64,000 bases of DNA, from the IMG/VR virus record IMGVR_UViG_3300032235_000647, positions 66,195 to 130,194 of that record; one strand, written 5' to 3'. This document shows positions 1-64,000 of this stretch, piece by piece. Source of the stretch: a virus. Every line of letters begins with the position of its first letter. Within the stretch, counting starts at the first letter, position 1. Made by a program: the position numbers and the translations under genes. The notes under the pieces are model-generated. The model made no database searches. It had not been told where the DNA came from and was given only the letters and a program-made list of their open reading frames with translations.

Positions 1-95
1 TGAGCCTTAGGGTCTTTTTCCTTACCTTTTTCTTTATATTTACCATACCCAACGTGAGTATATTCGGCCTCTAAAAGTAAATTTTTTAATCTCAT
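1..95 (-). CDS. Partial ORF (runs off left edge), putative head-targeted internal protein
   Basis: Not in ORF track. Translates from ATG at 95 as MRLKNLLLEAEYTHVGYGKYKEKGKEKDPKA; nearly the same module (YTHIGYGRYKEKGKEKD) occurs inside the 1829-aa ORF. Confidence 0.75.
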   Translation of the reverse strand, partial: MRLKNLLLEAEYTHVGYGKYKEKGKEKDPKA

Positions 96-97
96 TC

Positions 98-295
98 TTA
101 TCTCCACTTATGGGTTGTTTCTACTTTTTTATTTGTATAAAGGTCTAATTTACCATCTTCGGTAAATTTAACTTCGTAATTTGTTTTTCTTATATCATTA
201 TGACCACCTTTGTAGGGAGTATCGCCAACTTCTTTTTGGATTTTACCAACATTGATTGTATTCTTGGCCATATAATCTTTTATATCGAATGCCAT
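98..295 (-). CDS. Small hypothetical protein in head operon
   Basis: 65-aa ORF tightly packed between the protease and the next gene. Confidence 0.7.
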   Translation of the reverse strand: MAFDIKDYMAKNTINVGKIQKEVGDTPYKGGHNDIRKTNYEVKFTEDGKLDLYTNKKVETTHKWR

Positions 296-299
296 ATAA

Positions 300-890
300 T
301 TAGTGTAATTCTGTTATAATTTCTCTCATCAAGTCTTGTGCTTTGCAGTAATCACCACAAACAACACCCTCTTGAATGTTTTTATTTACTGATTCTTGTA
401 ATGGAGTCATGAACGCACCATGAGTAGATGGATTAGAAACGAAATCCCAACCAATCAATTCAAAGTCATCACCAACTTTTACCTTACCTTCACCTATATT
501 CGTCACCGAACCCATACCACGAGATGATATTCCTAATAGAATACCAGCTCTTAATAACTCTTTAAGTATATTTCCTGATGGAGTTGGAAGTATTTCAACG
601 GTACCAACCAAATCATCACCATCCCAATGAATTTCTCTTACATTGTGAGAAACATTCTTCAAGTTGATTACAGAAGAATCAGGATGGTCTAACTCGCCCA
701 ATGCTCTTCTTTCTTTAATAAGAGTTTCGTATTTCTTAGCCTCTCTCATTAAGATTTCTCTTGGATATATTCTACCATTTTGGTTTTCTGCACCTGCTCG
801 TTGTAAAATACCCTTAACGAGAGTTCTTCCACTCGCGTCTTCGTTTATTCTACCTTCAAATAGGTTTGTTTCTATTAGTAATGATTTCAT
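300..890 (-). CDS. gp21: Prohead core protease (T4 gp21-like)
   Basis: Motifs NQNGRIYP, ALGELDHP, NVSH, TPSG, GISSRGMGS, DFVSNPS match gp21-family proteases; near the portal gene. Confidence 0.95.
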   Translation of the reverse strand: MKSLLIETNLFEGRINEDASGRTLVKGILQRAGAENQNGRIYPREILMREAKKYETLIKERRALGELDHPDSSVINLKNVSHNVREIHWDGDDLVGTVEILPTPSGNILKELLRAGILLGISSRGMGSVTNIGEGKVKVGDDFELIGWDFVSNPSTHGAFMTPLQESVNKNIQEGVVCGDYCKAQDLMREIITELH

Positions 891-898
891 TTTAATCC

Positions 899-2329
899 TT
901 ATCTTTTTAATTTTACAACTTTAATAGTTGGTTTTACTGCTTCGTTTACTGACTCATCAGCTGGATACTTGATACCAAATTTTGCTAGCGCTTTTCTTTT
1001 GTATTCTAACGCCTTTGCAGCTCTACTTAGATATTTTTTAAAAAATGCAAGCATCTCCTCTTTTGTATCAAATGCCTGTGACCCCCTAAACTGTGTATCA
1101 CTTAAATCAGTAGTCCAAAATGCGGCAGAACCTCTATCATAGTCATAGTATCCTACAATTTTACCATTTAATAATATTTTACCATCTTTAGCAATTAGAC
1201 TTTCGTTTACTGACTCTACTGCGTATTTGGTTTCCGATTCACCCAATTGTTTTCCAAATTCATCCCAAATCTGTAATGCTCTTTTTTGAACACCTTCTTT
1301 AGAATTACTTGCACCAACTGGAATAACTTTCTGAAGTTTACCACGAACTACAAACCCACCATACATGGTCTCACCCTTTGTAGTTTTGACTACTACTATT
1401 TGAATACCTTGTTCATTTTTAAGTTTACTTACAACTTTAATAGTTGGCTTTGATGCTTCGTTTACTGATTTACTTTCAGCCATACCATTATAAGTTAATA
1501 GTTTTTTATGTTTTTTAGCAAACATGGAAACTATTTTTAATACTTCGGCTTCACTCTTAATATATCTCTTTTCCTCAATGGTATCATTTTGTGTTCTTTG
1601 AACTAACACATGATATGTTCCTTCAATTTTTTTATCGCCATCAACATATCCAGGTCCTCTTCTTACTTCTATAAGATTTGAATATAAAGGACTATCACCA
1701 TGCATAGGATGGGGTAATATAAAGTAGTATTTTTCTTCTCCTATAAATCTACCACCTAATGGGGAATGGCCTACTTTAAGTTTATTAATACCCAATTCTT
1801 TTTTAATAATTACTTCTATTTTTTTAGCAAGATTTGATGGGAAATGTTCGGTTGCTTCGTTTACACCCCCTACTTCGGATTTTCCTTCCGATACATCCCA
1901 TTGTTTTTTAGTCATTATACTATGTCCACCAGGACTTTTCATGACCCATGCTTTTGCTTCACTACCTGATTTAAATGTTTTGACCAATTTTGGGCCTTTT
2001 GGAGTTTTTTCAATCCCAACCCATGCCCCAGATGCCATTGCTTCGTTTGTTTTACCAGCTCTTAATGCAGCTAAATCAGATGCCTCAATCTCACCATCAC
2101 CATCAACATCTAATTTGTGTTGATTGCCAGTCAATTCTTCGTTCTTTTCACCCTTAGCATCCCAAGCGGCATCAATTTTGTTAAAGAAAGCCTTTTTTTC
2201 TTCATCACTCATATCAGGAATAGACTTTCCAGCCTTTTCTAATGCTCTTTTAAAGAACTCTTGATACTCTGATTCATCTATCATTACTTCTCTTACGATA
2301 CCTTTGAATTGTTCTTTTGTTATTTTCAT
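899..2329 (-). CDS. Modular internal head/core protein with (S)VNE-separated cassettes
   Basis: 476 aa; linkers KTNEA, GVNEA, SVNEA, SVNES, SVNEA; EF-hand-like LDVDGDGEIEASDL motif; immediately upstream of the protease. Confidence 0.7.
   Translation of the reverse strand: MKITKEQFKGIVREVMIDESEYQEFFKRALEKAGKSIPDMSDEEKKAFFNKIDAAWDAKGEKNEELTGNQHKLDVDGDGEIEASDLAALRAGKTNEAMASGAWVGIEKTPKGPKLVKTFKSGSEAKAWVMKSPGGHSIMTKKQWDVSEGKSEVGGVNEATEHFPSNLAKKIEVIIKKELGINKLKVGHSPLGGRFIGEEKYYFILPHPMHGDSPLYSNLIEVRRGPGYVDGDKKIEGTYHVLVQRTQNDTIEEKRYIKSEAEVLKIVSMFAKKHKKLLTYNGMAESKSVNEASKPTIKVVSKLKNEQGIQIVVVKTTKGETMYGGFVVRGKLQKVIPVGASNSKEGVQKRALQIWDEFGKQLGESETKYAVESVNESLIAKDGKILLNGKIVGYYDYDRGSAAFWTTDLSDTQFRGSQAFDTKEEMLAFFKKYLSRAAKALEYKRKALAKFGIKYPADESVNEAVKPTIKVVKLKR
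913..1468. repeat. 40-bp direct repeat (913-952 and 1429-1468), 37/40 identical
   Basis: ttacaactttaatagttgg(ttttac/ctttga)tgcttcgtttactga; encodes SVNEA(S/V)KPTIKVV twice. Confidence 0.9.
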
Positions 2330-2979
2330 TTTTCTATCTCCTGAAGAGTTCTTGCTATGTTAATTAATCTTTCTTTTATTTTATAAATATGGGTGTTGGT
2401 TCTTTTCCAATAGTTATCGGAATCCAACTCATTGATGTTTTTAATCTTGTTATACCAAGAAAAAAACTTTTCAACTTCTGCCAATTGATATTTTAATTCT
2501 TTCAATCCAGTTGCCAATTTTTTATTAGCATGCATTGATGTATCATTCTTTAATTCTAACCAACGATTTTCGGTTATAGATTCATCTATTTTAAAATCCT
2601 TGAAGTTTCCTATATGAGATGCAAGAGCAGCAGAATGATATAGTTTACCACTAATTTTATTTTTAAAACTATTTGCACCGATTTTAACAAAAGGTCCATA
2701 TCCACCACCTGAAACTTTAGCCCCATTTGGTAATCCCTTTAATTGTTTTTCTCTGTCTTGAAGATTTGTTTCAGTAATATTATCTACATCATTATCAACT
2801 ACCGAATACCCTAATTGAGTTGCAATTTTCTTTCTTCTTTGGGAATCGGATTTACGTGAAAAAGCATGAGGAGTCTGATATCCATCAGTATTACCTGTCA
2901 CATTGGATTCTTCTAACTCCTTTTCAACTTCGTGAATAAGTTCGTCTATGTATTTTTTAAGAGATTCTTTTTTTAACAT
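2326..2979 (-). CDS. Putative prohead core protein
   Basis: 217 aa between portal and protease; LEE/ITE motifs; helical C-terminus. Confidence 0.6.
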   Translation of the reverse strand: MLKKESLKKYIDELIHEVEKELEESNVTGNTDGYQTPHAFSRKSDSQRRKKIATQLGYSVVDNDVDNITETNLQDREKQLKGLPNGAKVSGGGYGPFVKIGANSFKNKISGKLYHSAALASHIGNFKDFKIDESITENRWLELKNDTSMHANKKLATGLKELKYQLAEVEKFFSWYNKIKNINELDSDNYWKRTNTHIYKIKERLINIARTLQEIEK

Positions 2980-3826
2980 TTTTTATTTCCTTTACCAATT
3001 CATACGCCATCATTAAAGAAGAAACTTGTTCATCGGTAACTTTCTTACCAATTTTTTGTGTCTTTAATACATTAATAGTTTCTTTTAATTTGATTTTTGT
3101 AATTCTATCTTCCATTTTTGTATAAATGGAATGTAGTTCAGTTATTACTAGTTTTAATTGATTAGAATAATATTCACCAAATTTAGATGTATTGGTAACA
3201 TTGTTAATATATTCTCTCAATAAATTTTTCTGAACATCATTGAGATTTGAATATTTCTTATTAAATGTTTCAAGAAGGATTTTATAAGTAAGTAAACGAA
3301 GATCCTTTTCTTGTTTTTTATAATCTTCAACCAGTCTATCTTCTTTTTGCTTTAATGTAGGACTTGATGTAGATATATGTTCTACCAATGTTAATTTTGA
3401 ATCAAATATATCTTTTATATCGGAAATATCAGATTTTTTAGCCTCAAATAGTTTATGAATCGAAGCCAATACTCTATAATTTGTTACAGGTGAAGTTAAG
3501 AAATTATCAATTTCAAATGTTTCTTTAATTGCCTTTACAAGATTATATTTTTCTTTAATGAGTTTTTGTTCATCAAGTTTAGTTCTAGCCTCTAATATAG
3601 CATCAATAAACTTTTCAGCTTTAGATTCTGTATTATACTTTTCATCTATTAAAAGTTTATATAGACGAAGTTCTTTAGATAATTCAGTCCCATTACCAAA
3701 GAATTCGGCTACAATTTTTTTAGCTTTCTCAGGAGAGTTGTTTAATATCTCTAAAGTTATTTGACGGGTTAATAGTTCAAATAGAAAACCCGTATTTTTA
3801 AATTTAGAATGTTTAATTTTTTTCAT
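2957..3826 (-). CDS. Hypothetical head-cluster protein (helical)
   Basis: 289-aa ORF directly downstream of portal; preceded by the recurrent promoter-like motif. Confidence 0.7.
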   Translation of the reverse strand: MKKIKHSKFKNTGFLFELLTRQITLEILNNSPEKAKKIVAEFFGNGTELSKELRLYKLLIDEKYNTESKAEKFIDAILEARTKLDEQKLIKEKYNLVKAIKETFEIDNFLTSPVTNYRVLASIHKLFEAKKSDISDIKDIFDSKLTLVEHISTSSPTLKQKEDRLVEDYKKQEKDLRLLTYKILLETFNKKYSNLNDVQKNLLREYINNVTNTSKFGEYYSNQLKLVITELHSIYTKMEDRITKIKLKETINVLKTQKIGKKVTDEQVSSLMMAYELVKEIKNVKKRIS

Positions 3827-3867
3827 ATTTACTCAATTATTTATTTTGATATACTCAAAAACTCTTA

Positions 3868-3881
3868 TATAAATATAAATA
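3868..3881 (-). promoter_or_regulatory. Recurrent TATTTATA motif (two overlapping copies), putative late promoter
   Basis: Plus-strand tataaata at 3868 and 3874, upstream of the start at 3826. Confidence 0.6.
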
Positions 3882-3900
3882 TTTTTTTGATTTGTTATTT

Positions 3901-5637
3901 TTATTGATTATCTAGTATATTTGATTCGTCTAACATACCTTTTGTTTCATGTAGATATTTTCTCTTCGAAGAAATACCATTAATATATTTCAAGGCTTTT
4001 TGTTCGGATGTTCGATGTTTTAACACATTATTATTTTCCTTATCACCAAGAGGGTCTCTACCAAATGGTGATTTATCTTTACCATAGGTATTACCCTCTC
4101 GTGGTCTTCCACCTTTATCTTTAGTTGCTTCTAATTCAGTTTTAAGTTGATTGAGAGATTCTTCAACATCTTCAGGTTCATTCTGCATAGCAGGATCATT
4201 ACCTTGGTCTTCAATAGAACGATATCTGAATCTATCTTTAATATCATTAATAATTTTAACTCGTTGAACCTCTTGTTCACCATCTGCTAACTTAAAGATA
4301 TTCTCATAAACCCAATCTTTAGATAACATATTTAGACCAGCTATATCGGTTGCTAATCTTACCTTTTCAGACCATAGGTTTACTCGTTCTTGTTCGTAAA
4401 TAGTAGATGGGTTAATCAAATTCAATTCAAAGTTTGTCATTTCAACATCTTGAATTCCCTGAGAATATAAGTGAATGATTGCAATCTTTGATAATTCTGA
4501 TATGATTGTTCGTTGGATTCTTTCAATAGTTCTAGCAAAACGAACATCTTCTGCAGCAAGAGTAGCCTTACCATTTACATTCTCATCATATCCCAAATAT
4601 GCCTTAGGAATTTTAAGAGCAGCAAAAAGTTTATTTTTTAGATATTGAATATCTTCAGTTGCTGCATAATCCAAACCTGAAATATTTTCGATAGAAGTTC
4701 CACTATCGCCACCACGAACTGGTAAGAAGAAATCTTCTGTTAGGTTTTGCATATTATACTTCAAGTTATACTCACCACTATTTCTATCAATAAAAGGAAC
4801 TTTCTTCATCTTATTGATAATTCGTTGCATGTAGTTATCAACTTCTTGTGGTGGGATATTACCGATATCAATTTTGAACACTCTTTTCTCAGGTGCTCTC
4901 ATGATTCGGTGAATCAACATGGCATCTTCCATAAGAGATAATTGTTTCCACAATCTTCTACCATTTTCAATCATAGATTTACCGTATGGAAGCCAGTTTG
5001 TATCTGATAATAATCTAAAGTGTGCAATTTCAAAGTTATCATATTCCATTTTACCCATAGGGTCTTCGGTAATTTTAAACTTTACTGCGTTTGGATTATT
5101 TGGGTCTATAAGTTCTAATCTTTCAGTATTATAAACTGAATGTGGGGTTGCGTTTACGATACCCTTTCCTTCTGCAATTTCCAACCCAAGAAAAAAGTCA
5201 CCATACTTACACATATTTCGTGTCCATGGCCATAGGTTGAATTCAACATTTAGAATATCATAGAATAAATTCTCTAGGGATTCTTGAACTCTATTATTAT
5301 CCGAACGAATTGAAAGGATTGTTCCAAATTCGTTTTTAAGTGTAGATTCATCTGCATAAATATCTAATGCAGAAGCAATGATTGGGTCTTGGTCCATTGC
5401 ATCATAATCACGAAAAACCTCTCTACGAACTTGCTGATATGCCATTGATTGGGCACCACCAGCCTGCTCGTAAAAGGATTTCTGCAACTTAGTGTATCTG
5501 TCCCTTAACGATGATAAGTTCGTTTGTTGTCTTTCATCAGTATCAACTACCCTTCTCTTACCATCTTTATCAACCGTAACAATTGCCTTTGATGAAAAGA
5601 GTTTGGATAATCTACCGAAAAATGAAGTATCTGCCAT
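3901..5637 (-). CDS. gp20: Portal protein (T4 gp20-like)
   Basis: QLSLMEDAMLIHRIMRAPEKRVFKIDIGN, EDFFLPVRGG, DIQYLKNKLFAALKIP and EDVRFARTIERIQ parallel T4 gp20 motifs. Confidence 0.95.
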   Translation of the reverse strand: MADTSFFGRLSKLFSSKAIVTVDKDGKRRVVDTDERQQTNLSSLRDRYTKLQKSFYEQAGGAQSMAYQQVRREVFRDYDAMDQDPIIASALDIYADESTLKNEFGTILSIRSDNNRVQESLENLFYDILNVEFNLWPWTRNMCKYGDFFLGLEIAEGKGIVNATPHSVYNTERLELIDPNNPNAVKFKITEDPMGKMEYDNFEIAHFRLLSDTNWLPYGKSMIENGRRLWKQLSLMEDAMLIHRIMRAPEKRVFKIDIGNIPPQEVDNYMQRIINKMKKVPFIDRNSGEYNLKYNMQNLTEDFFLPVRGGDSGTSIENISGLDYAATEDIQYLKNKLFAALKIPKAYLGYDENVNGKATLAAEDVRFARTIERIQRTIISELSKIAIIHLYSQGIQDVEMTNFELNLINPSTIYEQERVNLWSEKVRLATDIAGLNMLSKDWVYENIFKLADGEQEVQRVKIINDIKDRFRYRSIEDQGNDPAMQNEPEDVEESLNQLKTELEATKDKGGRPREGNTYGKDKSPFGRDPLGDKENNNVLKHRTSEQKALKYINGISSKRKYLHETKGMLDESNILDNQ

Positions 5638-5678
5638 TTGTTTTCCTAATTTATATTATAACCTTTATTATTTTTATT

Positions 5679-6128
5679 TTACCACTTTCTACAACTCCAA
5701 TATCTTGCTTTATGTCTTGGTCCTGGTGATTCACAATTATGTCTTGCTCTAAAAGATTTTCTTCTTTCAGGATTGTTCTTTTTAATTTTTACACCCTTTT
5801 GTCCGAAGTTAACTTTTACAACATTTCCTTGTGGATTTTTTACATATACCTTAAATTTCTTAACATCACCTGCCATTGGTTTTCCCAACTTCACTTCTCT
5901 ACCTGGATATTCTGCTTCATAAACACAATTACAATTTGCTTCCGTAAGTTCGGTTGTGTATGATTTTAAGAAATTTAGAAAATCCTCTTCATCTTCTTCT
6001 TCAACATCAAGTTCGTCATAATCTAAAAAATTATGTTCTGCTGCATCAAATGGATAATCTTGAACATAACCATCAGTATTTTCTTTGATGGATTGTTTTT
6101 TATTTAAAATATTTTTTAACTTTATCAT
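5679..6128 (-). CDS. Putative head-targeted protein with basic C-terminal module (RRKSFRARHNC...ARYWSC)
   Basis: N-terminus MIKLKNIL..IKE, acidic linker, then a basic Cys/His module recognisable from T4-like phages. Confidence 0.7.
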   Translation of the reverse strand: MIKLKNILNKKQSIKENTDGYVQDYPFDAAEHNFLDYDELDVEEEDEEDFLNFLKSYTTELTEANCNCVYEAEYPGREVKLGKPMAGDVKKFKVYVKNPQGNVVKVNFGQKGVKIKKNNPERRKSFRARHNCESPGPRHKARYWSCRKW

Positions 6129-6146
6129 AATAGGGTCTCCTTATAC

Positions 6147-6154
6147 TATAAATA
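6147..6154 (-). promoter_or_regulatory. Recurrent TATTTATA motif
   Basis: About 19 nt upstream of the start at 6128. Confidence 0.6.
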
Positions 6155-6180
6155 TATACTTCTAATAATAACCTATTATT

Positions 6181-7758
6181 TTAAATTAACCAAGTTAGGT
6201 CTTCATCTTGATTACCAACTTTCATTGACCACGGATTTGTATCAACCGATGAATTGCCACCAAACCCATCTAATGTAAATGAGTGTTGCTGTATACCACC
6301 AAGCGTTCGTTTAGTTAAATCAACACCTTCTTGTCTCAAACGAAGTGCTGTATCTCTAACCCAAAGAGCAATTCCTAATGCCATTACAAGGTCATCATTG
6401 TATCCTCTCATTGCTTCTGCACGATTTCCCGTCCATATAAAAGTAAATAATTCATCTATCAAACGAGTAGAACGAATTGTCACGTCTTTTTCTCTAATGT
6501 ATTGTTCTAACTTGGAAACAATAAGTGGACGAGTTTTCATTGTAGTTGAAAATCCAGCAACCATACCTCTTTCTTCTGCTCTGAATTTATTATGTAGTTG
6601 ATGTTGGACATCTACATATTTTAAATCCTTACTCATGTAGAATAGATTTGAATAACCCCTATCGATTACTTGTTGAATTACTGCCCAACCAATGTTTGCG
6701 TTTTCAATTACTAATAGGGCCTCATTATAATCAGTAGAAAGGGATACTAAGAAATTTCCAAAATCCTTTGTATCCATTTTTCCTTTGTATTCAGCCACTT
6801 GTGTTGCAGTTTCCACATCAAATACATGACACGCAGAGTAATCCGCACCATCACCCCTAGCAACGTCAGCTACAACCATGTATCCTTTGTTGTAATCAGG
6901 GTATTCCCATCTCCATAGATTATGGTCTATCCAAGTTTTTTCAATAGGGTCTTGGCAATATGATTCTTTGTAGAATTGTAATAATTGTGGGTCAATAACC
7001 GTGTCACCAGAAGAAACGAAGTCACAATCACATTCTTGTGCTGCACCTTTCGGTCCTAATAATCGTTCTTGTTCATCTCTCCATGCTTGTCCTCGTTCTG
7101 GGTGAACTGACCAATGTAGTCGGATTGTATTAAATCCGTTTGTTTCATCTTCTGCACCTACCCATGTTTTATGGAAAAAATTACCTACACCATTTGGAGT
7201 AGAAAGTATAATTGCATTACCACCCGTTGAAAGGGTAGATTGTGCAGATATCCAAATCTCTTCAATTTTATCAATGAAAGCAGCCTCATCAAATACCAAT
7301 AGGGATAGTGCTTCGGAACGGCCGGCGTCTCCTGCAGCAGAAGTTGCTTTGATTTGAGAACCATTCGAATATCGTAGAGATAATTTATTGTCTTCTACGG
7401 TAGTTTGTTTTAACCAACTCGGTAGGTATTGATTCATAACTCGAACCTTCGTTACAAGGTTCTTTGCCACCTCTTGCTTGGTTGCAATTACCAACACATT
7501 AAAGTCTTGGTTGAATAACATCTTCCAAAGTGAAAATCCTGCTACAAGAGTAGATATACCAGTCTGACGGGATTTTAGAACGATATTATATCTATGGTCT
7601 TTAAATTCGGTGAGAGTTCGTTCTTGGAACGGGTATAAGTGAAAAGGAATTTTGCCACGAACAGGATGTTGAATCATACAATACTTCTTCATAAAGTAAA
7701 TTGGATCCGAAGCACATTTTTGATACTCTAACTTTATTATTTCCTTTAAACTCGGCAT
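6181..7758 (-). CDS. terL: Terminase large subunit (T4 gp17-like)
   Basis: Walker A-like KSRQTGIST, Walker B LLVFDEAAF, ILSTPNG, nuclease ADVARGDGADYS and YNDDLVMA. No intein visible. Confidence 0.96.
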   Translation of the reverse strand: MPSLKEIIKLEYQKCASDPIYFMKKYCMIQHPVRGKIPFHLYPFQERTLTEFKDHRYNIVLKSRQTGISTLVAGFSLWKMLFNQDFNVLVIATKQEVAKNLVTKVRVMNQYLPSWLKQTTVEDNKLSLRYSNGSQIKATSAAGDAGRSEALSLLVFDEAAFIDKIEEIWISAQSTLSTGGNAIILSTPNGVGNFFHKTWVGAEDETNGFNTIRLHWSVHPERGQAWRDEQERLLGPKGAAQECDCDFVSSGDTVIDPQLLQFYKESYCQDPIEKTWIDHNLWRWEYPDYNKGYMVVADVARGDGADYSACHVFDVETATQVAEYKGKMDTKDFGNFLVSLSTDYNEALLVIENANIGWAVIQQVIDRGYSNLFYMSKDLKYVDVQHQLHNKFRAEERGMVAGFSTTMKTRPLIVSKLEQYIREKDVTIRSTRLIDELFTFIWTGNRAEAMRGYNDDLVMALGIALWVRDTALRLRQEGVDLTKRTLGGIQQHSFTLDGFGGNSSVDTNPWSMKVGNQDEDLTWLI

Positions 7759-7763
7759 TATTT

Positions 7764-8183
7764 TTAGTTTACAAGTAATACACCAACTGCTATAACACCA
7801 ACAATTGTTCCCACCTTATATAAAAAAGTTTTTCTCTTTTCTGATTTCAATTCCTTTAATAGGGATTCGGATTTTTCTCGTTCTAACTTAAATTGCTCAT
7901 CTTTCTGTGTGATGATATAATCCAAATTAGTAATTTTAGAATTGAGAGTCAAAATTATTTCATCTTTAAGTACTAATTTTTGATTTGTTAATGAAAGAAC
8001 TTTTTTAGTTTCTTCTAACTCAATGAGTGCACCATCCCCTTTAATTAAATCTTTGATGATTAATTTTGCAGTAGGAATTTTTAGTGCTACAATAGTATCA
8101 GTTTGAGTCTGATTCGTAACGGTCTGTGAAAAACTTGTTAAGGTCACTAAAATTAAACTTATTAACAGAATTAACTTTTTCAT
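7764..8183 (-). CDS. Membrane coiled-coil protein, possible spanin-like component
   Basis: Signal peptide ending SFS-Q, coiled coil, C-terminal hydrophobic helix; overlaps the upstream gene by 86 nt. Confidence 0.5.
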   Translation of the reverse strand: MKKLILLISLILVTLTSFSQTVTNQTQTDTIVALKIPTAKLIIKDLIKGDGALIELEETKKVLSLTNQKLVLKDEIILTLNSKITNLDYIITQKDEQFKLEREKSESLLKELKSEKRKTFLYKVGTIVGVIAVGVLLVN

Positions 8184-8445
8184 TTGTATTTACCTTTATA
8201 TTTCTTATGTTTGTATTAACTGATGTAATATCAGTATCTAATAACCCAATTTCGGAAGATATGCTATCTATTTTTAAATCTAAATTTTTATTTACAAGTA
8301 CAACCGAATCTATATTGTGTTGAATACTATCGATTTTTTGGTTATACATTTCTATATCCGTTTTTAGTTGTTTAGTAGAATAAATACTATATGCCAATAA
8401 ACATATTAAAACCAATAATAGAAACGATACATTTCCATTTTTCAT
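8098..8445 (-). CDS. N-terminal TM coiled-coil protein, possible inner-membrane spanin (Rz-like)
   Basis: Hydrophobic N-terminal anchor followed by heptad-like repeats; overlapping gene pair. Confidence 0.5.
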   Translation of the reverse strand: MKNGNVSFLLLVLICLLAYSIYSTKQLKTDIEMYNQKIDSIQHNIDSVVLVNKNLDLKIDSISSEIGLLDTDITSVNTNIRNIKVNTNEKVNSVNKFNFSDLNKFFTDRYESDSN

Positions 8446-8460
8446 AAAAAAACTCCTTTA

Positions 8461-9117
8461 CTATAAATAGTGTTCTAATTTGTGTTCTTTTATAACCTCG
8501 AAAGCTTCATTTCGTTTTTCTACAACTTCTTTTAATTCAATTTCACCATTATCAATAATTTCTTGAATTTCAATCTTTACTTCATCGATTGGTTTTGGTA
8601 AACTCCATTTTTCAACCGTTCCATCTTCATTAATAAATTCATAATAAGGTTTTAATTCAGTTAATGAGTGTTTTAATTCTTCTAATTTCATTTTACCTTC
8701 TACAATCATACGAGTGTAAATTCGAAAATCTTCATATTCTTTCCAAATTCCAGCCCCTCTGAAATTATGTTCGATATCTGCCAAACAATTAATACAATAT
8801 CCAGTTTTTTGTATTAATTTTTCATCATTTTTAGTTTTTTTAATCTTTTTACAACTTGGATTACTACATTCCTTTTTAAGATTTAAATAATTACGAATTT
8901 CTTGTAAGGCTTCGTGATTTTTTCCAGTTTTAATGGTATAACCTTCCTTTTTTTCGTATCTGTAAAATTCATCCTCCCAAATATCACCAACATTTCGTTG
9001 TTCTTCGGTTTTTGTCCAACCAATTTGAGTATTATTATCATACTCACCAGTTTGAATCATATCTACCAACTTTCTACGAGTTGGGTGCATATATTTTCGT
9101 TGAAATTCTTTACTCAT
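8461..9117 (-). CDS. Hypothetical protein with Cys cluster
   Basis: 218 aa; CSNPSC...CINC putative Zn site. Confidence 0.7.
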   Translation of the reverse strand: MSKEFQRKYMHPTRRKLVDMIQTGEYDNNTQIGWTKTEEQRNVGDIWEDEFYRYEKKEGYTIKTGKNHEALQEIRNYLNLKKECSNPSCKKIKKTKNDEKLIQKTGYCINCLADIEHNFRGAGIWKEYEDFRIYTRMIVEGKMKLEELKHSLTELKPYYEFINEDGTVEKWSLPKPIDEVKIEIQEIIDNGEIELKEVVEKRNEAFEVIKEHKLEHYL

Positions 9118-9143
9118 TGTTATACATTAGGTTATACATTATA

Positions 9144-9151
9144 TATAAATA
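9144..9151 (-). promoter_or_regulatory. Recurrent TATTTATA motif
   Basis: About 27 nt upstream of the start at 9117. Confidence 0.6.
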
Positions 9152-9175
9152 TATAAAAATGAATAAAGTGATATT

Positions 9176-12100
9176 TTAAGCGTAAAATATACCTAAAATC
9201 TGATTTAATGAGGCAAATGCACCAGTTAATTTGAAAGTTTTACCTTGATATGTAAAAACTATACCTTCGTTTGGAACAATTTTATCAGCCCCACCGATTG
9301 CTTGTAATCTTCTCAACTCTAATTTCAATTTTTCAATCTTTTTAGGGTCTCCTGATTTCTCAACTTCCTTAATTGTTTGGTCTAATCTCTTTTTCATGTC
9401 TCGAATTGCTGCATCAGGGTTTACAGTCAATACTGATGATGTGAATTGTAGAACTTCTGCTCCAACTCCCAAGAAAATATCCTCAAATTTCATTAGGTTT
9501 TGTTTTGTGATTTTAGCTTGGTCTTCTTTATCAGTTGTTAATGCCCAATTTAACACTTTTTCATCAGTTATGTTCTTACTATCAATTCGAAACCCTTTGT
9601 CACCAAATGCCCATCTCTTGACCAATCCCATTTTGGTTTTATTATCCAACATTGATGGTGATTTTTTGTTAATATAATCATTCCACCATGCTTGATGATA
9701 CTCAGCAACACCATCAGTATCTTTCAAACCGAATTCTTTTTGTAATTTTGAGATTTTAGCAGTATATTTTCCTTTTTTAGATGAAAGGTCTTGTGATTTT
9801 GGTAAAAAAAGAACAGGAGGTCCTTGAATTGTGTAATTATCTTGAACATCTTTGTTTATTTGTTTAATCATACCCGCAAGGATTTTTGCTGCTCCTTGAT
9901 TTTCACCTATTGCATTACCTTCATCATCATATTCCATCGTTCCATGGAACACTAATAGTGGTTGTCCGTAAGGAATTACATTGACTGATGTTGGATATAT
10001 CACTTCAAGATTCATAAAACAAGCACCATCCTTAAAAATTTTAAATCGTTGGGCTTCTGAAAGTGATTTTATAGCATCGGTGAGGTCTTTCATTGCAAAA
10101 TTATACGCTTTTTCCAATTCACCTCTGCCAGTAAACTTATCTGCCACACCTTTTATGTCTAAAGCACCAGCACCTTTGTTTTTCAAGTGTCCTTTATTAC
10201 GAGCGGCAACTAATCTTCCACCTACCCATGAGATTGCAAGGGCTTGACCATCAGTTTTTTCTCGTGCAAGTTCTAAATTTCCATCCAATGCACGATTAAC
10301 AATATCTTTTAGTTGTCCAAAAGTTAAATTGATTTCGGTATCAAATGGATGATTCATGTGTCCATACGCACCACCTTCTTTTAAAAGGGATTCTTTAACG
10401 GATTGGTATTTTTTATTCCATACATATTGGAATAACTCACCCCATATAGGTCCATCAATTTTACCATCCCACTCGTAATTATATATAGGTTTACTATTAA
10501 ATGATTTGCCAGTTTTATTAAGAGCAGTTCTTCCCAACCCTTTTACATTAGTAGATTTTGGTTTTACTAATTTTTTACCACCCCAAGTTTTTTCGAGTCG
10601 TTTCTCATCTTTGTAATGTAAAAATAACTGATAACCTCTATTTACATCTTTAACCTTATCCACAATTTTCTGCATGAAATCTTCTACTTTTGGATATTTT
10701 TTTAAAAATGCTTCAACTCTTCTTGGGTCTATATATCTAGCAACTTCTTCTTTTAATTCATAAGTTTTTTTATGAATAGTATCAAGTTGTTTTCTCAACT
10801 TTTTCATTTCCTTCTCATGATTATCCATCCACGCTTGGTCAGGATATCCATGAGGTGCTAATTCATCTATTTTTTTATTTATTTTTCTGAATTTATCCAA
10901 TTCTATTTCACGAAGTTGTTTTAATGCTTCCTCATAAGTTTCATGGGTACCTAATTTTTCACCACCAGTTTTACGATATACCACCCACTTATTATCTACT
11001 TTTTGAATTGTTTCTTCTATCTTTTTAAGTTTCGTATAATATTTTGGGTCTTCAAATAGGTGGTCCATTGCTATTTCTTTTGCAATATCAGTATCAGTAG
11101 TATGTTCCCTTTCTACTTTATACCCCTTTTTGAATTCATCCATCAATTCTGAAACTGGGATATTGTGTTTTTTAGCAATATCAGATAAACTCATACCTTG
11201 TGATAATCCACCTGGTATTTTAGATTCCTTTTTAATTGATTTCGTACTATTCATAAATTCTTGTGGTGATTTAAAATGAGCTTTTAATATACGATTGTAT
11301 TTAGATGTTTTGTTTCCATCACCATGTACCATTAGAGGTATTCCTTGGTCTACTGCTCTTCCTAATTCAAATTTTGATGGAACTTCGTGAACTAATTCAA
11401 AACCAGGTAGGCTTCCTAAATAATATTCTTGGGTATCGTACTCTTCCCAAGAATGATTGTACATATAGCCAGTAGCTCCTGCAGCATCGTTAGGAGTCAT
11501 TGAACCCCTGACCCCATCATAAAAACCACTATTGACTTCATCTATTAAATTTTCCGATTCAAAGGATAGAATAGGATCAGATGATTTAAAATCATCCTTT
11601 CGCATCACCGTTTTTGCAATGGCCTGATTTGCTTGTTTAACAAAAGGAATGTTTATATCATATCTTTTATCTCTAACAACTATTTCTTTATATTTCTCTA
11701 AAAATTCTTTAAATTTATTTTTTATTCTTGATAATCTTTTAAAGAATCCTGTTAATTCAGCATCAGAAATCGGTTTACCATTTCTTGGATCATTTACTCT
11801 ATCAAAGAAATGTTGAGTAAACTCAATATCTTGTGGTGATAATTGTTTTTCTGCATATCTCTCAACACCTCTTAATTGAGACATACTCATTTCATTTGTT
11901 GGAGTATCAAAAGTTAAATTACTTGGATATTGGTTAACCGATTTGAATCTATCTGCTTCCTTTTGCTTTAATGCAGGAAGGAATCTAAATTTGGCAAGTT
12001 TAACAATTTTTCTTTTCTTTTTTTGAACCATTTGAGATACTCTAGTCTTTTGTGGTAAAGAGAGTTCATTATAAGGAGTCATTCCAAATAATCGTTGAGT

Positions 12101-14665
12101 CCATTCTTTCCTTACATACAAGTAAGCAAGTTTGTATGCTCTTTTATATAAAACTGAATATGGTTTTTTACGAATTTGTGTTCGTTGTTTTTTAATGTTG
12201 ATTAGTTTTTTATTTTTTGCAAAACTCCATCTCCTTGCAGCTCTTTGTGCTTGAGTTAAAGCCTCATCCAAACTTTCTTCATCTTCCCACTCTTCTAATT
12301 CTGCAAAATCATACTCTTGTTGCTGAGAATCCCAACCACAAGTGTGACATAAATATGGATGTTCATCTTTTACTTCAAGTTCCCATTCATGTTCACATAT
12401 TTCACATTTAATAGAAGTTCCAGCAATGGATTCCATCATAATTGGATCAGAACCCATCCACTCATTTTTCATCATATTGTCTACTAACTCAACATGAGAT
12501 TCACCAGCTAATACAATAGGAATTTTACCTTGTGAAGATAATTCTTTTGTTTTTCTTAACAAATTTACATCTCTGAATTTATTAAAAGATTCTTGTGCAG
12601 CATGTATTTTTGTTTTCTTATCACCATAATCATCTGCAAAAGATAATCTATATAGAGTATCAACATCTTCTTCAGTTGGATTTGAATCCCATGTATTCGA
12701 TAAAGGTAGATTTGCTTCTTGTGCTGATTGTTTTAAAAGTTCTTTACCTTTATCGGTTAAGTAATCTTCAGGTGACATATCTTCTACACTATCACCTTGT
12801 CCTATCATACTTGCCCAATTGGCAGCCATGACTTCTTCATTACTTAATCCAGTTTCTTGTTCTTGGTATTTGTATAGTGGAGATTCATTATCAAATACAC
12901 TTGTCTCGTCACCATCCCATGTATCAATTCCTGCACCAATTTTTTGGAATTTCTTTGCAGCATAATCCATTTCGCCACCAAATTCCAACTCACCCTCATC
13001 ATTACCCATTCCACCTTCACCTACAAACACAACGTCTTTCCATCTATCTTGTGGTATAGTTGATTTTACTTTATCAAGTATATCATCAACCATTTTTTTA
13101 TTTCCATGAACGGTTCCAAATACTTGCCCACCACCTTCAAGTTCGGTTGTTTGAATTTCCTTACCTGATTTAGCTCCTTGAAATGTATTTACACCTGATT
13201 TAGGTTGTTGTTTTTTAGCAGGATCACTTGATGGTAGTGAATCCTTATATCCACTATCTTTTGAAAAAATATTTTGTTTTGGTTTATTTTCAGGTGTAGA
13301 ATCACCACTCTCTATTGGAGTGTATTTACCACTATCATCTTTTTTAAAAATAGGAGCAGAAGAATCTTTTTCTTTACCTTTTTCCTTATATCTACCATAC
13401 CCAATATGGGTATATTTTTCATCTTCTTTATCGGCCTCAAAGAAAACTTGCTTTCCTTCCTTAACCAATCTGAATGTGACAACTTTTTTGCCATTTATAG
13501 TTGGCATCCCGTGTTCGTCTTTACCGATTGTTTTTACAACTACTTTTTTATTTTTGAATTTACCCATCAATAGAGTATCTCCAATTTCAACTGGTAACGT
13601 GATTGATTCCTTAACAACCTTTTTATCAGATTCTTTTGAAAGTTCTCTAGCACCTTTAGCAAGTTGTGTTGAAAGTTTATCATCAACATTTAATGCTTTA
13701 TCAACTACTGAATAACCAACTAATGATGCAGTACGAGTCACGTGTTTATACCACTTATCATAAGCACCATTTACCATTACATCAAATTCACCCATTGGGT
13801 CTTTTTTACCAATAGCACCTCTTGGAAAAAATGTAACTCTACCACTTGGTCCTTCTGGGTATGTAATATAATCATCCATTGAATCATCCATAACCATATT
13901 GATTATTTCCCATCCAATTTGTTGAGCTCTTTCGCCGTTGATGACTTTAAACGAATTATAGTCCGGTAAGAAAATAACAGGACCATCATCAACCATATCT
14001 TGGCCAAATCCAGATGATACTTCTATGAGTAAATCTTCAAGTTGTGTTTTAGATAATCTGATACAAGATTCTTGTAACTTATTTGTAATAAGGTTGAATA
14101 TTGTTTTGTTGAATTTAGAATATGCTCTATCTACAAAAAAGTTCTTTTTTTGTTCTTCACTTCCACTTCCCAATCCAATTCTTACTTCGGTTCCACTTAC
14201 TCCTCCGCCACCCTCAGGTGCCACATAAATATATCCCTTATCTTTATATCCTTCGGTTGGGTTACCATCCCACTTTGCAAAATATTTACCACCCAATCTA
14301 CTTGCATCTTTTTGGCCAACTACGGTTACAAAAGCAGTAGTTTTTTCATCAAACTTTTTTAGGATTTCGGTAGGTGCATAAGGATTCTTGACCTCGTATA
14401 TTTTGTTTGATGGAACACCAAACATCGTGGTCATAATTTGTTTTTTCTCCTTAAAATTAAATGGAGATTTTGGTTTTTCTACTTTATCAGAAGTTCCTAT
14501 AAATACATTATCTTTTCCGAACTTACTAACTAAATGTGAATAAGTTGCATAATGACCTTTATGAAAAGGTTGAAATCTACCTGCATAAATGACTACTGTC
14601 TTTTTTATGGGGGTAGATTCCTCTAATAATATTTGTTCTACTAAATATCTTGAAAGTTCGTTCAT
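9176..14665 (-). CDS. 1829-aa multi-domain protein: HxGH nucleotidyltransferase, TraB/Tiki-like, Zn ribbon, BECR-like, DUF5661-like and ligase-like domains
   Basis: YAGRFQPFHKGH; FGTVHG..GEGG..FRD..AGESHV; CEIC..CHTC; FTQHFFDR..KTVMRK; KVEREHT..AKEIAMDHL.E.P.YY; EKTDGQ..EGIVF..FKLTG. Confidence 0.75.
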   Translation of the reverse strand: MNELSRYLVEQILLEESTPIKKTVVIYAGRFQPFHKGHYATYSHLVSKFGKDNVFIGTSDKVEKPKSPFNFKEKKQIMTTMFGVPSNKIYEVKNPYAPTEILKKFDEKTTAFVTVVGQKDASRLGGKYFAKWDGNPTEGYKDKGYIYVAPEGGGGVSGTEVRIGLGSGSEEQKKNFFVDRAYSKFNKTIFNLITNKLQESCIRLSKTQLEDLLIEVSSGFGQDMVDDGPVIFLPDYNSFKVINGERAQQIGWEIINMVMDDSMDDYITYPEGPSGRVTFFPRGAIGKKDPMGEFDVMVNGAYDKWYKHVTRTASLVGYSVVDKALNVDDKLSTQLAKGARELSKESDKKVVKESITLPVEIGDTLLMGKFKNKKVVVKTIGKDEHGMPTINGKKVVTFRLVKEGKQVFFEADKEDEKYTHIGYGRYKEKGKEKDSSAPIFKKDDSGKYTPIESGDSTPENKPKQNIFSKDSGYKDSLPSSDPAKKQQPKSGVNTFQGAKSGKEIQTTELEGGGQVFGTVHGNKKMVDDILDKVKSTIPQDRWKDVVFVGEGGMGNDEGELEFGGEMDYAAKKFQKIGAGIDTWDGDETSVFDNESPLYKYQEQETGLSNEEVMAANWASMIGQGDSVEDMSPEDYLTDKGKELLKQSAQEANLPLSNTWDSNPTEEDVDTLYRLSFADDYGDKKTKIHAAQESFNKFRDVNLLRKTKELSSQGKIPIVLAGESHVELVDNMMKNEWMGSDPIMMESIAGTSIKCEICEHEWELEVKDEHPYLCHTCGWDSQQQEYDFAELEEWEDEESLDEALTQAQRAARRWSFAKNKKLINIKKQRTQIRKKPYSVLYKRAYKLAYLYVRKEWTQRLFGMTPYNELSLPQKTRVSQMVQKKKRKIVKLAKFRFLPALKQKEADRFKSVNQYPSNLTFDTPTNEMSMSQLRGVERYAEKQLSPQDIEFTQHFFDRVNDPRNGKPISDAELTGFFKRLSRIKNKFKEFLEKYKEIVVRDKRYDINIPFVKQANQAIAKTVMRKDDFKSSDPILSFESENLIDEVNSGFYDGVRGSMTPNDAAGATGYMYNHSWEEYDTQEYYLGSLPGFELVHEVPSKFELGRAVDQGIPLMVHGDGNKTSKYNRILKAHFKSPQEFMNSTKSIKKESKIPGGLSQGMSLSDIAKKHNIPVSELMDEFKKGYKVEREHTTDTDIAKEIAMDHLFEDPKYYTKLKKIEETIQKVDNKWVVYRKTGGEKLGTHETYEEALKQLREIELDKFRKINKKIDELAPHGYPDQAWMDNHEKEMKKLRKQLDTIHKKTYELKEEVARYIDPRRVEAFLKKYPKVEDFMQKIVDKVKDVNRGYQLFLHYKDEKRLEKTWGGKKLVKPKSTNVKGLGRTALNKTGKSFNSKPIYNYEWDGKIDGPIWGELFQYVWNKKYQSVKESLLKEGGAYGHMNHPFDTEINLTFGQLKDIVNRALDGNLELAREKTDGQALAISWVGGRLVAARNKGHLKNKGAGALDIKGVADKFTGRGELEKAYNFAMKDLTDAIKSLSEAQRFKIFKDGACFMNLEVIYPTSVNVIPYGQPLLVFHGTMEYDDEGNAIGENQGAAKILAGMIKQINKDVQDNYTIQGPPVLFLPKSQDLSSKKGKYTAKISKLQKEFGLKDTDGVAEYHQAWWNDYINKKSPSMLDNKTKMGLVKRWAFGDKGFRIDSKNITDEKVLNWALTTDKEDQAKITKQNLMKFEDIFLGVGAEVLQFTSSVLTVNPDAAIRDMKKRLDQTIKEVEKSGDPKKIEKLKLELRRLQAIGGADKIVPNEGIVFTYQGKTFKLTGAFASLNQILGIFYA

Positions 14666-14671
14666 AATATG

Positions 14672-14705
14672 ATATACTTCATCAGTATATAAATATGAAG
14701 TATAT
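14672..14705 (-). promoter_or_regulatory. TATTTATA motif within the spacer of an 11-bp inverted repeat
   Basis: atatacttcat (14672-14682) / atgaagtatat (14695-14705) flank the motif at 14688-14695, upstream of the 1829-aa gene. Confidence 0.65.
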
Positions 14706-14710
14706 AAAGT

Positions 14711-14839
14711 TTAGTGATTTTTATATACAAACGGATCTCGTTTACGAAGTTCTTCTAATTTTTTCTTGTAGATTTCTTGTCTTTTTTTCTCTTCTCGCTT
14801 ATTTTTAAAATAAGCTATAATTTTCTTGATTGGGTTCAT
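14711..14839 (-). CDS. Small basic protein (42 aa)
   Basis: Below ORF-track cutoff: MNPIKKIIAYFKNKREEKKRQEIYKKKLEELRKRDPFVYKNH; fills the gap after the glycan block. Confidence 0.65.
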   Translation of the reverse strand: MNPIKKIIAYFKNKREEKKRQEIYKKKLEELRKRDPFVYKNH

Positions 14840-16271
14840 TTTCTAATAATTTATTAAGGTTATTAACATAAGTATCTGAAATATATTCTTCACTCATTGA
14901 AAGTAAATGATTTCTATTGTATTCTAATATCGGATATAATTTTTCATATAATTCATCCCATTCTTCATTTGTTTTTTCTACTAATGATTTTACTACTTCA
15001 TATACTTTTATAATCCTTTCAGAATTATTTTGTATAGTATCATAAGATTCATCCCAAAACTCTGAAAAAGTTTTGAATCCCCATTTTTGTAGTTGATTTA
15101 TTATACCTGGCTTACCCAATATTACAAATGGATGTAAGTGAGCAATTCCTTTAAATGTTTTTTCCGAAATATAATGTCCATGTTCGTAAAATAAAGTTTC
15201 GGTTATTAAACTAAAATATGTGTTTAAGTATGGTTCTTTCTGTTCAAATCCAAATCCCCAAACTTTTCCAATATTATCATAATCAATTATATTCTTTGGA
15301 TTTTTACTTAATTTAAAATACCCACCAATCATTTTAGATTTATATTGTTTATTTTGAATATATGAAACACCATCATAATCGGTACCATTTGCCAATTCTA
15401 ATCCCATATCGTCAAGACCATAATCCCATAATGTCAAATCAATCGAGTACTCACATTCTTTTAACAAACCATCAGTTTGAAGTAAACTTAAAATAATTAC
15501 TCTATGTGGTGCAACTCTTCTATTATATATTAAACATTTTTTTGGTTTATTTTTTGTATTCTTTAATTCATTTAGATTCATTAAAGAACATTCATTTGCA
15601 TTTCCATTAAATTCAAATACTGAATCTGTACTTAACAAATGTTCGGTCTCTTTTTTCTTAGCAGTTACTGACCAGCAATAATACGCAGTATAAAATTGTT
15701 CTGATTCTAAATTATTTTTTAAATACTCTTCGTAAATATCACGAGTATTCATTGATGAAGATATTACAATAACTTTTTTTGGTGGTATATCTAATTCTTT
15801 ACATTTTTTATGCAAATTTTCAAATAAAGAGTTTCTTATATCACCTTCACTACTATAATCCACAACTAAATAAAAATTAGTAGCATTTCTTAAATATTTT
15901 TTAGCAATTTCAGATATAAAATCAAATGAATGTGTATGTTCATGATAATTTGTATTTTTACCAGTACAAGTATCAATACTACCATACGGATGAACTGTCA
16001 TTAAAAATAATGATTTATCCATTGAGTTTTCAAGAATTTTTTCATTCTCATCATATCTTACATCTGATATGTGTAAATCATTTAAACTCAATGGTAAATT
16101 CAAATTACATTCATATACAGGTACTTGAACGTATTTTGAATTAAAAGTTTCTATAAAATTGTGATTAATCACAAAATTATTATTCCAAATATCATCAGTA
16201 AAATTCCAATTCCACCCAGTAGGAACAAATCCAGCAGGTCCCACTACATCAAATAATCTTTTAATTTTCAT
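14805..16271 (-). CDS. Putative glycosyltransferase, GT10-like C-terminal domain (paralog 1)
   Basis: FSLITET..ISEKTFK..HPFVILG..GFKTFSEFWDESYD, resembling the GT10 donor-binding (Y/I)xSEK motif. Confidence 0.65.
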   Translation of the reverse strand: MKIKRLFDVVGPAGFVPTGWNWNFTDDIWNNNFVINHNFIETFNSKYVQVPVYECNLNLPLSLNDLHISDVRYDENEKILENSMDKSLFLMTVHPYGSIDTCTGKNTNYHEHTHSFDFISEIAKKYLRNATNFYLVVDYSSEGDIRNSLFENLHKKCKELDIPPKKVIVISSSMNTRDIYEEYLKNNLESEQFYTAYYCWSVTAKKKETEHLLSTDSVFEFNGNANECSLMNLNELKNTKNKPKKCLIYNRRVAPHRVIILSLLQTDGLLKECEYSIDLTLWDYGLDDMGLELANGTDYDGVSYIQNKQYKSKMIGGYFKLSKNPKNIIDYDNIGKVWGFGFEQKEPYLNTYFSLITETLFYEHGHYISEKTFKGIAHLHPFVILGKPGIINQLQKWGFKTFSEFWDESYDTIQNNSERIIKVYEVVKSLVEKTNEEWDELYEKLYPILEYNRNHLLSMSEEYISDTYVNNLNKLLENEPNQENYSLF

Positions 16272-16809
16272 AATATAATTCAGGATATTCTACTAAAATA
16301 ATTGGTCCATTTGATGATAATGCTTTTTTATATGCAGGAAGAATTTTATCAGCTGAATCCAATTTTATAATGGGAATATGTTTTAACATTGAAGAAAATT
16401 CATCAGAATAATCTGCCTTATGTTGATGGCCAGGATCCAATGGTTTATCAGAACCCTTTCCTACTCTAATGATTACATTTGGAATAAATTGACCATCTGA
16501 CATTGATTCAAGTTTATCCAAATGATTTATTAATTGGTTTGATGCACAAATAAGAAAATCCCATCTTGGATAAAATGATACTACACGATGACCTGTCATG
16601 GCCAACCCAATACTCATACCCATCTGAGTTTCCTCCATTACTGGAGTTTCAATCATTCGTTCTTTTGGTAACCCTTCAATAGTTTTACTCATTGGGTTTC
16701 CATAATATACAATTTGTTGGCCAATAAAAATTGTGGAAGGGTCTTCCATGCACAATTTCATTGATTCTGTCAATGCATCTAAATACGGTGTATATTGTGG
16801 TGAACTCAT
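16261..16809 (-). CDS. TPP-dependent enzyme, E1-beta/transketolase pyrimidine-binding domain only
   Basis: ETPVMEETQMGMSIGLAMTG, DFLICASNQLIN, GHQH; 182 aa, lacks the E1-beta C-terminal domain. Confidence 0.85.
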   Translation of the reverse strand: MSSPQYTPYLDALTESMKLCMEDPSTIFIGQQIVYYGNPMSKTIEGLPKERMIETPVMEETQMGMSIGLAMTGHRVVSFYPRWDFLICASNQLINHLDKLESMSDGQFIPNVIIRVGKGSDKPLDPGHQHKADYSDEFSSMLKHIPIIKLDSADKILPAYKKALSSNGPIILVEYPELYYEN

Positions 16810-17801
16810 TATGGTCTTGAATTTGGATTATACTGATGTTTGTTTTCTTTATACCACTCAAGTGTTTCTTTAAGTGCCTGTTTCAAATCTCTTTTAGGTT
16901 TCCAACCTGCTGTATTTATTTTCTTTGATGATAATAAACGAATCGGAATCATTGGTGCCTTATTATTTACATAAGAAATAGGATTATCATTTCCTTCTAT
17001 TTCTTTAATCCATCCCAACACTTCATTTACACTAAATCCTTCACCATACGCAACATTAAAGATATTATATGTATCGTTGTTTTCGGCAACCCAAATGAAC
17101 CCATCTGCCATATCTTCAACATGAAGTAAATCTCTAACTTCAGAGCCATCACCCCATACTGGAATTGGATTTAATCCATCAGCAACTTTACGAATATTTG
17201 CAGGAGTAACATGACATTTTTCGAAATCAAATTTATCGTTTGGTCCAAATGCATTTGAAGGTCTAACAATCAAACACTGCATTGGATTGTGAATTTGGTG
17301 TGAAAAATAATCACAAAGTAATTCACCATATCGTTTCATATTACCAACTGCTCCATAAATTGGAAAAGTTGGAGTTGCGTGAATGTTTATATCTTCGGTA
17401 CAAAACTCATCCTTCATATCAGGATAAACGGTATTAGATGAAATGAATAGAAATTTCTTTACTCCATTTCTCCAACTTTGTTCCATAAGATTTACATTCA
17501 TTTCAACATTAGGTGTTACATGAAGTAATGGATTTTCTTTTGTATCTAATGCGTTAGATGTATTTGCTGCACAATGAAATACAACATCTACATCCTTTGT
17601 AACATTTTCACAAAAAAACTTTGTCTGCAAATCACCTTGAAAATGGTGTACTGATTCCCATCCATCAAAATCACCTCTTAAATCTCTTGAAAAAGAAGTT
17701 GATCTTAAATTTCTATAACCTTTTTCCCAAAGTAATCGCAGTAAATGTGAACCAATGAATCCACTTGCACCCGTAACTAAAATAGTATCTGTTTTTTTCA
17801 T
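16809..17801 (-). CDS. NDP-sugar epimerase/reductase (GDP-fucose synthase-like extended SDR)
   Basis: TGASGFIG, RPSNAFGPNDKFD..HV.PA.I, VWGDGSEVRDLLHVED. Confidence 0.85.
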   Translation of the reverse strand: MKKTDTILVTGASGFIGSHLLRLLWEKGYRNLRSTSFSRDLRGDFDGWESVHHFQGDLQTKFFCENVTKDVDVVFHCAANTSNALDTKENPLLHVTPNVEMNVNLMEQSWRNGVKKFLFISSNTVYPDMKDEFCTEDINIHATPTFPIYGAVGNMKRYGELLCDYFSHQIHNPMQCLIVRPSNAFGPNDKFDFEKCHVTPANIRKVADGLNPIPVWGDGSEVRDLLHVEDMADGFIWVAENNDTYNIFNVAYGEGFSVNEVLGWIKEIEGNDNPISYVNNKAPMIPIRLLSSKKINTAGWKPKRDLKQALKETLEWYKENKHQYNPNSRP

Positions 17802-17804
17802 AAC

Positions 17805-18770
17805 TTATTTTTTATACTCATTTAAATAATAATCAATTGTTTGTTTTAATCCTTCTTTAAGGGATACTTGTTGAATAATACCAAATGATTCTGCTCTTTC
17901 GGTACTCATCAATCTTTTTGTATCGCCGTTTGGTTTTGTTGGGTCCCACTCAATATCCACTTTAACTCCATACATTTCTTCGTAGATTTCTACAAGAGTT
18001 TCTGCAAGTTCTTTGATTGTTACACCAGTTCCACTACCCAAATTAATTGGTTGTGTTAATTTTTGTTCGTACGCCTTAATAATTCCATCGGCAATATCAC
18101 CTGCATAGATAAAATCTCTAATAGGTGAACCATCTCCCCAACATACCAATGGATGTTCTTTTTCACCAAACAATCTTTTAATAAGTGATGCAATTACGGT
18201 TGATTCAGGTCCAAAATTATCGTGTCTACCATAAATGTTAGCAGGTCTTACAATTGACGCCTTATTCCAGTCATAAGATACTGAATAAACTTCTGCTTGT
18301 AATTCACCTAGTCTCTTTGCCCATCCAGCATATTTATCTTTTTCCGATGGGAAAGTTTTCCAAACATCATCTTCATAAAATACTTCTGCTGGTTGATAAA
18401 CTCCAACCGTTGAAGTGTATACATACCATTCAACATCTTCCAATCTTGCTGCTTCCATCATATTGGTGTTGAATTGTAACATTGGTACAAAATAATCTGC
18501 AGGTTGCTCCATTGCTCTTTTCGGAGAACCCTTTACACCTGCAATATGAAAAATTATTTCTTGTCCTTTTACAACTTGTTTACACGAATCAAATTCTCTC
18601 AAATCTGCCTTGATAAACTGATAATTACCATCTTTATACTTTTCAACTTGATTCATTGGTTCGTGGATATCCACTGCTGTTACAAGTGCACCTTTATCGA
18701 TACACTTTTGAACCATATAATTACCAACTAATCCATTGGCACCTGTTATTAAAACCTTTTTACCTTCCAT
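17805..18770 (-). CDS. NDP-sugar epimerase/reductase (GDP-fucose synthase-like extended SDR)
   Basis: TGANGLVG, RPANIYGRHDNF, WGDGSPIRDFIY, INLGSG, WDPTKPNG. Confidence 0.85.
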   Translation of the reverse strand: MEGKKVLITGANGLVGNYMVQKCIDKGALVTAVDIHEPMNQVEKYKDGNYQFIKADLREFDSCKQVVKGQEIIFHIAGVKGSPKRAMEQPADYFVPMLQFNTNMMEAARLEDVEWYVYTSTVGVYQPAEVFYEDDVWKTFPSEKDKYAGWAKRLGELQAEVYSVSYDWNKASIVRPANIYGRHDNFGPESTVIASLIKRLFGEKEHPLVCWGDGSPIRDFIYAGDIADGIIKAYEQKLTQPINLGSGTGVTIKELAETLVEIYEEMYGVKVDIEWDPTKPNGDTKRLMSTERAESFGIIQQVSLKEGLKQTIDYYLNEYKK

Positions 18771-18805
18771 TTTCTTATTTTATATATACATATATGTTTT
18801 TATTT

Positions 18806-19930
18806 TTATATTGGTTTCCTACCATCGTTTTTAATTAAATCAGTAAAATTTGATTGAATATAAATTTTATTAAATTTATATAAACGATTTACTTCATCAA
18901 CAAAATTATGATATTCATTATGCTCCTCCATCCAAACTGCTTTACGTGTAAATGATTCATAATCCATGTGAGTCCATTGATATATTTTACCAAAATAAAC
19001 AAGAGTTGCTTCGGAGTATTGTTGTTTCTGAATTCTATTTTCAAATTTTTTGTAAATCAATTCAGCAAACTCCCTCATTTCTTTGTAATTATCTAATTGA
19101 GTAACAAATGAACATCTTAAATTTTGTATAGTCGGTATAGTACTAATAAAATCTAAATTCTCCATTAAAACTTCCCAATTACCACCAATTCTTGTTTTAT
19201 TTTCGTAGGTATCTTTTGTAGCAGCATCTATTGATATTTCTACTGATTTAACATACGGATGTGCCTTTTCTATCCTCTTCCAATTCTTTTCATTAAATAA
19301 ATTGGCATTAGTTGTCAAATAAATATCATCCAAATTTGGCCATAATTTTGGGTCAAATTCAAATAAAAATTTTCTAAATGATTTTGATGCCCAAGGGTCA
19401 CCACTACCTGTTATTGCTAATTTTCTTGCTTCTTTTGAATAGTTATTTTTTATAAAATCAGTTATATTATCAATTTTTATAATTTCATTTGGTTTTGCCA
19501 TTATAACGTGTAATCTACATGATGGACATTTTAAATTACAACTATCATCATAAGTAAAATTAATTGAACCAGGTCCTGAACTTATATTTTTGTCATCTAC
19601 TACAAATCCATCATGCATTTTAAATGGTAATTTTTCTTTTTCTACAAAAAATCCACTTGCTTTTTGAGTGTTTATCAATGTACTTAAATGAGGACAGGCA
19701 GTTTTATGACAATGTGAATACGAACCATCTAAAACAGATTCTCTGATTTTATTTGCAGTTTCAGATTTCCAAACATCGTAATTTAATGTACCATCTTCAT
19801 TTTTACCATACCATAATTTTGTTTCCAACCAAGTTGGACAACATAATGTTGCATGGTCTTCAAAAAATTCTATATGTTTGAATGGTTGAATACAAATATA
19901 TTTTTTAAGAATGTCTTCTTTATTTTTCAT
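18806..19930 (-). CDS. Radical SAM protein with N-terminal SPASM/Twitch-like Cys domain
   Basis: CNLKCPSC; N-terminal C..P..CC..C...CP cluster; GSGDPW. Confidence 0.85.
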   Translation of the reverse strand: MKNKEDILKKYICIQPFKHIEFFEDHATLCCPTWLETKLWYGKNEDGTLNYDVWKSETANKIRESVLDGSYSHCHKTACPHLSTLINTQKASGFFVEKEKLPFKMHDGFVVDDKNISSGPGSINFTYDDSCNLKCPSCRLHVIMAKPNEIIKIDNITDFIKNNYSKEARKLAITGSGDPWASKSFRKFLFEFDPKLWPNLDDIYLTTNANLFNEKNWKRIEKAHPYVKSVEISIDAATKDTYENKTRIGGNWEVLMENLDFISTIPTIQNLRCSFVTQLDNYKEMREFAELIYKKFENRIQKQQYSEATLVYFGKIYQWTHMDYESFTRKAVWMEEHNEYHNFVDEVNRLYKFNKIYIQSNFTDLIKNDGRKPI

Positions 19931-19931
19931 G

Positions 19932-21053
19932 TTACAGATTTTTAAAAAACAAACTTATACCATCCATTTTCATTTGATTAAAATGATTTTTATTATATAT
20001 ACAAATTTCTTTTGTTTGCTGGTATAGTTCATTTAGTTTATTTATATCATATGAATTTAATTTTAAAACCACTTCAGAAATTTTAAAATATCTTTCTCTA
20101 GGCTCAAATATTGTATCATATGATTCATCCCAAAATTTTGAAAAGGTTTTAAATCCCAATCTTTTTAACTCTTTAAGATAGTTACAAGGCCCAAAAACTA
20201 TAAATGGTTGATAATTTAAAATCGGTTTTAAAATCTTTTCTGATATAAACAATTCGTTATTTACATACGATGATTCAGTTACCAAATGAATACACGAATT
20301 TAAAAATAAATCTTTCCGCATAGTATTGTTAACAGTAAAATTAAAATTTTTATTTGTATCCAACTCTATCGGAATATGTTTTATATATTCTTCTACTTGT
20401 AATTTCTGTTCTTGAAAAGGAAAACAATGTATTCCTTCAAATGTTAAAAAACTAAAATACGAATCACTAAAATCATTTGTTAAATAATCATGTAATAATG
20501 AATATCTGTGTTCTTTATCTACCGTTCTATTAAACGATAAAAATTTTTTACTTCTAAATTTATTTAGTTCATCTAATGATATCTCTTCACTTTTGTATCC
20601 CAAATCAGTTTTAACATTAAAAAATGAATTTTTATGATTGATTGCATCTTCAAGAAAAAAATGATAAGAATATACATTTCTTTCTTGCAAATTTACATTA
20701 CTAGTTAAGAATATACATCTATGTAAAATTCCATGCTTTTTTAATTTTAAAGCTAATTTTCTATATCTTTCAAACGGTGGTGCGTCTGCAATAGAACATA
20801 ATATTATTTTTAAATCATGTTCTTCTATAAATTTTTTAATATCTACTTTTCGTAAAATAGCATCAATTCTCTTTTCAAGAGCATGATACATTTCAGTAGG
20901 CTCTATCAATATGTAATTTTTATAATCTGTTTTAATATTTGGAAATTGTGTACACGAATATTCATTTATGACCTTTTGAGTCATAGGTCCTTCGAAACAC
21001 CACTTTCCATAATTTGATTCAGGTGGTAAAATAAAATTTAAAAAACTACCCAT
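19932..21053 (-). CDS. Putative glycosyltransferase, GT10-like (paralog 2)
   Basis: KKFLSFNR..HR, LVTES..FISEKILKPI..QPFIVFG..GFKTFSKFWDESYD. Confidence 0.65.
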   Translation of the reverse strand: MGSFLNFILPPESNYGKWCFEGPMTQKVINEYSCTQFPNIKTDYKNYILIEPTEMYHALEKRIDAILRKVDIKKFIEEHDLKIILCSIADAPPFERYRKLALKLKKHGILHRCIFLTSNVNLQERNVYSYHFFLEDAINHKNSFFNVKTDLGYKSEEISLDELNKFRSKKFLSFNRTVDKEHRYSLLHDYLTNDFSDSYFSFLTFEGIHCFPFQEQKLQVEEYIKHIPIELDTNKNFNFTVNNTMRKDLFLNSCIHLVTESSYVNNELFISEKILKPILNYQPFIVFGPCNYLKELKRLGFKTFSKFWDESYDTIFEPRERYFKISEVVLKLNSYDINKLNELYQQTKEICIYNKNHFNQMKMDGISLFFKNL

Positions 21054-21676
21054 TTTCCCGTCCCATAATGTGGGTATTTAGATTTATATTTATAATAAAT
21101 TACATCACTTGGTATTTCTCTCTGAATGCCACCCCATGTATATGATGTTGGTGTATTGGTTGAAACTTCGTTATCTTCTACTACAAAATATAGTGGTAAA
21201 TTGAAATTTCTTGCGTATTTATGAACTTCATAAAAGAATCCAGTTTCAAAAGTCATGTCACCAATAAAACACCAAACTTTTTCATCACTACCTTTTAGTT
21301 TTATTGATTTTGCAACTCCAAGTGCAATAGGTAATGTACCTGTTACAATTGCAGACGAATAAAAATTAGATTCTTTATCTACGATAGTTATTGATTTTCC
21401 ATCAAGAATTTTTTCTTTTAATGTAGATGGTTTAACTCCGTGAAGAAGTGCATGATAATGAGATCTCCAAGTTGAAAATACCCAATCGGTTGGCGATATT
21501 TTTTTGAATACTTCAATAAGTTGTTCTTCATTTCCATTTGATAAATGAATAGGTCCTTTTATTTCTCCTTTTTCCCAATGAGAAATAATATCATCTTCAA
21601 AATGAATAAGTTCTTCCTTATTCCAGTTACCATCCAACCATCGGTCTTCATGATAATTTAAATTTTTAATTTCCAT
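21038..21676 (-). CDS. TPP-dependent E1-alpha-like subunit
   Basis: GPIHLSNGNE, STWRSHYH, TPP motif GDM(x)nEDN. Confidence 0.85.
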   Translation of the reverse strand: MEIKNLNYHEDRWLDGNWNKEELIHFEDDIISHWEKGEIKGPIHLSNGNEEQLIEVFKKISPTDWVFSTWRSHYHALLHGVKPSTLKEKILDGKSITIVDKESNFYSSAIVTGTLPIALGVAKSIKLKGSDEKVWCFIGDMTFETGFFYEVHKYARNFNLPLYFVVEDNEVSTNTPTSYTWGGIQREIPSDVIYYKYKSKYPHYGTGKWVVF

Positions 21677-22250
21677 TTTTATCTCTTTTTGACAAGATTG
21701 GGTTTTCGGTTGGCCAATCTATATTAAATCTTGAATCGTTCCATACAATAGTATGTTGTTTATTTTCATCATTATATTCACCCTCGTATGCCATTTTATA
21801 TGAGAAAATGGAATCATCTTCCATTACAAAATGTCCATTTGCAAAATAAGGCGGAACAAGAACTTGAGTTCCAGTTTCAGGTGAGAGAATAAATGATTCC
21901 CATTTACCAAAATCAGGTGTTTTTTCTCTTACATCTAAAACTACTAAATAAATTCTACCGTGTGGACACGAAACTAATTTCCAAGTTTTTTCATCCCAAT
22001 GTAAACCTCTAAGAACACCTTTTTTAGATTTAGAATATCTATCATGTTTAAATGCTAACCCATCATTTCTATCGGCTGCTGGTAGTAATCTATCGTAATA
22101 GTCTGAATGATAGGTTGTTGATATTGAACCACGAATTTCGTGATAAATTGATGGTTGTACAATTTTTACTTGTGGTAAAACCGACCCATTATAAAAATGA
22201 AAATCGTTCCAACTTCTTTCTTTATAAAATATACTACGTCCTTGTGCCAT
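21666..22250 (-). CDS. rmlC: dTDP-4-dehydrorhamnose 3,5-epimerase family
   Basis: SKKGVLRGLH, KLVSC..G.I..V.LDVR..PDFGKW, VPPYFANG, WND..FNIDWP, ILSKRD. Confidence 0.9.
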   Translation of the reverse strand: MAQGRSIFYKERSWNDFHFYNGSVLPQVKIVQPSIYHEIRGSISTTYHSDYYDRLLPAADRNDGLAFKHDRYSKSKKGVLRGLHWDEKTWKLVSCPHGRIYLVVLDVREKTPDFGKWESFILSPETGTQVLVPPYFANGHFVMEDDSIFSYKMAYEGEYNDENKQHTIVWNDSRFNIDWPTENPILSKRDKNGN

Positions 22251-23202
22251 AACCTAATGGAAATCCATTTCTATATTTTGATGATAAATCTTGTATTAAA
22301 ATTGTGTAAGTTTTTATAAGTTCGTCAATACCATCATCTAAACTCCAATCAGGATTCCATCCAGTAGATTCTAGTTTGGCATTTGAAACTAAATAATCTC
22401 GTTTATCAGGGTCTTGGTAAAAATCAGAATAAGTGATTGCAAAATCAGGAACAAATTCTTTAATTTTTTCTACCAATTGAGCTTTTGTTAAATTTGCAGA
22501 TGTCAACCCTACATTAAATACTTCACCTTGAAATTTTTCGTAATTTTCTATCATATATTCAAATGTTTTTGCAACATCTCGGATATGAATGTAATTTCTT
22601 TGAAAATTTTTCTCAAAAATAGTGATGTATTTATCAGTTAATGCTTTGTAAACAAATTCGTTTACCAACAAATCCATTCTCATTCTTGGAGATGAACCAA
22701 ATACGGTGGCAAGTCTTATTGAAATGCCACCGATATTAAGAACCTCTCTCTCGGCTTTAACTTTGGTCACTCCATAGTGTGATATAGGGTTAAGTGGACT
22801 TTCTTCAGTACACTCACCATTCTCGCCTATCCCATACCCACTATTTGTATTTGGATATATTACTTTTATATCAGTACCTCTAACTAAATCACAAATGGTT
22901 TTTACATGAGTATAATTTACTGCAGTTGCTAAATCTCTATCTCTATCACATGCAGGAAATCCTACAATTGCAGCTAATGGAATTATAACATTAAAAGTTG
23001 GTACTAGTTTTTCTAATAAACTAGTATCTCTAACATCACCATAAATAAAATGGAATCTTTTATTATAAGAGTAATGAATTAGGGATGTTTGATTATACAT
23101 CAAATTATCTAATACGGTAACTTCGTGACCACTATCAAGTAGTCTATCTACCAACACCGAACCGAGGTATCCTGCCCCTCCTGTAATTAGTACTTGTTTC
23201 AT
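22234..23202 (-). CDS. NAD-dependent NDP-sugar epimerase/dehydratase (extended SDR)
   Basis: TGGAGYLGS, YGVTK (YxxxK), RLATVFGSSPRMRMDLLVN. Confidence 0.9.
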   Translation of the reverse strand: MKQVLITGGAGYLGSVLVDRLLDSGHEVTVLDNLMYNQTSLIHYSYNKRFHFIYGDVRDTSLLEKLVPTFNVIIPLAAIVGFPACDRDRDLATAVNYTHVKTICDLVRGTDIKVIYPNTNSGYGIGENGECTEESPLNPISHYGVTKVKAEREVLNIGGISIRLATVFGSSPRMRMDLLVNEFVYKALTDKYITIFEKNFQRNYIHIRDVAKTFEYMIENYEKFQGEVFNVGLTSANLTKAQLVEKIKEFVPDFAITYSDFYQDPDKRDYLVSNAKLESTGWNPDWSLDDGIDELIKTYTILIQDLSSKYRNGFPLGYGTRT

Positions 23203-24635
23203 AATATATGGGTTTCGTGTAATATATTTTCAAAGAAATTTTTAATTTCTCTTTTTTCGGTGGATAATTTATGTAATAACTTTTGATTATGTATTAATAT
23301 TTCTTGCATCTCTTCTAATAATACAATCCATTCATCATCGGTTTTATTACACAAACTAATTACTAAATTTAATAGTAAATCTGTTCTAGTTTTAAAATCT
23401 TTGATGTTATCATACGATTCATCCCACCATTTATCAAAAGTTTTAAATCCATGTGATTTTAAAACATCTAATGTATTTGGATTACCCAACACTACAAATG
23501 GATGAAGATTCATTATTGGTTTAATTGTTTTTTCAGTTAAAAATGAATACGGAGATTCTGCATTAGTTTCTGAAATTATTGTAAAATATGAATTTTCATA
23601 TTCATCTTTTCTACTAAGAAAATTATGATATTCTGCTACTCTGTCTGGATTATCATCATCGATTACTAAAGGATAATAATTTTTGTAATTCTTTTTTATA
23701 TCTAATGTGTCCTCTTGTGTTAAACCCAATGGTGGATATTCCTTTTCTTCATTTAAAAATTTTACAAAATGTGAATTTTCTAAAAAAGAGATAAATCCTT
23801 TATCCAATAAATTATTTTTATATAGTAAATTTAGAAAATAAGCTCTATGCATCCTTTCCGAATTTCTATTATACATTAAGAACTTTTTTTGTTTTTTATT
23901 AAATTTTAATTCAGTTTGAAATGAATAATCATAGCCATCTTGCTGTATTAAGTGAGTTGACCCACTTCGTAGTATACTCATAAATCTACCAGCAGATGTT
24001 ATCAAATAATTATTTGGAAATACACTAATTTGATTTTTAAATTTTGGAAATTTTTTAGAATGTTTTAACTTTATAATATTATTGTTGTTGGTAGAAATAT
24101 AAACTTTATCCGTATGATTTATATCATTTCTTTCTAAAAATTTATGTATTTTTTCTAAAAAACTTATATTATGCATATACGCCCCTTCACCAGAATCTAC
24201 AAAAACTATTTTAAAATTTGTATTATTTTTTATTAGATTTAATAAATCTGGTGAAATCATATCTTCTATTACTATCTTATCGGAAGAATAGTATTCAAAC
24301 ATATTATTAACATTCAGGCTTTCAAAAACTACCAAATATAAATTATTAGATTTTATATTATCTTTAATATCTTTTGTTAAAACAAATTCAGTATTTTTTG
24401 TATATTGTGTAACATAATTTGAAAATTCAGAACTTGTATTATAAAAAAAATGAGTAGGGTCATGAACCGATGCGTAATAACCAGTAAATTGTTTATCATT
24501 TGGATTTTGCAATTTGTATTGCATCATAATTGGTAGTGTATATTTTGTATACCCTAATGGTATGTATCCACCTGGCCCTTTAAAATCTAAAACAAAATAA
24601 GTTTTTGGAATTTTATTTAAATTGAATCCATCCAT
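23199..24635 (-). CDS. Putative glycosyltransferase, GT10-like (paralog 3)
   Basis: FTIISET..LTEKTIKPI..HPFVVLG..GFKTFDKWWDESYD; N-terminus DFKGPGGYIPLGY resembles paralog 1 DVVGPAGFVPTGW. Confidence 0.65.
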   Translation of the reverse strand: MDGFNLNKIPKTYFVLDFKGPGGYIPLGYTKYTLPIMMQYKLQNPNDKQFTGYYASVHDPTHFFYNTSSEFSNYVTQYTKNTEFVLTKDIKDNIKSNNLYLVVFESLNVNNMFEYYSSDKIVIEDMISPDLLNLIKNNTNFKIVFVDSGEGAYMHNISFLEKIHKFLERNDINHTDKVYISTNNNNIIKLKHSKKFPKFKNQISVFPNNYLITSAGRFMSILRSGSTHLIQQDGYDYSFQTELKFNKKQKKFLMYNRNSERMHRAYFLNLLYKNNLLDKGFISFLENSHFVKFLNEEKEYPPLGLTQEDTLDIKKNYKNYYPLVIDDDNPDRVAEYHNFLSRKDEYENSYFTIISETNAESPYSFLTEKTIKPIMNLHPFVVLGNPNTLDVLKSHGFKTFDKWWDESYDNIKDFKTRTDLLLNLVISLCNKTDDEWIVLLEEMQEILIHNQKLLHKLSTEKREIKNFFENILHETHIL

Positions 24636-25384
24636 GATTTATCAAACTTAATTAAATTATTACCTACGTGTGTTATATCTAATATTTTATATGGAGTTTG
24701 TTTTTGAAAATTAAAAGCGGCAGCTGGTTTTAATCTTTTTGAAATTGTATCAGGGTTATTATACACTTCATCAATTTCTTCTCTATTTAAAAACTTAGAA
24801 CATATTGCCGCATAAAACATTTCTCCGTTAAAAAATTGTCTAAAATCAGTTGGACAACTATCTAATGGGTTAGATGCACCAAACCACATCCATGCATTAG
24901 AATAATCAATCAATGAACCTTCAAATTTTTTACTATGCCATGTTCCATTACAATAAATGGAAAATTCTTTCTCATTTTTTTTAAATGAAAATCCTATTTT
25001 ATATTTTTTTAATTCGTCTCCTGGTTCCCAATTTACTTTTACCAAAATATCAAAATTTTTAAGATTTGAAGTTGAGTAAGTTTCCCATAGGTTTGTTGTA
25101 TCAGTAGTTGGTATTATATCAGATGTCCAAATTGTTCCTTTTATATAACAATGGTCTTCGTTTGGTTTTACAACACTTAATCCCATGTGTAATCCATTTT
25201 TAATTATAATACCACCTTCACGAGTTAAATCATTAGGATTCATTTTATCCCAATTAACAGTTATTTCAGTTAAAAATGAAAAATCATTTTCAGTAATATT
25301 TTTCATTGCATAGGTTGATAATCCATATTTGTTATCAGGAGTTACAAACCAAGCAGATCTTCCATCAAATTTTAAACTATTCAT
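24617..25384 (-). CDS. Stand-alone LamG/concanavalin-like domain protein
   Basis: LKFDG start, WFGAS..FFNGEM..L...EI pattern shared with the LamG inserts of the neighbouring GT7 genes. Confidence 0.6.
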   Translation of the reverse strand: MNSLKFDGRSAWFVTPDNKYGLSTYAMKNITENDFSFLTEITVNWDKMNPNDLTREGGIIIKNGLHMGLSVVKPNEDHCYIKGTIWTSDIIPTTDTTNLWETYSTSNLKNFDILVKVNWEPGDELKKYKIGFSFKKNEKEFSIYCNGTWHSKKFEGSLIDYSNAWMWFGASNPLDSCPTDFRQFFNGEMFYAAICSKFLNREEIDEVYNNPDTISKRLKPAAAFNFQKQTPYKILDITHVGNNLIKFDKSWMDSI

Positions 25385-26838
25385 ATTTTAATTGTTTTTG
25401 TCCATTCAAAAAATTCTTCTAATTCAGGAAATACTTTTTTGAAGTTGGTTCCTCGTCTATCATCATGTGCTTGAAAATACTTACCAAAGTTGTATTGTTT
25501 TCTAAGTAATTCTTCATCTTGTTTTACCGATTTCATCCAATCATACGTTCTTTTGATTTTTTGAATTTCTATATCCGAATACCCTATGTATTTGTTTTCA
25601 AAAAGAGGAACTGCTAAGAAATCGGAAAGTTGTGCTTGTTTGTAAATATTTTCTGCCCATTGTTGTGGTAATACTTGAACTGTTTGATGGGTCGGGTATC
25701 TCAAATAAGAAGTATCCAAAAATGCTGCAGATGCCCAATATCTATCGGTTGAACCATATTCCTTTTTAAGTTGATAAACACCTTCTATAAGTTTATCATA
25801 ATTTGGAACTGATAATGCATTATATGTAGACATAAAAGTTAGATTGACTCTTGGACAACTTCTCATTAATTTATTTACATTGTCCCAAAATTGATTAAAT
25901 ACCAATCCATTTCTAATATATTCTGCTTGATCTCCCCATGTATCACACGAGGTAAATACTATAAATTCATTTACTCTATTTTCTTCAGTTATTCGTTTTA
26001 TTTTTTCAATAAATTTATCAACTAATTTATCAGGAACGCCAAGATTTGAATTGATTGCAAGATTCAATCCTCTATTTGGATTTGGATTATCAATAATATA
26101 ATCCAATACATCCCATGTATCCTTTGACATTAGTGGTTCACCACCTGTAATTCTGAATGTATGTAAATCATTATATAAATCTGGCCACCATTTCCAAAAT
26201 GCCTCTACATAAGGATTATATTCGGTTTGTCTGAATGGTTTTTTATTTTCCTCTTCTAAATAACGAGTATCATTGAATCTATCAGTAGTAGGATATGCTC
26301 CATGCTTTTCTATCTCTTCCATCCATTTTGATGAAAAAGCAGGTCCACAATAAGAACATTTAAAATTACAAGCATTTGAAAAAGCAACCTCTACATATTT
26401 TGGGTTGTAATCAGCTCTCCAATTTAATTCAGTAATTTCTTTATAATGAGGTAAAGACCATGATTCTGATGATTTGAATGTTCTATCCGAAAATCTATCT
26501 GAATTATCTTCAACATTCCAACAATAATCACATTCTTCAGGTCTACTACCTTCCAACATTTCTTTTCTTCTTCGTTTTTTATACGCAGTGTTATGTAATG
26601 CCGAAGGATTTCTTTTTATTTCAGATTGAGATATTGGATGTGTTCGTGGGTGGTGACAGGAATGAGTATGACCGAGTTGTAAATGCATGGTGACTTGTGT
26701 CCATTTTGCTAGACACATACCTGGACCTATTTTATTCAAATCATCTCTTACACCGAGATAAAATGGATTATCGCCTGCAAATGTTTTTTTAAGTTTTTTA
26801 TTTTCTTCTTTTTGAAATTCTATATTTTCCTCAGCCAT
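25381..26838 (-). CDS. Radical SAM protein with N-terminal Twitch-like domain
   Basis: CNFKCSYC, ITGGEPL, N-terminal C.AKW..SCHH..CDYCW. Confidence 0.88.
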   Translation of the reverse strand: MAEENIEFQKEENKKLKKTFAGDNPFYLGVRDDLNKIGPGMCLAKWTQVTMHLQLGHTHSCHHPRTHPISQSEIKRNPSALHNTAYKKRRRKEMLEGSRPEECDYCWNVEDNSDRFSDRTFKSSESWSLPHYKEITELNWRADYNPKYVEVAFSNACNFKCSYCGPAFSSKWMEEIEKHGAYPTTDRFNDTRYLEEENKKPFRQTEYNPYVEAFWKWWPDLYNDLHTFRITGGEPLMSKDTWDVLDYIIDNPNPNRGLNLAINSNLGVPDKLVDKFIEKIKRITEENRVNEFIVFTSCDTWGDQAEYIRNGLVFNQFWDNVNKLMRSCPRVNLTFMSTYNALSVPNYDKLIEGVYQLKKEYGSTDRYWASAAFLDTSYLRYPTHQTVQVLPQQWAENIYKQAQLSDFLAVPLFENKYIGYSDIEIQKIKRTYDWMKSVKQDEELLRKQYNFGKYFQAHDDRRGTNFKKVFPELEEFFEWTKTIKI

Positions 26839-26861
26839 AACTTCTTATTTATTAATATATA

Positions 26862-28328
26862 TTAGAGTTTTACATTTATCATTTTTGCCCTAGATGTCAA
26901 TTCATCAATACTAACTAATTCATATTTTAACGAATTAATACCATCTGTTTTATAGTCCCAATTACCTTGTTGCATTTGTAAAACATATCGTCTTTCGTTT
27001 CGTGCAGTAGTTTCACCCTTTGCCCACTTATCAACACCCCCAACTTTGATTAACCCTTCATCTTGATGTGGTAGACATCTCAATCTACCCAGTCTTCTAT
27101 GTGGAATTATTGTATACGGAATTCTAATTTTTTCTTTTTGTTCTTCACAACAATGGATTGCCCCATGGGTTTCATTTCCACTTAAATCAATTGCTGTATA
27201 TGAAGAATTTTGTTGCCGGGGATTATTAAAATCATAATGTAATTTCAATCCTTCATTTGGTAGTTCTTTATGTAGATTTTGGATTTCATCAGATGAAAGA
27301 GAACGATTCCAAATCATAACCTTTGATATATCTCCCTTAAACCACCGATTTACTTCTTTCTTACCTACCGAAGTTGTTGTTCCGATATACCAATCATCTA
27401 ACCCATAACTCTTCAGTCTACCTTCATAATGAAGTGGTGAGGGTGTCCCAGTTCCCCAGCGAGAATCCGATTCTTTTCCATTTAAATAGAAGTGAATGTT
27501 TTGGTTTGATGTATCAACTGAAAGAGTTACCCAAGACCATTGATTCTCATATCGTTTCATCCACTGGTATAAATGGGTTTGTTCCGAGTCCCATAATTGT
27601 GCGGTATACGCACGAGAGTTATTATACGATATTCCATAATCATATCCAGGTCTTCGTATAATTGGATACTCACAAAATCTTCTTTCAGTATCACCAACTA
27701 ACCAAATTGGAACTTTTTCTTCTTGTTGATTTGCACGAACTAAAACTGAAATTGTATGAGAACGAGATGTTACATTTCGTAATTCTGAATGTTTATCAAT
27801 TTTTATATGTGAATTGTGGCCATCAAAGTGTAAGTAGGTTTCTTCATGTGTTGGATAATCCATATAAGAATTATTTACATATCCTTCTAAATTACATCTC
27901 CAAAAAAGATCATCATCTTCCATGCCCCAATCCCAATAGTCATTTGAATACCCATTAGTTTTTTGGACGTGTTCTTTTGAAAAAATAACAGCACCACCAA
28001 AGTATTCTTCATACTTCAGTTCGTAGTTCATTTGCGAGATATTAGTTGCAATATGAACAGGATTTTCATTAGGAAATGAATAATCACATCCTTCTTCAGG
28101 TATCATATCAATATCATGCCAAACTATATAATCACAGCCATCTTCAAATGCATGTTTTGCAGCAATATTTTTCATTGCACCACGATTAAAAAGTTTATCA
28201 TCTACTTGATGACCAAAATACATTTGATAATCTATACCTCTGTCTTCAAGATATTTTCCAACAAGAGGTATGAATTCTTTTAAATGAGCCTCTCTATTTC
28301 TATATGGTATACAAACTCCTAATTTCAT
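26862..28328 (-). CDS. GT7 (beta-1,4-galactosyltransferase-like) with internal LamG domain
   Basis: IPYRNRE.HL, FNRGAMKN, HDIDMIP, YFGG, NGYSN.YWDWGMEDDD, then LamG, then C-terminal DGINSLKY. Confidence 0.88.
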   Translation of the reverse strand: MKLGVCIPYRNREAHLKEFIPLVGKYLEDRGIDYQMYFGHQVDDKLFNRGAMKNIAAKHAFEDGCDYIVWHDIDMIPEEGCDYSFPNENPVHIATNISQMNYELKYEEYFGGAVIFSKEHVQKTNGYSNDYWDWGMEDDDLFWRCNLEGYVNNSYMDYPTHEETYLHFDGHNSHIKIDKHSELRNVTSRSHTISVLVRANQQEEKVPIWLVGDTERRFCEYPIIRRPGYDYGISYNNSRAYTAQLWDSEQTHLYQWMKRYENQWSWVTLSVDTSNQNIHFYLNGKESDSRWGTGTPSPLHYEGRLKSYGLDDWYIGTTTSVGKKEVNRWFKGDISKVMIWNRSLSSDEIQNLHKELPNEGLKLHYDFNNPRQQNSSYTAIDLSGNETHGAIHCCEEQKEKIRIPYTIIPHRRLGRLRCLPHQDEGLIKVGGVDKWAKGETTARNERRYVLQMQQGNWDYKTDGINSLKYELVSIDELTSRAKMINVKL

Positions 28329-29620
28329 ATTCCAACATTTAAATGTATTATATTTTTTTCTTTAATTTTGCCATATAAAGTATAATCTAAACAAGTTGAT
28401 AATCCATCTTCAATATTATCTCTATATCCATTCTGTACTTCGTTATTGTATCTCAACTGGTTCCATCTACTATTATCATCTTTCCATCTACCATTATTAA
28501 AACCACAATCATCATGATTTAATTTTAATAATTTACTATTTCTTCTAAATGGAATATATGAATAATAATTTGTAAATGGTTTAAAATTATCTAAATATAC
28601 ATTGAATAATTCACCATGATTTTTATTACCAGAAATATCTTTTAGTCGATATTCTTCTATATTGTGATTTTTGTAATGTATTTTTACTTCACCATTTTGT
28701 TCTATTAAAAATTCATTTATACTTCCTTTGAAAAAATTTTCTAATTCATTATCTGAACCAAGTATTATATTATTATGGGAATAGTTGTATATGTAATTTG
28801 AAATATTAATATTACTCAATTTATCATTTACTGAAAAATTTATTATTTTATTATTTTTATTGTATTCAATTTTTATTTTATTATGAGATGTTGTTACGAT
28901 ATCAGAATGTACATCGTAATATGCACCAGTCTTATCAAAAACTTGTAAATAAAATCTATTAAATGAATTATAAAATAATTTAAAATCGAATCCGTGTATT
29001 GTTAATATAGGAAATATATCAAATTGTTTATTTACATCATATACAACTCTATCCAAATTAATATCAAGTTCTATATTAAAATTTCTATTGTAGTTTATTA
29101 CATTCGGAATTTTTGCATATGCATCAACTCCGTTAAAAATAGGTAACACATCTTGACTAATATATTCTGTTATGTGATTTGAAAATGGTATATTATTTTT
29201 TACACACCTATATCGTAAATCATCATCTTCAAATCCCCAGCCCCAGTATAAATTAGAAAATCCATTTATTTCTTTAAAAATGGTTGATGGAAATAATGTC
29301 ATTCCACCAAAATAAGATTCAAATGGAATATTATCTGTTGCTAAATGAATTGGTGTATTTGAGTAAGAATAATCAACATCCACAGGAATCATATCCACAT
29401 CGTGGATTACTACATAATCACATTTGTTTTTATGTGATTCTATAAATCCAATGTTACATAACATCCCACGATTAAATAATTTTGCATCATCTTGCTCAAC
29501 AATTATAACTACATAGTTTTGATATGAATTTGAATCAAGATATTCAATTATTGATTTTTTGAATTTTTCAAGATGTTCGTAACGATTTCGGTAAGGAACA
29601 ATAATTCCTAACTTTTCCAT
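28325..29620 (-). CDS. GT7 (beta-1,4-galactosyltransferase-like) with internal LamG domain, paralog
   Basis: VPYRNR..HL, FNRGMLCNIGF, HDVDMIP, NGFSNLYWGWGFEDDD, LamG-like insert, DGLS. Confidence 0.88.
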   Translation of the reverse strand: MEKLGIIVPYRNRYEHLEKFKKSIIEYLDSNSYQNYVVIIVEQDDAKLFNRGMLCNIGFIESHKNKCDYVVIHDVDMIPVDVDYSYSNTPIHLATDNIPFESYFGGMTLFPSTIFKEINGFSNLYWGWGFEDDDLRYRCVKNNIPFSNHITEYISQDVLPIFNGVDAYAKIPNVINYNRNFNIELDINLDRVVYDVNKQFDIFPILTIHGFDFKLFYNSFNRFYLQVFDKTGAYYDVHSDIVTTSHNKIKIEYNKNNKIINFSVNDKLSNINISNYIYNYSHNNIILGSDNELENFFKGSINEFLIEQNGEVKIHYKNHNIEEYRLKDISGNKNHGELFNVYLDNFKPFTNYYSYIPFRRNSKLLKLNHDDCGFNNGRWKDDNSRWNQLRYNNEVQNGYRDNIEDGLSTCLDYTLYGKIKEKNIIHLNVGI

Positions 29621-29624
29621 CTAT

Positions 29625-29828
29625 TTATTTTTTATCACCTTCATCGATGTATTTTTCTTTCCAAAGGGATAAATACCATTCAATTCTTGGTCCCCATGTA
29701 TCCTTATCAATCTCTTCAAACCAAATGGTTAATGCGTCAAGAGAGTTGGCAATTTTTTCTAATGCCTTAACTTTTCTCTCTTCAAGAATTTGTTGATTTT
29801 CGTTTGTTTCAGTTGTTTTTGTAGCCAT
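29625..29828 (-). CDS. Small hypothetical protein
   Basis: 67 aa, preceded by the recurrent promoter-like motif. Confidence 0.65.
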   Translation of the reverse strand: MATKTTETNENQQILEERKVKALEKIANSLDALTIWFEEIDKDTWGPRIEWYLSLWKEKYIDEGDKK

Positions 29829-29850
29829 AACTTTTATTTTAATTCGTATA

Positions 29851-29858
29851 TATAAATA
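29851..29858 (-). promoter_or_regulatory. Recurrent TATTTATA motif
   Basis: About 23 nt upstream of the start at 29828. Confidence 0.6.
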
Positions 29859-29866
29859 TATTATTT

Positions 29867-30718
29867 TTAGATAATTACAATTTTTTTACTCAATTTATTC
29901 CACTTTGAATAATCCCAATGATTGTTAGTATTCATCCTCTCAAACATGAATCCAGGGTTGTTTATATCAATCTTCCAATCAAACATTTCAATACTTTTAT
30001 ACATTTTTAAATACTCTTGCCAGTAGGTATAGTCTTCTTTTGTTTCTGAAACTTCTTTCAATCTTTCCAAAACCGTTGAATCCCATTTAAAGTGATGTAC
30101 TTGAACCAATCCCTCGCCTCTACCAATTGGATATCTTTTTGGATGTTTAATATTATCCTTACCCCACGAGTTTTTATCATCACCAAAATCTACATAATGT
30201 TGGCCAGATGTTACATTTATATAACCCTTCATAACACACACTTTATTTGGGCAAGCCCCACTCATAGGATATCTAAAGAAACCTGCAAGTGGGAACTCAC
30301 TCCAAACATCAGTTAGGCTACTAACTTCAGGAAATGTTCCATTCTCTCCTATTCTATCTACAAATCCACCAGTGATAAACTCCCATCCATTTTCTTCACA
30401 TTCAGAAATCATTTCTCTAATTGGTTTTGGATAAATGTGAAATTCATCATCATCTGATACAATCCACCATTCGTTTGGTTTCGTAGATTTCACTTCATTA
30501 TATAATTGGGTTACTCTTTCCCAATTAAATTTTGATTCGGTTACTATTTTAAAAGGTTTTATTCCAAGATTAATTACATCTTCTAAAATACCATCTAGTT
30601 CATGTTGTCTATATACCACAACATAAATTTCATCTACAACATCTTTGTAGTGTTTTAACATATGTGGTAATAAAGTTGTATTGTGTCCTACAACGGTAAC
30701 TAAATTTAGTTTTTGCAT
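29867..30718 (-). CDS. GT-A fold glycosyltransferase (GT2-related)
   Basis: L.HMLKHY..VDEIY, W.IVSDDDEF (DxD-type), GQH, HHFKW. Confidence 0.7.
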   Translation of the reverse strand: MQKLNLVTVVGHNTTLLPHMLKHYKDVVDEIYVVVYRQHELDGILEDVINLGIKPFKIVTESKFNWERVTQLYNEVKSTKPNEWWIVSDDDEFHIYPKPIREMISECEENGWEFITGGFVDRIGENGTFPEVSSLTDVWSEFPLAGFFRYPMSGACPNKVCVMKGYINVTSGQHYVDFGDDKNSWGKDNIKHPKRYPIGRGEGLVQVHHFKWDSTVLERLKEVSETKEDYTYWQEYLKMYKSIEMFDWKIDINNPGFMFERMNTNNHWDYSKWNKLSKKIVII

Positions 30719-31488
30719 TTTTGAATAAAAGTTAAACCAGTAGATGCTGGTTTTGTTCTAAGTATTCCATTATTGAAAAAATTAAATACTTCCCAATCTG
30801 AACTTTGTTTTAATTCTTTTATAAACCGAGAAGGTCCATTTGCATATTCTTGATAATTTTCTGATTTTACATCATGTGTAACTATATGCTCTTTTTCATA
30901 AGATGTATCAGTATCATGAATTGAAATTATACCAGACGGGTTTAAAAGTTTAGAATATAGTTCAAAATCTTGTTTTACATTTTCATAAGAATGTCCTGCA
31001 TCAATATGTAAATAGTCGATTTTAATATCCTCTTTTACAAAATAATTGTAAAATGCATTTTCAGTTGTGTCTAGAATAATTCTACAAGGAAAATGTTTTC
31101 TAAAAAATGAATCTTCATCTACCCAATCAGTTTCACCATTAATTTTATTATTGGCATCTACTAAAATAGTTGTTCCAATATTACCCCATTCAAGTTGTCT
31201 ATCTCCTTCGAAAATTCGTTGGTCATGTAAATCTAATCTTGCTTGAGACATGATTCTCGGAATAAATCCACCTCCACTTCCAAGACAAACACAAGTTTTG
31301 GCTCGCATGTATTGAATAGTAGAATAAATTAATATACCATCACCTAAGTGTAAATCAGTGGCACCATGAGTCCAACGATATTTTACAGGAGTTAGTTCTA
31401 AAAAAGATTCTCCGTTTACAGATTCTTTTTGTATTTGGTTATTCGTAAAAAAATCTTTTACAATATTAAAATTTATAATGCTACCCAT
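30706..31488 (-). CDS. Class I SAM-dependent methyltransferase (Methyltransf_24-like)
   Basis: CLGSGGG, IDYLHIDAGHSYE, LNPSGIISIHD. Confidence 0.85.
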   Translation of the reverse strand: MGSIINFNIVKDFFTNNQIQKESVNGESFLELTPVKYRWTHGATDLHLGDGILIYSTIQYMRAKTCVCLGSGGGFIPRIMSQARLDLHDQRIFEGDRQLEWGNIGTTILVDANNKINGETDWVDEDSFFRKHFPCRIILDTTENAFYNYFVKEDIKIDYLHIDAGHSYENVKQDFELYSKLLNPSGIISIHDTDTSYEKEHIVTHDVKSENYQEYANGPSRFIKELKQSSDWEVFNFFNNGILRTKPASTGLTFIQKCKN

Positions 31489-31530
31489 AGTATATTAGTT
31501 AAGAGTACTTACTACTATTTTAATTCTATT

Positions 31531-31571
31531 TAACTGATCAGTTATTATAGTGATCTACCCCCCTACCCCCC
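31531..31571. repeat. 14-bp palindrome plus tandem TACCCCCC repeat in intergenic region
   Basis: taactgatcagtta (31531-31544) is self-complementary; tacccccc occurs twice in tandem at 31556-31571. Confidence 0.85.
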
Positions 31572-31635
31572 TTTAAGGATAAATATAAGAGTTTTCACCA
31601 AACGATATATATTTATATAAAAATATACAAAAAAA

Positions 31636-32835
31636 TTATCTCAAAACAGCATTTCGAACATCATCAATCCATTTACTTAAATTGGTAAATTTAAGCATAT
31701 ATTCCTTTAATTTCATAAAATTTTCTAAACGAGTTTCATACGAATCTTTTAATATTGTTTTAACACATTTATCAAATTCCATTTTTGTTGAAGCACGATA
31801 TTTGTATGATATCTCTGGAGCCCAGTCATGATTTAAAATTGGTAATTTACCATAATCAACTGCCTGAAAAATAGAATATCCAAATGGTTCTTTAAAATAT
31901 GCACCATGAAAAATTCCCCAATTTTTTAACATAAATTGATGATGAATACCAGGGTCCCATTGGTATATATCGATATCCCTTAATGTATATGTACTTGTAT
32001 CTCTTAAATTTTTAATATCATATTGTGAAGTTAATGCATATCCATGATGGCCATTAAGCCAATGTATACACTTACGAGTTTCTGCCCTAGATGCGAATCC
32101 TATTTTACCATTATCAATATGAGTTGTTAATGATAAATTATGATTAAACTGATACATATTTGGAATTATATAAGTATAATTTGGAAACTCGTCTAAAAAT
32201 GAAGAATGATTATTACCAATCCATATACGCTTTTTAAATGTTGATAAATACTCTTCATAAAATTTTGCATCTATATTCGTTTGTGTTTGTATTTGATTTA
32301 GCTCGGGTATTTTATTTAAAACATTTATGATTTCCTTAGCATATGCATGTACAAAAACCGTTTTGAATTTATCTTCGTGGTGCCAGATATGCTCTCTTTT
32401 ATGATAATGTGGATGAAGAACATGAATTTCTTGTGAATTTTTTAACCACTCTTCCGTTATCTTTGGATTATCACCATGAAAATGATATGTTATACCTTTG
32501 GGTAATGAATTTGCATTAAAATTTAAAGGTCTCTTTGAATCAATAAGAAGTTTCCAAGTTTTTCTTAAAGGCAAGGTAGGCCACACGTATTTTAAAAAAT
32601 CATTAACCCACATATCTGCACCACCAACTATGGTATTACCTGCTCCAGTACAAATCAAGATTTTATGAATACCTTTTCGTAAACTATCATGTGTATATAA
32701 TTTATCCTCATCATCAGTCCATTCATTTAGAATTTCTGCAATATGATTGGTATCGATTTCAGTATCATACTGTAAAAAGTATTCTTTCAGAGATTCATGT
32801 AATTTTATTAAATCTTTACCCGAAACTTTTGTCAT
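31636..32835 (-). CDS. GT-B fold glycosyltransferase (GT4-like)
   Basis: VGGADMW N-terminal loop, IGFASRAETRK, EPFGYSIFQAVDYGKLPI (ExFG..EA..G.P-like). Confidence 0.75.
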   Translation of the reverse strand: MTKVSGKDLIKLHESLKEYFLQYDTEIDTNHIAEILNEWTDDEDKLYTHDSLRKGIHKILICTGAGNTIVGGADMWVNDFLKYVWPTLPLRKTWKLLIDSKRPLNFNANSLPKGITYHFHGDNPKITEEWLKNSQEIHVLHPHYHKREHIWHHEDKFKTVFVHAYAKEIINVLNKIPELNQIQTQTNIDAKFYEEYLSTFKKRIWIGNNHSSFLDEFPNYTYIIPNMYQFNHNLSLTTHIDNGKIGFASRAETRKCIHWLNGHHGYALTSQYDIKNLRDTSTYTLRDIDIYQWDPGIHHQFMLKNWGIFHGAYFKEPFGYSIFQAVDYGKLPILNHDWAPEISYKYRASTKMEFDKCVKTILKDSYETRLENFMKLKEYMLKFTNLSKWIDDVRNAVLR

Positions 32836-32865
32836 TTTAGTTATTAATTTTATATAATTATTTAA

Positions 32866-33936
32866 TTATTCAAAAAGTGCTGAAGCACATGACCTACATA
32901 TCGTATCGTATGATTCTTGTACTTTTTGTTGATGCTCGTCCTTTCCCCAAAAATCTTTTAATTCTTGAGTTTTAAAATCTCCAAACTGAATTTCCATATC
33001 ATAATCATTACAACACAAAAATACCTTACCAGCTGCATTTACATGAATCCACCCAACGGGCCGGCCACCAACCTCTCTACCATTACCACACCCAATAACT
33101 TTTTTAGTTTCATCACCTCGTTGTAAATTTCTTTTTATTGCCTCTTTGTTAGTCATTATATGGTCTAATAATCCAGCTCTATCAATTAACGATGGTACAT
33201 CAAATACTTGTAAACCAGGAAATAATTCTCTAGCTTTATTTGTTTGAGTTGCAAGTTCTCCAGTAGTTGGTTCCAAATCCATATCGATTGGGAAGTCGGG
33301 TCCTTTATCTAGCCAACCACCTCTGTCACCAAAAGAATTGTAATTAGACCCGTTTACTTGAATTGAGAATGATTTATTTATAACCATATCGGGTAGTTTT
33401 TCTATAGCATAATTAACATTAGAAATTAATTTATCAAATTGTTTTATGTTTATACCACTTCGTAAACTCCAAATTTCGGGTTCAAATGCTGGTATATTCA
33501 AACATATACCATTTACAACTCCTTTGTATTTTATAATCAAATCTACTTTCTCAGGTGTTAAAGGAATACCATTTGATAAGACCATAAAACATAATCTATA
33601 TTTCTGACAAATTTGTAATAGTTCTTCAAAATGTGGATATAAAAGAATTTCATTGTAATGTGCTGTATAGAATCCACCAAAATGTTTATGTACTAACCCA
33701 TCTTCTTTGTCTCTTTCATCTATTAAATTTTTAATTATTTTTTCTAATAATTCAACACTCATTACTTCTTTACCATTTGTCGGATTACCTCTGTACTTAA
33801 CGGGACAAAACCAACATTTTGCATTACAGACCCCAAACGGGTCTAATTGCATTTGATGAATTTTATAAGTTTGGAATTGTTCTTTTATTGTCATACCAAT
33901 ACTGATTTTTTTGCTGTATTTTGTATTAGTTTCCAA
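32866..33936 (-). CDS. Radical SAM protein with C-terminal SPASM-like domain
   Basis: CNAKCWFC; GKVFLCCNDY..G......W..CRSC. True start may be the later Met (MTIKEQF). Confidence 0.85.
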   Translation of the reverse strand: METNTKYSKKISIGMTIKEQFQTYKIHQMQLDPFGVCNAKCWFCPVKYRGNPTNGKEVMSVELLEKIIKNLIDERDKEDGLVHKHFGGFYTAHYNEILLYPHFEELLQICQKYRLCFMVLSNGIPLTPEKVDLIIKYKGVVNGICLNIPAFEPEIWSLRSGINIKQFDKLISNVNYAIEKLPDMVINKSFSIQVNGSNYNSFGDRGGWLDKGPDFPIDMDLEPTTGELATQTNKARELFPGLQVFDVPSLIDRAGLLDHIMTNKEAIKRNLQRGDETKKVIGCGNGREVGGRPVGWIHVNAAGKVFLCCNDYDMEIQFGDFKTQELKDFWGKDEHQQKVQESYDTICRSCASALFE

Positions 33937-34835
33937 TACTCATACGAGGTGGTTCCTTCTTTAATATCTAACACTTCATTGTATGGTAATTTGTTCATAT
34001 ATTCTGCTTTAAAAAATAATCCAGTTGTTGCATTTACAACTCCTGCATTATGAAATATGTTGCAACTATTCCATAAATTACCAGACGATGTAGCCCAACT
34101 AAATTCCATATTTGGATGGCATATTGTATTTTTGTTCATTTTCCATCCATTCCACAAAACTGCCCACATATCAGCACACCATATTTGAATTTCATGATAT
34201 TCTGGGTTATTAATTTTTTTAATTCTATTTAGTTCGGTTATATTTGTAAATAATTTTTCACAATCATTTTCAACATTTTCCCAAAATTTTGATGTTATAC
34301 CTTTCATTAGATATTGTGCACCAATTCCGTTTAATTCGTTTTGTTCAACAACAGATTCATCAATATCTGCAATAGAGCACATAGCTTTTAATATATCATC
34401 TCCTTTTGATTTTATATAAGAATGAGATATATACCATCTACAATCTGAACCATACCAATTATCGTCATTTATCATGTCATTGGTAATCCACTCACTAATT
34501 GGTTTTGTAAAAGCAATATCACAATCGTGATAAAAAATTACATCACTATGTATTTCAGGTCTAGCTTCCCAATGTTGTTTTAATATATTAGGTCTTATTG
34601 AAGATGTATACCCTTTTTTTATTCTAGTATCGTTATAAAAGAAAAATCTAACATAATTGTATTTTTTTGCTAATTTACTCCATTGTTCCGGTATAATTCC
34701 ATTTTCTACATAACATACCACATCCATATTATTTGGATTAACACCCATTTCAATAAAGTTGTGTATCATCACTTCAACTTGCCAAGTATAGTATGGGATG
34801 GCAGGTTGGGCACATACAAATCGTAAATTTTTCAT
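33891..34835 (-). CDS. Putative peptide O-glycosyltransferase (plant HPAT GT95 / SERGT1 GT96-like)
   Basis: YYTWQVEVMIHNF, SIRPNILKQHW, YHDCDI (DxD) and WCADMWA echo the YxxWQ, N(R/K)P, DxD and WxxEMY motifs of HPAT/SERGT1. Confidence 0.6.
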   Translation of the reverse strand: MKNLRFVCAQPAIPYYTWQVEVMIHNFIEMGVNPNNMDVVCYVENGIIPEQWSKLAKKYNYVRFFFYNDTRIKKGYTSSIRPNILKQHWEARPEIHSDVIFYHDCDIAFTKPISEWITNDMINDDNWYGSDCRWYISHSYIKSKGDDILKAMCSIADIDESVVEQNELNGIGAQYLMKGITSKFWENVENDCEKLFTNITELNRIKKINNPEYHEIQIWCADMWAVLWNGWKMNKNTICHPNMEFSWATSSGNLWNSCNIFHNAGVVNATTGLFFKAEYMNKLPYNEVLDIKEGTTSYEYWKLIQNTAKKSVLV

Positions 34836-34848
34836 AACATATTATTAA

Positions 34849-36285
34849 TTAAATACAAGTAAATGGACCACTCATAGAACTACCATTCCATAAATAATAT
34901 CCACCATCACCTTGTAAATATATAGAATTAGGCCACAGACCACCATTACAATTGCTAACAGATGTACTTGGACCATAATATAAAGTATTGGTATTAACAC
35001 TTGTTGTACTAAAATATCCATTTAATGTTCTTGGATTGTTACATACTTGAGTTGTTGTTGTACCTGACCCAATTGTCAATAAGAAACATGGTGGTAATGT
35101 AGTTGTTGTAGTAGTTGTAGTTGTAGTTGTTGTTGGTGGATCAGTTGTTGTTGTAGTTGTAGTTGGTGCTGCAGTTGTAGTAGTAGTTGTAGGTGCTGCA
35201 GTTGTTGTTGTAGTTGTTGTAGTAGTTGTAGTCGTGGTACAATTAACTACCACTGGCGTATTTTGTATAGAAACTGTTCCTACTGAATCCATCACTGCAA
35301 TATACCAAGATCCATTCGGTATATTACTCCAAGAATATGGATTTGATGAAACAGAATATCTTGTTCCACCAAGACCATTAATTGCTTGGATAGCATTAAA
35401 TTGTGAATTTTCTATGGCAATATAGCTATAAGTTCCACTACCACCTGAAATAGTTGATGTGAATGAGCCAACATTACCAAAGCAAGTTACTCCACTATTT
35501 GTTATGGTTAATGGAGGTAAAGTTGTAGTTGTAGTTGTTGTAGTTGTAGTACAATTAAATGTTACTTGACCGATATAAATCTCATTTGAATAAGATGTAT
35601 CGGTTACATATACATTATATGTATCAAATGAACCTAATCCAGTAAACACATTAAATGATTGAATTGTATTCGTACCATCCGATGTTCTTGTAATTCTATA
35701 ACTATAATTACCACTACCACCTGTTGCAGTAATATTAATAGTTCCTACACCATTACTATCACAGCTACTTGCAAATGTTCCGGCCAATGCAGGTAAACAA
35801 TCAATTACAATTGGATTTGAACTATATGTATAAATTATATTATCAGTTACGCTTTTTACTTTTATGTTATAATTTCCATCATTTAAGTTATTAAATGTAA
35901 ATGTATTTGAGGAAGTGGTTGAAGTAAAACTAGCACCATTATCATAACTATATTGATACTGCCCACTTCCACCTGAAACGGTGATTACAATTCTACCACT
36001 TCCTTCGTACATGACACAGCTACCAACCACACTTGTAAATGTAATTGGTGAAAAAGTTGTAGTGGTTGTAGTTGTGGTGGTTGTAGTTGTAGTTGTAGTT
36101 GTAGTTGTTGTGGTTAAACTCTTACCATAAAACTCATCCATACCCAGCTGATTAGTACCATCAGTTGTATAAGAAACCGAATAAACATTACCAGCTGAAG
36201 CCAAATCAATTTGAGTACCAGATGAGATTCCTCTATCGGTATTCATATCATTCATACTAATTTGACCTGAACTTGGTAATGGCAT
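34849..36285 (-). CDS. Mucin-like fibre/adhesin protein: poly-Thr tracts and SprB-like repeats
   Basis: N-terminal MPLPSSGQISM motif typical of genes following S74 fibres; three Thr tracts; repeats VSGGSGQYQYS, ATGGSGNYSY, ISGGSGTYSY with Cys. Confidence 0.8.
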   Translation of the reverse strand: MPLPSSGQISMNDMNTDRGISSGTQIDLASAGNVYSVSYTTDGTNQLGMDEFYGKSLTTTTTTTTTTTTTTTTTTTTFSPITFTSVVGSCVMYEGSGRIVITVSGGSGQYQYSYDNGASFTSTTSSNTFTFNNLNDGNYNIKVKSVTDNIIYTYSSNPIVIDCLPALAGTFASSCDSNGVGTINITATGGSGNYSYRITRTSDGTNTIQSFNVFTGLGSFDTYNVYVTDTSYSNEIYIGQVTFNCTTTTTTTTTTLPPLTITNSGVTCFGNVGSFTSTISGGSGTYSYIAIENSQFNAIQAINGLGGTRYSVSSNPYSWSNIPNGSWYIAVMDSVGTVSIQNTPVVVNCTTTTTTTTTTTTTAAPTTTTTTAAPTTTTTTTDPPTTTTTTTTTTTTLPPCFLLTIGSGTTTTQVCNNPRTLNGYFSTTSVNTNTLYYGPSTSVSNCNGGLWPNSIYLQGDGGYYLWNGSSMSGPFTCI

Positions 36286-39200
36286 TATTTATTCTTTTTT
36301 AATTCTTCAATTTCTAATTTTAATTCTTTTATACACTCTACCAAAAGTGGAACTACTTTACTATAATCAATAGTTAAATAGTCTTCACCTGTTACCGAAC
36401 CTCCCTTACCATCTTTATCAAATGGTGCTATACTTACAACTTCTGGCAAAATTTCTTTTACTTCTTGAGCAATTAATCCAACTTGTTTATTATCATTTTT
36501 TTCATATCCAAATCTTTCAGCTACTTCACTTTGTGTGTAATAAACTCCATTTAATTTTTGGATTTTATCTAATGGATTTTCAATTTTTCCAATAATATTT
36601 TTTAATCTTTTATCGGAATAATATGCAATTACGTTTCCATAACATTGTATTTCTTTTAGTACTTGAACATTACCATCCGTATCAATTCTAAATCGTAGTG
36701 GTCTTATAACACTACTATAAGTAGCATCATTTACGGGAGTACCGGTATGTACTCTAAAAGTACTTGTACCAATTGTTATACCACCACCATCTTTTAATAC
36801 TCCTTGATTTTCAGATAATGAACCATTTGAATATGATATACCTGGTCTATCATAAATCATAGCCTCTTGAGTTCTCGGTAACCATTGACTCGATTGTAAC
36901 GAATCATTTTCATCAGTACTACCAGTTGGAAATTTGAAAAAATCGGTAGATTGTAATGGTGTATTGAAAAATAATCCATCAGTACGAAATCCACCTTTAG
37001 AATCATTAAATACAATAGATTTTCCAGCCAAAGCAATAGGCATACCACCTGCAGTATTATGTCTAAAGAATCTTTCATTATCAGTACTTACAACGAAACC
37101 ATTATTATTAATTGTTGTAGTTCTATAAAGACTAGAATCTACTCCAGGATCAGTTGTTCCACTTGTAGATACTTGAAATCTCGTATTACTTCCTTCTAAT
37201 AATTCAATTTTATTAGCTGATGAATTTAATCGAATTGTACTACCAGACTGAGTTTTAAAAATACCAGTACTATTAACACTCCATCCACCAATCGTAGCTG
37301 AAGTTGCAGTAACATTTCCTGCAGAATCTACACTAAATAATGGAGACGATGCGTTTGGTACATTTATAGTACCACCTACGATAGCTCCACCTTGAACTGT
37401 ACCTGTAAAGGTACCACTACCACTTACAACTAAGTTACTACCATCCCAAAATAATCCTCCACCTGAACCAACTAATGACATTATACCGCTTGTTCCATTA
37501 CTTCCTATAAAGACACCATTGTTTCCGTATGCCTTTGTAGATTGTCCAATCGATATATAAGGTGATGTTGTACCCCCCGCAATTGTTATATTAGCGTTAC
37601 CACTTGTGTTCGTACCAACATTTATTGTATTTTGTACAAATGATTCTCTAAATATTGCAATTTCTGCAGCCACAAAGAATGAATCAGTACCGAGAGATTC
37701 CCAGAATGTACCAGTATTCAAATCTGGTCTTTTATTTAAGTTTGTAGTTGCATTCGGTAAAGTTGCATAATAAGTTCCACTATATAATACAGCATCTCTA
37801 CGAGTAGGTACATCATCGGTATCAAAATAAGTTACTGATGCACTCCAAGGCCCTCTGAAAACTATACCTGGTCCATCTGCTCCATCTGAACCCGAAGCAC
37901 CAGTTGAGCCAGATGGACCTGAATCACCAATCCCAGTAACACCAACTTCAAAATTTATTACATTTCCGGTAAATTGAGTTCCTTCTGAATTTCTATATGA
38001 TAAGGTAACCACCCCATTTGTTCCATTTAAATTGTTAGGAGTTGTTGGTGTAATAAAAGTGTTAGGAGCAGTATGTGAACCACTTGTTACATTTGTTATA
38101 TTAAATGTACTCGGGCCACTTGTGTTATAGGTATAATTCGAACCACCTTCATTTACAATTATTGAAATGGTTGATGGAGTACCTATACCAACAAGAGACC
38201 CACTTATTACAGTTTGAGATTGTGGATTTGCAGAAATAGTAACAACTGGGGCAGAACTCCGTACTCGTGAAACTGATGCTACCACATTTTTAGTACCACT
38301 AACACCCTCACTATCGGTAAAATTTACAGGTATAGTTACGGTGCCTGTGTCCGAAGTCATACTTGATGCATTACTTGAAAATACGAAGGTATTTGAAACA
38401 TTACTTCCATTTAAACCATTTGTAAAAGTTGGAGTCCCAAGAGAACTAAATCTATTAGTACCACCTTCTAATGCAGTTATGGTCAAAGTTTGTGGAGTAG
38501 CTGAACCACTACCACGAGAATTGGATTGAATCGATTGAGCAGTTGGAGAAACTGCAACTTCTATGTTCGGTGTTGCTGCCTTTGATTTGCTATATGATAC
38601 GGTTTTGGAAATATCGGTTGTATCACCTGCTCCATCTTTATATCTAACAATTACATTTATTGAACCAGAATCTACTCCATTGAGTGAAGTAATTCCGTAT
38701 TGGTTGATTGTTGGATTTGATGAATTAACGGTAATGCCCGTACTACCACTAACTGATATAATAGCAAATGTATTATTTCCTTGCCCATCACCCTCATCAT
38801 CAAATATAATAGTTTCATTACCAACCTTTACATCTACCGAGCCACTTGTTAATATAAATGAACCACTTTGTACAAAACCAGTAGACCTTGCAGGTAAGGA
38901 CGCGTTTTCATTTGTTAAAGTTACAGATAAACCATCGAGAATTTTAATCGGTGTAATTTTTATGGTATCATGGTAATCAATATCATAGGTATCAGATGCA
39001 GTAAAAAAATATGTGGCAGAACCAGACCTAAAATTAAAATTAGAACCGGATAAGAAGTAAGTTGCTACTCCAGTTGTTGGGTCATCAAACAACAATGATA
39101 ATGGTGCAGCAGTTCCAAATTCACTACCAGAGTTGATAATAATTGGTTCACCAGACGTACCTAAATTCTTTCTTCGTACATCAAAAGTTATTACCTGACT

Positions 39201-41288
39201 TGATGGATTTAATGTTAAATCCGTTGCCTTATAAATAAATTGATTTGCAGTTGATGAAGCAAATATCCCTGGGGCATTATCACCATCTTCCAATCTATAA
39301 ATTGTTTCGAAGTCTTCTAATCCTTCTGCAGATGCTGTATAAACAATAAATCCAACTCTAAATGTACTAGTTGTTGAAGTATCTAATGAACCACTAAATT
39401 CGTCTATTTGTACAACAAAACCGGCAGAAGAAGATGCATGTAATCTACCAGGATATTCTAATCCACCTAATGAAAGATATTCGGCCTCACTAATATAACT
39501 ACCAGTTATGTCAAAAACTGATCTTCCATATACAACATCACTCACGATGTTTTGACGAGTTGTACTAAATCCAATTTGTTGAAATGGTGGATTTGCAAAT
39601 GAACCAGTTACAAATCTAAATGCATTTCTATCAGAATTAATTGTTAATATTTTTGTTGATGTTGGAAAATCATTACCACCATCAAAAGTACCAACAGCTG
39701 TTACATCAACTGGAATATAATTGTTATTTATATCATAAAACTCAAATCTGAAATCAAATGTTTCAATTGGTAATTTTCTAGGTATATCCTGAACTAATAT
39801 AAACTCATCTGGAGAAAAGGATGTTTCTTGTGCATTTTTCAAAGAAACATTTGATATATACCAATCCGAACCACTAATCTCAAATACCAATTTTGCATTA
39901 GAAGCAGATATAGGATTTGCAATAATATTTTGAGTAACGATTTGCCTAGTTTTGTATATATCCGACCCACTTATAGTTAAAAAAGTTTGCTGGTATCCAT
40001 CGGATGATGAGAGGTATCCCTTGAGGTATTCTGACCCATTTAGGGAACCACTAATTAATGTTTTGAATGTTAGGGTATATTCTACGTCTTTGGAAATAAC
40101 AAATGATTCCGATGTAATAAGGTGTTGAACACCACCGGCAGAAAAGTTATAATCAGTTTTAATAGATGATTGAAGAACATCCACATTTACCGATAAAGGG
40201 TGGTCATTTGATGAAGATAACCAATACGTAGATAAATTGAATTGCGAAAAATTTCCATAAGAAATTTCAGTATCAGTTGATACGGTTATATCTCTCAATA
40301 ATTCTGATGCTTCTAATTTTGATTCTTGGACGAACTGGAAATCAGTTACCTCATTTCTTGATTTTCGGAATACTTTTACTCTTGCAACATCACCAACAAA
40401 TGTTTTAAGATTTGATATTTGAATCCTTGCAAATGAACCAGTAAGTGTAGATTCACTAACAGTTTGTCCTTCTAAAAATTCAAATGTGGTTTGATATAAA
40501 GATGATGTAAAATTTTGTACTATGTTATTAACTGAATATGGTACATCAACTAATACTTCTTTGTTATTTAAAACCTCACGAACAACAGGCGAATACCCTA
40601 ACGATGGAATCGATATAGTATTTTCATCTACCGAAGAAGTCCAATTAGTCCCATCGATAATTTTTAATTTATATATAGTTCCAGCAGTCCATGTGGAAAG
40701 ATTAGAACCAAGTGATGGTTGTAACGCAATACCCTCTAATGAACCAGTTTGAGTTATACTCGGAATTGTTTTAGAAAAAATAGGTTTAACTAATTCTGTG
40801 ATAGATACCAACGGCCTTCTATAAAAACGAACAGTATCTTCATTAGAGATGTTTCTGTTGATTTTAAAGGTCCTTTCCCACTTTACATTATAAACCCCCT
40901 TCCATTCATCAGGAACCGGTAAGCGAGTCCCATTTTCGTTTATATACTCTTTTAATTCACCAAGTATAGTTATCTTACCAATTCCAATTGGAGTATCGGG
41001 ATAAACATGAACGGATACCAAACTTGATAATCCTTCGTAATAATCGGGAGTTCCTTTACCTGGTTCAAAATAAACTGGGTTTCCCTCAACATCAAGTATT
41101 TCTATTTTTACTTCAGTTGTTTCTTTTAAGAACTCTGAACCCTCTATTAAGAATCCATTCTTACCACCACTAAAAGCTTCTTTGAATTCGGTAACTCTAA
41201 AAAAATCTGAATTGGGGTTTCTATCAACTATGAAAGTTGAAAAGTTAGAAAGATTCTGAAAAGGTGAAAACGATTTTATTATGGCCAT
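36285..41288 (-). CDS. Large tail fibre with C-terminal intramolecular chaperone (peptidase S74-like)
   Basis: AYYSDKRLKN..L.KI..LNGVYY..QVGLIAQEV..ILPEVV..DYSKVVPLLVECIKEL; short GXY collagen-like stretch. Confidence 0.88.
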   Translation of the reverse strand: MAIIKSFSPFQNLSNFSTFIVDRNPNSDFFRVTEFKEAFSGGKNGFLIEGSEFLKETTEVKIEILDVEGNPVYFEPGKGTPDYYEGLSSLVSVHVYPDTPIGIGKITILGELKEYINENGTRLPVPDEWKGVYNVKWERTFKINRNISNEDTVRFYRRPLVSITELVKPIFSKTIPSITQTGSLEGIALQPSLGSNLSTWTAGTIYKLKIIDGTNWTSSVDENTISIPSLGYSPVVREVLNNKEVLVDVPYSVNNIVQNFTSSLYQTTFEFLEGQTVSESTLTGSFARIQISNLKTFVGDVARVKVFRKSRNEVTDFQFVQESKLEASELLRDITVSTDTEISYGNFSQFNLSTYWLSSSNDHPLSVNVDVLQSSIKTDYNFSAGGVQHLITSESFVISKDVEYTLTFKTLISGSLNGSEYLKGYLSSSDGYQQTFLTISGSDIYKTRQIVTQNIIANPISASNAKLVFEISGSDWYISNVSLKNAQETSFSPDEFILVQDIPRKLPIETFDFRFEFYDINNNYIPVDVTAVGTFDGGNDFPTSTKILTINSDRNAFRFVTGSFANPPFQQIGFSTTRQNIVSDVVYGRSVFDITGSYISEAEYLSLGGLEYPGRLHASSSAGFVVQIDEFSGSLDTSTTSTFRVGFIVYTASAEGLEDFETIYRLEDGDNAPGIFASSTANQFIYKATDLTLNPSSQVITFDVRRKNLGTSGEPIIINSGSEFGTAAPLSLLFDDPTTGVATYFLSGSNFNFRSGSATYFFTASDTYDIDYHDTIKITPIKILDGLSVTLTNENASLPARSTGFVQSGSFILTSGSVDVKVGNETIIFDDEGDGQGNNTFAIISVSGSTGITVNSSNPTINQYGITSLNGVDSGSINVIVRYKDGAGDTTDISKTVSYSKSKAATPNIEVAVSPTAQSIQSNSRGSGSATPQTLTITALEGGTNRFSSLGTPTFTNGLNGSNVSNTFVFSSNASSMTSDTGTVTIPVNFTDSEGVSGTKNVVASVSRVRSSAPVVTISANPQSQTVISGSLVGIGTPSTISIIVNEGGSNYTYNTSGPSTFNITNVTSGSHTAPNTFITPTTPNNLNGTNGVVTLSYRNSEGTQFTGNVINFEVGVTGIGDSGPSGSTGASGSDGADGPGIVFRGPWSASVTYFDTDDVPTRRDAVLYSGTYYATLPNATTNLNKRPDLNTGTFWESLGTDSFFVAAEIAIFRESFVQNTINVGTNTSGNANITIAGGTTSPYISIGQSTKAYGNNGVFIGSNGTSGIMSLVGSGGGLFWDGSNLVVSGSGTFTGTVQGGAIVGGTINVPNASSPLFSVDSAGNVTATSATIGGWSVNSTGIFKTQSGSTIRLNSSANKIELLEGSNTRFQVSTSGTTDPGVDSSLYRTTTINNNGFVVSTDNERFFRHNTAGGMPIALAGKSIVFNDSKGGFRTDGLFFNTPLQSTDFFKFPTGSTDENDSLQSSQWLPRTQEAMIYDRPGISYSNGSLSENQGVLKDGGGITIGTSTFRVHTGTPVNDATYSSVIRPLRFRIDTDGNVQVLKEIQCYGNVIAYYSDKRLKNIIGKIENPLDKIQKLNGVYYTQSEVAERFGYEKNDNKQVGLIAQEVKEILPEVVSIAPFDKDGKGGSVTGEDYLTIDYSKVVPLLVECIKELKLEIEELKKNK

Positions 41289-41306
41289 AAATTACTCCTA
41301 TACCAA

Positions 41307-41314
41307 TATAAATA
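41307..41314 (-). promoter_or_regulatory. Recurrent TATTTATA motif
   Basis: About 19 nt upstream of the tail fibre start. Confidence 0.6.
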
Positions 41315-41375
41315 TGGAGTTTTTTTATACTTATTAAAAACATATATAGAAATATATAGAAATCTATAATTCAAA

Positions 41376-41543
41376 ATGGATAAACAAAAATATACAACAC
41401 TGCAAATAAAAAAAGAAACCCATGAACTTCTCAAACATTATTGCGAAGAACATGGGCATAAATTAAGTGGATTGGTTGAATCTATGATTAAACAAAGAAT
41501 TCAACAACCAAAACCAACAAATGTATTACGAGTTAAAACTTAA
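41376..41543 (+). CDS. Ribbon-helix-helix DNA-binding protein (55 aa)
   Basis: Not in ORF track: MDKQKYTTLQIKKETHELLKHYCEEHGHKLSGLVESMIKQRI...; beta-strand plus two helices; only convincing plus-strand gene. Confidence 0.75.
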   Translation: MDKQKYTTLQIKKETHELLKHYCEEHGHKLSGLVESMIKQRIQQPKPTNVLRVKT

Positions 41544-44500
41544 CTTTTGAGAATCCATTTACCTTTTTAATCTCTACTAAATTATCTACTACATCTCTCA
41601 TAGAATCAATGTGAGAAATAATCATTACAAAATCAAATTGTGTTTTTAGGTAGGTGAATAACATAAATAGTGATTGTAAGTTCTCACTATCCAATGTTCC
41701 GAATCCTTCATCAATCACAAGGAAATTAGGTCTCGGTAGGTTACACACATTGATTAGAGCGACTCGGATTGCTAATCCACTAATGAATCTCTCCATGCCA
41801 CTACACATCTCTAAGCTCCATCTTTGGTCTCCATATACAAGATATGCATTGATGTTCTTACCATCCATCTCTAACTGCATTCCAAACTCTACAATCTGAC
41901 CGAGAATGTTATTTACTTCACCTTCAATCATTGGAAGAGCCTTTTCAATCAATTCATAAGAAACACCATCTTTACCAAGAGCATTCAAATAATACTCAAA
42001 TAACTTGGATTGTTCTTCTAAACTTCGGACTTCTTTGATTCGCTCTTCAATGGTTTCTTTTTGATTTTGTAGAGCAGAAATCCTACCATTCAGTTTTAAA
42101 ACCTCTGAATTCACTTTTTTCAAATCTTCCTTATTCTGGTTCAATTGACTACGAACTTGAGTTATTTCCTCTCGAATTTCTTTGTTTTTTTTGATTTGTT
42201 CTTCGTTCTTGTAATATTCACTAATCAGTTGTTCTTGCTGTTGAAGTTGAGTTTCCAACCTAACTTCTTCGGTTTCTTTTGTAGAAAGTTGATTATGGAG
42301 TTGAATAATTTCCCTATCCAATTTATCTTCTTTTTCTTTGGCTTCTTGTAATTTGTCCCATTCTTCCTTAACTGATGTCAATGAATCAATAAGAAATAAA
42401 AGAGATAATTTTTGTGATGTGACATCTGAATAATTATCTTCTGCAGTATCAATACGAGAATCTACCTCTGCCTTCTGGTCTCTAATAGATTGGGAGTTCT
42501 GCATACAAATCTCACAATTTTCGTTATATTTATGAGATTCCAAGTGTTTTTTTCTATCGTAGTAAGAATCCAAACCAACTTTGATTTTTTCAATTTCAGA
42601 TTCTACTTTACTTAAACTTTGCCTAGCAGTGGATAATTTATCAATAGATTCTTTTAATTCATCCTCATCATACGAATCGATGATTTCTTCCAATGTCACT
42701 TGTAATTCTTCTCTATGTGTGATTCTTTCTTGAATTGAACCTTTTGAATTTTGTACCTCTTCAATTTTATCTTTAAGGATTTGCAATCGTTTCTCTAACT
42801 CTTCAATAGAAACACCACTATCTGAATTCAGTTTTACAATACGTTCATTTAACTTATTGATTTTCTTGTTTAACTCGTCTTCTTCGGTTTTTAATACCGT
42901 TTGGTTCATTTCCAACAACTTGAACTCATTTTTATCGGTTTTAAGTTTAGTTTGAATTTCTGCCAACTTTGTAGTAAAATCATCCGATTTGAATTTTCTG
43001 ATAAGTGTTGCAGTATCTCGATTCTCATCTGATGCTATATTATACAACTTATCGAATATATCCACCCCAATGAATTGAGAAAGAATTTCCTTTCTTTCAC
43101 TTTGTGACTTGTCAATGAATAGAGCATTGTTTCCTTGAAGGGAAAGTGTAGTAAGAACAAAATCTTCAAACTTACCCAAGTATTTTTCAATGTTATCGTT
43201 GGTTTCTCTTCTTTGTTCTCCATTCAGAGAGATTTCGATACCATCCTCTACTTTCCAAAAATTTACATCAACTTTAACTGCAGTTTGTTTTCGAACAAAC
43301 TTTGCACTTCGTTCGATGAAATAATCAACACCATCAATTTCAAAGTTAAACTTACAATAAAAGAAGTCCTTTTGGTTATTTAGGATATTTTTAGCAGAAT
43401 TGGTACGAGAAGTTTTATCAAAGATACAAAATGAGAGAACATCAAAAAGAGAGGACTTACCACTTGCATTAGGGGCAAAGATACCCATGATACCCTGAGC
43501 CCTATCAAACCTAACCAAGTTATCTTCTCCGTATGAGAACATATTAGAGAACTCTAAACTCTTTGGGGTCCATAAAATGTTCTCTGTCAAATCATCTGAA
43601 TTGATTTTGGTATTTAGTTCTTTATTTATCTCGGCAATCTTATCTAGTTCTGAATCATCCAATAGGTATTGTCTTTCTAAATAATCTCGGATAAGAGAAT
43701 TCTGAAAAGTTTCATCTTTAACATTACCAACAATGTTCTTATTTAATTTGGTATTGGTTTTAAGTTGTCCGATTGTATCAGTTCTAGTTACGGTTACCTC
43801 ATCTACCTTAAACAACTTTTTAAGTTCCGAAATACAAATTTTCATTTGTGCAGCTTCGGTATTGGTGAATCGTAATCTCAATCTTGGATGGGTTGGTAGT
43901 TTAGTATTCAACTCGTCATATACCCATTGTGGAATTTTACCACTCACTACATCTATGGTTAGGAATCCATAATCATTATATAGGTGATGTTCGGTAAATG
44001 TTCTGCTTGGGACATCCCATAGTAGATAACCATGATTCTCCAACATCTCACCATGATTTTGCTGAACCATTGAACCTGCGTACGCAACCCATTCATACCC
44101 TTCACCAAAAGTTTGTCTCTTGTGAATATCACCCAACATTGCCATATCAAACCCATCAAACATATCCACTTGGAATGAATTGGATGATACGGTATAGCCA
44201 ATATCAGTTTGTGCTTTATTTACGGGCCCATGAAAAAGACAGATTTTGTTTTCTCCTGTTACATCGCTTCCTTTTGGCCAATTCTTCTTATCATCTAAAA
44301 TAGAATAGACAACAAAAGTTAAATTATGGATATTATAGATTCCAGTATCTCGGAGGTAATGGATTCGAGGATTGTTTAGATTTTCTACAATTGGAGTAAG
44401 AACATCCAATCTATGTGAGTTATTTAGATTACAATCATGATTACCTGTAATCAAAATAGTTTCTCTTAATTTCGAACATTCAGTTAGGAACCACGAAATT

Positions 44501-44691
44501 TCTTGTACTAATTCAGGAGACATTTCAGTTTTAGCATGGGCAATATCCCCTGCTATATAAATTACCGAATCATTGATTCCATCTGTTTTTACTTGTTTTA
44601 GGAATTGTTCAAATACCAAACGATACTCTTTGTGTCTTTGCAGATTTCGAATGTGTAAATCTGCTAAGTGGTAGATTTTATTTATAACCAT
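41533..44691 (-). CDS. Fused Mre11/SbcD-like nuclease and Rad50/SbcC-like ATPase (gp47-gp46 fusion)
   Basis: ADLH, AGDIAH, TGNHD, FHG, GDIH; Walker A NASGKS; coiled coil with CEIC hook; signature CSGME; Walker B VIDEGFGTLD; IISH. Confidence 0.93.
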   Translation of the reverse strand: MVINKIYHLADLHIRNLQRHKEYRLVFEQFLKQVKTDGINDSVIYIAGDIAHAKTEMSPELVQEISWFLTECSKLRETILITGNHDCNLNNSHRLDVLTPIVENLNNPRIHYLRDTGIYNIHNLTFVVYSILDDKKNWPKGSDVTGENKICLFHGPVNKAQTDIGYTVSSNSFQVDMFDGFDMAMLGDIHKRQTFGEGYEWVAYAGSMVQQNHGEMLENHGYLLWDVPSRTFTEHHLYNDYGFLTIDVVSGKIPQWVYDELNTKLPTHPRLRLRFTNTEAAQMKICISELKKLFKVDEVTVTRTDTIGQLKTNTKLNKNIVGNVKDETFQNSLIRDYLERQYLLDDSELDKIAEINKELNTKINSDDLTENILWTPKSLEFSNMFSYGEDNLVRFDRAQGIMGIFAPNASGKSSLFDVLSFCIFDKTSRTNSAKNILNNQKDFFYCKFNFEIDGVDYFIERSAKFVRKQTAVKVDVNFWKVEDGIEISLNGEQRRETNDNIEKYLGKFEDFVLTTLSLQGNNALFIDKSQSERKEILSQFIGVDIFDKLYNIASDENRDTATLIRKFKSDDFTTKLAEIQTKLKTDKNEFKLLEMNQTVLKTEEDELNKKINKLNERIVKLNSDSGVSIEELEKRLQILKDKIEEVQNSKGSIQERITHREELQVTLEEIIDSYDEDELKESIDKLSTARQSLSKVESEIEKIKVGLDSYYDRKKHLESHKYNENCEICMQNSQSIRDQKAEVDSRIDTAEDNYSDVTSQKLSLLFLIDSLTSVKEEWDKLQEAKEKEDKLDREIIQLHNQLSTKETEEVRLETQLQQQEQLISEYYKNEEQIKKNKEIREEITQVRSQLNQNKEDLKKVNSEVLKLNGRISALQNQKETIEERIKEVRSLEEQSKLFEYYLNALGKDGVSYELIEKALPMIEGEVNNILGQIVEFGMQLEMDGKNINAYLVYGDQRWSLEMCSGMERFISGLAIRVALINVCNLPRPNFLVIDEGFGTLDSENLQSLFMLFTYLKTQFDFVMIISHIDSMRDVVDNLVEIKKVNGFSKVKF

Positions 44692-45782
44692 TATTTGTAA
44701 TTGTTTCTATCAAATATAAATTTTTGTTTCATTAAAATATCAAAATTTCTTGTTATATTATTCATATTTTTCACAAAATAATTATTCAATTCAGAATAAG
44801 TCATTTTATTAATAATATCTAAATTTGATTTAAATTGATTAAGTATTTCAGTTCTACTATCTTTAGGTGTTATATCAAATAAATCACCGGCCATCCAAAA
44901 CCCAAGTTCTTTAAGATAATTATTTAAATACTTAGAACCCAAAATAAGTGGAATATTATGTGATATAAATGGATTCCATGATTTTTCACTTAAATGTATT
45001 TCAGTATCGTCCATCACCATAGTTTCACATATACAACTTACATAGGAATTTAAACACAGGGGAAATGGTGGAAATTCTACATTTACTGCACCATCCAAAC
45101 TTCTTTCAAATGGAACATCCAATATAATCGGAAGTGTATTATTTCTAAATTCAATTAATTTATCAGATAATTCATCATCGGAATATGCCTGATTAAATCC
45201 ACTATACCCAACATATCCATCTTTATATAAACCAGTATTGTAAATGTGTTTTAGTGATGTTAATCGTTCTATTTTATCTACACCTACTATAAAGTTAAAT
45301 TTTTTCTGTCTAATATTGGATAAAAATGGGTTAATTAATTCACTCAAGTTATTAGTCCAAGTATGATGTGGAGTTCTGTATCTGAAATAATTAAAATTAT
45401 TTCTGCAGTTTAATACACTAAATCTATTTGAAAAATATGTAAACTTTTCATTATCAGAATGTTCATATTGATTATCATCATCAACTATAAAAAACTTACA
45501 TTTATATTTTTCCCAATGTTTATTTACATTGGTAATAAATTCATGAAGGTTTCCATGATTTGAAAAATAACGCTTATCAACGAAAACTGAATCACCACTT
45601 TTAACATTTAGATTATTTAAAATCTCATCTAAAAATATCGTATTATCTTCTTGTTGTAAATTGCGTTCTATATTAATATCATCGTATCCTTGTAAAATGT
45701 TTACATCCTCGGTGAAGTGTATTAGTTTGTACCAAGCTGGCCAAGAACCTTTATTTATATGATGTGGAATTAAATGAATCAT
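44691..45782 (-). CDS. Putative glycosyltransferase, GT10-like (paralog 4, divergent)
   Basis: YVSCICET..HLSEKSWNPF..IPLILG..L.ELGF. Confidence 0.55.
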   Translation of the reverse strand: MIHLIPHHINKGSWPAWYKLIHFTEDVNILQGYDDINIERNLQQEDNTIFLDEILNNLNVKSGDSVFVDKRYFSNHGNLHEFITNVNKHWEKYKCKFFIVDDDNQYEHSDNEKFTYFSNRFSVLNCRNNFNYFRYRTPHHTWTNNLSELINPFLSNIRQKKFNFIVGVDKIERLTSLKHIYNTGLYKDGYVGYSGFNQAYSDDELSDKLIEFRNNTLPIILDVPFERSLDGAVNVEFPPFPLCLNSYVSCICETMVMDDTEIHLSEKSWNPFISHNIPLILGSKYLNNYLKELGFWMAGDLFDITPKDSRTEILNQFKSNLDIINKMTYSELNNYFVKNMNNITRNFDILMKQKFIFDRNNYK

Positions 45783-46720
45783 AACCCAAATAGTTTTTGT
45801 TTTATTACATCATCGAAACTGGTTTCTTTCGATTCTTTCAAAATTCTATTCACTTTTGAAAAACCCATTTCACCTGCATCTTTATCCGATGGAATTATAT
45901 TTCGTGTGGTTATTCCTTGATTTTGGAATTGTACTGTATAATATAGAGCAATTTCTTGAGCATCTTTATCTAATAAGATATTGATATTTTTCACTCCCTT
46001 ATCATATATATTTTCAATTAATTTTTTTGGAATAAATTTACCAAGTATAGGAATCGAGTTTCGTTTTACTGCCATGGAGTCAAAAACTCCCTCTACCAAA
46101 GTTATTGGTTCATTCCAATTAATTTGGTTCTCAAACATGATTACATTTTTTGATACTGGTGGATTTTTGTATTTAAACTTTTCTTCCTCAAATACTGAAC
46201 GGGCGATGAAGTAGTTGAGTTTGTTATTAAAATCATAGGAAGGAATAATAATCCTACCAGAATAAATACCACTATCAACATAACCAATGTTATACCTGAT
46301 AATATCTTCAGTAGTAATTCCACGAGAATCTGCATAATGCTTTGCCTTTTTATATGTAGGATTTAATCCTTTTGGTTTGTGTAATAGGGATTTAAATTCA
46401 CTTGGTAATCTGAGCTCTATCGTCTCCTCTTCGGAATCATTAGAATAGACCACATAATCGTCTCCATAGATTTCATAAAGTTTTTGTAGTTTCTTTGAAT
46501 CCACATGGAGTTTTCTTAATAGTGATACAATTCTTTTACCTTTTGAATCACATACCCAACAATGCCATTGCTGAGTTTCTAAATTAACTTGGAGTTTCTT
46601 TTTATGGTGATGGCAAAATGGGCAATGATGTGCCTGTTCATTTCCTTTCATGGAAGTTCCAGCACCTAACACTTCATCGAGTATATTTATTACAACAGAT
46701 TTATCTCTTATGGAGAGCAT
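45779..46720 (-). CDS. DNA primase (Zn finger + TOPRIM)
   Basis: CPFC...WHCWVC, RIIIP, KYKNP, LVEGVFD, LLDKDA. Confidence 0.9.
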   Translation of the reverse strand: MLSIRDKSVVINILDEVLGAGTSMKGNEQAHHCPFCHHHKKKLQVNLETQQWHCWVCDSKGKRIVSLLRKLHVDSKKLQKLYEIYGDDYVVYSNDSEEETIELRLPSEFKSLLHKPKGLNPTYKKAKHYADSRGITTEDIIRYNIGYVDSGIYSGRIIIPSYDFNNKLNYFIARSVFEEEKFKYKNPPVSKNVIMFENQINWNEPITLVEGVFDSMAVKRNSIPILGKFIPKKLIENIYDKGVKNINILLDKDAQEIALYYTVQFQNQGITTRNIIPSDKDAGEMGFSKVNRILKESKETSFDDVIKQKLFGL

Positions 46721-46760
46721 ATAGTTTTATTTGTACAACAAAGATACTAAAAAAATGTCA

Positions 46761-47219
46761 CTATTCCAAATCTTTTCGAAAAAACTTTCCAAGTAGATTA
46801 TCATTTAGTGCTCGTTTATCACCAAGAACATCGTGAGAAAATTGTTCTTGTAATTCATAATAAGTAAGTGATTTGGTTGAAGAACAAAAACGAAGTATTC
46901 GTAATTCTAATTGGTCATTTTCTTTATCTTTGAACCATTCTTGCACTTGTTTATTTGAAGAACGGTATGATTTCCAATCCGATTCACTAGTAATCATCTC
47001 GTATGTTTTTAACCTTTTATCAGTTAATAAAGCAATTTCTTTTTTACCGAATTTTCTTTTTCTAGTTGATAAAACATTTTTCTTTCCAATGTAATACTCA
47101 CCAGTTTTTCCATTAGTAATTTTATAAATGAAACCAACTGTTCCTTCTGGCATATCATTTAATTCAGTTATAAAACTTCCGTTATATATCCAAGTCATAG
47201 TTAAAAATCGTGAAATCAT
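46761..47219 (-). CDS. GIY-YIG-like protein
   Basis: GFIYKITN..TGEYYIGKK, W.SY.SS, conserved E and N. Probable start at MTWIYNG. Confidence 0.7.
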   Translation of the reverse strand: MISRFLTMTWIYNGSFITELNDMPEGTVGFIYKITNGKTGEYYIGKKNVLSTRKRKFGKKEIALLTDKRLKTYEMITSESDWKSYRSSNKQVQEWFKDKENDQLELRILRFCSSTKSLTYYELQEQFSHDVLGDKRALNDNLLGKFFRKDLE

Positions 47220-47754
47220 TTTTATATTTGTTTCGTACCCATTCTTTTATCCACTCTTCGTTGTAGTATTGTTTGTATAATTTATGGGTGTTTAAATTTG
47301 GATGTTTTTCCCAATATACATTTCGGTTTAAGTGTGGGATTTCAGTTAGTGATATTCCTATTTGTTTTGATATGTAAGTTAAATCATTATTAAAATTCTC
47401 ATACTTACCAACAAAAGAAACTTTTTTATTTGATGTTTGCCCGTGATGTAAATAATATTCTTGTGAAAAAAATAAGAAATCCAATGGTTCTATTGATTCT
47501 ACAAAACTTGAAAATAATTGAATATTTCCTTCTCTTTTTTTGTGCTCATACCATGATGCAAGACGAGTAAATGGATTTCTCACAAATGAAAAAATAAAAA
47601 AATCCTCAACATTCATTAATTGATTAAGTGTACCATGAACCATTATTTGTTCTGAATCAGGTACACTTAATAAAATTTTAGATATAGAATTACCACCTGT
47701 CTTAGGTATATGAATGAACGCCCACTTTTGTGTACGATTAATAATTAATCCCAC
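47182..47754 (-). CDS. Sulfotransferase (Sulfotransfer_2 family)
   Basis: 5'-PSB FIHIPKTGGNSI, 3'-PB VRNPFTRLASWY, FVGKYE, Y..DF..F.Y. Confidence 0.85.
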   Translation of the reverse strand: MGLIINRTQKWAFIHIPKTGGNSISKILLSVPDSEQIMVHGTLNQLMNVEDFFIFSFVRNPFTRLASWYEHKKREGNIQLFSSFVESIEPLDFLFFSQEYYLHHGQTSNKKVSFVGKYENFNNDLTYISKQIGISLTEIPHLNRNVYWEKHPNLNTHKLYKQYYNEEWIKEWVRNKYKNDFTIFNYDLDI

Positions 47755-47767
47755 TTTTAAAGTTTAT

Positions 47768-47980
47768 TTATTTTCTATCAGTTACGTCTGAATATTTTTT
47801 AGTATTAGTAAACCCACCTGTAAGATTTCCTAACTTACCTCCTCGTGATTTTTCAATTTGTTGCTCACCAATTTGAAGATCAGAACCATCAAAGTCTTTT
47901 GCAGAAATTGGAGTTCTATCTTTTTTTAACGGAAGTTTAGCAAACTCAGTTTTTTTGTATAATTCTTCTATTGATGCCAT
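47768..47980 (-). CDS. Small hypothetical protein
   Basis: 70-aa ORF, tightly packed. Confidence 0.6.
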   Translation of the reverse strand: MASIEELYKKTEFAKLPLKKDRTPISAKDFDGSDLQIGEQQIEKSRGGKLGNLTGGFTNTKKYSDVTDRK

Positions 47981-47981
47981 A

Positions 47982-48188
47982 TTATTCTGATATTAGTTTA
48001 TATACTCTAAAATTACAAAATTCTTTTTCAGCGTCATCATATTGATGTTTTGATAAAAAATCTTCATACACATTTTCACCCCATTGAAACACATTAAATT
48101 CATCAGATTCAATCATTAAATTTAATTCATCTTGAGATACTGATTCATTTAATACTTCTCCCTTATAATTAAAAATCGTGTAATTCAT
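47982..48188 (-). CDS. Small acidic hypothetical protein
   Basis: 68-aa ORF preceded by the recurrent motif. Confidence 0.55.
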   Translation of the reverse strand: MNYTIFNYKGEVLNESVSQDELNLMIESDEFNVFQWGENVYEDFLSKHQYDDAEKEFCNFRVYKLISE

Positions 48189-48233
48189 TTTATTTTTTTC
48201 CTTTTTTTTTATGTGTAGTTAATATAACTCTTA

Positions 48234-48241
48234 TATAAATA
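48234..48241 (-). promoter_or_regulatory. Recurrent TATTTATA motif
   Basis: Upstream of the start at 48188. Confidence 0.55.
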
Positions 48242-48244
48242 TCA

Positions 48245-49327
48245 TTAAGTATCAAAACGAATTAAAAAGTTCAAATCGTAATCAGGTAAATTCTTAATTG
48301 GTTGTGGTAATTTTGCAACTGCTACCATATCTCCATTATCGTCATACAATCCAATCGTTGTAATATATGGTGCTAAGTAAGAACCAGTTGGGTCTACTGA
48401 TGATGAATTGTAATAATCATTCCATGTACCAACTTTAGTAGAATCGATAGAGCCAGAATAGAATCTTCTTTGTTCTATATCTAAAATTTCTTTTATTTTT
48501 ACATTCTTAGCAGGAGATACATTTAGAATTGGTGTTGTTTCAAAATAATAAGAACCACTAAGAGTAACATCAACTGCAGATGGATTTTGTGAATAATTAA
48601 ATTCTCCTGCTTTTACCGAAACAAGAATTTCTGTTTCATAAATAGTTTGAGTAGAACGATATTCCAATTCATAAGAAGATAAATCCATATCGCCTCTAAT
48701 AACAATTACACCATCCGAATAAAAAACATTACCATAAGAAAGTGATTGTATTGCAATATTTTCAAAATCTAACTCATAGGTAAATACTATTATACCTGTT
48801 TCAAAATTTATACTAACAACAAAATATGTTTCTGCATCTCCGTCATCTAATAATACAATACCACCTGATTGTAAATCAAATGTTACAACATCTATGTCAT
48901 ATTCTACTGAATTTTGTTCTATTGTTAAAATACCAAGTTCTGCATCAAATTTTGTGAAGTTATAAGTTGGGATTGGATTTATAAGTTTACCAAATCCATC
49001 ATCCGTATACTCATCACCATTTGCAGTTCTTAGTCTTACGGATTTTTTACGTATGAGTTCACCAAACTTATTTCTATCAATATCAATTACATAGATAGTA
49101 TCTGAAAGTTGCCTTTCTTCAGAAATTTGTGCTATATTTTTATATGACCCAAATGTATTGAAAACATTACCATCTAAATTAGAATAGTACTTTGAACGAA
49201 TTGAACGATATAGTGGATTAGAACCACTTATCAATTCAGCTGGATAAGTACCCTGACTTGCATTCCAAAGTTTATAAACCTGGAACTTCCTTTTAGTAAT
49301 ACTTGATTTTGGTATTGATTTTAACAT
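48245..49327 (-). CDS. Virion structural protein (baseplate/tail-collar-like C-terminus)
   Basis: EFNYSQNPS...YITTIGLYDDNGDMVAVAKLPQPIK...IRFD; paralogous to the next gene. Confidence 0.7.
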   Translation of the reverse strand: MLKSIPKSSITKRKFQVYKLWNASQGTYPAELISGSNPLYRSIRSKYYSNLDGNVFNTFGSYKNIAQISEERQLSDTIYVIDIDRNKFGELIRKKSVRLRTANGDEYTDDGFGKLINPIPTYNFTKFDAELGILTIEQNSVEYDIDVVTFDLQSGGIVLLDDGDAETYFVVSINFETGIIVFTYELDFENIAIQSLSYGNVFYSDGVIVIRGDMDLSSYELEYRSTQTIYETEILVSVKAGEFNYSQNPSAVDVTLSGSYYFETTPILNVSPAKNVKIKEILDIEQRRFYSGSIDSTKVGTWNDYYNSSSVDPTGSYLAPYITTIGLYDDNGDMVAVAKLPQPIKNLPDYDLNFLIRFDT

Positions 49328-49344
49328 AATATATTCCTACTTTA

Positions 49345-49352
49345 TATAAATA
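49345..49352 (-). promoter_or_regulatory. Recurrent TATTTATA motif
   Basis: About 18 nt upstream of 49327, directly after a terminator. Confidence 0.65.
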
Positions 49353-49361
49353 TACCAAAAG

Positions 49362-49387
49362 AAAAAACCCCATATTACTATGGGGTT
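49362..49387 (-). terminator. Rho-independent terminator
   Basis: 9-bp stem aaccccata/tatggggtt, GTAA loop on minus strand, followed by a U-run. Confidence 0.8.
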
Positions 49388-49438
49388 GAAACTCCTACGA
49401 GTCGGTCCTACGCTTCTAACATAGGAGGGGTACTATTT

Positions 49439-50644
49439 TTAGAAATCAAGTTTTACTTTGATTAACACTTCTTTATCAAATGATTTTGGAATTGGTTGAG
49501 ATGTTTTAGCAACTGCAATCATTTCGTTAGCATCATTGTATAAACCAACGGTTGTAATGAAAGTTTTAGGGTCTCTTTCGAAAGTTGCTTCTGTAAATGA
49601 ACCATCAGACCCGGTTGCAAATGTTGGATTGTTTGAGAAGTTAAATTCTCTATTAGTTGCTCTTACAAAGTAGTGTGATGTTGAAACATTTTCAGTTCTT
49701 CTAGCATCAAACTCAGCACCTAATTTTATTGAATTAAATAATCTAATGTGATTCTTTTGTTCAGCAACCGTAGATAATGAACCAGTTAATTCGGAACCTA
49801 CTACCGAACCAATTGCAGCTGGATTTAGTACTAACAAACCTTGATCAGGATAAAATAATCCAAATCCTTGTCCATTAGAACCTGTTGTAGAAACAACAGT
49901 TGCTTCTGCATCAAATCCTAAGTTTAGAGAACCTGATGCTACAAAAAATACTCTACCTGCTTTTCCAACGGTATCGGAAAACTTTTTACCTGAATCATCT
50001 ATAAATGTAAACAATCCATTTGAACCGCTCAAAGATAACTCCCAGTTTCCGGCATCCATTTTTTCTTTGTATCTGGCACGAGATACATTAATTACATAGA
50101 TTGCCGAAGAATCTACTCCGCCCACTTCGGTTCCATCGGTAAATGTAAAGAATTCATCATCTTGTTCTAGTAAGATAGAACGATATTGAGCATAAGTTGC
50201 CTTAGTTGCTAAAGTAGAGAATTGGTTATTATCTAAACTTACAGACCCACTACCGAATTTATGTCCATACGCTACTGCAAATTGAACTTCTGCAGATGAT
50301 GTTGCATTGATATCGGTATTATATACATTTATATAATAATTTGATGAGCTTGCTGCAGCTTGTGTGGATGATGTAAAGAAGGTGTTCAATTCACCACTAT
50401 CACCACTCCAAAGTCCAGTAGTAACAATTTCTACTTTACCAGTTACTTGGTCAAATTCACCAAATCTTTTGTAGATACCCGTGTTGATGTTTCCACCTTG
50501 AGCACCCAATTTATCACCACCAGTTAAGTATTGGTTAATAATTGTTGATAATTGCTCAGATGTTAAACTCCCTTGTTGTGCGTTTAAATACGCAGCCAAT
50601 TCTTGGGTTAAGTTAACTCCGGCTTGTCCTGTAATTTGTGCCAT
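49439..50644 (-). CDS. Virion structural protein (paralog of 48245-49327)
   Basis: EFNFSNNPT...FITTVGLYNDANEMIAVAKTSQPIPK...VKLDF. Confidence 0.7.
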   Translation of the reverse strand: MAQITGQAGVNLTQELAAYLNAQQGSLTSEQLSTIINQYLTGGDKLGAQGGNINTGIYKRFGEFDQVTGKVEIVTTGLWSGDSGELNTFFTSSTQAAASSSNYYINVYNTDINATSSAEVQFAVAYGHKFGSGSVSLDNNQFSTLATKATYAQYRSILLEQDDEFFTFTDGTEVGGVDSSAIYVINVSRARYKEKMDAGNWELSLSGSNGLFTFIDDSGKKFSDTVGKAGRVFFVASGSLNLGFDAEATVVSTTGSNGQGFGLFYPDQGLLVLNPAAIGSVVGSELTGSLSTVAEQKNHIRLFNSIKLGAEFDARRTENVSTSHYFVRATNREFNFSNNPTFATGSDGSFTEATFERDPKTFITTVGLYNDANEMIAVAKTSQPIPKSFDKEVLIKVKLDF

Positions 50645-50666
50645 ATCTTTTTAATTCCTCGTTTTA

Positions 50667-51296
50667 TTATCTTGGTTGTACATAGGATACTGTTACTGGA
50701 ATTGATTGAGAACCTCCAGTTTCGTTACCATATACGGTTAAAGTTGTCTTAATTGTTGTAGTGATATTAGGATTTGGAATGAAAGTAAATGCCAATCCTC
50801 TTTCTACTGCAGCTGTTGTAGTAATTTCATCACCCAAGAATACTGGTATGGTACCACTGCCTGCAGCTAAACCCGAACCAACAATCGAACCTGCATTTTT
50901 GTTAGCAAGAACCAAAGTATATCCCGCTTGGGTGTTTCCACTTGGAGATGTTGTTGGAGTAAGAGAAACTTGACCTGAATTCTGATTTACAGAAATAGAT
51001 GGTACACCGAATTCAACTTTAGGTATTTTAGTTGTACCCTTTGGAAGAGTTACTAATTTATATCTCAACACTTGAGTTTCATCAGGTGAAGCTTCAGTAA
51101 TAGGAATTGCTCTAATTGCTGAATCATAGTAAGCAGAACCAAGTGGATGGTCTGGTGCATATAAGGTGTAATCAATTTCATCGTCACCCAATGCAAATTT
51201 TGTAATGTTTAATCCTTCACCAGTTGCTAATTTCTCTCTACCCTTTTTGGTAAGAATTGCATCAACGGTAATCTCGGTATTATCTAAATAAGCCAT
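50667..51296 (-). CDS. Virion structural protein, tail-collar-fibre-like N-terminus
   Basis: AILTKKGREKLA.G..L.ITKFALGD resembles the N-terminus of P2 gpH-type collar domains. Confidence 0.65.
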   Translation of the reverse strand: MAYLDNTEITVDAILTKKGREKLATGEGLNITKFALGDDEIDYTLYAPDHPLGSAYYDSAIRAIPITEASPDETQVLRYKLVTLPKGTTKIPKVEFGVPSISVNQNSGQVSLTPTTSPSGNTQAGYTLVLANKNAGSIVGSGLAAGSGTIPVFLGDEITTTAAVERGLAFTFIPNPNITTTIKTTLTVYGNETGGSQSIPVTVSYVQPR

Positions 51297-51323
51297 AGTT
51301 TTTTTTCCTTTTTACTTTCAATA

Positions 51324-51331
51324 TATAAATA
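51324..51331 (-). promoter_or_regulatory. Recurrent TATTTATA motif
   Basis: About 28 nt upstream of 51296. Confidence 0.6.
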
Positions 51332-51362
51332 TAAGTATTTTTTAATTTTGTAATAATAATTA

Positions 51363-54300
51363 TTACTCTACAATCAATATTGGTTCTCCACTACCTCTAC
51401 CAGTATCAGAAACTCTTAATGTATTAGGGTTAGTAGTAAATGTTACAACAGGTGAACCACCATCAAGAGTAGTAAGTTGAGTTTGTTTAGAACCTCTGAA
51501 ATAACTATTTTCAAGACCAGTTGTTAAATCACCAACATTTCGGTAGTGAGTCGGGAAGTAACCATTCAATGGAGTTGCCGAAACAATATTACCACCACTT
51601 GGAGTAGGGGATTCTAATCCATTAGAACCAGTAAATGGTAGTATTGTTACTTTGTTTCTAAATAGTGTTTGTTTAACAAATTCTTTACCTAAAGATTCAT
51701 CATTTGGATTTATATTTTGTGGTATGTCAATTTGATAACTTTCTTTTATTTGAAATATTTTTACTCTTTCTTTTACCACATTACCAGATACATCTAAATA
51801 AGTTCTAATAGAATGAGAACCACTACCAAATACTCCAAATCCAGCAACAGAAATAGAATCTTTATCCATTCCAATTTGGGTAAATGCAGTTGATTCATAT
51901 TCACGTGTTAATGATGAACCAAGTTCGGCATCAATATTAAATACAATACCACCCATATCAGACCCTGAATTAATGGTCATAAAACCAGATAAAGATTGGT
52001 TTTCAGTATTTTTATAAATACCTTCGTAATCATTTTTTTCAGCACTCAAAGATGACACATCGGTATCAGTAATTATACCTTCATATTGTGGATTCGTTAC
52101 ATCAAATACTACATCTTGAACTACTGATAGAGTAACTTCTTTTCCTTCATTTGTACTGATTATATTAGTTTCTTCTTGGGTATTAATACTTGCCTCATAG
52201 TCACTCTTTTCAGAAGTTGGTTTTTTCCATTGTACCTTACTTCTTTCTAAAATATGTGGTTCAATTAATAATCCAGATGAAACTTTTGCTCTTGCAGGAA
52301 CTAACGATTCCAAAGTATCAAATAAAGATTTATCAATATAACGAACTAGTTGAATATATTCGTTAAAGTTTAAATCAAATCGTTCAAAATAGTAATTTCT
52401 TAATCTATCTAAATCAGTATATTTATCGTTATATTCATCTTGTGGATTTCCAATATAATCATCAATATTAAAATTACCTAATGATTTTAGGATATCCATA
52501 TTGATTTCCTTTATTGGAGAAAAGAATAAACCTAATCTATCAGTATCAATTGGTGCAGTATCAAATGATTTCTTAGTTGCACGAGATTTATAATCAAGAT
52601 TAACACCATTTATTGATTCTGAATTTATTTCATTTCCTTCAAAATCAAATTGAGTTTCAAATCTAAACTTGTTTCCAAAGTTAAATCCAGTTTGAGGAAC
52701 GGTTGCAGTTACATCTCTATCGTATGGAATATAATTATATGGGTAGTTAGTTATAGACGGGAATCCACTTGCAACTGAAGATGTTTGGTAAGATTGAATA
52801 TACGCAACATTTTTGACATCTACTTCAATGCCACGGTTTTTTGGATATTCAAAATCATTTCTAAAAATCAAATCAACCGTAGATGCAGAAATATGATTTC
52901 CATCTATACCATCTGGTATTAAAGTGTGATTTTCAATTCTTGATTCAGAAAGTGCAGTTGTCCATAATCTAAATTCATCAATAGAGCCGGTAAAGTATGG
53001 TTGAGTTCCACCAATTGTTAATTCAGAGCCACTCTTCCACGATGTTGACCCAGTTAATAATAATAAATTAGATGAAGACTGGTTTCTAATTCTACCATTG
53101 AAACTTTCTTTAATATAAACATTAAATAGTTCATTGCTACCACTTATAGTTTTATTTAATGCAATATGATAATAATCTTCATAATACACAGGAACATAAT
53201 CAGTATAACTACTTGTTTCAGTACCACTACCACTTATGGTAAATTTAATTCGTCCTAAATAATTTGAACCACTTTCTATTTCAAGTTTCCAACCATCAGT
53301 TTGTGCAATTACCTGATTTTGTTTTTGAGTTGTATTAATTCTAAATTCCACGGAATTTGGGTAATCACCATTAAACTCTTTCCAATCTACTGAAAGTTGA
53401 GATGTTCCACTTAAATTTAATGCAGCAGTTCTATCTTCAAATGTAAACTTGGTTGTAGCATTTAATTGAGGGTCTTGAGGTCCACCAAATTCCATTATAG
53501 TTAATAATGAAGCAGGTATACCATAACAAGCCATGGCTGCATGTAATGCTCGTTTAGTACCTTTATGTTTGTTTAAATATGGTAAGTTATTAAGTAATCT
53601 TCTCCAAATTTCTTGTTGTCTGTCTTTACCACTCATTGTGGAGATTTCAGTTCCATCCGAGTGCTTACCAAATGCATATTCCCATAAGAATTGAGATTTA
53701 ACTCCCATATCAGCATCCCAGCCAAGAGATTCTAACATATGATAAATCAATTCATCTTTAATACCAATTTCGTACTTGTGTTCTAATTTTTTAGATTGTT
53801 GTAATCCTTTAGTATATGACCAAATAATATCAAAATGCTGACCAATCATATTAAAGAACAAAATAAAATCTTGTCCTGCATCATCATCTTGAATATGCTG
53901 AGGTAAATTATTTATAAGATTAGATGTGTTGTAATAATCATAATCATCGGCAGATCTTGTAATTGTATCATACCAATCTAAAACAACTGTAGCAGTAGAT
54001 GCAGACAATTGAGTACCTCCTGCACCTGGATATGTTAATCCATCTTCCGATGAAGAAAAATATAAGAATTTTTCAAATGAATCAAAATCATTTTTTACTT
54101 TTGAAATCTTATTGGTATACAAATTAGCTTCATTCACAACGGTAAGAGAAGCAGTCCAATCAGTTCCAGTTGTTAAATTTTGATATTTTTCATTATAAAA
54201 TTCTATAAGTTTTATTTTATAAATAAAATTTTCTATTCGTTCTTTAGCAGAAGAATACTTTACAAAATTTTCCCATCCCCAAGTATTATCACTCTCAACT

Positions 54301-55979
54301 AATATAGAACCAGATTCTATTTTAGTTGTAGATACGAATTTTATATTTAAATCTTCTAATGAAAATTCAGATGATGATACGAACTGACTTATCAAATCAG
54401 TAGATGTAGTTGACCCACTTGATATTAATTCATCAAGAATTTGATATCCAATATCATCACCTAAATCAACACTAAAGTTTGGAGTTAAGGGAGTACAATT
54501 ATTTGCTATATCACCAATAATAGAAATTTGCTCAATCATTGGTATTGATTGTACTTTAGAAATCCAAACCGTTTGATTTTCTTCTATTGATGTTGGTAGT
54601 GGTTCGTATAATTTTAATACTAAAGATTTTGGTTGATTTAGTTTTCGTTTAAATGCATTTCCTTCTGAATCAAATCCTTCTTCGTATTCTGAAAAAGTTT
54701 CAGTATCAACACCCCATGTTGCTATTAATTTATTATCACCGTTTCCAAAATGTATATAATGAGTTAATAAATTAGAAATCTCATCTTTGAATATCGTGGT
54801 ATTAAAATGTCTATTAAACGCCTCTCTAATATCGGAAACTACATTACCTCTTCGTAATCGTAAATCACTTTTATCAAAAAGTATTTCAATTTCTTCAACA
54901 ACACCTTCGGTTAATTCATCACTTTCAATATTTGTTGGTACTAATAAAAGTTTAAATTGTATTTTATCAGTATTCTCATTATAATTTGATTTGGATTTTT
55001 TTAATACTTTATCTACATTAAAAGTTGCCTTACCCGATGGTGAGAATCTACCTAATACAAATTCAGAATCTTTTTTACTTACATAGATGTCTACATAGTT
55101 TGTGTTTATAGATGCCCAAGTAATATCAAAATCAACATTAAAACCAACAAAATCCTTACCCTTTATCATTTCAGGATAAGTTATATTTGTGATATCAGGG
55201 CCAGGTAAGAAAGACTTACTTAATACATTTATAGAAATAGTTTGTAATGGCCCTATTCCAGCTTTAATAGAAACTGGTTGTAGGTATAATGTATGTTGAC
55301 CTATGTATTGTAACTCTGTTTTTGATAATTTTAATTCACCCCTTGCAGGTAATCGTCTTTGAATTTTACCCAAAGACATCTGAACGTAATCATCTACTCC
55401 GGCAAATTCTCGTAAAGCAGCTAAATTATCATACGATAATTCGTATGGAATACTTAATGGTAATGAATCATTTATATTCCATGTATACCCATTCGTAACA
55501 AGATTTACTTTGGGTGTACTTGGTGCAGAAGGAACATTATTTTTAGTAGTGATTACACCAATTAACAAACTACCACCTGATAAATCAATTTGTAAGTCTT
55601 GGTCTACAAATGGTGTTTGATTTGCAAATCGTGGGTCATTTAAGTTTGCAGAACCTTTTAGTACTTTAATTTCACTTCTATATTGTGTTCCGATGTTTTG
55701 TCTTTCGAATTTAATCCATCTAGAATCGGTTCTAAAATTAAATGTATCCGAAATTAATCCACTCTCAAATTCGGTAATATATTTTATAGATGTGCCGCTA
55801 AATACATCAACATCGAACCTGATATCAGTTCCCCCAACAGGTTGTGTTGAATTATCTTGTGTAGGGGAGAATGTAAATTGTATTGATGTTTCAGGAGAAT
55901 CAGTTGGGTTAATAACACGCACCACTCCCTCATTTTCTTTAAAGATAGTTGTTTTATATGAAGTGGTAATTATAGCCAT
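51363..55979 (-). CDS. Large baseplate wedge-type protein with P2 gpI-like and LamG-like regions
   Basis: NLPQHI..D..F..MIGQHFD..W, YLNKHKGTKRAL..MACYG; FTGSIDEFRLW..ALS LamG end motif. Confidence 0.7.
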   Translation of the reverse strand: MAIITTSYKTTIFKENEGVVRVINPTDSPETSIQFTFSPTQDNSTQPVGGTDIRFDVDVFSGTSIKYITEFESGLISDTFNFRTDSRWIKFERQNIGTQYRSEIKVLKGSANLNDPRFANQTPFVDQDLQIDLSGGSLLIGVITTKNNVPSAPSTPKVNLVTNGYTWNINDSLPLSIPYELSYDNLAALREFAGVDDYVQMSLGKIQRRLPARGELKLSKTELQYIGQHTLYLQPVSIKAGIGPLQTISINVLSKSFLPGPDITNITYPEMIKGKDFVGFNVDFDITWASINTNYVDIYVSKKDSEFVLGRFSPSGKATFNVDKVLKKSKSNYNENTDKIQFKLLLVPTNIESDELTEGVVEEIEILFDKSDLRLRRGNVVSDIREAFNRHFNTTIFKDEISNLLTHYIHFGNGDNKLIATWGVDTETFSEYEEGFDSEGNAFKRKLNQPKSLVLKLYEPLPTSIEENQTVWISKVQSIPMIEQISIIGDIANNCTPLTPNFSVDLGDDIGYQILDELISSGSTTSTDLISQFVSSSEFSLEDLNIKFVSTTKIESGSILVESDNTWGWENFVKYSSAKERIENFIYKIKLIEFYNEKYQNLTTGTDWTASLTVVNEANLYTNKISKVKNDFDSFEKFLYFSSSEDGLTYPGAGGTQLSASTATVVLDWYDTITRSADDYDYYNTSNLINNLPQHIQDDDAGQDFILFFNMIGQHFDIIWSYTKGLQQSKKLEHKYEIGIKDELIYHMLESLGWDADMGVKSQFLWEYAFGKHSDGTEISTMSGKDRQQEIWRRLLNNLPYLNKHKGTKRALHAAMACYGIPASLLTIMEFGGPQDPQLNATTKFTFEDRTAALNLSGTSQLSVDWKEFNGDYPNSVEFRINTTQKQNQVIAQTDGWKLEIESGSNYLGRIKFTISGSGTETSSYTDYVPVYYEDYYHIALNKTISGSNELFNVYIKESFNGRIRNQSSSNLLLLTGSTSWKSGSELTIGGTQPYFTGSIDEFRLWTTALSESRIENHTLIPDGIDGNHISASTVDLIFRNDFEYPKNRGIEVDVKNVAYIQSYQTSSVASGFPSITNYPYNYIPYDRDVTATVPQTGFNFGNKFRFETQFDFEGNEINSESINGVNLDYKSRATKKSFDTAPIDTDRLGLFFSPIKEINMDILKSLGNFNIDDYIGNPQDEYNDKYTDLDRLRNYYFERFDLNFNEYIQLVRYIDKSLFDTLESLVPARAKVSSGLLIEPHILERSKVQWKKPTSEKSDYEASINTQEETNIISTNEGKEVTLSVVQDVVFDVTNPQYEGIITDTDVSSLSAEKNDYEGIYKNTENQSLSGFMTINSGSDMGGIVFNIDAELGSSLTREYESTAFTQIGMDKDSISVAGFGVFGSGSHSIRTYLDVSGNVVKERVKIFQIKESYQIDIPQNINPNDESLGKEFVKQTLFRNKVTILPFTGSNGLESPTPSGGNIVSATPLNGYFPTHYRNVGDLTTGLENSYFRGSKQTQLTTLDGGSPVVTFTTNPNTLRVSDTGRGSGEPILIVE

Positions 55980-55992
55980 TTATTAATGTATT

Positions 55993-56550
55993 TTATCGTT
56001 GTGCATTGTTTCTATTCATTGAAGTACCAGCTACTGCAAATTCAGGTCCTCTAAATTGACTAGAATTTGAATCAGAACCACCAGTTCCATTCGCTAATGT
56101 TTGTCCACTTCCACCACCTGCGGTAGCTCCAACTACATTGGTTACCACTTCAGATGAAATAATATAAGTTTCCAATGATGAATTCGTACCATTAATTACT
56201 GAAATTATTTTTGGTGTTAATAATTCAGTTTCTTGAAAATTCATAACATGAGGTGTGGTAAATTTAGTATCAACTCCATCAAGTAAAATACTTGCACCAA
56301 TCGGAGATGAAGTTATAGTAAAAGAAATAGTTCTACTAATAGGCACACTTGAAACTGCACCTGAAGTGTTGGTTACGGTGGTGGTAGTGGTTTCTCCAGT
56401 TTGTCCAGTTCCAGCTCCTCCATTACTTTCTGCAAGACTTGCTGCATCTTGTTGAGTAGCCGCAAGTGGATTGTTGGGATCAAATTGCCCTATGCCGCCA
56501 CCACTACGAACATCACCTATACCAATATTTGAAACATCTACTACAGCCAT
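55993..56550 (-). CDS. Gly/Thr-rich protein with PEGA-like domain
   Basis: ITSSPIGASILLDG..T..TTP PEGA motif flanked by low-complexity segments. Confidence 0.6.
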   Translation of the reverse strand: MAVVDVSNIGIGDVRSGGGIGQFDPNNPLAATQQDAASLAESNGGAGTGQTGETTTTTVTNTSGAVSSVPISRTISFTITSSPIGASILLDGVDTKFTTPHVMNFQETELLTPKIISVINGTNSSLETYIISSEVVTNVVGATAGGGSGQTLANGTGGSDSNSSQFRGPEFAVAGTSMNRNNAQR

Positions 56551-56579
56551 TATTTAAATTCTAAATTTATTGTATCCTA

Positions 56580-56587
56580 TATAAATA
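56580..56587 (-). promoter_or_regulatory. Recurrent TATTTATA motif
   Basis: About 30 nt upstream of 56550. Confidence 0.6.
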
Positions 56588-56600
56588 TTTTAATATTATT

Positions 56601-58082
56601 TTATTGTTGAGCATTTCTTGTAGGTCTAGCTCCTGCAGCAATTCCATAATTAAATTGACCAGTCTGTCCTCTAGTATCTTCACTAAATCCTTCTCCTGCT
56701 GTAGTAGTAGGGCCACTGGCACCACCACCAGTTGTGGTATTAGTTGTTGTATTATTTGCAGATTCATTACTTTTATCAACAGAAGTTTTAGGTACATCTC
56801 TAACATCTCCACCTGCTGAAATGTCAACCGACCCTTCGTAGTATGTTAATTTAAATTCGTCAAATTCATTAAATGTTTGCATACTTCCACCATTTTCAGA
56901 TAAATATTTAACCTTAGAACCATCTTTCCATCCGTACCAAGTTTTTGTTACCAAATTACCTCTAGTTGAAGTTCGTGGAATCTGTCCATCATTTGTACCT
57001 CTCTCAAAAACACAACTACCATCATCTTCAGTTGCAAGTGGATTGTAATTTTTTGCAGTTGGATTAGTACACCCTCTTACTACAGCCGGTTGATTTACGA
57101 ATAAATCAGTATCGTATTTTGTACCTGAAGTTACTGTTTTTAAAAGTTGTTTTACTTCATCTAATGTTATTTGTTCATCTAAAGTTAAAATATTTTCTTC
57201 TTGATATGTTCGTTGTGGTAAGTATTTATCTATTACTTTTATTAGAATTGAATTTAAAGTTTCTACAATTTTTTCTACTGATAATTCTAAATCTCTTGGA
57301 GTAGAAAGTGGTTTACCATAATTGTTAGATGAAATATTCCAATCTTTATTATCAACAAAATATTGAGCACCTTCAATCAGTTTTTCTCTGATTTGATTTA
57401 TGAATAAATCCCAGCTTTGAATTTTAAATTCTGCTTGAATTAGTTTTACATAATTTTCACCTGAAACTACACTGCCATTCAATGTTAAAAATGTTTTTAA
57501 TACATCATCAACCTTAATAGATTCAACCATCGATTTTACAAAATAAATGGTATCATCTCTAAAATTTCTACCATTTAATAAAATGTTTAATCTTTTTTGT
57601 AAATCATCATATACTAATTCATTTTCATCTTCCATAGGAAGAACACGAATTTCAGTACGAGATGGTGATATTTCATGAATCCATAATTTATCTTTATCTA
57701 TTGTTTCCGAACCAACTCGTCTGTTTAATAAGGAAACTTGACTTTTAAAAATACCATTAGAATAACCAGCCTCGGTAATAAGTTTTTCTATATCAATAAT
57801 ATACTCATCTGCCCCATTCATTTTCATGTTTGAGGGATTTTGAGTAATTAAGAAGTATTTTCTAATATTTTCTAAATCCAAAGGAATGTATCTTACTAAT
57901 TGGCCAGAATCCCCTTGTGGTAATTGATTATCATTTGAATCATAAACAATAAATTCAATCATATCGGATATACCAAGACCAAAGTATGATTTACCAATTT
58001 CTCTTTCGAAAATGGCTCTATCTTTGGCGTTCACCTTGAACCCTTTTTTATCTACTATTTCTTTGAATCCTCTTATTGCCAT
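56601..58082 (-). CDS. Putative virion structural protein
   Basis: IHEISPSRTEIR motif; GCTNPTAKNYNPLATEDDGSC Cys motif; Thr/Gly-rich tail. Confidence 0.65.
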   Translation of the reverse strand: MAIRGFKEIVDKKGFKVNAKDRAIFEREIGKSYFGLGISDMIEFIVYDSNDNQLPQGDSGQLVRYIPLDLENIRKYFLITQNPSNMKMNGADEYIIDIEKLITEAGYSNGIFKSQVSLLNRRVGSETIDKDKLWIHEISPSRTEIRVLPMEDENELVYDDLQKRLNILLNGRNFRDDTIYFVKSMVESIKVDDVLKTFLTLNGSVVSGENYVKLIQAEFKIQSWDLFINQIREKLIEGAQYFVDNKDWNISSNNYGKPLSTPRDLELSVEKIVETLNSILIKVIDKYLPQRTYQEENILTLDEQITLDEVKQLLKTVTSGTKYDTDLFVNQPAVVRGCTNPTAKNYNPLATEDDGSCVFERGTNDGQIPRTSTRGNLVTKTWYGWKDGSKVKYLSENGGSMQTFNEFDEFKLTYYEGSVDISAGGDVRDVPKTSVDKSNESANNTTTNTTTGGGASGPTTTAGEGFSEDTRGQTGQFNYGIAAGARPTRNAQQ

Positions 58083-59116
58083 GATACTTGCTTATTCTTA
58101 TTTGCAAAGACTTTATATACTAAAATTGAAAACTTCTCACCAAATTTATGTAAGAATTTTCCTTTATAATTTTGTTTTGGTAAAACACCCATTTCATATG
58201 CCATGTATTCAGACCAATCTTTAACAAAATAATTGTAAACAAATTTAGAAAAAGATTTAGATGTTTTAAGTTTATCAACAATTGGTTGAGCCCATATCCA
58301 ATATCCATACATGATTTCTGGATTTTTTTGAAGTACAATATCACCAAACTTGGAATCCATATCATAAATAAATTGAGGCATGAATCCTTGATTATACATT
58401 TCAGTACAAATGATAGTACCTCTTCCTTCACTATTTCTTTCATTAAGTGCATTAGCAGCATCTGCAAAATTATTTTGTGCAGCTACTAAATTATCTTGAA
58501 TTGTTGCAATGGTGTTGTTAGCTCTTTCCAATGAACTCTTCGCATCTTCTTGAAGTGCTATAAATGCTTCTTTTTCGGCAAGTAAACCTTGTAATGATGC
58601 TTCTCGTGATACTCTTTCTATTGCTTCTTTAACGCCCTTAGAAAGTGCAGATTGTAAATCTAAAGTTACGGTTTGCAGTACTTGATTTGTAGCGTCTCTT
58701 TCATTTTCAGCAGATGCCTTTAGTAGTTTTTGTAAATCAATATCAACTTCTAATTGTTCTATATCACTTCTAAGACCTTCATTTTCTACAAGTAGGGTAT
58801 CAACTTCTTGTTGTAAATTTTGTATATCACTAAGAGCCTGATTATACAATCTTCGTAAATCATCGTATATTGTTTTTAATACAACAGCAGGGGCCTCTCT
58901 TTGTGGTGGACCTATTAATTCATCAACAACCGTATCAACTGCTTTAACAAGCTGTTCATTATTATAAACGGGTCTTTCAACATAACCAAAAGTAGAACCA
59001 TCAGTATCTATTCGAGTATCTGATATAATGGTTCCATCATCAGTAAATTCCCGTTTTAATGCAGCTGAACCACTTTTTATAAGTTCTGATAATATAAATT
59101 CGTTACCTAATGCCAT
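58073..59116 (-). CDS. Coiled-coil protein with C-terminal IICT...GYxxWA module
   Basis: Long heptad region, then GTIICTEMYNQG...GYWIWAQPIV. Confidence 0.6.
   Translation of the reverse strand: MALGNEFILSELIKSGSAALKREFTDDGTIISDTRIDTDGSTFGYVERPVYNNEQLVKAVDTVVDELIGPPQREAPAVVLKTIYDDLRRLYNQALSDIQNLQQEVDTLLVENEGLRSDIEQLEVDIDLQKLLKASAENERDATNQVLQTVTLDLQSALSKGVKEAIERVSREASLQGLLAEKEAFIALQEDAKSSLERANNTIATIQDNLVAAQNNFADAANALNERNSEGRGTIICTEMYNQGFMPQFIYDMDSKFGDIVLQKNPEIMYGYWIWAQPIVDKLKTSKSFSKFVYNYFVKDWSEYMAYEMGVLPKQNYKGKFLHKFGEKFSILVYKVFANKNKQVSWQ

Positions 59117-64000: not shown

What the first reader, a model, noticed from the sequence alone, without database searches (positions are those of the whole stretch)
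14805..41288. Candidate phage-encoded mucin/proteoglycan-like O-glycosylation system for tail fibres
Seen: one co-oriented run goes tail fibre -> poly-Thr fibre protein -> HPAT/SERGT1-like transferase -> radical SAM -> GT-B -> methyltransferase -> GT2-like -> two GT7 -> LamG -> GT10-like paralogs and NDP-sugar enzymes. The promoter-like motif of the structural genes recurs in this run. Established: GT95/GT96 initiate O-glycans on peptide hydroxyls; GT7 and GT10 extend and cap glycans in eukaryotes. Inference: acceptor, initiator, elongators, decorators and donor synthesis for a virion glycan coat that could serve shielding, host-surface mimicry or adhesion. No base-hydroxylating or hydroxymethylating enzyme is seen in the window, which favours protein over DNA as acceptor.
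Basis: partly seen in the sequence, partly recalled or inferred. Interest (0 to 1): 0.9.

Follow-up and report, generated by a model that had tools for sequence, protein, structure and literature searches.

The report
Phage poly-threonine fibre protein glycosylation cassette
A large uncultured phage encodes, right after its tail-fibre gene, a protein full of threonine runs followed by a sugar-adding enzyme, and this same pairing recurs in many unrelated phages, which suggests that phages sugar-coat their own particles far more often than is currently recognised.

Summary
The gene run is real: 22 co-oriented minus-strand genes at 14805-41288, in a T4-like phage record about 65% complete.

It consists of two separable modules.

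**Module A** is the poly-Thr protein, a 314-aa glycosyltransferase and a radical-SAM/SPASM enzyme.
- The 314-aa enzyme is a GT-A fold with a DxD motif. It most resembles GT8-type retaining enzymes (LgtC, glycogenin; Z about 15). It does not match HPAT/SERGT1 by HMM.
- In 41 of 53 dereplicated phage loci carrying a homologue, the gene directly upstream has poly-Thr/Ser tracts, against 28 of 734 other genes.
- In 9 of 9 cultured phages examined, Thr-rich tracts (weak in phage 9183) sit on capsid or tail-tube C-termini or on the gene next to the enzyme.
- This strongly suggests O-glycosylation of poly-Thr tracts on virion proteins.

**Module B** is 399 aa to 488 aa: two GT7-LamG enzymes, three GT-B paralogues, NDP-sugar enzymes, a split TPP enzyme and two more radical-SAM enzymes.
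- It is a conserved block placed after the fibre genes in related phages.
- Two complete relatives carry it without the 314-aa enzyme or any poly-Thr gene, so its acceptor remains open.

Complete relatives encode a CMP-hydroxymethylase-like protein in a region this record lacks.

Verdict: a new variant of phage virion glycosylation.

The parts
41306..41315 (-). Promoter-like motif ATATTTATAT, 18 nt upstream of the tail-fibre start codon
   Evidence: In the 130-kb record there are 19 copies on the gene strand and 1 on the other strand, and 18 of the 19 are intergenic.
36285..41288 (-). Tail fibre, 1667 aa, with a C-terminal Peptidase_S74 intramolecular chaperone domain
   Evidence: PHROG tail-fibre families down to E 1.9e-30. 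Pfam PF13884 at E 3.2e-12. Homologues of 52-80% identity sit in the same position in relatives.
34849..36285 (-). Poly-Thr fibre-like protein, 478 aa. Layout: N-terminal domain 1-57; T20 58-77; two Ig-like Cys-bracketed repeats 78-245; T10 246-255; third repeat 256-349; T-rich tract 350-397; Cys-containing C-terminal domain 398-478.
   Evidence: 117 Thr (24.5%) and 10 Cys. Its start overlaps the fibre stop codon (TAATG). Its N-terminal ~55 aa are 37-39% identical to the second fibre proteins of relatives G002 and G003. It is the only protein of 122 in the record with long S/T runs; the fibre has one 6-residue run.
33891..34835 (-). 314-aa GT-A glycosyltransferase (phrog_4417). GT8-like, with a DxD motif at D104/D106. 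Proposed poly-Thr O-glycosyltransferase.
   Evidence: PHROG at E 1.7e-59. AF2 pLDDT 97.6. VIA-align: LgtC Z 14.9, glycogenin Z 14.7, GlyE Z 13.2. Conserved D104 (>=90%), D106, Q174 and H262 invariant. Synteny with poly-Thr genes.
32866..33936 (-). Radical SAM / SPASM enzyme, 356 aa. It overlaps the GT gene by 46 nt. Role unknown.
   Evidence: Pfam Radical_SAM 45.5 bits and SPASM 34.7 bits, both above cut-off. A natural fusion of GT and rSAM-SPASM exists (P0127). It lies next to the GT homologue in 8 of 80 loci.
31636..32835 (-). 399-aa protein, first gene of the conserved block. Possibly a GT-B glycosyltransferase, but unverified.
   Evidence: No Pfam, NCBIfam or PDB hit. ESM Atlas features resemble viral clusters with Glycos_transf_1 or AGT, as leads only. 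It follows the fibre genes in G001-G003 at 54-80% identity.
30706..31488 (-). Methyltransf_24-type methyltransferase, 260 aa
   Evidence: Pfam at E 1.9e-10, 42 bits against a cut-off of 26.3.
29867..30718 (-). GT2-like protein, 283 aa (weak call)
   Evidence: Glyco_tranf_2_4 at E 2.8e-5, 25.0 bits, below the 27.5 cut-off.
29850..29859 (-). Second copy of the promoter-like motif, 22 nt before a 67-aa ORF
29625..29828 (-). Small 67-aa ORF between the motif and the first GT7 gene. Function unknown.
   Evidence: The coordinates were worked out by hand from the printed gap sequence.
28325..29620 (-). GT7 (beta4GalT-like) enzyme with an inserted LamG domain, 431 aa
   Evidence: Glyco_transf_7N at E 2.8e-18 and 7C at E 1.6e-15. 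28% identical to its neighbour over the full length.
26862..28328 (-). GT7 enzyme with an inserted LamG domain, 488 aa
   Evidence: Glyco_transf_7C at E 6.7e-19, 7N at E 3.3e-15, Laminin_G_3 at E 3.7e-13. PDB beta4GalT7 at E 2.7e-27.
25381..26838 (-). Twitch-domain radical SAM protein, 485 aa
   Evidence: NCBIfam NF033640 at E 1e-105, 354 bits against a cut-off of 170. Present in 59 of 80 loci that carry the GT-B paralogue.
24617..25384 (-). Stand-alone LamG/ConA-like protein, 255 aa
   Evidence: ESM Atlas feature score 0.99 and structure TM 0.83 to viral Laminin_G_3 clusters. No Pfam hit.
23199..24635 (-). GT-B paralogue, 478 aa
   Evidence: Aligns with the 373-aa and 488-aa paralogues and shares the conserved block GFKTF..WDESYD.
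22234..23202 (-). Extended-SDR NDP-sugar epimerase/dehydratase, 322 aa
   Evidence: Pfam Epimerase at E 6.4e-36. All NCBIfam equivalogs score below cut-off.
21666..22250 (-). RmlC-like 3,5-epimerase, 194 aa
   Evidence: Pfam dTDP_sugar_isom at E 1.8e-39. TIGR01221 scores 119 bits, below the 155.75 cut-off.
21038..21676 (-). TPP-binding protein like half of the PDH E1 alpha subunit, 212 aa
   Evidence: Pfam E1_dh at E 9.8e-15. TIGR03182 at E 5.9e-25, covering profile positions 16-176 of 315.
19932..21053 (-). GT-B paralogue, 373 aa (the one modelled)
   Evidence: AF2 pLDDT 91.7. VIA-align: H. pylori alpha1,3-FucT Z 11.2, FUT9 10.5, EXT1/2 10.6, T4 AGT 10.3.
18806..19930 (-). Radical SAM protein, 374 aa
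   Evidence: Pfam Radical_SAM at 30.4 bits against a cut-off of 29.5. Found in 7 of 80 related loci.
17805..18770 (-). Extended-SDR NDP-sugar enzyme, 321 aa. GDP-fucose-synthase-like, below cut-off.
   Evidence: About 90% identical across related loci.
16809..17801 (-). Extended-SDR NDP-sugar enzyme, 330 aa
16261..16809 (-). Protein like half of the PDH E1 beta subunit (pyrimidine-binding), 182 aa. Partner of the alpha-like half.
   Evidence: NF006667 at E 8.9e-16, covering positions 7-177 of 327. Transket_pyr at E 1.7e-4.
14805..16271 (-). GT-B paralogue, 488 aa. Last gene of the run.

Best explanation
The run holds two modules.

**Module A (32866-36285)** is a portable cassette for glycosylating a virion protein.
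- The 478-aa protein is a fibre-associated decoration protein. It has three Ig-like, Cys-bracketed domains strung on poly-Thr linkers.
- It is translationally coupled to the tail-fibre gene and transcribed from the structural-gene promoter.
- The 314-aa enzyme is a soluble, GT8-like, metal-dependent (DxD) GT-A glycosyltransferase. It is probably retaining.
- I propose that it transfers a sugar from a nucleotide sugar to the Thr hydroxyls of those tracts, in the cytoplasm, before or during assembly.
- The radical-SAM/SPASM partner alters either the sugar or the peptide. Which one is unknown.

**Module B (14805-32835)** is a glycan factory conserved in this phage lineage and placed after the fibre genes.
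- Its products are inferred to be modified 6-deoxy sugars, possibly C-branched via the split TPP enzyme, and methylated.
- It carries about seven further candidate transferases.
- In this phage it most likely extends the glycan started on the poly-Thr protein, or glycosylates the fibres. This link is inferred, not shown.

**Shown:** the genes, folds, motifs, synteny statistics and modularity.
**Inferred:** the acceptor, donor, stereochemistry, and any cooperation between the two modules.
For: **The enzyme**
- GT-A fold, pLDDT 97.6.
- D106, Q174 and H262 are invariant and D104 is conserved in at least 90% of 53 family members.
- Nearest solved folds are all GT8-type retaining enzymes: LgtC Z 14.9, glycogenin 14.7, Skp1 alpha-GalT 14.0, UGGT 14.0, and GlyE of the pneumococcal serine-rich-repeat pathway 13.2.

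**Synteny with poly-Thr genes**
- 80 IMG/VR loci with a homologue (47-73% identity) collapse to 54 clusters at 90% identity.
- In 41 of the 53 evaluable clusters the gene directly upstream has a Thr run of at least 6 or an S/T/P run of at least 10. The rate for other genes of at least 100 aa is 28 of 734 (Fisher p 5e-39). Most of those 28 also lie 1-4 kb upstream.
- PHROG hits were found for 3 of 10 such upstream proteins, and all three are structural: one major tail protein and two virion structural proteins.

**Cultured phages, 9 examined of 77 records with a hit; Thr-rich tracts in 9 of 9**
- Enterococcus 4995_1: the capsid protein ends TTTTTTKPTTTTTTTQA, directly before the GT gene.
- Lacticaseibacillus R3.3: the capsid-position and tail-tube-position proteins end in T runs.
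- Staphylococcus SA2 and Clostridium phiCTP1: the tail-tube proteins end in T runs, directly before the GT gene.
- Enterococcus nattely and 9183: the tail-tube C-termini are T-rich, only weakly so in 9183.
- Lactobacillus LpeD: a 135-aa protein of 42% Thr lies before the GT gene.
- Lactobacillus 521B: an Ig-like protein ends in PTTVA repeats before the GT gene.
- Chryseobacterium MA9V-3: two poly-T/S proteins lie before the GT gene and a tail-collar fibre after it.

**Bacterial genomes**
- 11 of 15 Bacillota prophage-like loci show the same pattern.

**Within this record**
- Only the 478-aa protein has long S/T runs among 122 genes.
- No cluster protein has a plausible membrane span, so there is no Wzx, Wzy or initiating phosphotransferase.

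**Link between the two modules**
- Homologues of the 314-aa enzyme occur fused to GT2, GT32-like, GT6, GT7C, Methyltransf_24 and rSAM-SPASM domains. This was seen in 6 of 10 long members scanned.
- GT2, GT7, Methyltransf_24 and rSAM-SPASM, four of those six families, are encoded next to it here.
- The structural-gene promoter motif heads both transcription units.
Against: - No biochemical data exist. The phage is uncultured and no virion has been examined.
- 12 of the 53 clusters lack a poly-Thr neighbour. In those the enzyme sits among other transferase-like genes.
- 45 long fused forms in Bacteroidota chromosomes have a Thr-rich neighbour in only 1 case. The fold family is therefore not restricted to poly-Thr acceptors.
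- Module B exists without the 314-aa enzyme in two complete relatives and one close fragment. No poly-Thr gene lies in the 20 kb read upstream of their module B. Module B therefore does not need module A.
- GT8-type enzymes also act on lipo-oligosaccharide, as LgtC does.
- After masking the tracts, the upstream poly-Thr proteins fall into only 7 single-linkage families. One family holds 31 of 40, probably joined through shared Ig-like repeats. The number of independent associations is therefore smaller than the locus count.
- The loci are related phages, so the Fisher p-value overstates independence.
Confidence: 0.6

Rival explanations
1. Module B, and perhaps the whole run, remodels the host cell-surface polysaccharide (LPS, capsule or glycoprotein glycan) during infection. 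This is the usual reading of 'LPS / cell-wall' gene clusters in large marine phages. On this view the poly-Thr tracts are only flexible linkers.
For: - Large cyanomyoviruses carry comparable sets of up to 13 glycosyltransferases plus NDP-sugar epimerases and RmlC. Their authors interpret these as host-surface modification (passages of PMC12801897).
- Module B occurs in complete relatives without the poly-Thr/314-aa cassette.
- LgtC, the top structural match of the 314-aa enzyme, acts on lipo-oligosaccharide.
- Long-form homologues sit in Bacteroidota chromosomes with a Thr-rich neighbour in only 1 of 45 cases.
Against: - No membrane protein, flippase, polymerase or initiating phosphoglycosyltransferase is present in the run.
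- The block always sits directly after tail-fibre genes in the three relatives read.
- The block is headed by the motif that also precedes the sheath, baseplate-hub and fibre genes.
- This view does not explain the tight pairing of the 314-aa family with poly-Thr tracts on capsid, tail-tube and fibre proteins.
Confidence: 0.2
2. Some or all of the GT-B enzymes of module B glycosylate hydroxymethylated bases in the phage DNA, building a complex DNA-linked glycan that blocks host nucleases.
For: - The GT-B paralogue model matches T4 AGT (Z 10.3), a phage HY126 glycosyltransferase (Z 10.3) and T4 BGT (Z 10.1). These are tied with the GT10 matches.
- ESM Atlas features of the 399-aa protein include a cluster carrying Pfam AGT, as a lead only.
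- Complete relatives G002 and G003 each carry a canonical ThyA and also a divergent 232-238-aa thymidylate-synthase-fold protein.
- In G002 that protein's best PDB match is CMP 5-hydroxymethylase at E 4e-6.
- This region has no counterpart in the present 65%-complete record, so its absence here says nothing.
- Phage glycosyltransferases that hypermodify DNA with diverse glycans have been reported. I saw this only as a citation of Pyle et al. 2024 in PMC12619734.
Against: - In G002 the hydroxymethylase-like gene sits in the replication/nucleotide module. Its neighbours are an AsnB-like amidotransferase, a PLP-like enzyme and methyltransferase-like genes, with no transferase beside it. It lies about 85 kb from module B. 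This points to a non-sugar hypermodification.
- No Pfam AGT, Tet_JBP or C5-methylase hit was found in the 130-kb record.
- Module B carries the structural-gene promoter motif and sits among fibre and packaging genes.
- GT7-LamG and GT8-like enzymes have no known DNA acceptors. This last point is recalled, not tested.
Confidence: 0.08
3. The poly-Thr tracts are unglycosylated spacers. On this view the 314-aa enzyme travels with them only because both belong to a mobile 'decoration' cassette, and its real acceptor is something else, such as a small molecule or a host protein.
For: - After masking, 31 of 40 upstream poly-Thr proteins join one single-linkage family. This suggests a shared mobile Ig-like plus poly-Thr element.
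- In 12 of 53 clusters the enzyme has no poly-Thr neighbour.
Against: In the Gram-positive phages examined, the Thr tract is just a short C-terminal tail on otherwise ordinary capsid or tail-tube proteins, with no shared Ig-like element. The enzyme gene still sits next to them. The only common feature across these unrelated carriers is the Thr tract itself.
Confidence: 0.1

Closest known systems
Mycobacteriophage virion glycosylation (Che8, Rita and others; Freeman et al. 2023, Cell Host Microbe). The paper itself is not held. I know it only from citing passages in PMC12619734, PMC11256854 and PMC13313380.
   Same: - Phage-encoded glycosyltransferases are involved.
- Glycans are reported at the C-termini of capsid and tail-tube subunits. 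That is exactly where the Thr tails sit in the Gram-positive phages carrying the 314-aa family.
- Modification is cytoplasmic.
   Different: - The enzyme family differs. No Mycobacterium phage is among the 77 phage records with a tblastn hit.
- The acceptor signature here is homopolymeric Thr.
- The hosts are Bacillota, Bacteroidota and unknown aquatic bacteria.
- In this window the carrier is a fibre-associated multi-domain protein with internal linkers, and a 17-gene glycan factory lies next to it.
Glycosylation of bacterial serine-rich-repeat adhesins (GtfA/B, Gtf3/GtfC, and the GT8 enzymes GlyD/GlyE acting on PsrP/Fap1-type proteins)
   Same: - Soluble cytoplasmic transferases decorate long Ser/Thr-rich tracts of a surface fibre protein.
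- GlyE (GT8) matches the 314-aa model at Z 13.2.
- GtfC/Gtf3 match the GT-B paralogue at Z about 9.3, and GtfC is the top Foldseek hit.
   Different: - There is no accessory Sec export system, because virions assemble in the cytoplasm.
- No GtfA/B homologue was identified.
- The structural similarity is at fold level only, with 8-13% identity.
CAZy family GT8 (LgtC, glycogenin)
   Same: - GT-A fold, a DxD motif, and an invariant C-terminal His.
- Best structural matches at Z 14-15 over 230 or more residues.
   Different: - There is no Pfam hit to any family, Glyco_transf_8 included, at E up to 5.
- Sequence identity is 7-12%.
- The family is catalogued only as phrog_4417, 'unknown function'.
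'LPS / cell-wall modification' gene clusters of large cyanomyoviruses (P-SSM2, S-SCSM1, S-SCSM2R)
   Same: Many glycosyltransferases plus NDP-sugar epimerases and RmlC in a large aquatic myovirus (passages of PMC12801897).
   Different: - Here the block sits directly after the tail-fibre genes under the structural promoter motif.
- It contains GT7-LamG fusions, a split TPP enzyme and radical-SAM enzymes.
- It abuts a poly-Thr acceptor cassette.
   Same: Dense O-glycosylation of hydroxy-amino-acid tracts is the proposed outcome. The GT7 enzymes are genuine relatives of animal beta4GalT1/7.
   Different: - There is no HMM support for HPAT.
- There are no membrane anchors.
- The initiating enzyme is GT8-like.

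Membership tests
GT8-type retaining GT-A glycosyltransferases | GT-A (single Rossmann-like) fold | tested here: met
   AF2 model at pLDDT 97.6. Foldseek and VIA-align top hits are all GT-A enzymes of GT8/GT24 type, at Z 13-15 with 210-248 residues aligned.
GT8-type retaining GT-A glycosyltransferases | DxD metal/nucleotide-sugar motif plus a C-terminal His ligand | tested here: met
   D106 and H262 are invariant and D104 is present in at least 90% of 53 aligned members. That these correspond to the Mn ligands of LgtC and glycogenin is recalled, not aligned residue by residue.
GT8-type retaining GT-A glycosyltransferases | Match to the family's sequence model (Pfam Glyco_transf_8) | tested here: not met
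   No Pfam family matched at E up to 5 for the protein. Glyco_transf_8 is not among the 18 families hit by any of the 53 members at E up to 1.
GT8-type retaining GT-A glycosyltransferases | Retention of anomeric configuration | not testable with these tools
   This needs product analysis.
GT95/GT96 (HPAT / SERGT1) peptidyl-hydroxyl glycosyltransferases | Match to Pfam HPAT (PF23452) | tested here: not met
   No hit for the 314-aa protein at E up to 5. No hit anywhere in the 130-kb record at E up to 10, although the control genomes were also silent. 1 of 53 family members hit at E 0.23, among 17 other single-member chance families.
GT95/GT96 (HPAT / SERGT1) peptidyl-hydroxyl glycosyltransferases | Type II membrane anchor (recalled feature of the plant enzymes) | tested here: not met
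   The maximum 19-residue Kyte-Doolittle hydropathy is 0.76.
GT95/GT96 (HPAT / SERGT1) peptidyl-hydroxyl glycosyltransferases | Structural similarity to a solved member | not testable with these tools
   No GT95/96 chain appeared in the PDB searches. Whether one is solved at all I know only from recall (none).
GT7 (beta4Gal/GalNAc transferases) | Pfam Glyco_transf_7N and 7C above gathering score | tested here: met
   Both proteins pass: 66.3/56.9 bits and 56.3/67.8 bits against cut-offs of 27/23. PDB beta4GalT7 at E 2.7e-27.
GT10 (alpha1,3/4-fucosyltransferases), for the three paralogues | GT-B fold with nearest neighbours in GT10 | tested here: inconclusive
   The fold is GT-B (pLDDT 91.7). 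H. pylori FucT scores Z 11.2 and FUT9 Z 10.5, but EXT1/2 score 10.6 and T4 AGT 10.3, so they are tied.
GT10 (alpha1,3/4-fucosyltransferases), for the three paralogues | Match to a GT10 sequence model | tested here: not met
   The three paralogues had no glycosyltransferase Pfam hit at E up to 5. A profile of 32 sequences had no significant PDB hit; the best was MGD1 at E 0.28.
Radical SAM / SPASM | Radical_SAM and SPASM domains above cut-off, and a CxxxCxxC cluster motif | tested here: met
   45.5 bits (cut-off 29.5) and 34.7 bits (cut-off 21.5). The motif C-NAK-C-WF-C is visible in the translation.
Phage virion-protein glycosylation system (mycobacteriophage type) | Phage-encoded transferase genetically coupled to a virion structural protein that carries a Ser/Thr-rich acceptor tail | tested here: met
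Phage virion-protein glycosylation system (mycobacteriophage type) | Glycan demonstrated on virion proteins | not testable with these tools
   This needs virions, and the phage is uncultured.
Phage virion-protein glycosylation system (mycobacteriophage type) | Homology of the transferase to those of the mycobacteriophages | tested here: not met
   None of the 77 phage records with a tblastn hit at E up to 1e-5 is a Mycobacterium phage. The mycobacteriophage enzymes themselves were not compared.

The most novel reading that the evidence does not exclude
An uncharacterised GT8-like enzyme family (phrog_4417) is the initiating enzyme of a widespread, unrecognised 'mucin-type' O-glycosylation of phage particles.
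- Its targets would be homopolymeric Thr tails and linkers on capsid, tail-tube and fibre proteins.
- It would operate in phages of Bacillota, Bacteroidota and large aquatic myoviruses.
- In this phage the cassette has been dropped in front of a 17-gene glycan factory. The fibre-associated poly-Thr protein would then carry long, complex glycans, built from branched, methylated 6-deoxy sugars and GT7-added hexoses.
- The result would be a true viral mucin, made entirely in a bacterial cytoplasm.
Probability: 0.3. Interest if true: 0.85.

Novelty: new variant of a known kind. Interest (0 to 1): 0.74.

Why it matters
Glycosylation of bacteriophage particles has so far been shown experimentally only for some actinobacteriophages, according to the passages I read. 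There it changes antibody recognition.

If the pairing found here is enzyme and substrate, three things follow.
- Virion glycosylation would be common in phages of lactic acid bacteria, enterococci, staphylococci, clostridia, Bacteroidota and aquatic bacteria.
- It would have a simple predictive signature: a Thr run at the end of a capsid or tail-tube protein, plus a phrog_4417 gene.
- That bears on phage therapy (immune clearance, stability), dairy phage biology, cryo-EM interpretation of unexplained densities, and the annotation of thousands of 'hypothetical' genes.

The idea can be tested at once in cultured, harmless phage-host pairs.

The separate point also matters. The big 'LPS-like' block sits after the fibre genes and is independent of the cassette. 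This reopens the question of what such blocks in large aquatic phages actually glycosylate.

Tried and rejected
1. **T4 late promoter TATAAATA as the recurring motif.** There were 26 matches against 16.9 expected, and 5 of 100 shuffles reached that number. The matches on the gene strand were mostly inside genes. The real motif is its near-complement on the gene strand, ATATTTATAT.
2. **Megablast of 13.3 kb against cultured phages.** No match. A tblastn search with the poly-Thr protein against cultured phages also found nothing.
3. **Direct PDB sequence searches.** These were run with the 314-aa, 373-aa and 399-aa proteins and with profiles A3 and A4. Nothing significant came back. An hhalign comparison of the 399-aa family with the GT-B paralogue family gave probability 0.9%, so no link was shown.
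4. **The 1052-aa ORF upstream of the fibre gene.** It is not a fibre. It is an SbcCD-like nuclease/ATPase.
5. **The 1829-aa ORF as the missing nucleotidyltransferase for sugar activation.** Only its first ~120 residues are cytidylyltransferase-like. The rest has DUF5661 and a C-terminal KxDG ligase-like motif; the motif assignment is from recall. I left it out of the system. No sugar nucleotidyltransferase was identified in the run.
6. **SprB-type repeats in the poly-Thr protein (recalled resemblance).** Pfam gave only a sub-threshold Y_Y_Y hit at E 0.0012. I describe the repeats simply as Ig-like.
7. **Is the whole run conserved around 314-aa homologues?** It is not. 0 of 80 loci carry the GT7, paralogue or most NDP-sugar genes within the up-to-10-kb flanks that each contig allowed; many contigs are short.
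8. **DNA-modification markers in the record.** Thymidylat_synt, Tet_JBP, DNA_methylase and AGT were all absent. I then showed that the Thymidylat_synt absence is uninformative.
9. **Complex prediction, the look-up of sequencing runs and read laying.** Not used. An enzyme-substrate pair is a poor case for the first, and environmental reads cannot show timing for the others.
10. **Literature searches.** Searches found no paper that describes this enzyme family or poly-Thr tails as phage glycosylation sites. This covers only the held library. Subscription journals and supplementary files were not seen.
11. **Papers opened without useful content.**
   - PMC10877033.
   - PMC13419713, of which only 1,865 characters are held.
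   - PMC13314858.

Full report
**Setting.** The window is the last 64 kb of a 130,194-nt IMG/VR virus record that CheckV rates 65% complete.
- By a simple non-overlapping ORF set, 121 of its 122 genes lie on the minus strand. GC content is about 30%.
- The large terminase is 54.9% identical to that of Microcystis phage Mel-JY01 and 54.6% to Flavobacterium 'immuto' phages. More distant T4-like phages follow.
- Portal, baseplate wedge, sheath, baseplate hub and several fibre genes are present.
- This is therefore a distant T4-like myovirus. Its host is unknown, with hints towards Bacteroidota (see the bacterial-genome results below).

**The observation.** Gene by gene:
- The 1667-aa protein is a tail fibre with a Peptidase_S74 C-terminus.
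- The 478-aa poly-Thr protein starts on the fibre's stop codon (TAATG overlap).
- The 314-aa protein belongs to phrog_4417, annotated 'unknown function' (E 1.7e-59).
- The 356-aa protein is radical SAM/SPASM.
- The 399-aa protein matches no family.
- Next come a Methyltransf_24 enzyme, a weak GT2-like protein, and two GT7 enzymes with a LamG domain inserted in the catalytic domain.
- Then a twitch-type radical SAM at 354 bits and a stand-alone LamG protein, supported by ESM Atlas only.
- Interleaved after that are three paralogues of 478, 373 and 488 aa, three extended-SDR sugar-nucleotide enzymes, an RmlC-like epimerase, a third radical SAM, and the two halves of a PDH-E1-like thiamine enzyme.
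- All NCBIfam matches of the sugar enzymes fall below the equivalog cut-offs. Only superfamily names are justified.

**The promoter-like motif.**
- It is ATATTTATAT on the gene strand. The 130-kb record has 19 copies on that strand and 1 on the other.
- 18 of the 19 are intergenic, although only 4.4% of the record is intergenic. They lie mostly 17-47 nt before a start codon.
- The motif precedes the sheath, the baseplate hub, a 663-aa fibre, the 1667-aa fibre (at 41306), and a small ORF that heads the GT7 genes (at 29850).

**The 314-aa enzyme.**
- It has 2546 relatives at E up to 1e-5 in the 90%-clustered collection. It has 863 representatives at E up to 0.001 in the 50%-clustered library.
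- An alignment of 53 members shows D106, Q174 and H262 invariant, with D104 in at least 90% of members.
- AlphaFold2 gives pLDDT 97.6.
- Foldseek and VIA-align agree on a GT-A fold closest to GT8-type retaining enzymes:

| Match | Z |
|---|---|
| LgtC (rmsd 3.4, 234 residues aligned) | 14.9 |
| Glycogenin | 14.7 |
| Skp1 alpha-galactosyltransferase | 14.0 |
| UGGT catalytic domain | 14.0 |
| WbbM | 13.8 |
| LARGE1 | 13.3 |
| GlyE, pneumococcal serine-rich-repeat pathway | 13.2 |

- Among predicted viral structures, the only close relatives are an uncharacterised Caudovirales protein (TM 0.94) and Lactobacillus phage LP65 Orf49 (TM 0.74). Giant-virus and phage GT8 proteins follow at TM about 0.5.
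The Pfam HPAT model exists in the library but does not match the protein at E up to 5. It matches 1 of 53 relatives at E 0.23, which is noise.

**The key test: co-occurrence with poly-Thr genes.** I fetched the 80 best of at least 595 IMG/VR loci that encode a relative at 47-73% identity.
- After collapsing to 54 clusters at 90% enzyme identity, 53 had an evaluable upstream gene.
- In 41 of these the gene directly upstream, on the same strand, has a Thr run of at least 6 or an S/T/P run of at least 10.
- Among all other genes of at least 100 aa in the same loci the rate is 28 of 734. Most of those 28 are the second gene upstream. Fisher p is 5e-39, inflated by shared ancestry.
- The carriers differ in their N-termini. 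Of 10 scanned against PHROGs, 3 had hits, and all were structural: one major tail protein and two virion structural proteins.
- After masking the tracts, the 40 carriers fall into 7 single-linkage families. One family holds 31, probably joined through shared Ig-like repeats. The association is strong, but the number of independent events is modest within this aquatic set.

**Independent support from cultured phages of other phyla.** 77 phage records have a hit, all below 60% identity and mostly from Lactobacillus, Enterococcus, Staphylococcus and Lactococcus phages. I examined 9, chosen for host diversity before I had seen their sequences. All 9 show a Thr-rich tract on a structural or adjacent protein.

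| Phage | What is seen |
|---|---|
| Enterococcus 4995_1 | Capsid protein ends in two T runs, directly before the enzyme gene |
| Lacticaseibacillus R3.3 | Capsid-position and tail-tube-position proteins both end in T runs |
| Staphylococcus SA2 | Tail-tube protein ends in T8, overlapped by an 88-aa ORF of 44% Thr, then the enzyme gene |
| Clostridium phiCTP1 | Protein in the tail-tube position ends in T runs, then the enzyme gene |
| Enterococcus nattely | Enzyme gene follows the capsid gene; tail-tube C-terminus is T-rich |
| Enterococcus 9183 | Same layout, but the tract is only weak |
| Lactobacillus LpeD | A 135-aa protein of 42% Thr, annotated 'glycoprotein', precedes the enzyme gene |
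| Lactobacillus 521B | An Ig-like protein ending in PTTVA repeats precedes the enzyme gene |
| Chryseobacterium MA9V-3 | Two poly-T/S proteins precede the enzyme gene and a tail-collar fibre follows it |

This is the arrangement reported for mycobacteriophages, where glycans sit at the C-termini of capsid and tail-tube subunits. I know that work only from citing passages.

**Bacterial genomes.**
- 11 of 15 Bacillota loci, which look like prophages, have Thr-rich ORFs. Typically these are a ~200-aa ORF ending just before the enzyme gene and a ~400-aa ORF 3.3 kb upstream.
- 8 of 20 other short-form loci have a poly-Thr ORF near the enzyme gene (7 directly upstream, 1 downstream).
- Only 1 of 45 long fused forms (480-900 aa) has one. 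These are mostly in Chitinophaga, Pedobacter and Sphingobacterium chromosomes.
- The short phage form is therefore the one tied to poly-Thr. The fold family as a whole is broader.

**The acceptor in this phage.**

| Residues | Feature |
|---|---|
| 1-57 | N-terminal domain |
| 58-77 | T20 tract |
| 78-245 | Two Ig-like repeats, each bracketed by Cys |
| 246-255 | T10 tract |
| 256-349 | Third Ig-like repeat |
| 350-397 | 48-aa T-rich tract |
| 398-478 | Cys-containing C-terminal domain |

- The N-terminal ~55 residues are 37-39% identical to the N-termini of the 'second fibre' proteins that follow the main fibre in relatives G002 and G003. This supports a virion location.
- No other protein among the 122 in the record has long S/T runs.

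**Modularity.**
- The 399-aa gene through the 488-aa gene, followed by the 1829-aa gene, form a conserved syntenic block in many large phage contigs.
- Among 80 loci found with the 373-aa paralogue, counts of co-occurring genes within the up-to-10-kb flanks were:

| Gene | Loci of 80 |
|---|---|
| Twitch radical SAM | 59 |
| Two of the SDRs | 55-56 |
| TPP halves | 35-41 |
| RmlC-like | 34 |
| GT7 | 19-21 |
| 314-aa enzyme | 0 |
| Poly-Thr gene | 0 |

- Three relatives were read further upstream. The order there is SbcCD, fibre, (second fibre), 399-aa homologue, methyltransferase, and onwards. There is no poly-Thr gene and no 314-aa enzyme.
- A whole-record search found no 314-aa homologue in two records rated 100% complete, of 276 kb and 289 kb. 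The 289-kb record has terminal repeats.
- The poly-Thr/314-aa/rSAM-SPASM trio is therefore a cassette inserted between the fibre genes and a pre-existing glycan block.

**Evidence that the two modules may still cooperate here.**
- 6 of 10 long homologues of the 314-aa enzyme are natural fusions. The partner domains are GT2, GT32-like, GT6, GT7C, Methyltransf_24 or rSAM-SPASM. Four of these families (GT2, GT7, Methyltransf_24, rSAM-SPASM) are its neighbours here.
- Both transcription units carry the structural promoter motif.

**The GT-B paralogues.**
- The 373-aa model has pLDDT 91.7 and a GT-B fold.
- GT10 enzymes rank first (H. pylori FucT Z 11.2, FUT9 Z 10.5). However, EXT1/2, T4 AGT/BGT and a phage HY126 transferase lie within about 1 Z.
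- 'GT10-like' is therefore possible but not established.

**Rival acceptors.**
- *Host surface.* No protein in the run has a membrane span, so there is no flippase, polymerase or initiating phosphotransferase. Host enzymes could supply these functions. Comparable clusters in cyanomyoviruses are conventionally read this way.
- *DNA.* The record has no Thymidylat_synt, Tet_JBP, C5-methylase or AGT match. That argument collapses on inspection:
  - G002 and G003 each have a canonical ThyA plus a divergent 232-238-aa TS-fold protein.
  - The G002 copy's best PDB match is CMP 5-hydroxymethylase at E 4e-6.
  - None of the 33 ORFs in G002 between 168 and 200 kb has a counterpart in this record.
  - The gene sits among RNR, thioredoxin-like, AsnB-like amidotransferase, PLP-like, methyltransferase-like and DNA polymerase genes, with no transferase beside it.
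  - The lineage may therefore hypermodify its DNA, probably with a non-sugar group. DNA glycosylation by module B cannot be excluded.

**Verdict.**
That idea is a phage-encoded transferase acting on an adjacent poly-Thr virion protein.
- Three things do not hold: the enzyme's family label, the unity of the 26-kb run, and the argument against DNA.
- Relative to what I could find in print, this is a new variant of phage virion glycosylation. It has a different enzyme family, a simple poly-Thr signature, new host phyla, and here an unusually large adjacent glycan factory.
- It can be tested directly in cultured phages.

**Limits.** Supplementary files were not consulted.

Noticed in passing
window 9176-14665 (-): This 1829-aa ORF sits directly after the glycan block and has its own promoter-like motif at 14687. 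Its N-terminal ~120 aa are cytidylyltransferase-like. It has DUF5661 near residue 1160-1220 and a C-terminal region with a KxDG ligase-like motif (motif assignment recalled). Homologues follow the block in 29 of 80 related loci. Its function is unknown. It may be a multi-domain nucleotide or RNA-repair protein.
   Followed up: partly
window 41533-44691 (-): A single 1052-aa ORF combines an Mre11/SbcD-like metallophosphoesterase N-terminus with an SbcC/Rad50-like ATPase. It is conserved at 74-84% identity directly upstream of the fibre gene in relatives.
   Followed up: partly
relative G002, C1:186572-190842 (loci L177, L179, L180): A divergent thymidylate-synthase-fold protein has CMP 5-hydroxymethylase as its best PDB match (E 4e-6). 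It is followed by an AsnB-like amidotransferase, a PLP-enzyme-like protein and a protein with an SPPY methyltransferase motif, all next to RNR and DNA polymerase genes. This looks like a DNA base hypermodification pathway in this phage lineage. The corresponding region is missing from the window's record.
   Followed up: partly
window 26862-29620 (-): Both GT7 enzymes carry a LamG/ConA-like domain inserted between the DxD-containing core and the C-terminal strand segment of the catalytic domain. ESM Atlas lists several all-viral clusters of such GT7-LamG fusions with 50-263 members. The inserted lectin-like domain may hold the acceptor.
   Followed up: partly
window 16261-16809 and 21038-21676 (-): These are two half-size PDH-E1-like proteins, an alpha-like TPP-binding half and a beta-like pyrimidine-binding half. 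They are separated by five genes and conserved in 35-41 of 80 related loci. By analogy with two-carbon branched-sugar pathways (recalled), they may add an acetyl or hydroxyethyl branch to a keto-sugar.
   Followed up: no
window 31489-31635: This is the only sizeable gap inside the first transcription unit. It holds a G-rich element (GGGGGGTAGGGGGGTAG on the gene strand) and the single opposite-strand copy of the promoter-like motif, at 31609. It may be a terminator or a regulatory site between the 399-aa gene and the methyltransferase gene.
   Followed up: no
locus L085 (Staphylococcus phage VB-SauS-SA2) 6117-6930: The major tail protein ends in T8. An 88-aa ORF of 44% Thr overlaps its 3' end in another frame. 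This looks like a programmed-frameshift extension that would add a long poly-Thr tail to a fraction of the tail-tube subunits.
   Followed up: no
loci L189-L247 (Chitinophaga, Pedobacter, Sphingobacterium and related chromosomes): These are long forms (480-900 aa) of the 314-aa family, with the GT-A domain at the N-terminus and an uncharacterised C-terminal half. Only 1 of 45 has a Thr-rich neighbour. This is a chromosomal Bacteroidota branch of the family whose acceptor is probably different.
   Followed up: partly
whole record G000: 121 of 122 called genes are on one strand, and the cumulative GC skew falls monotonically across the window. This extreme strand bias is not explained here.
   Followed up: no
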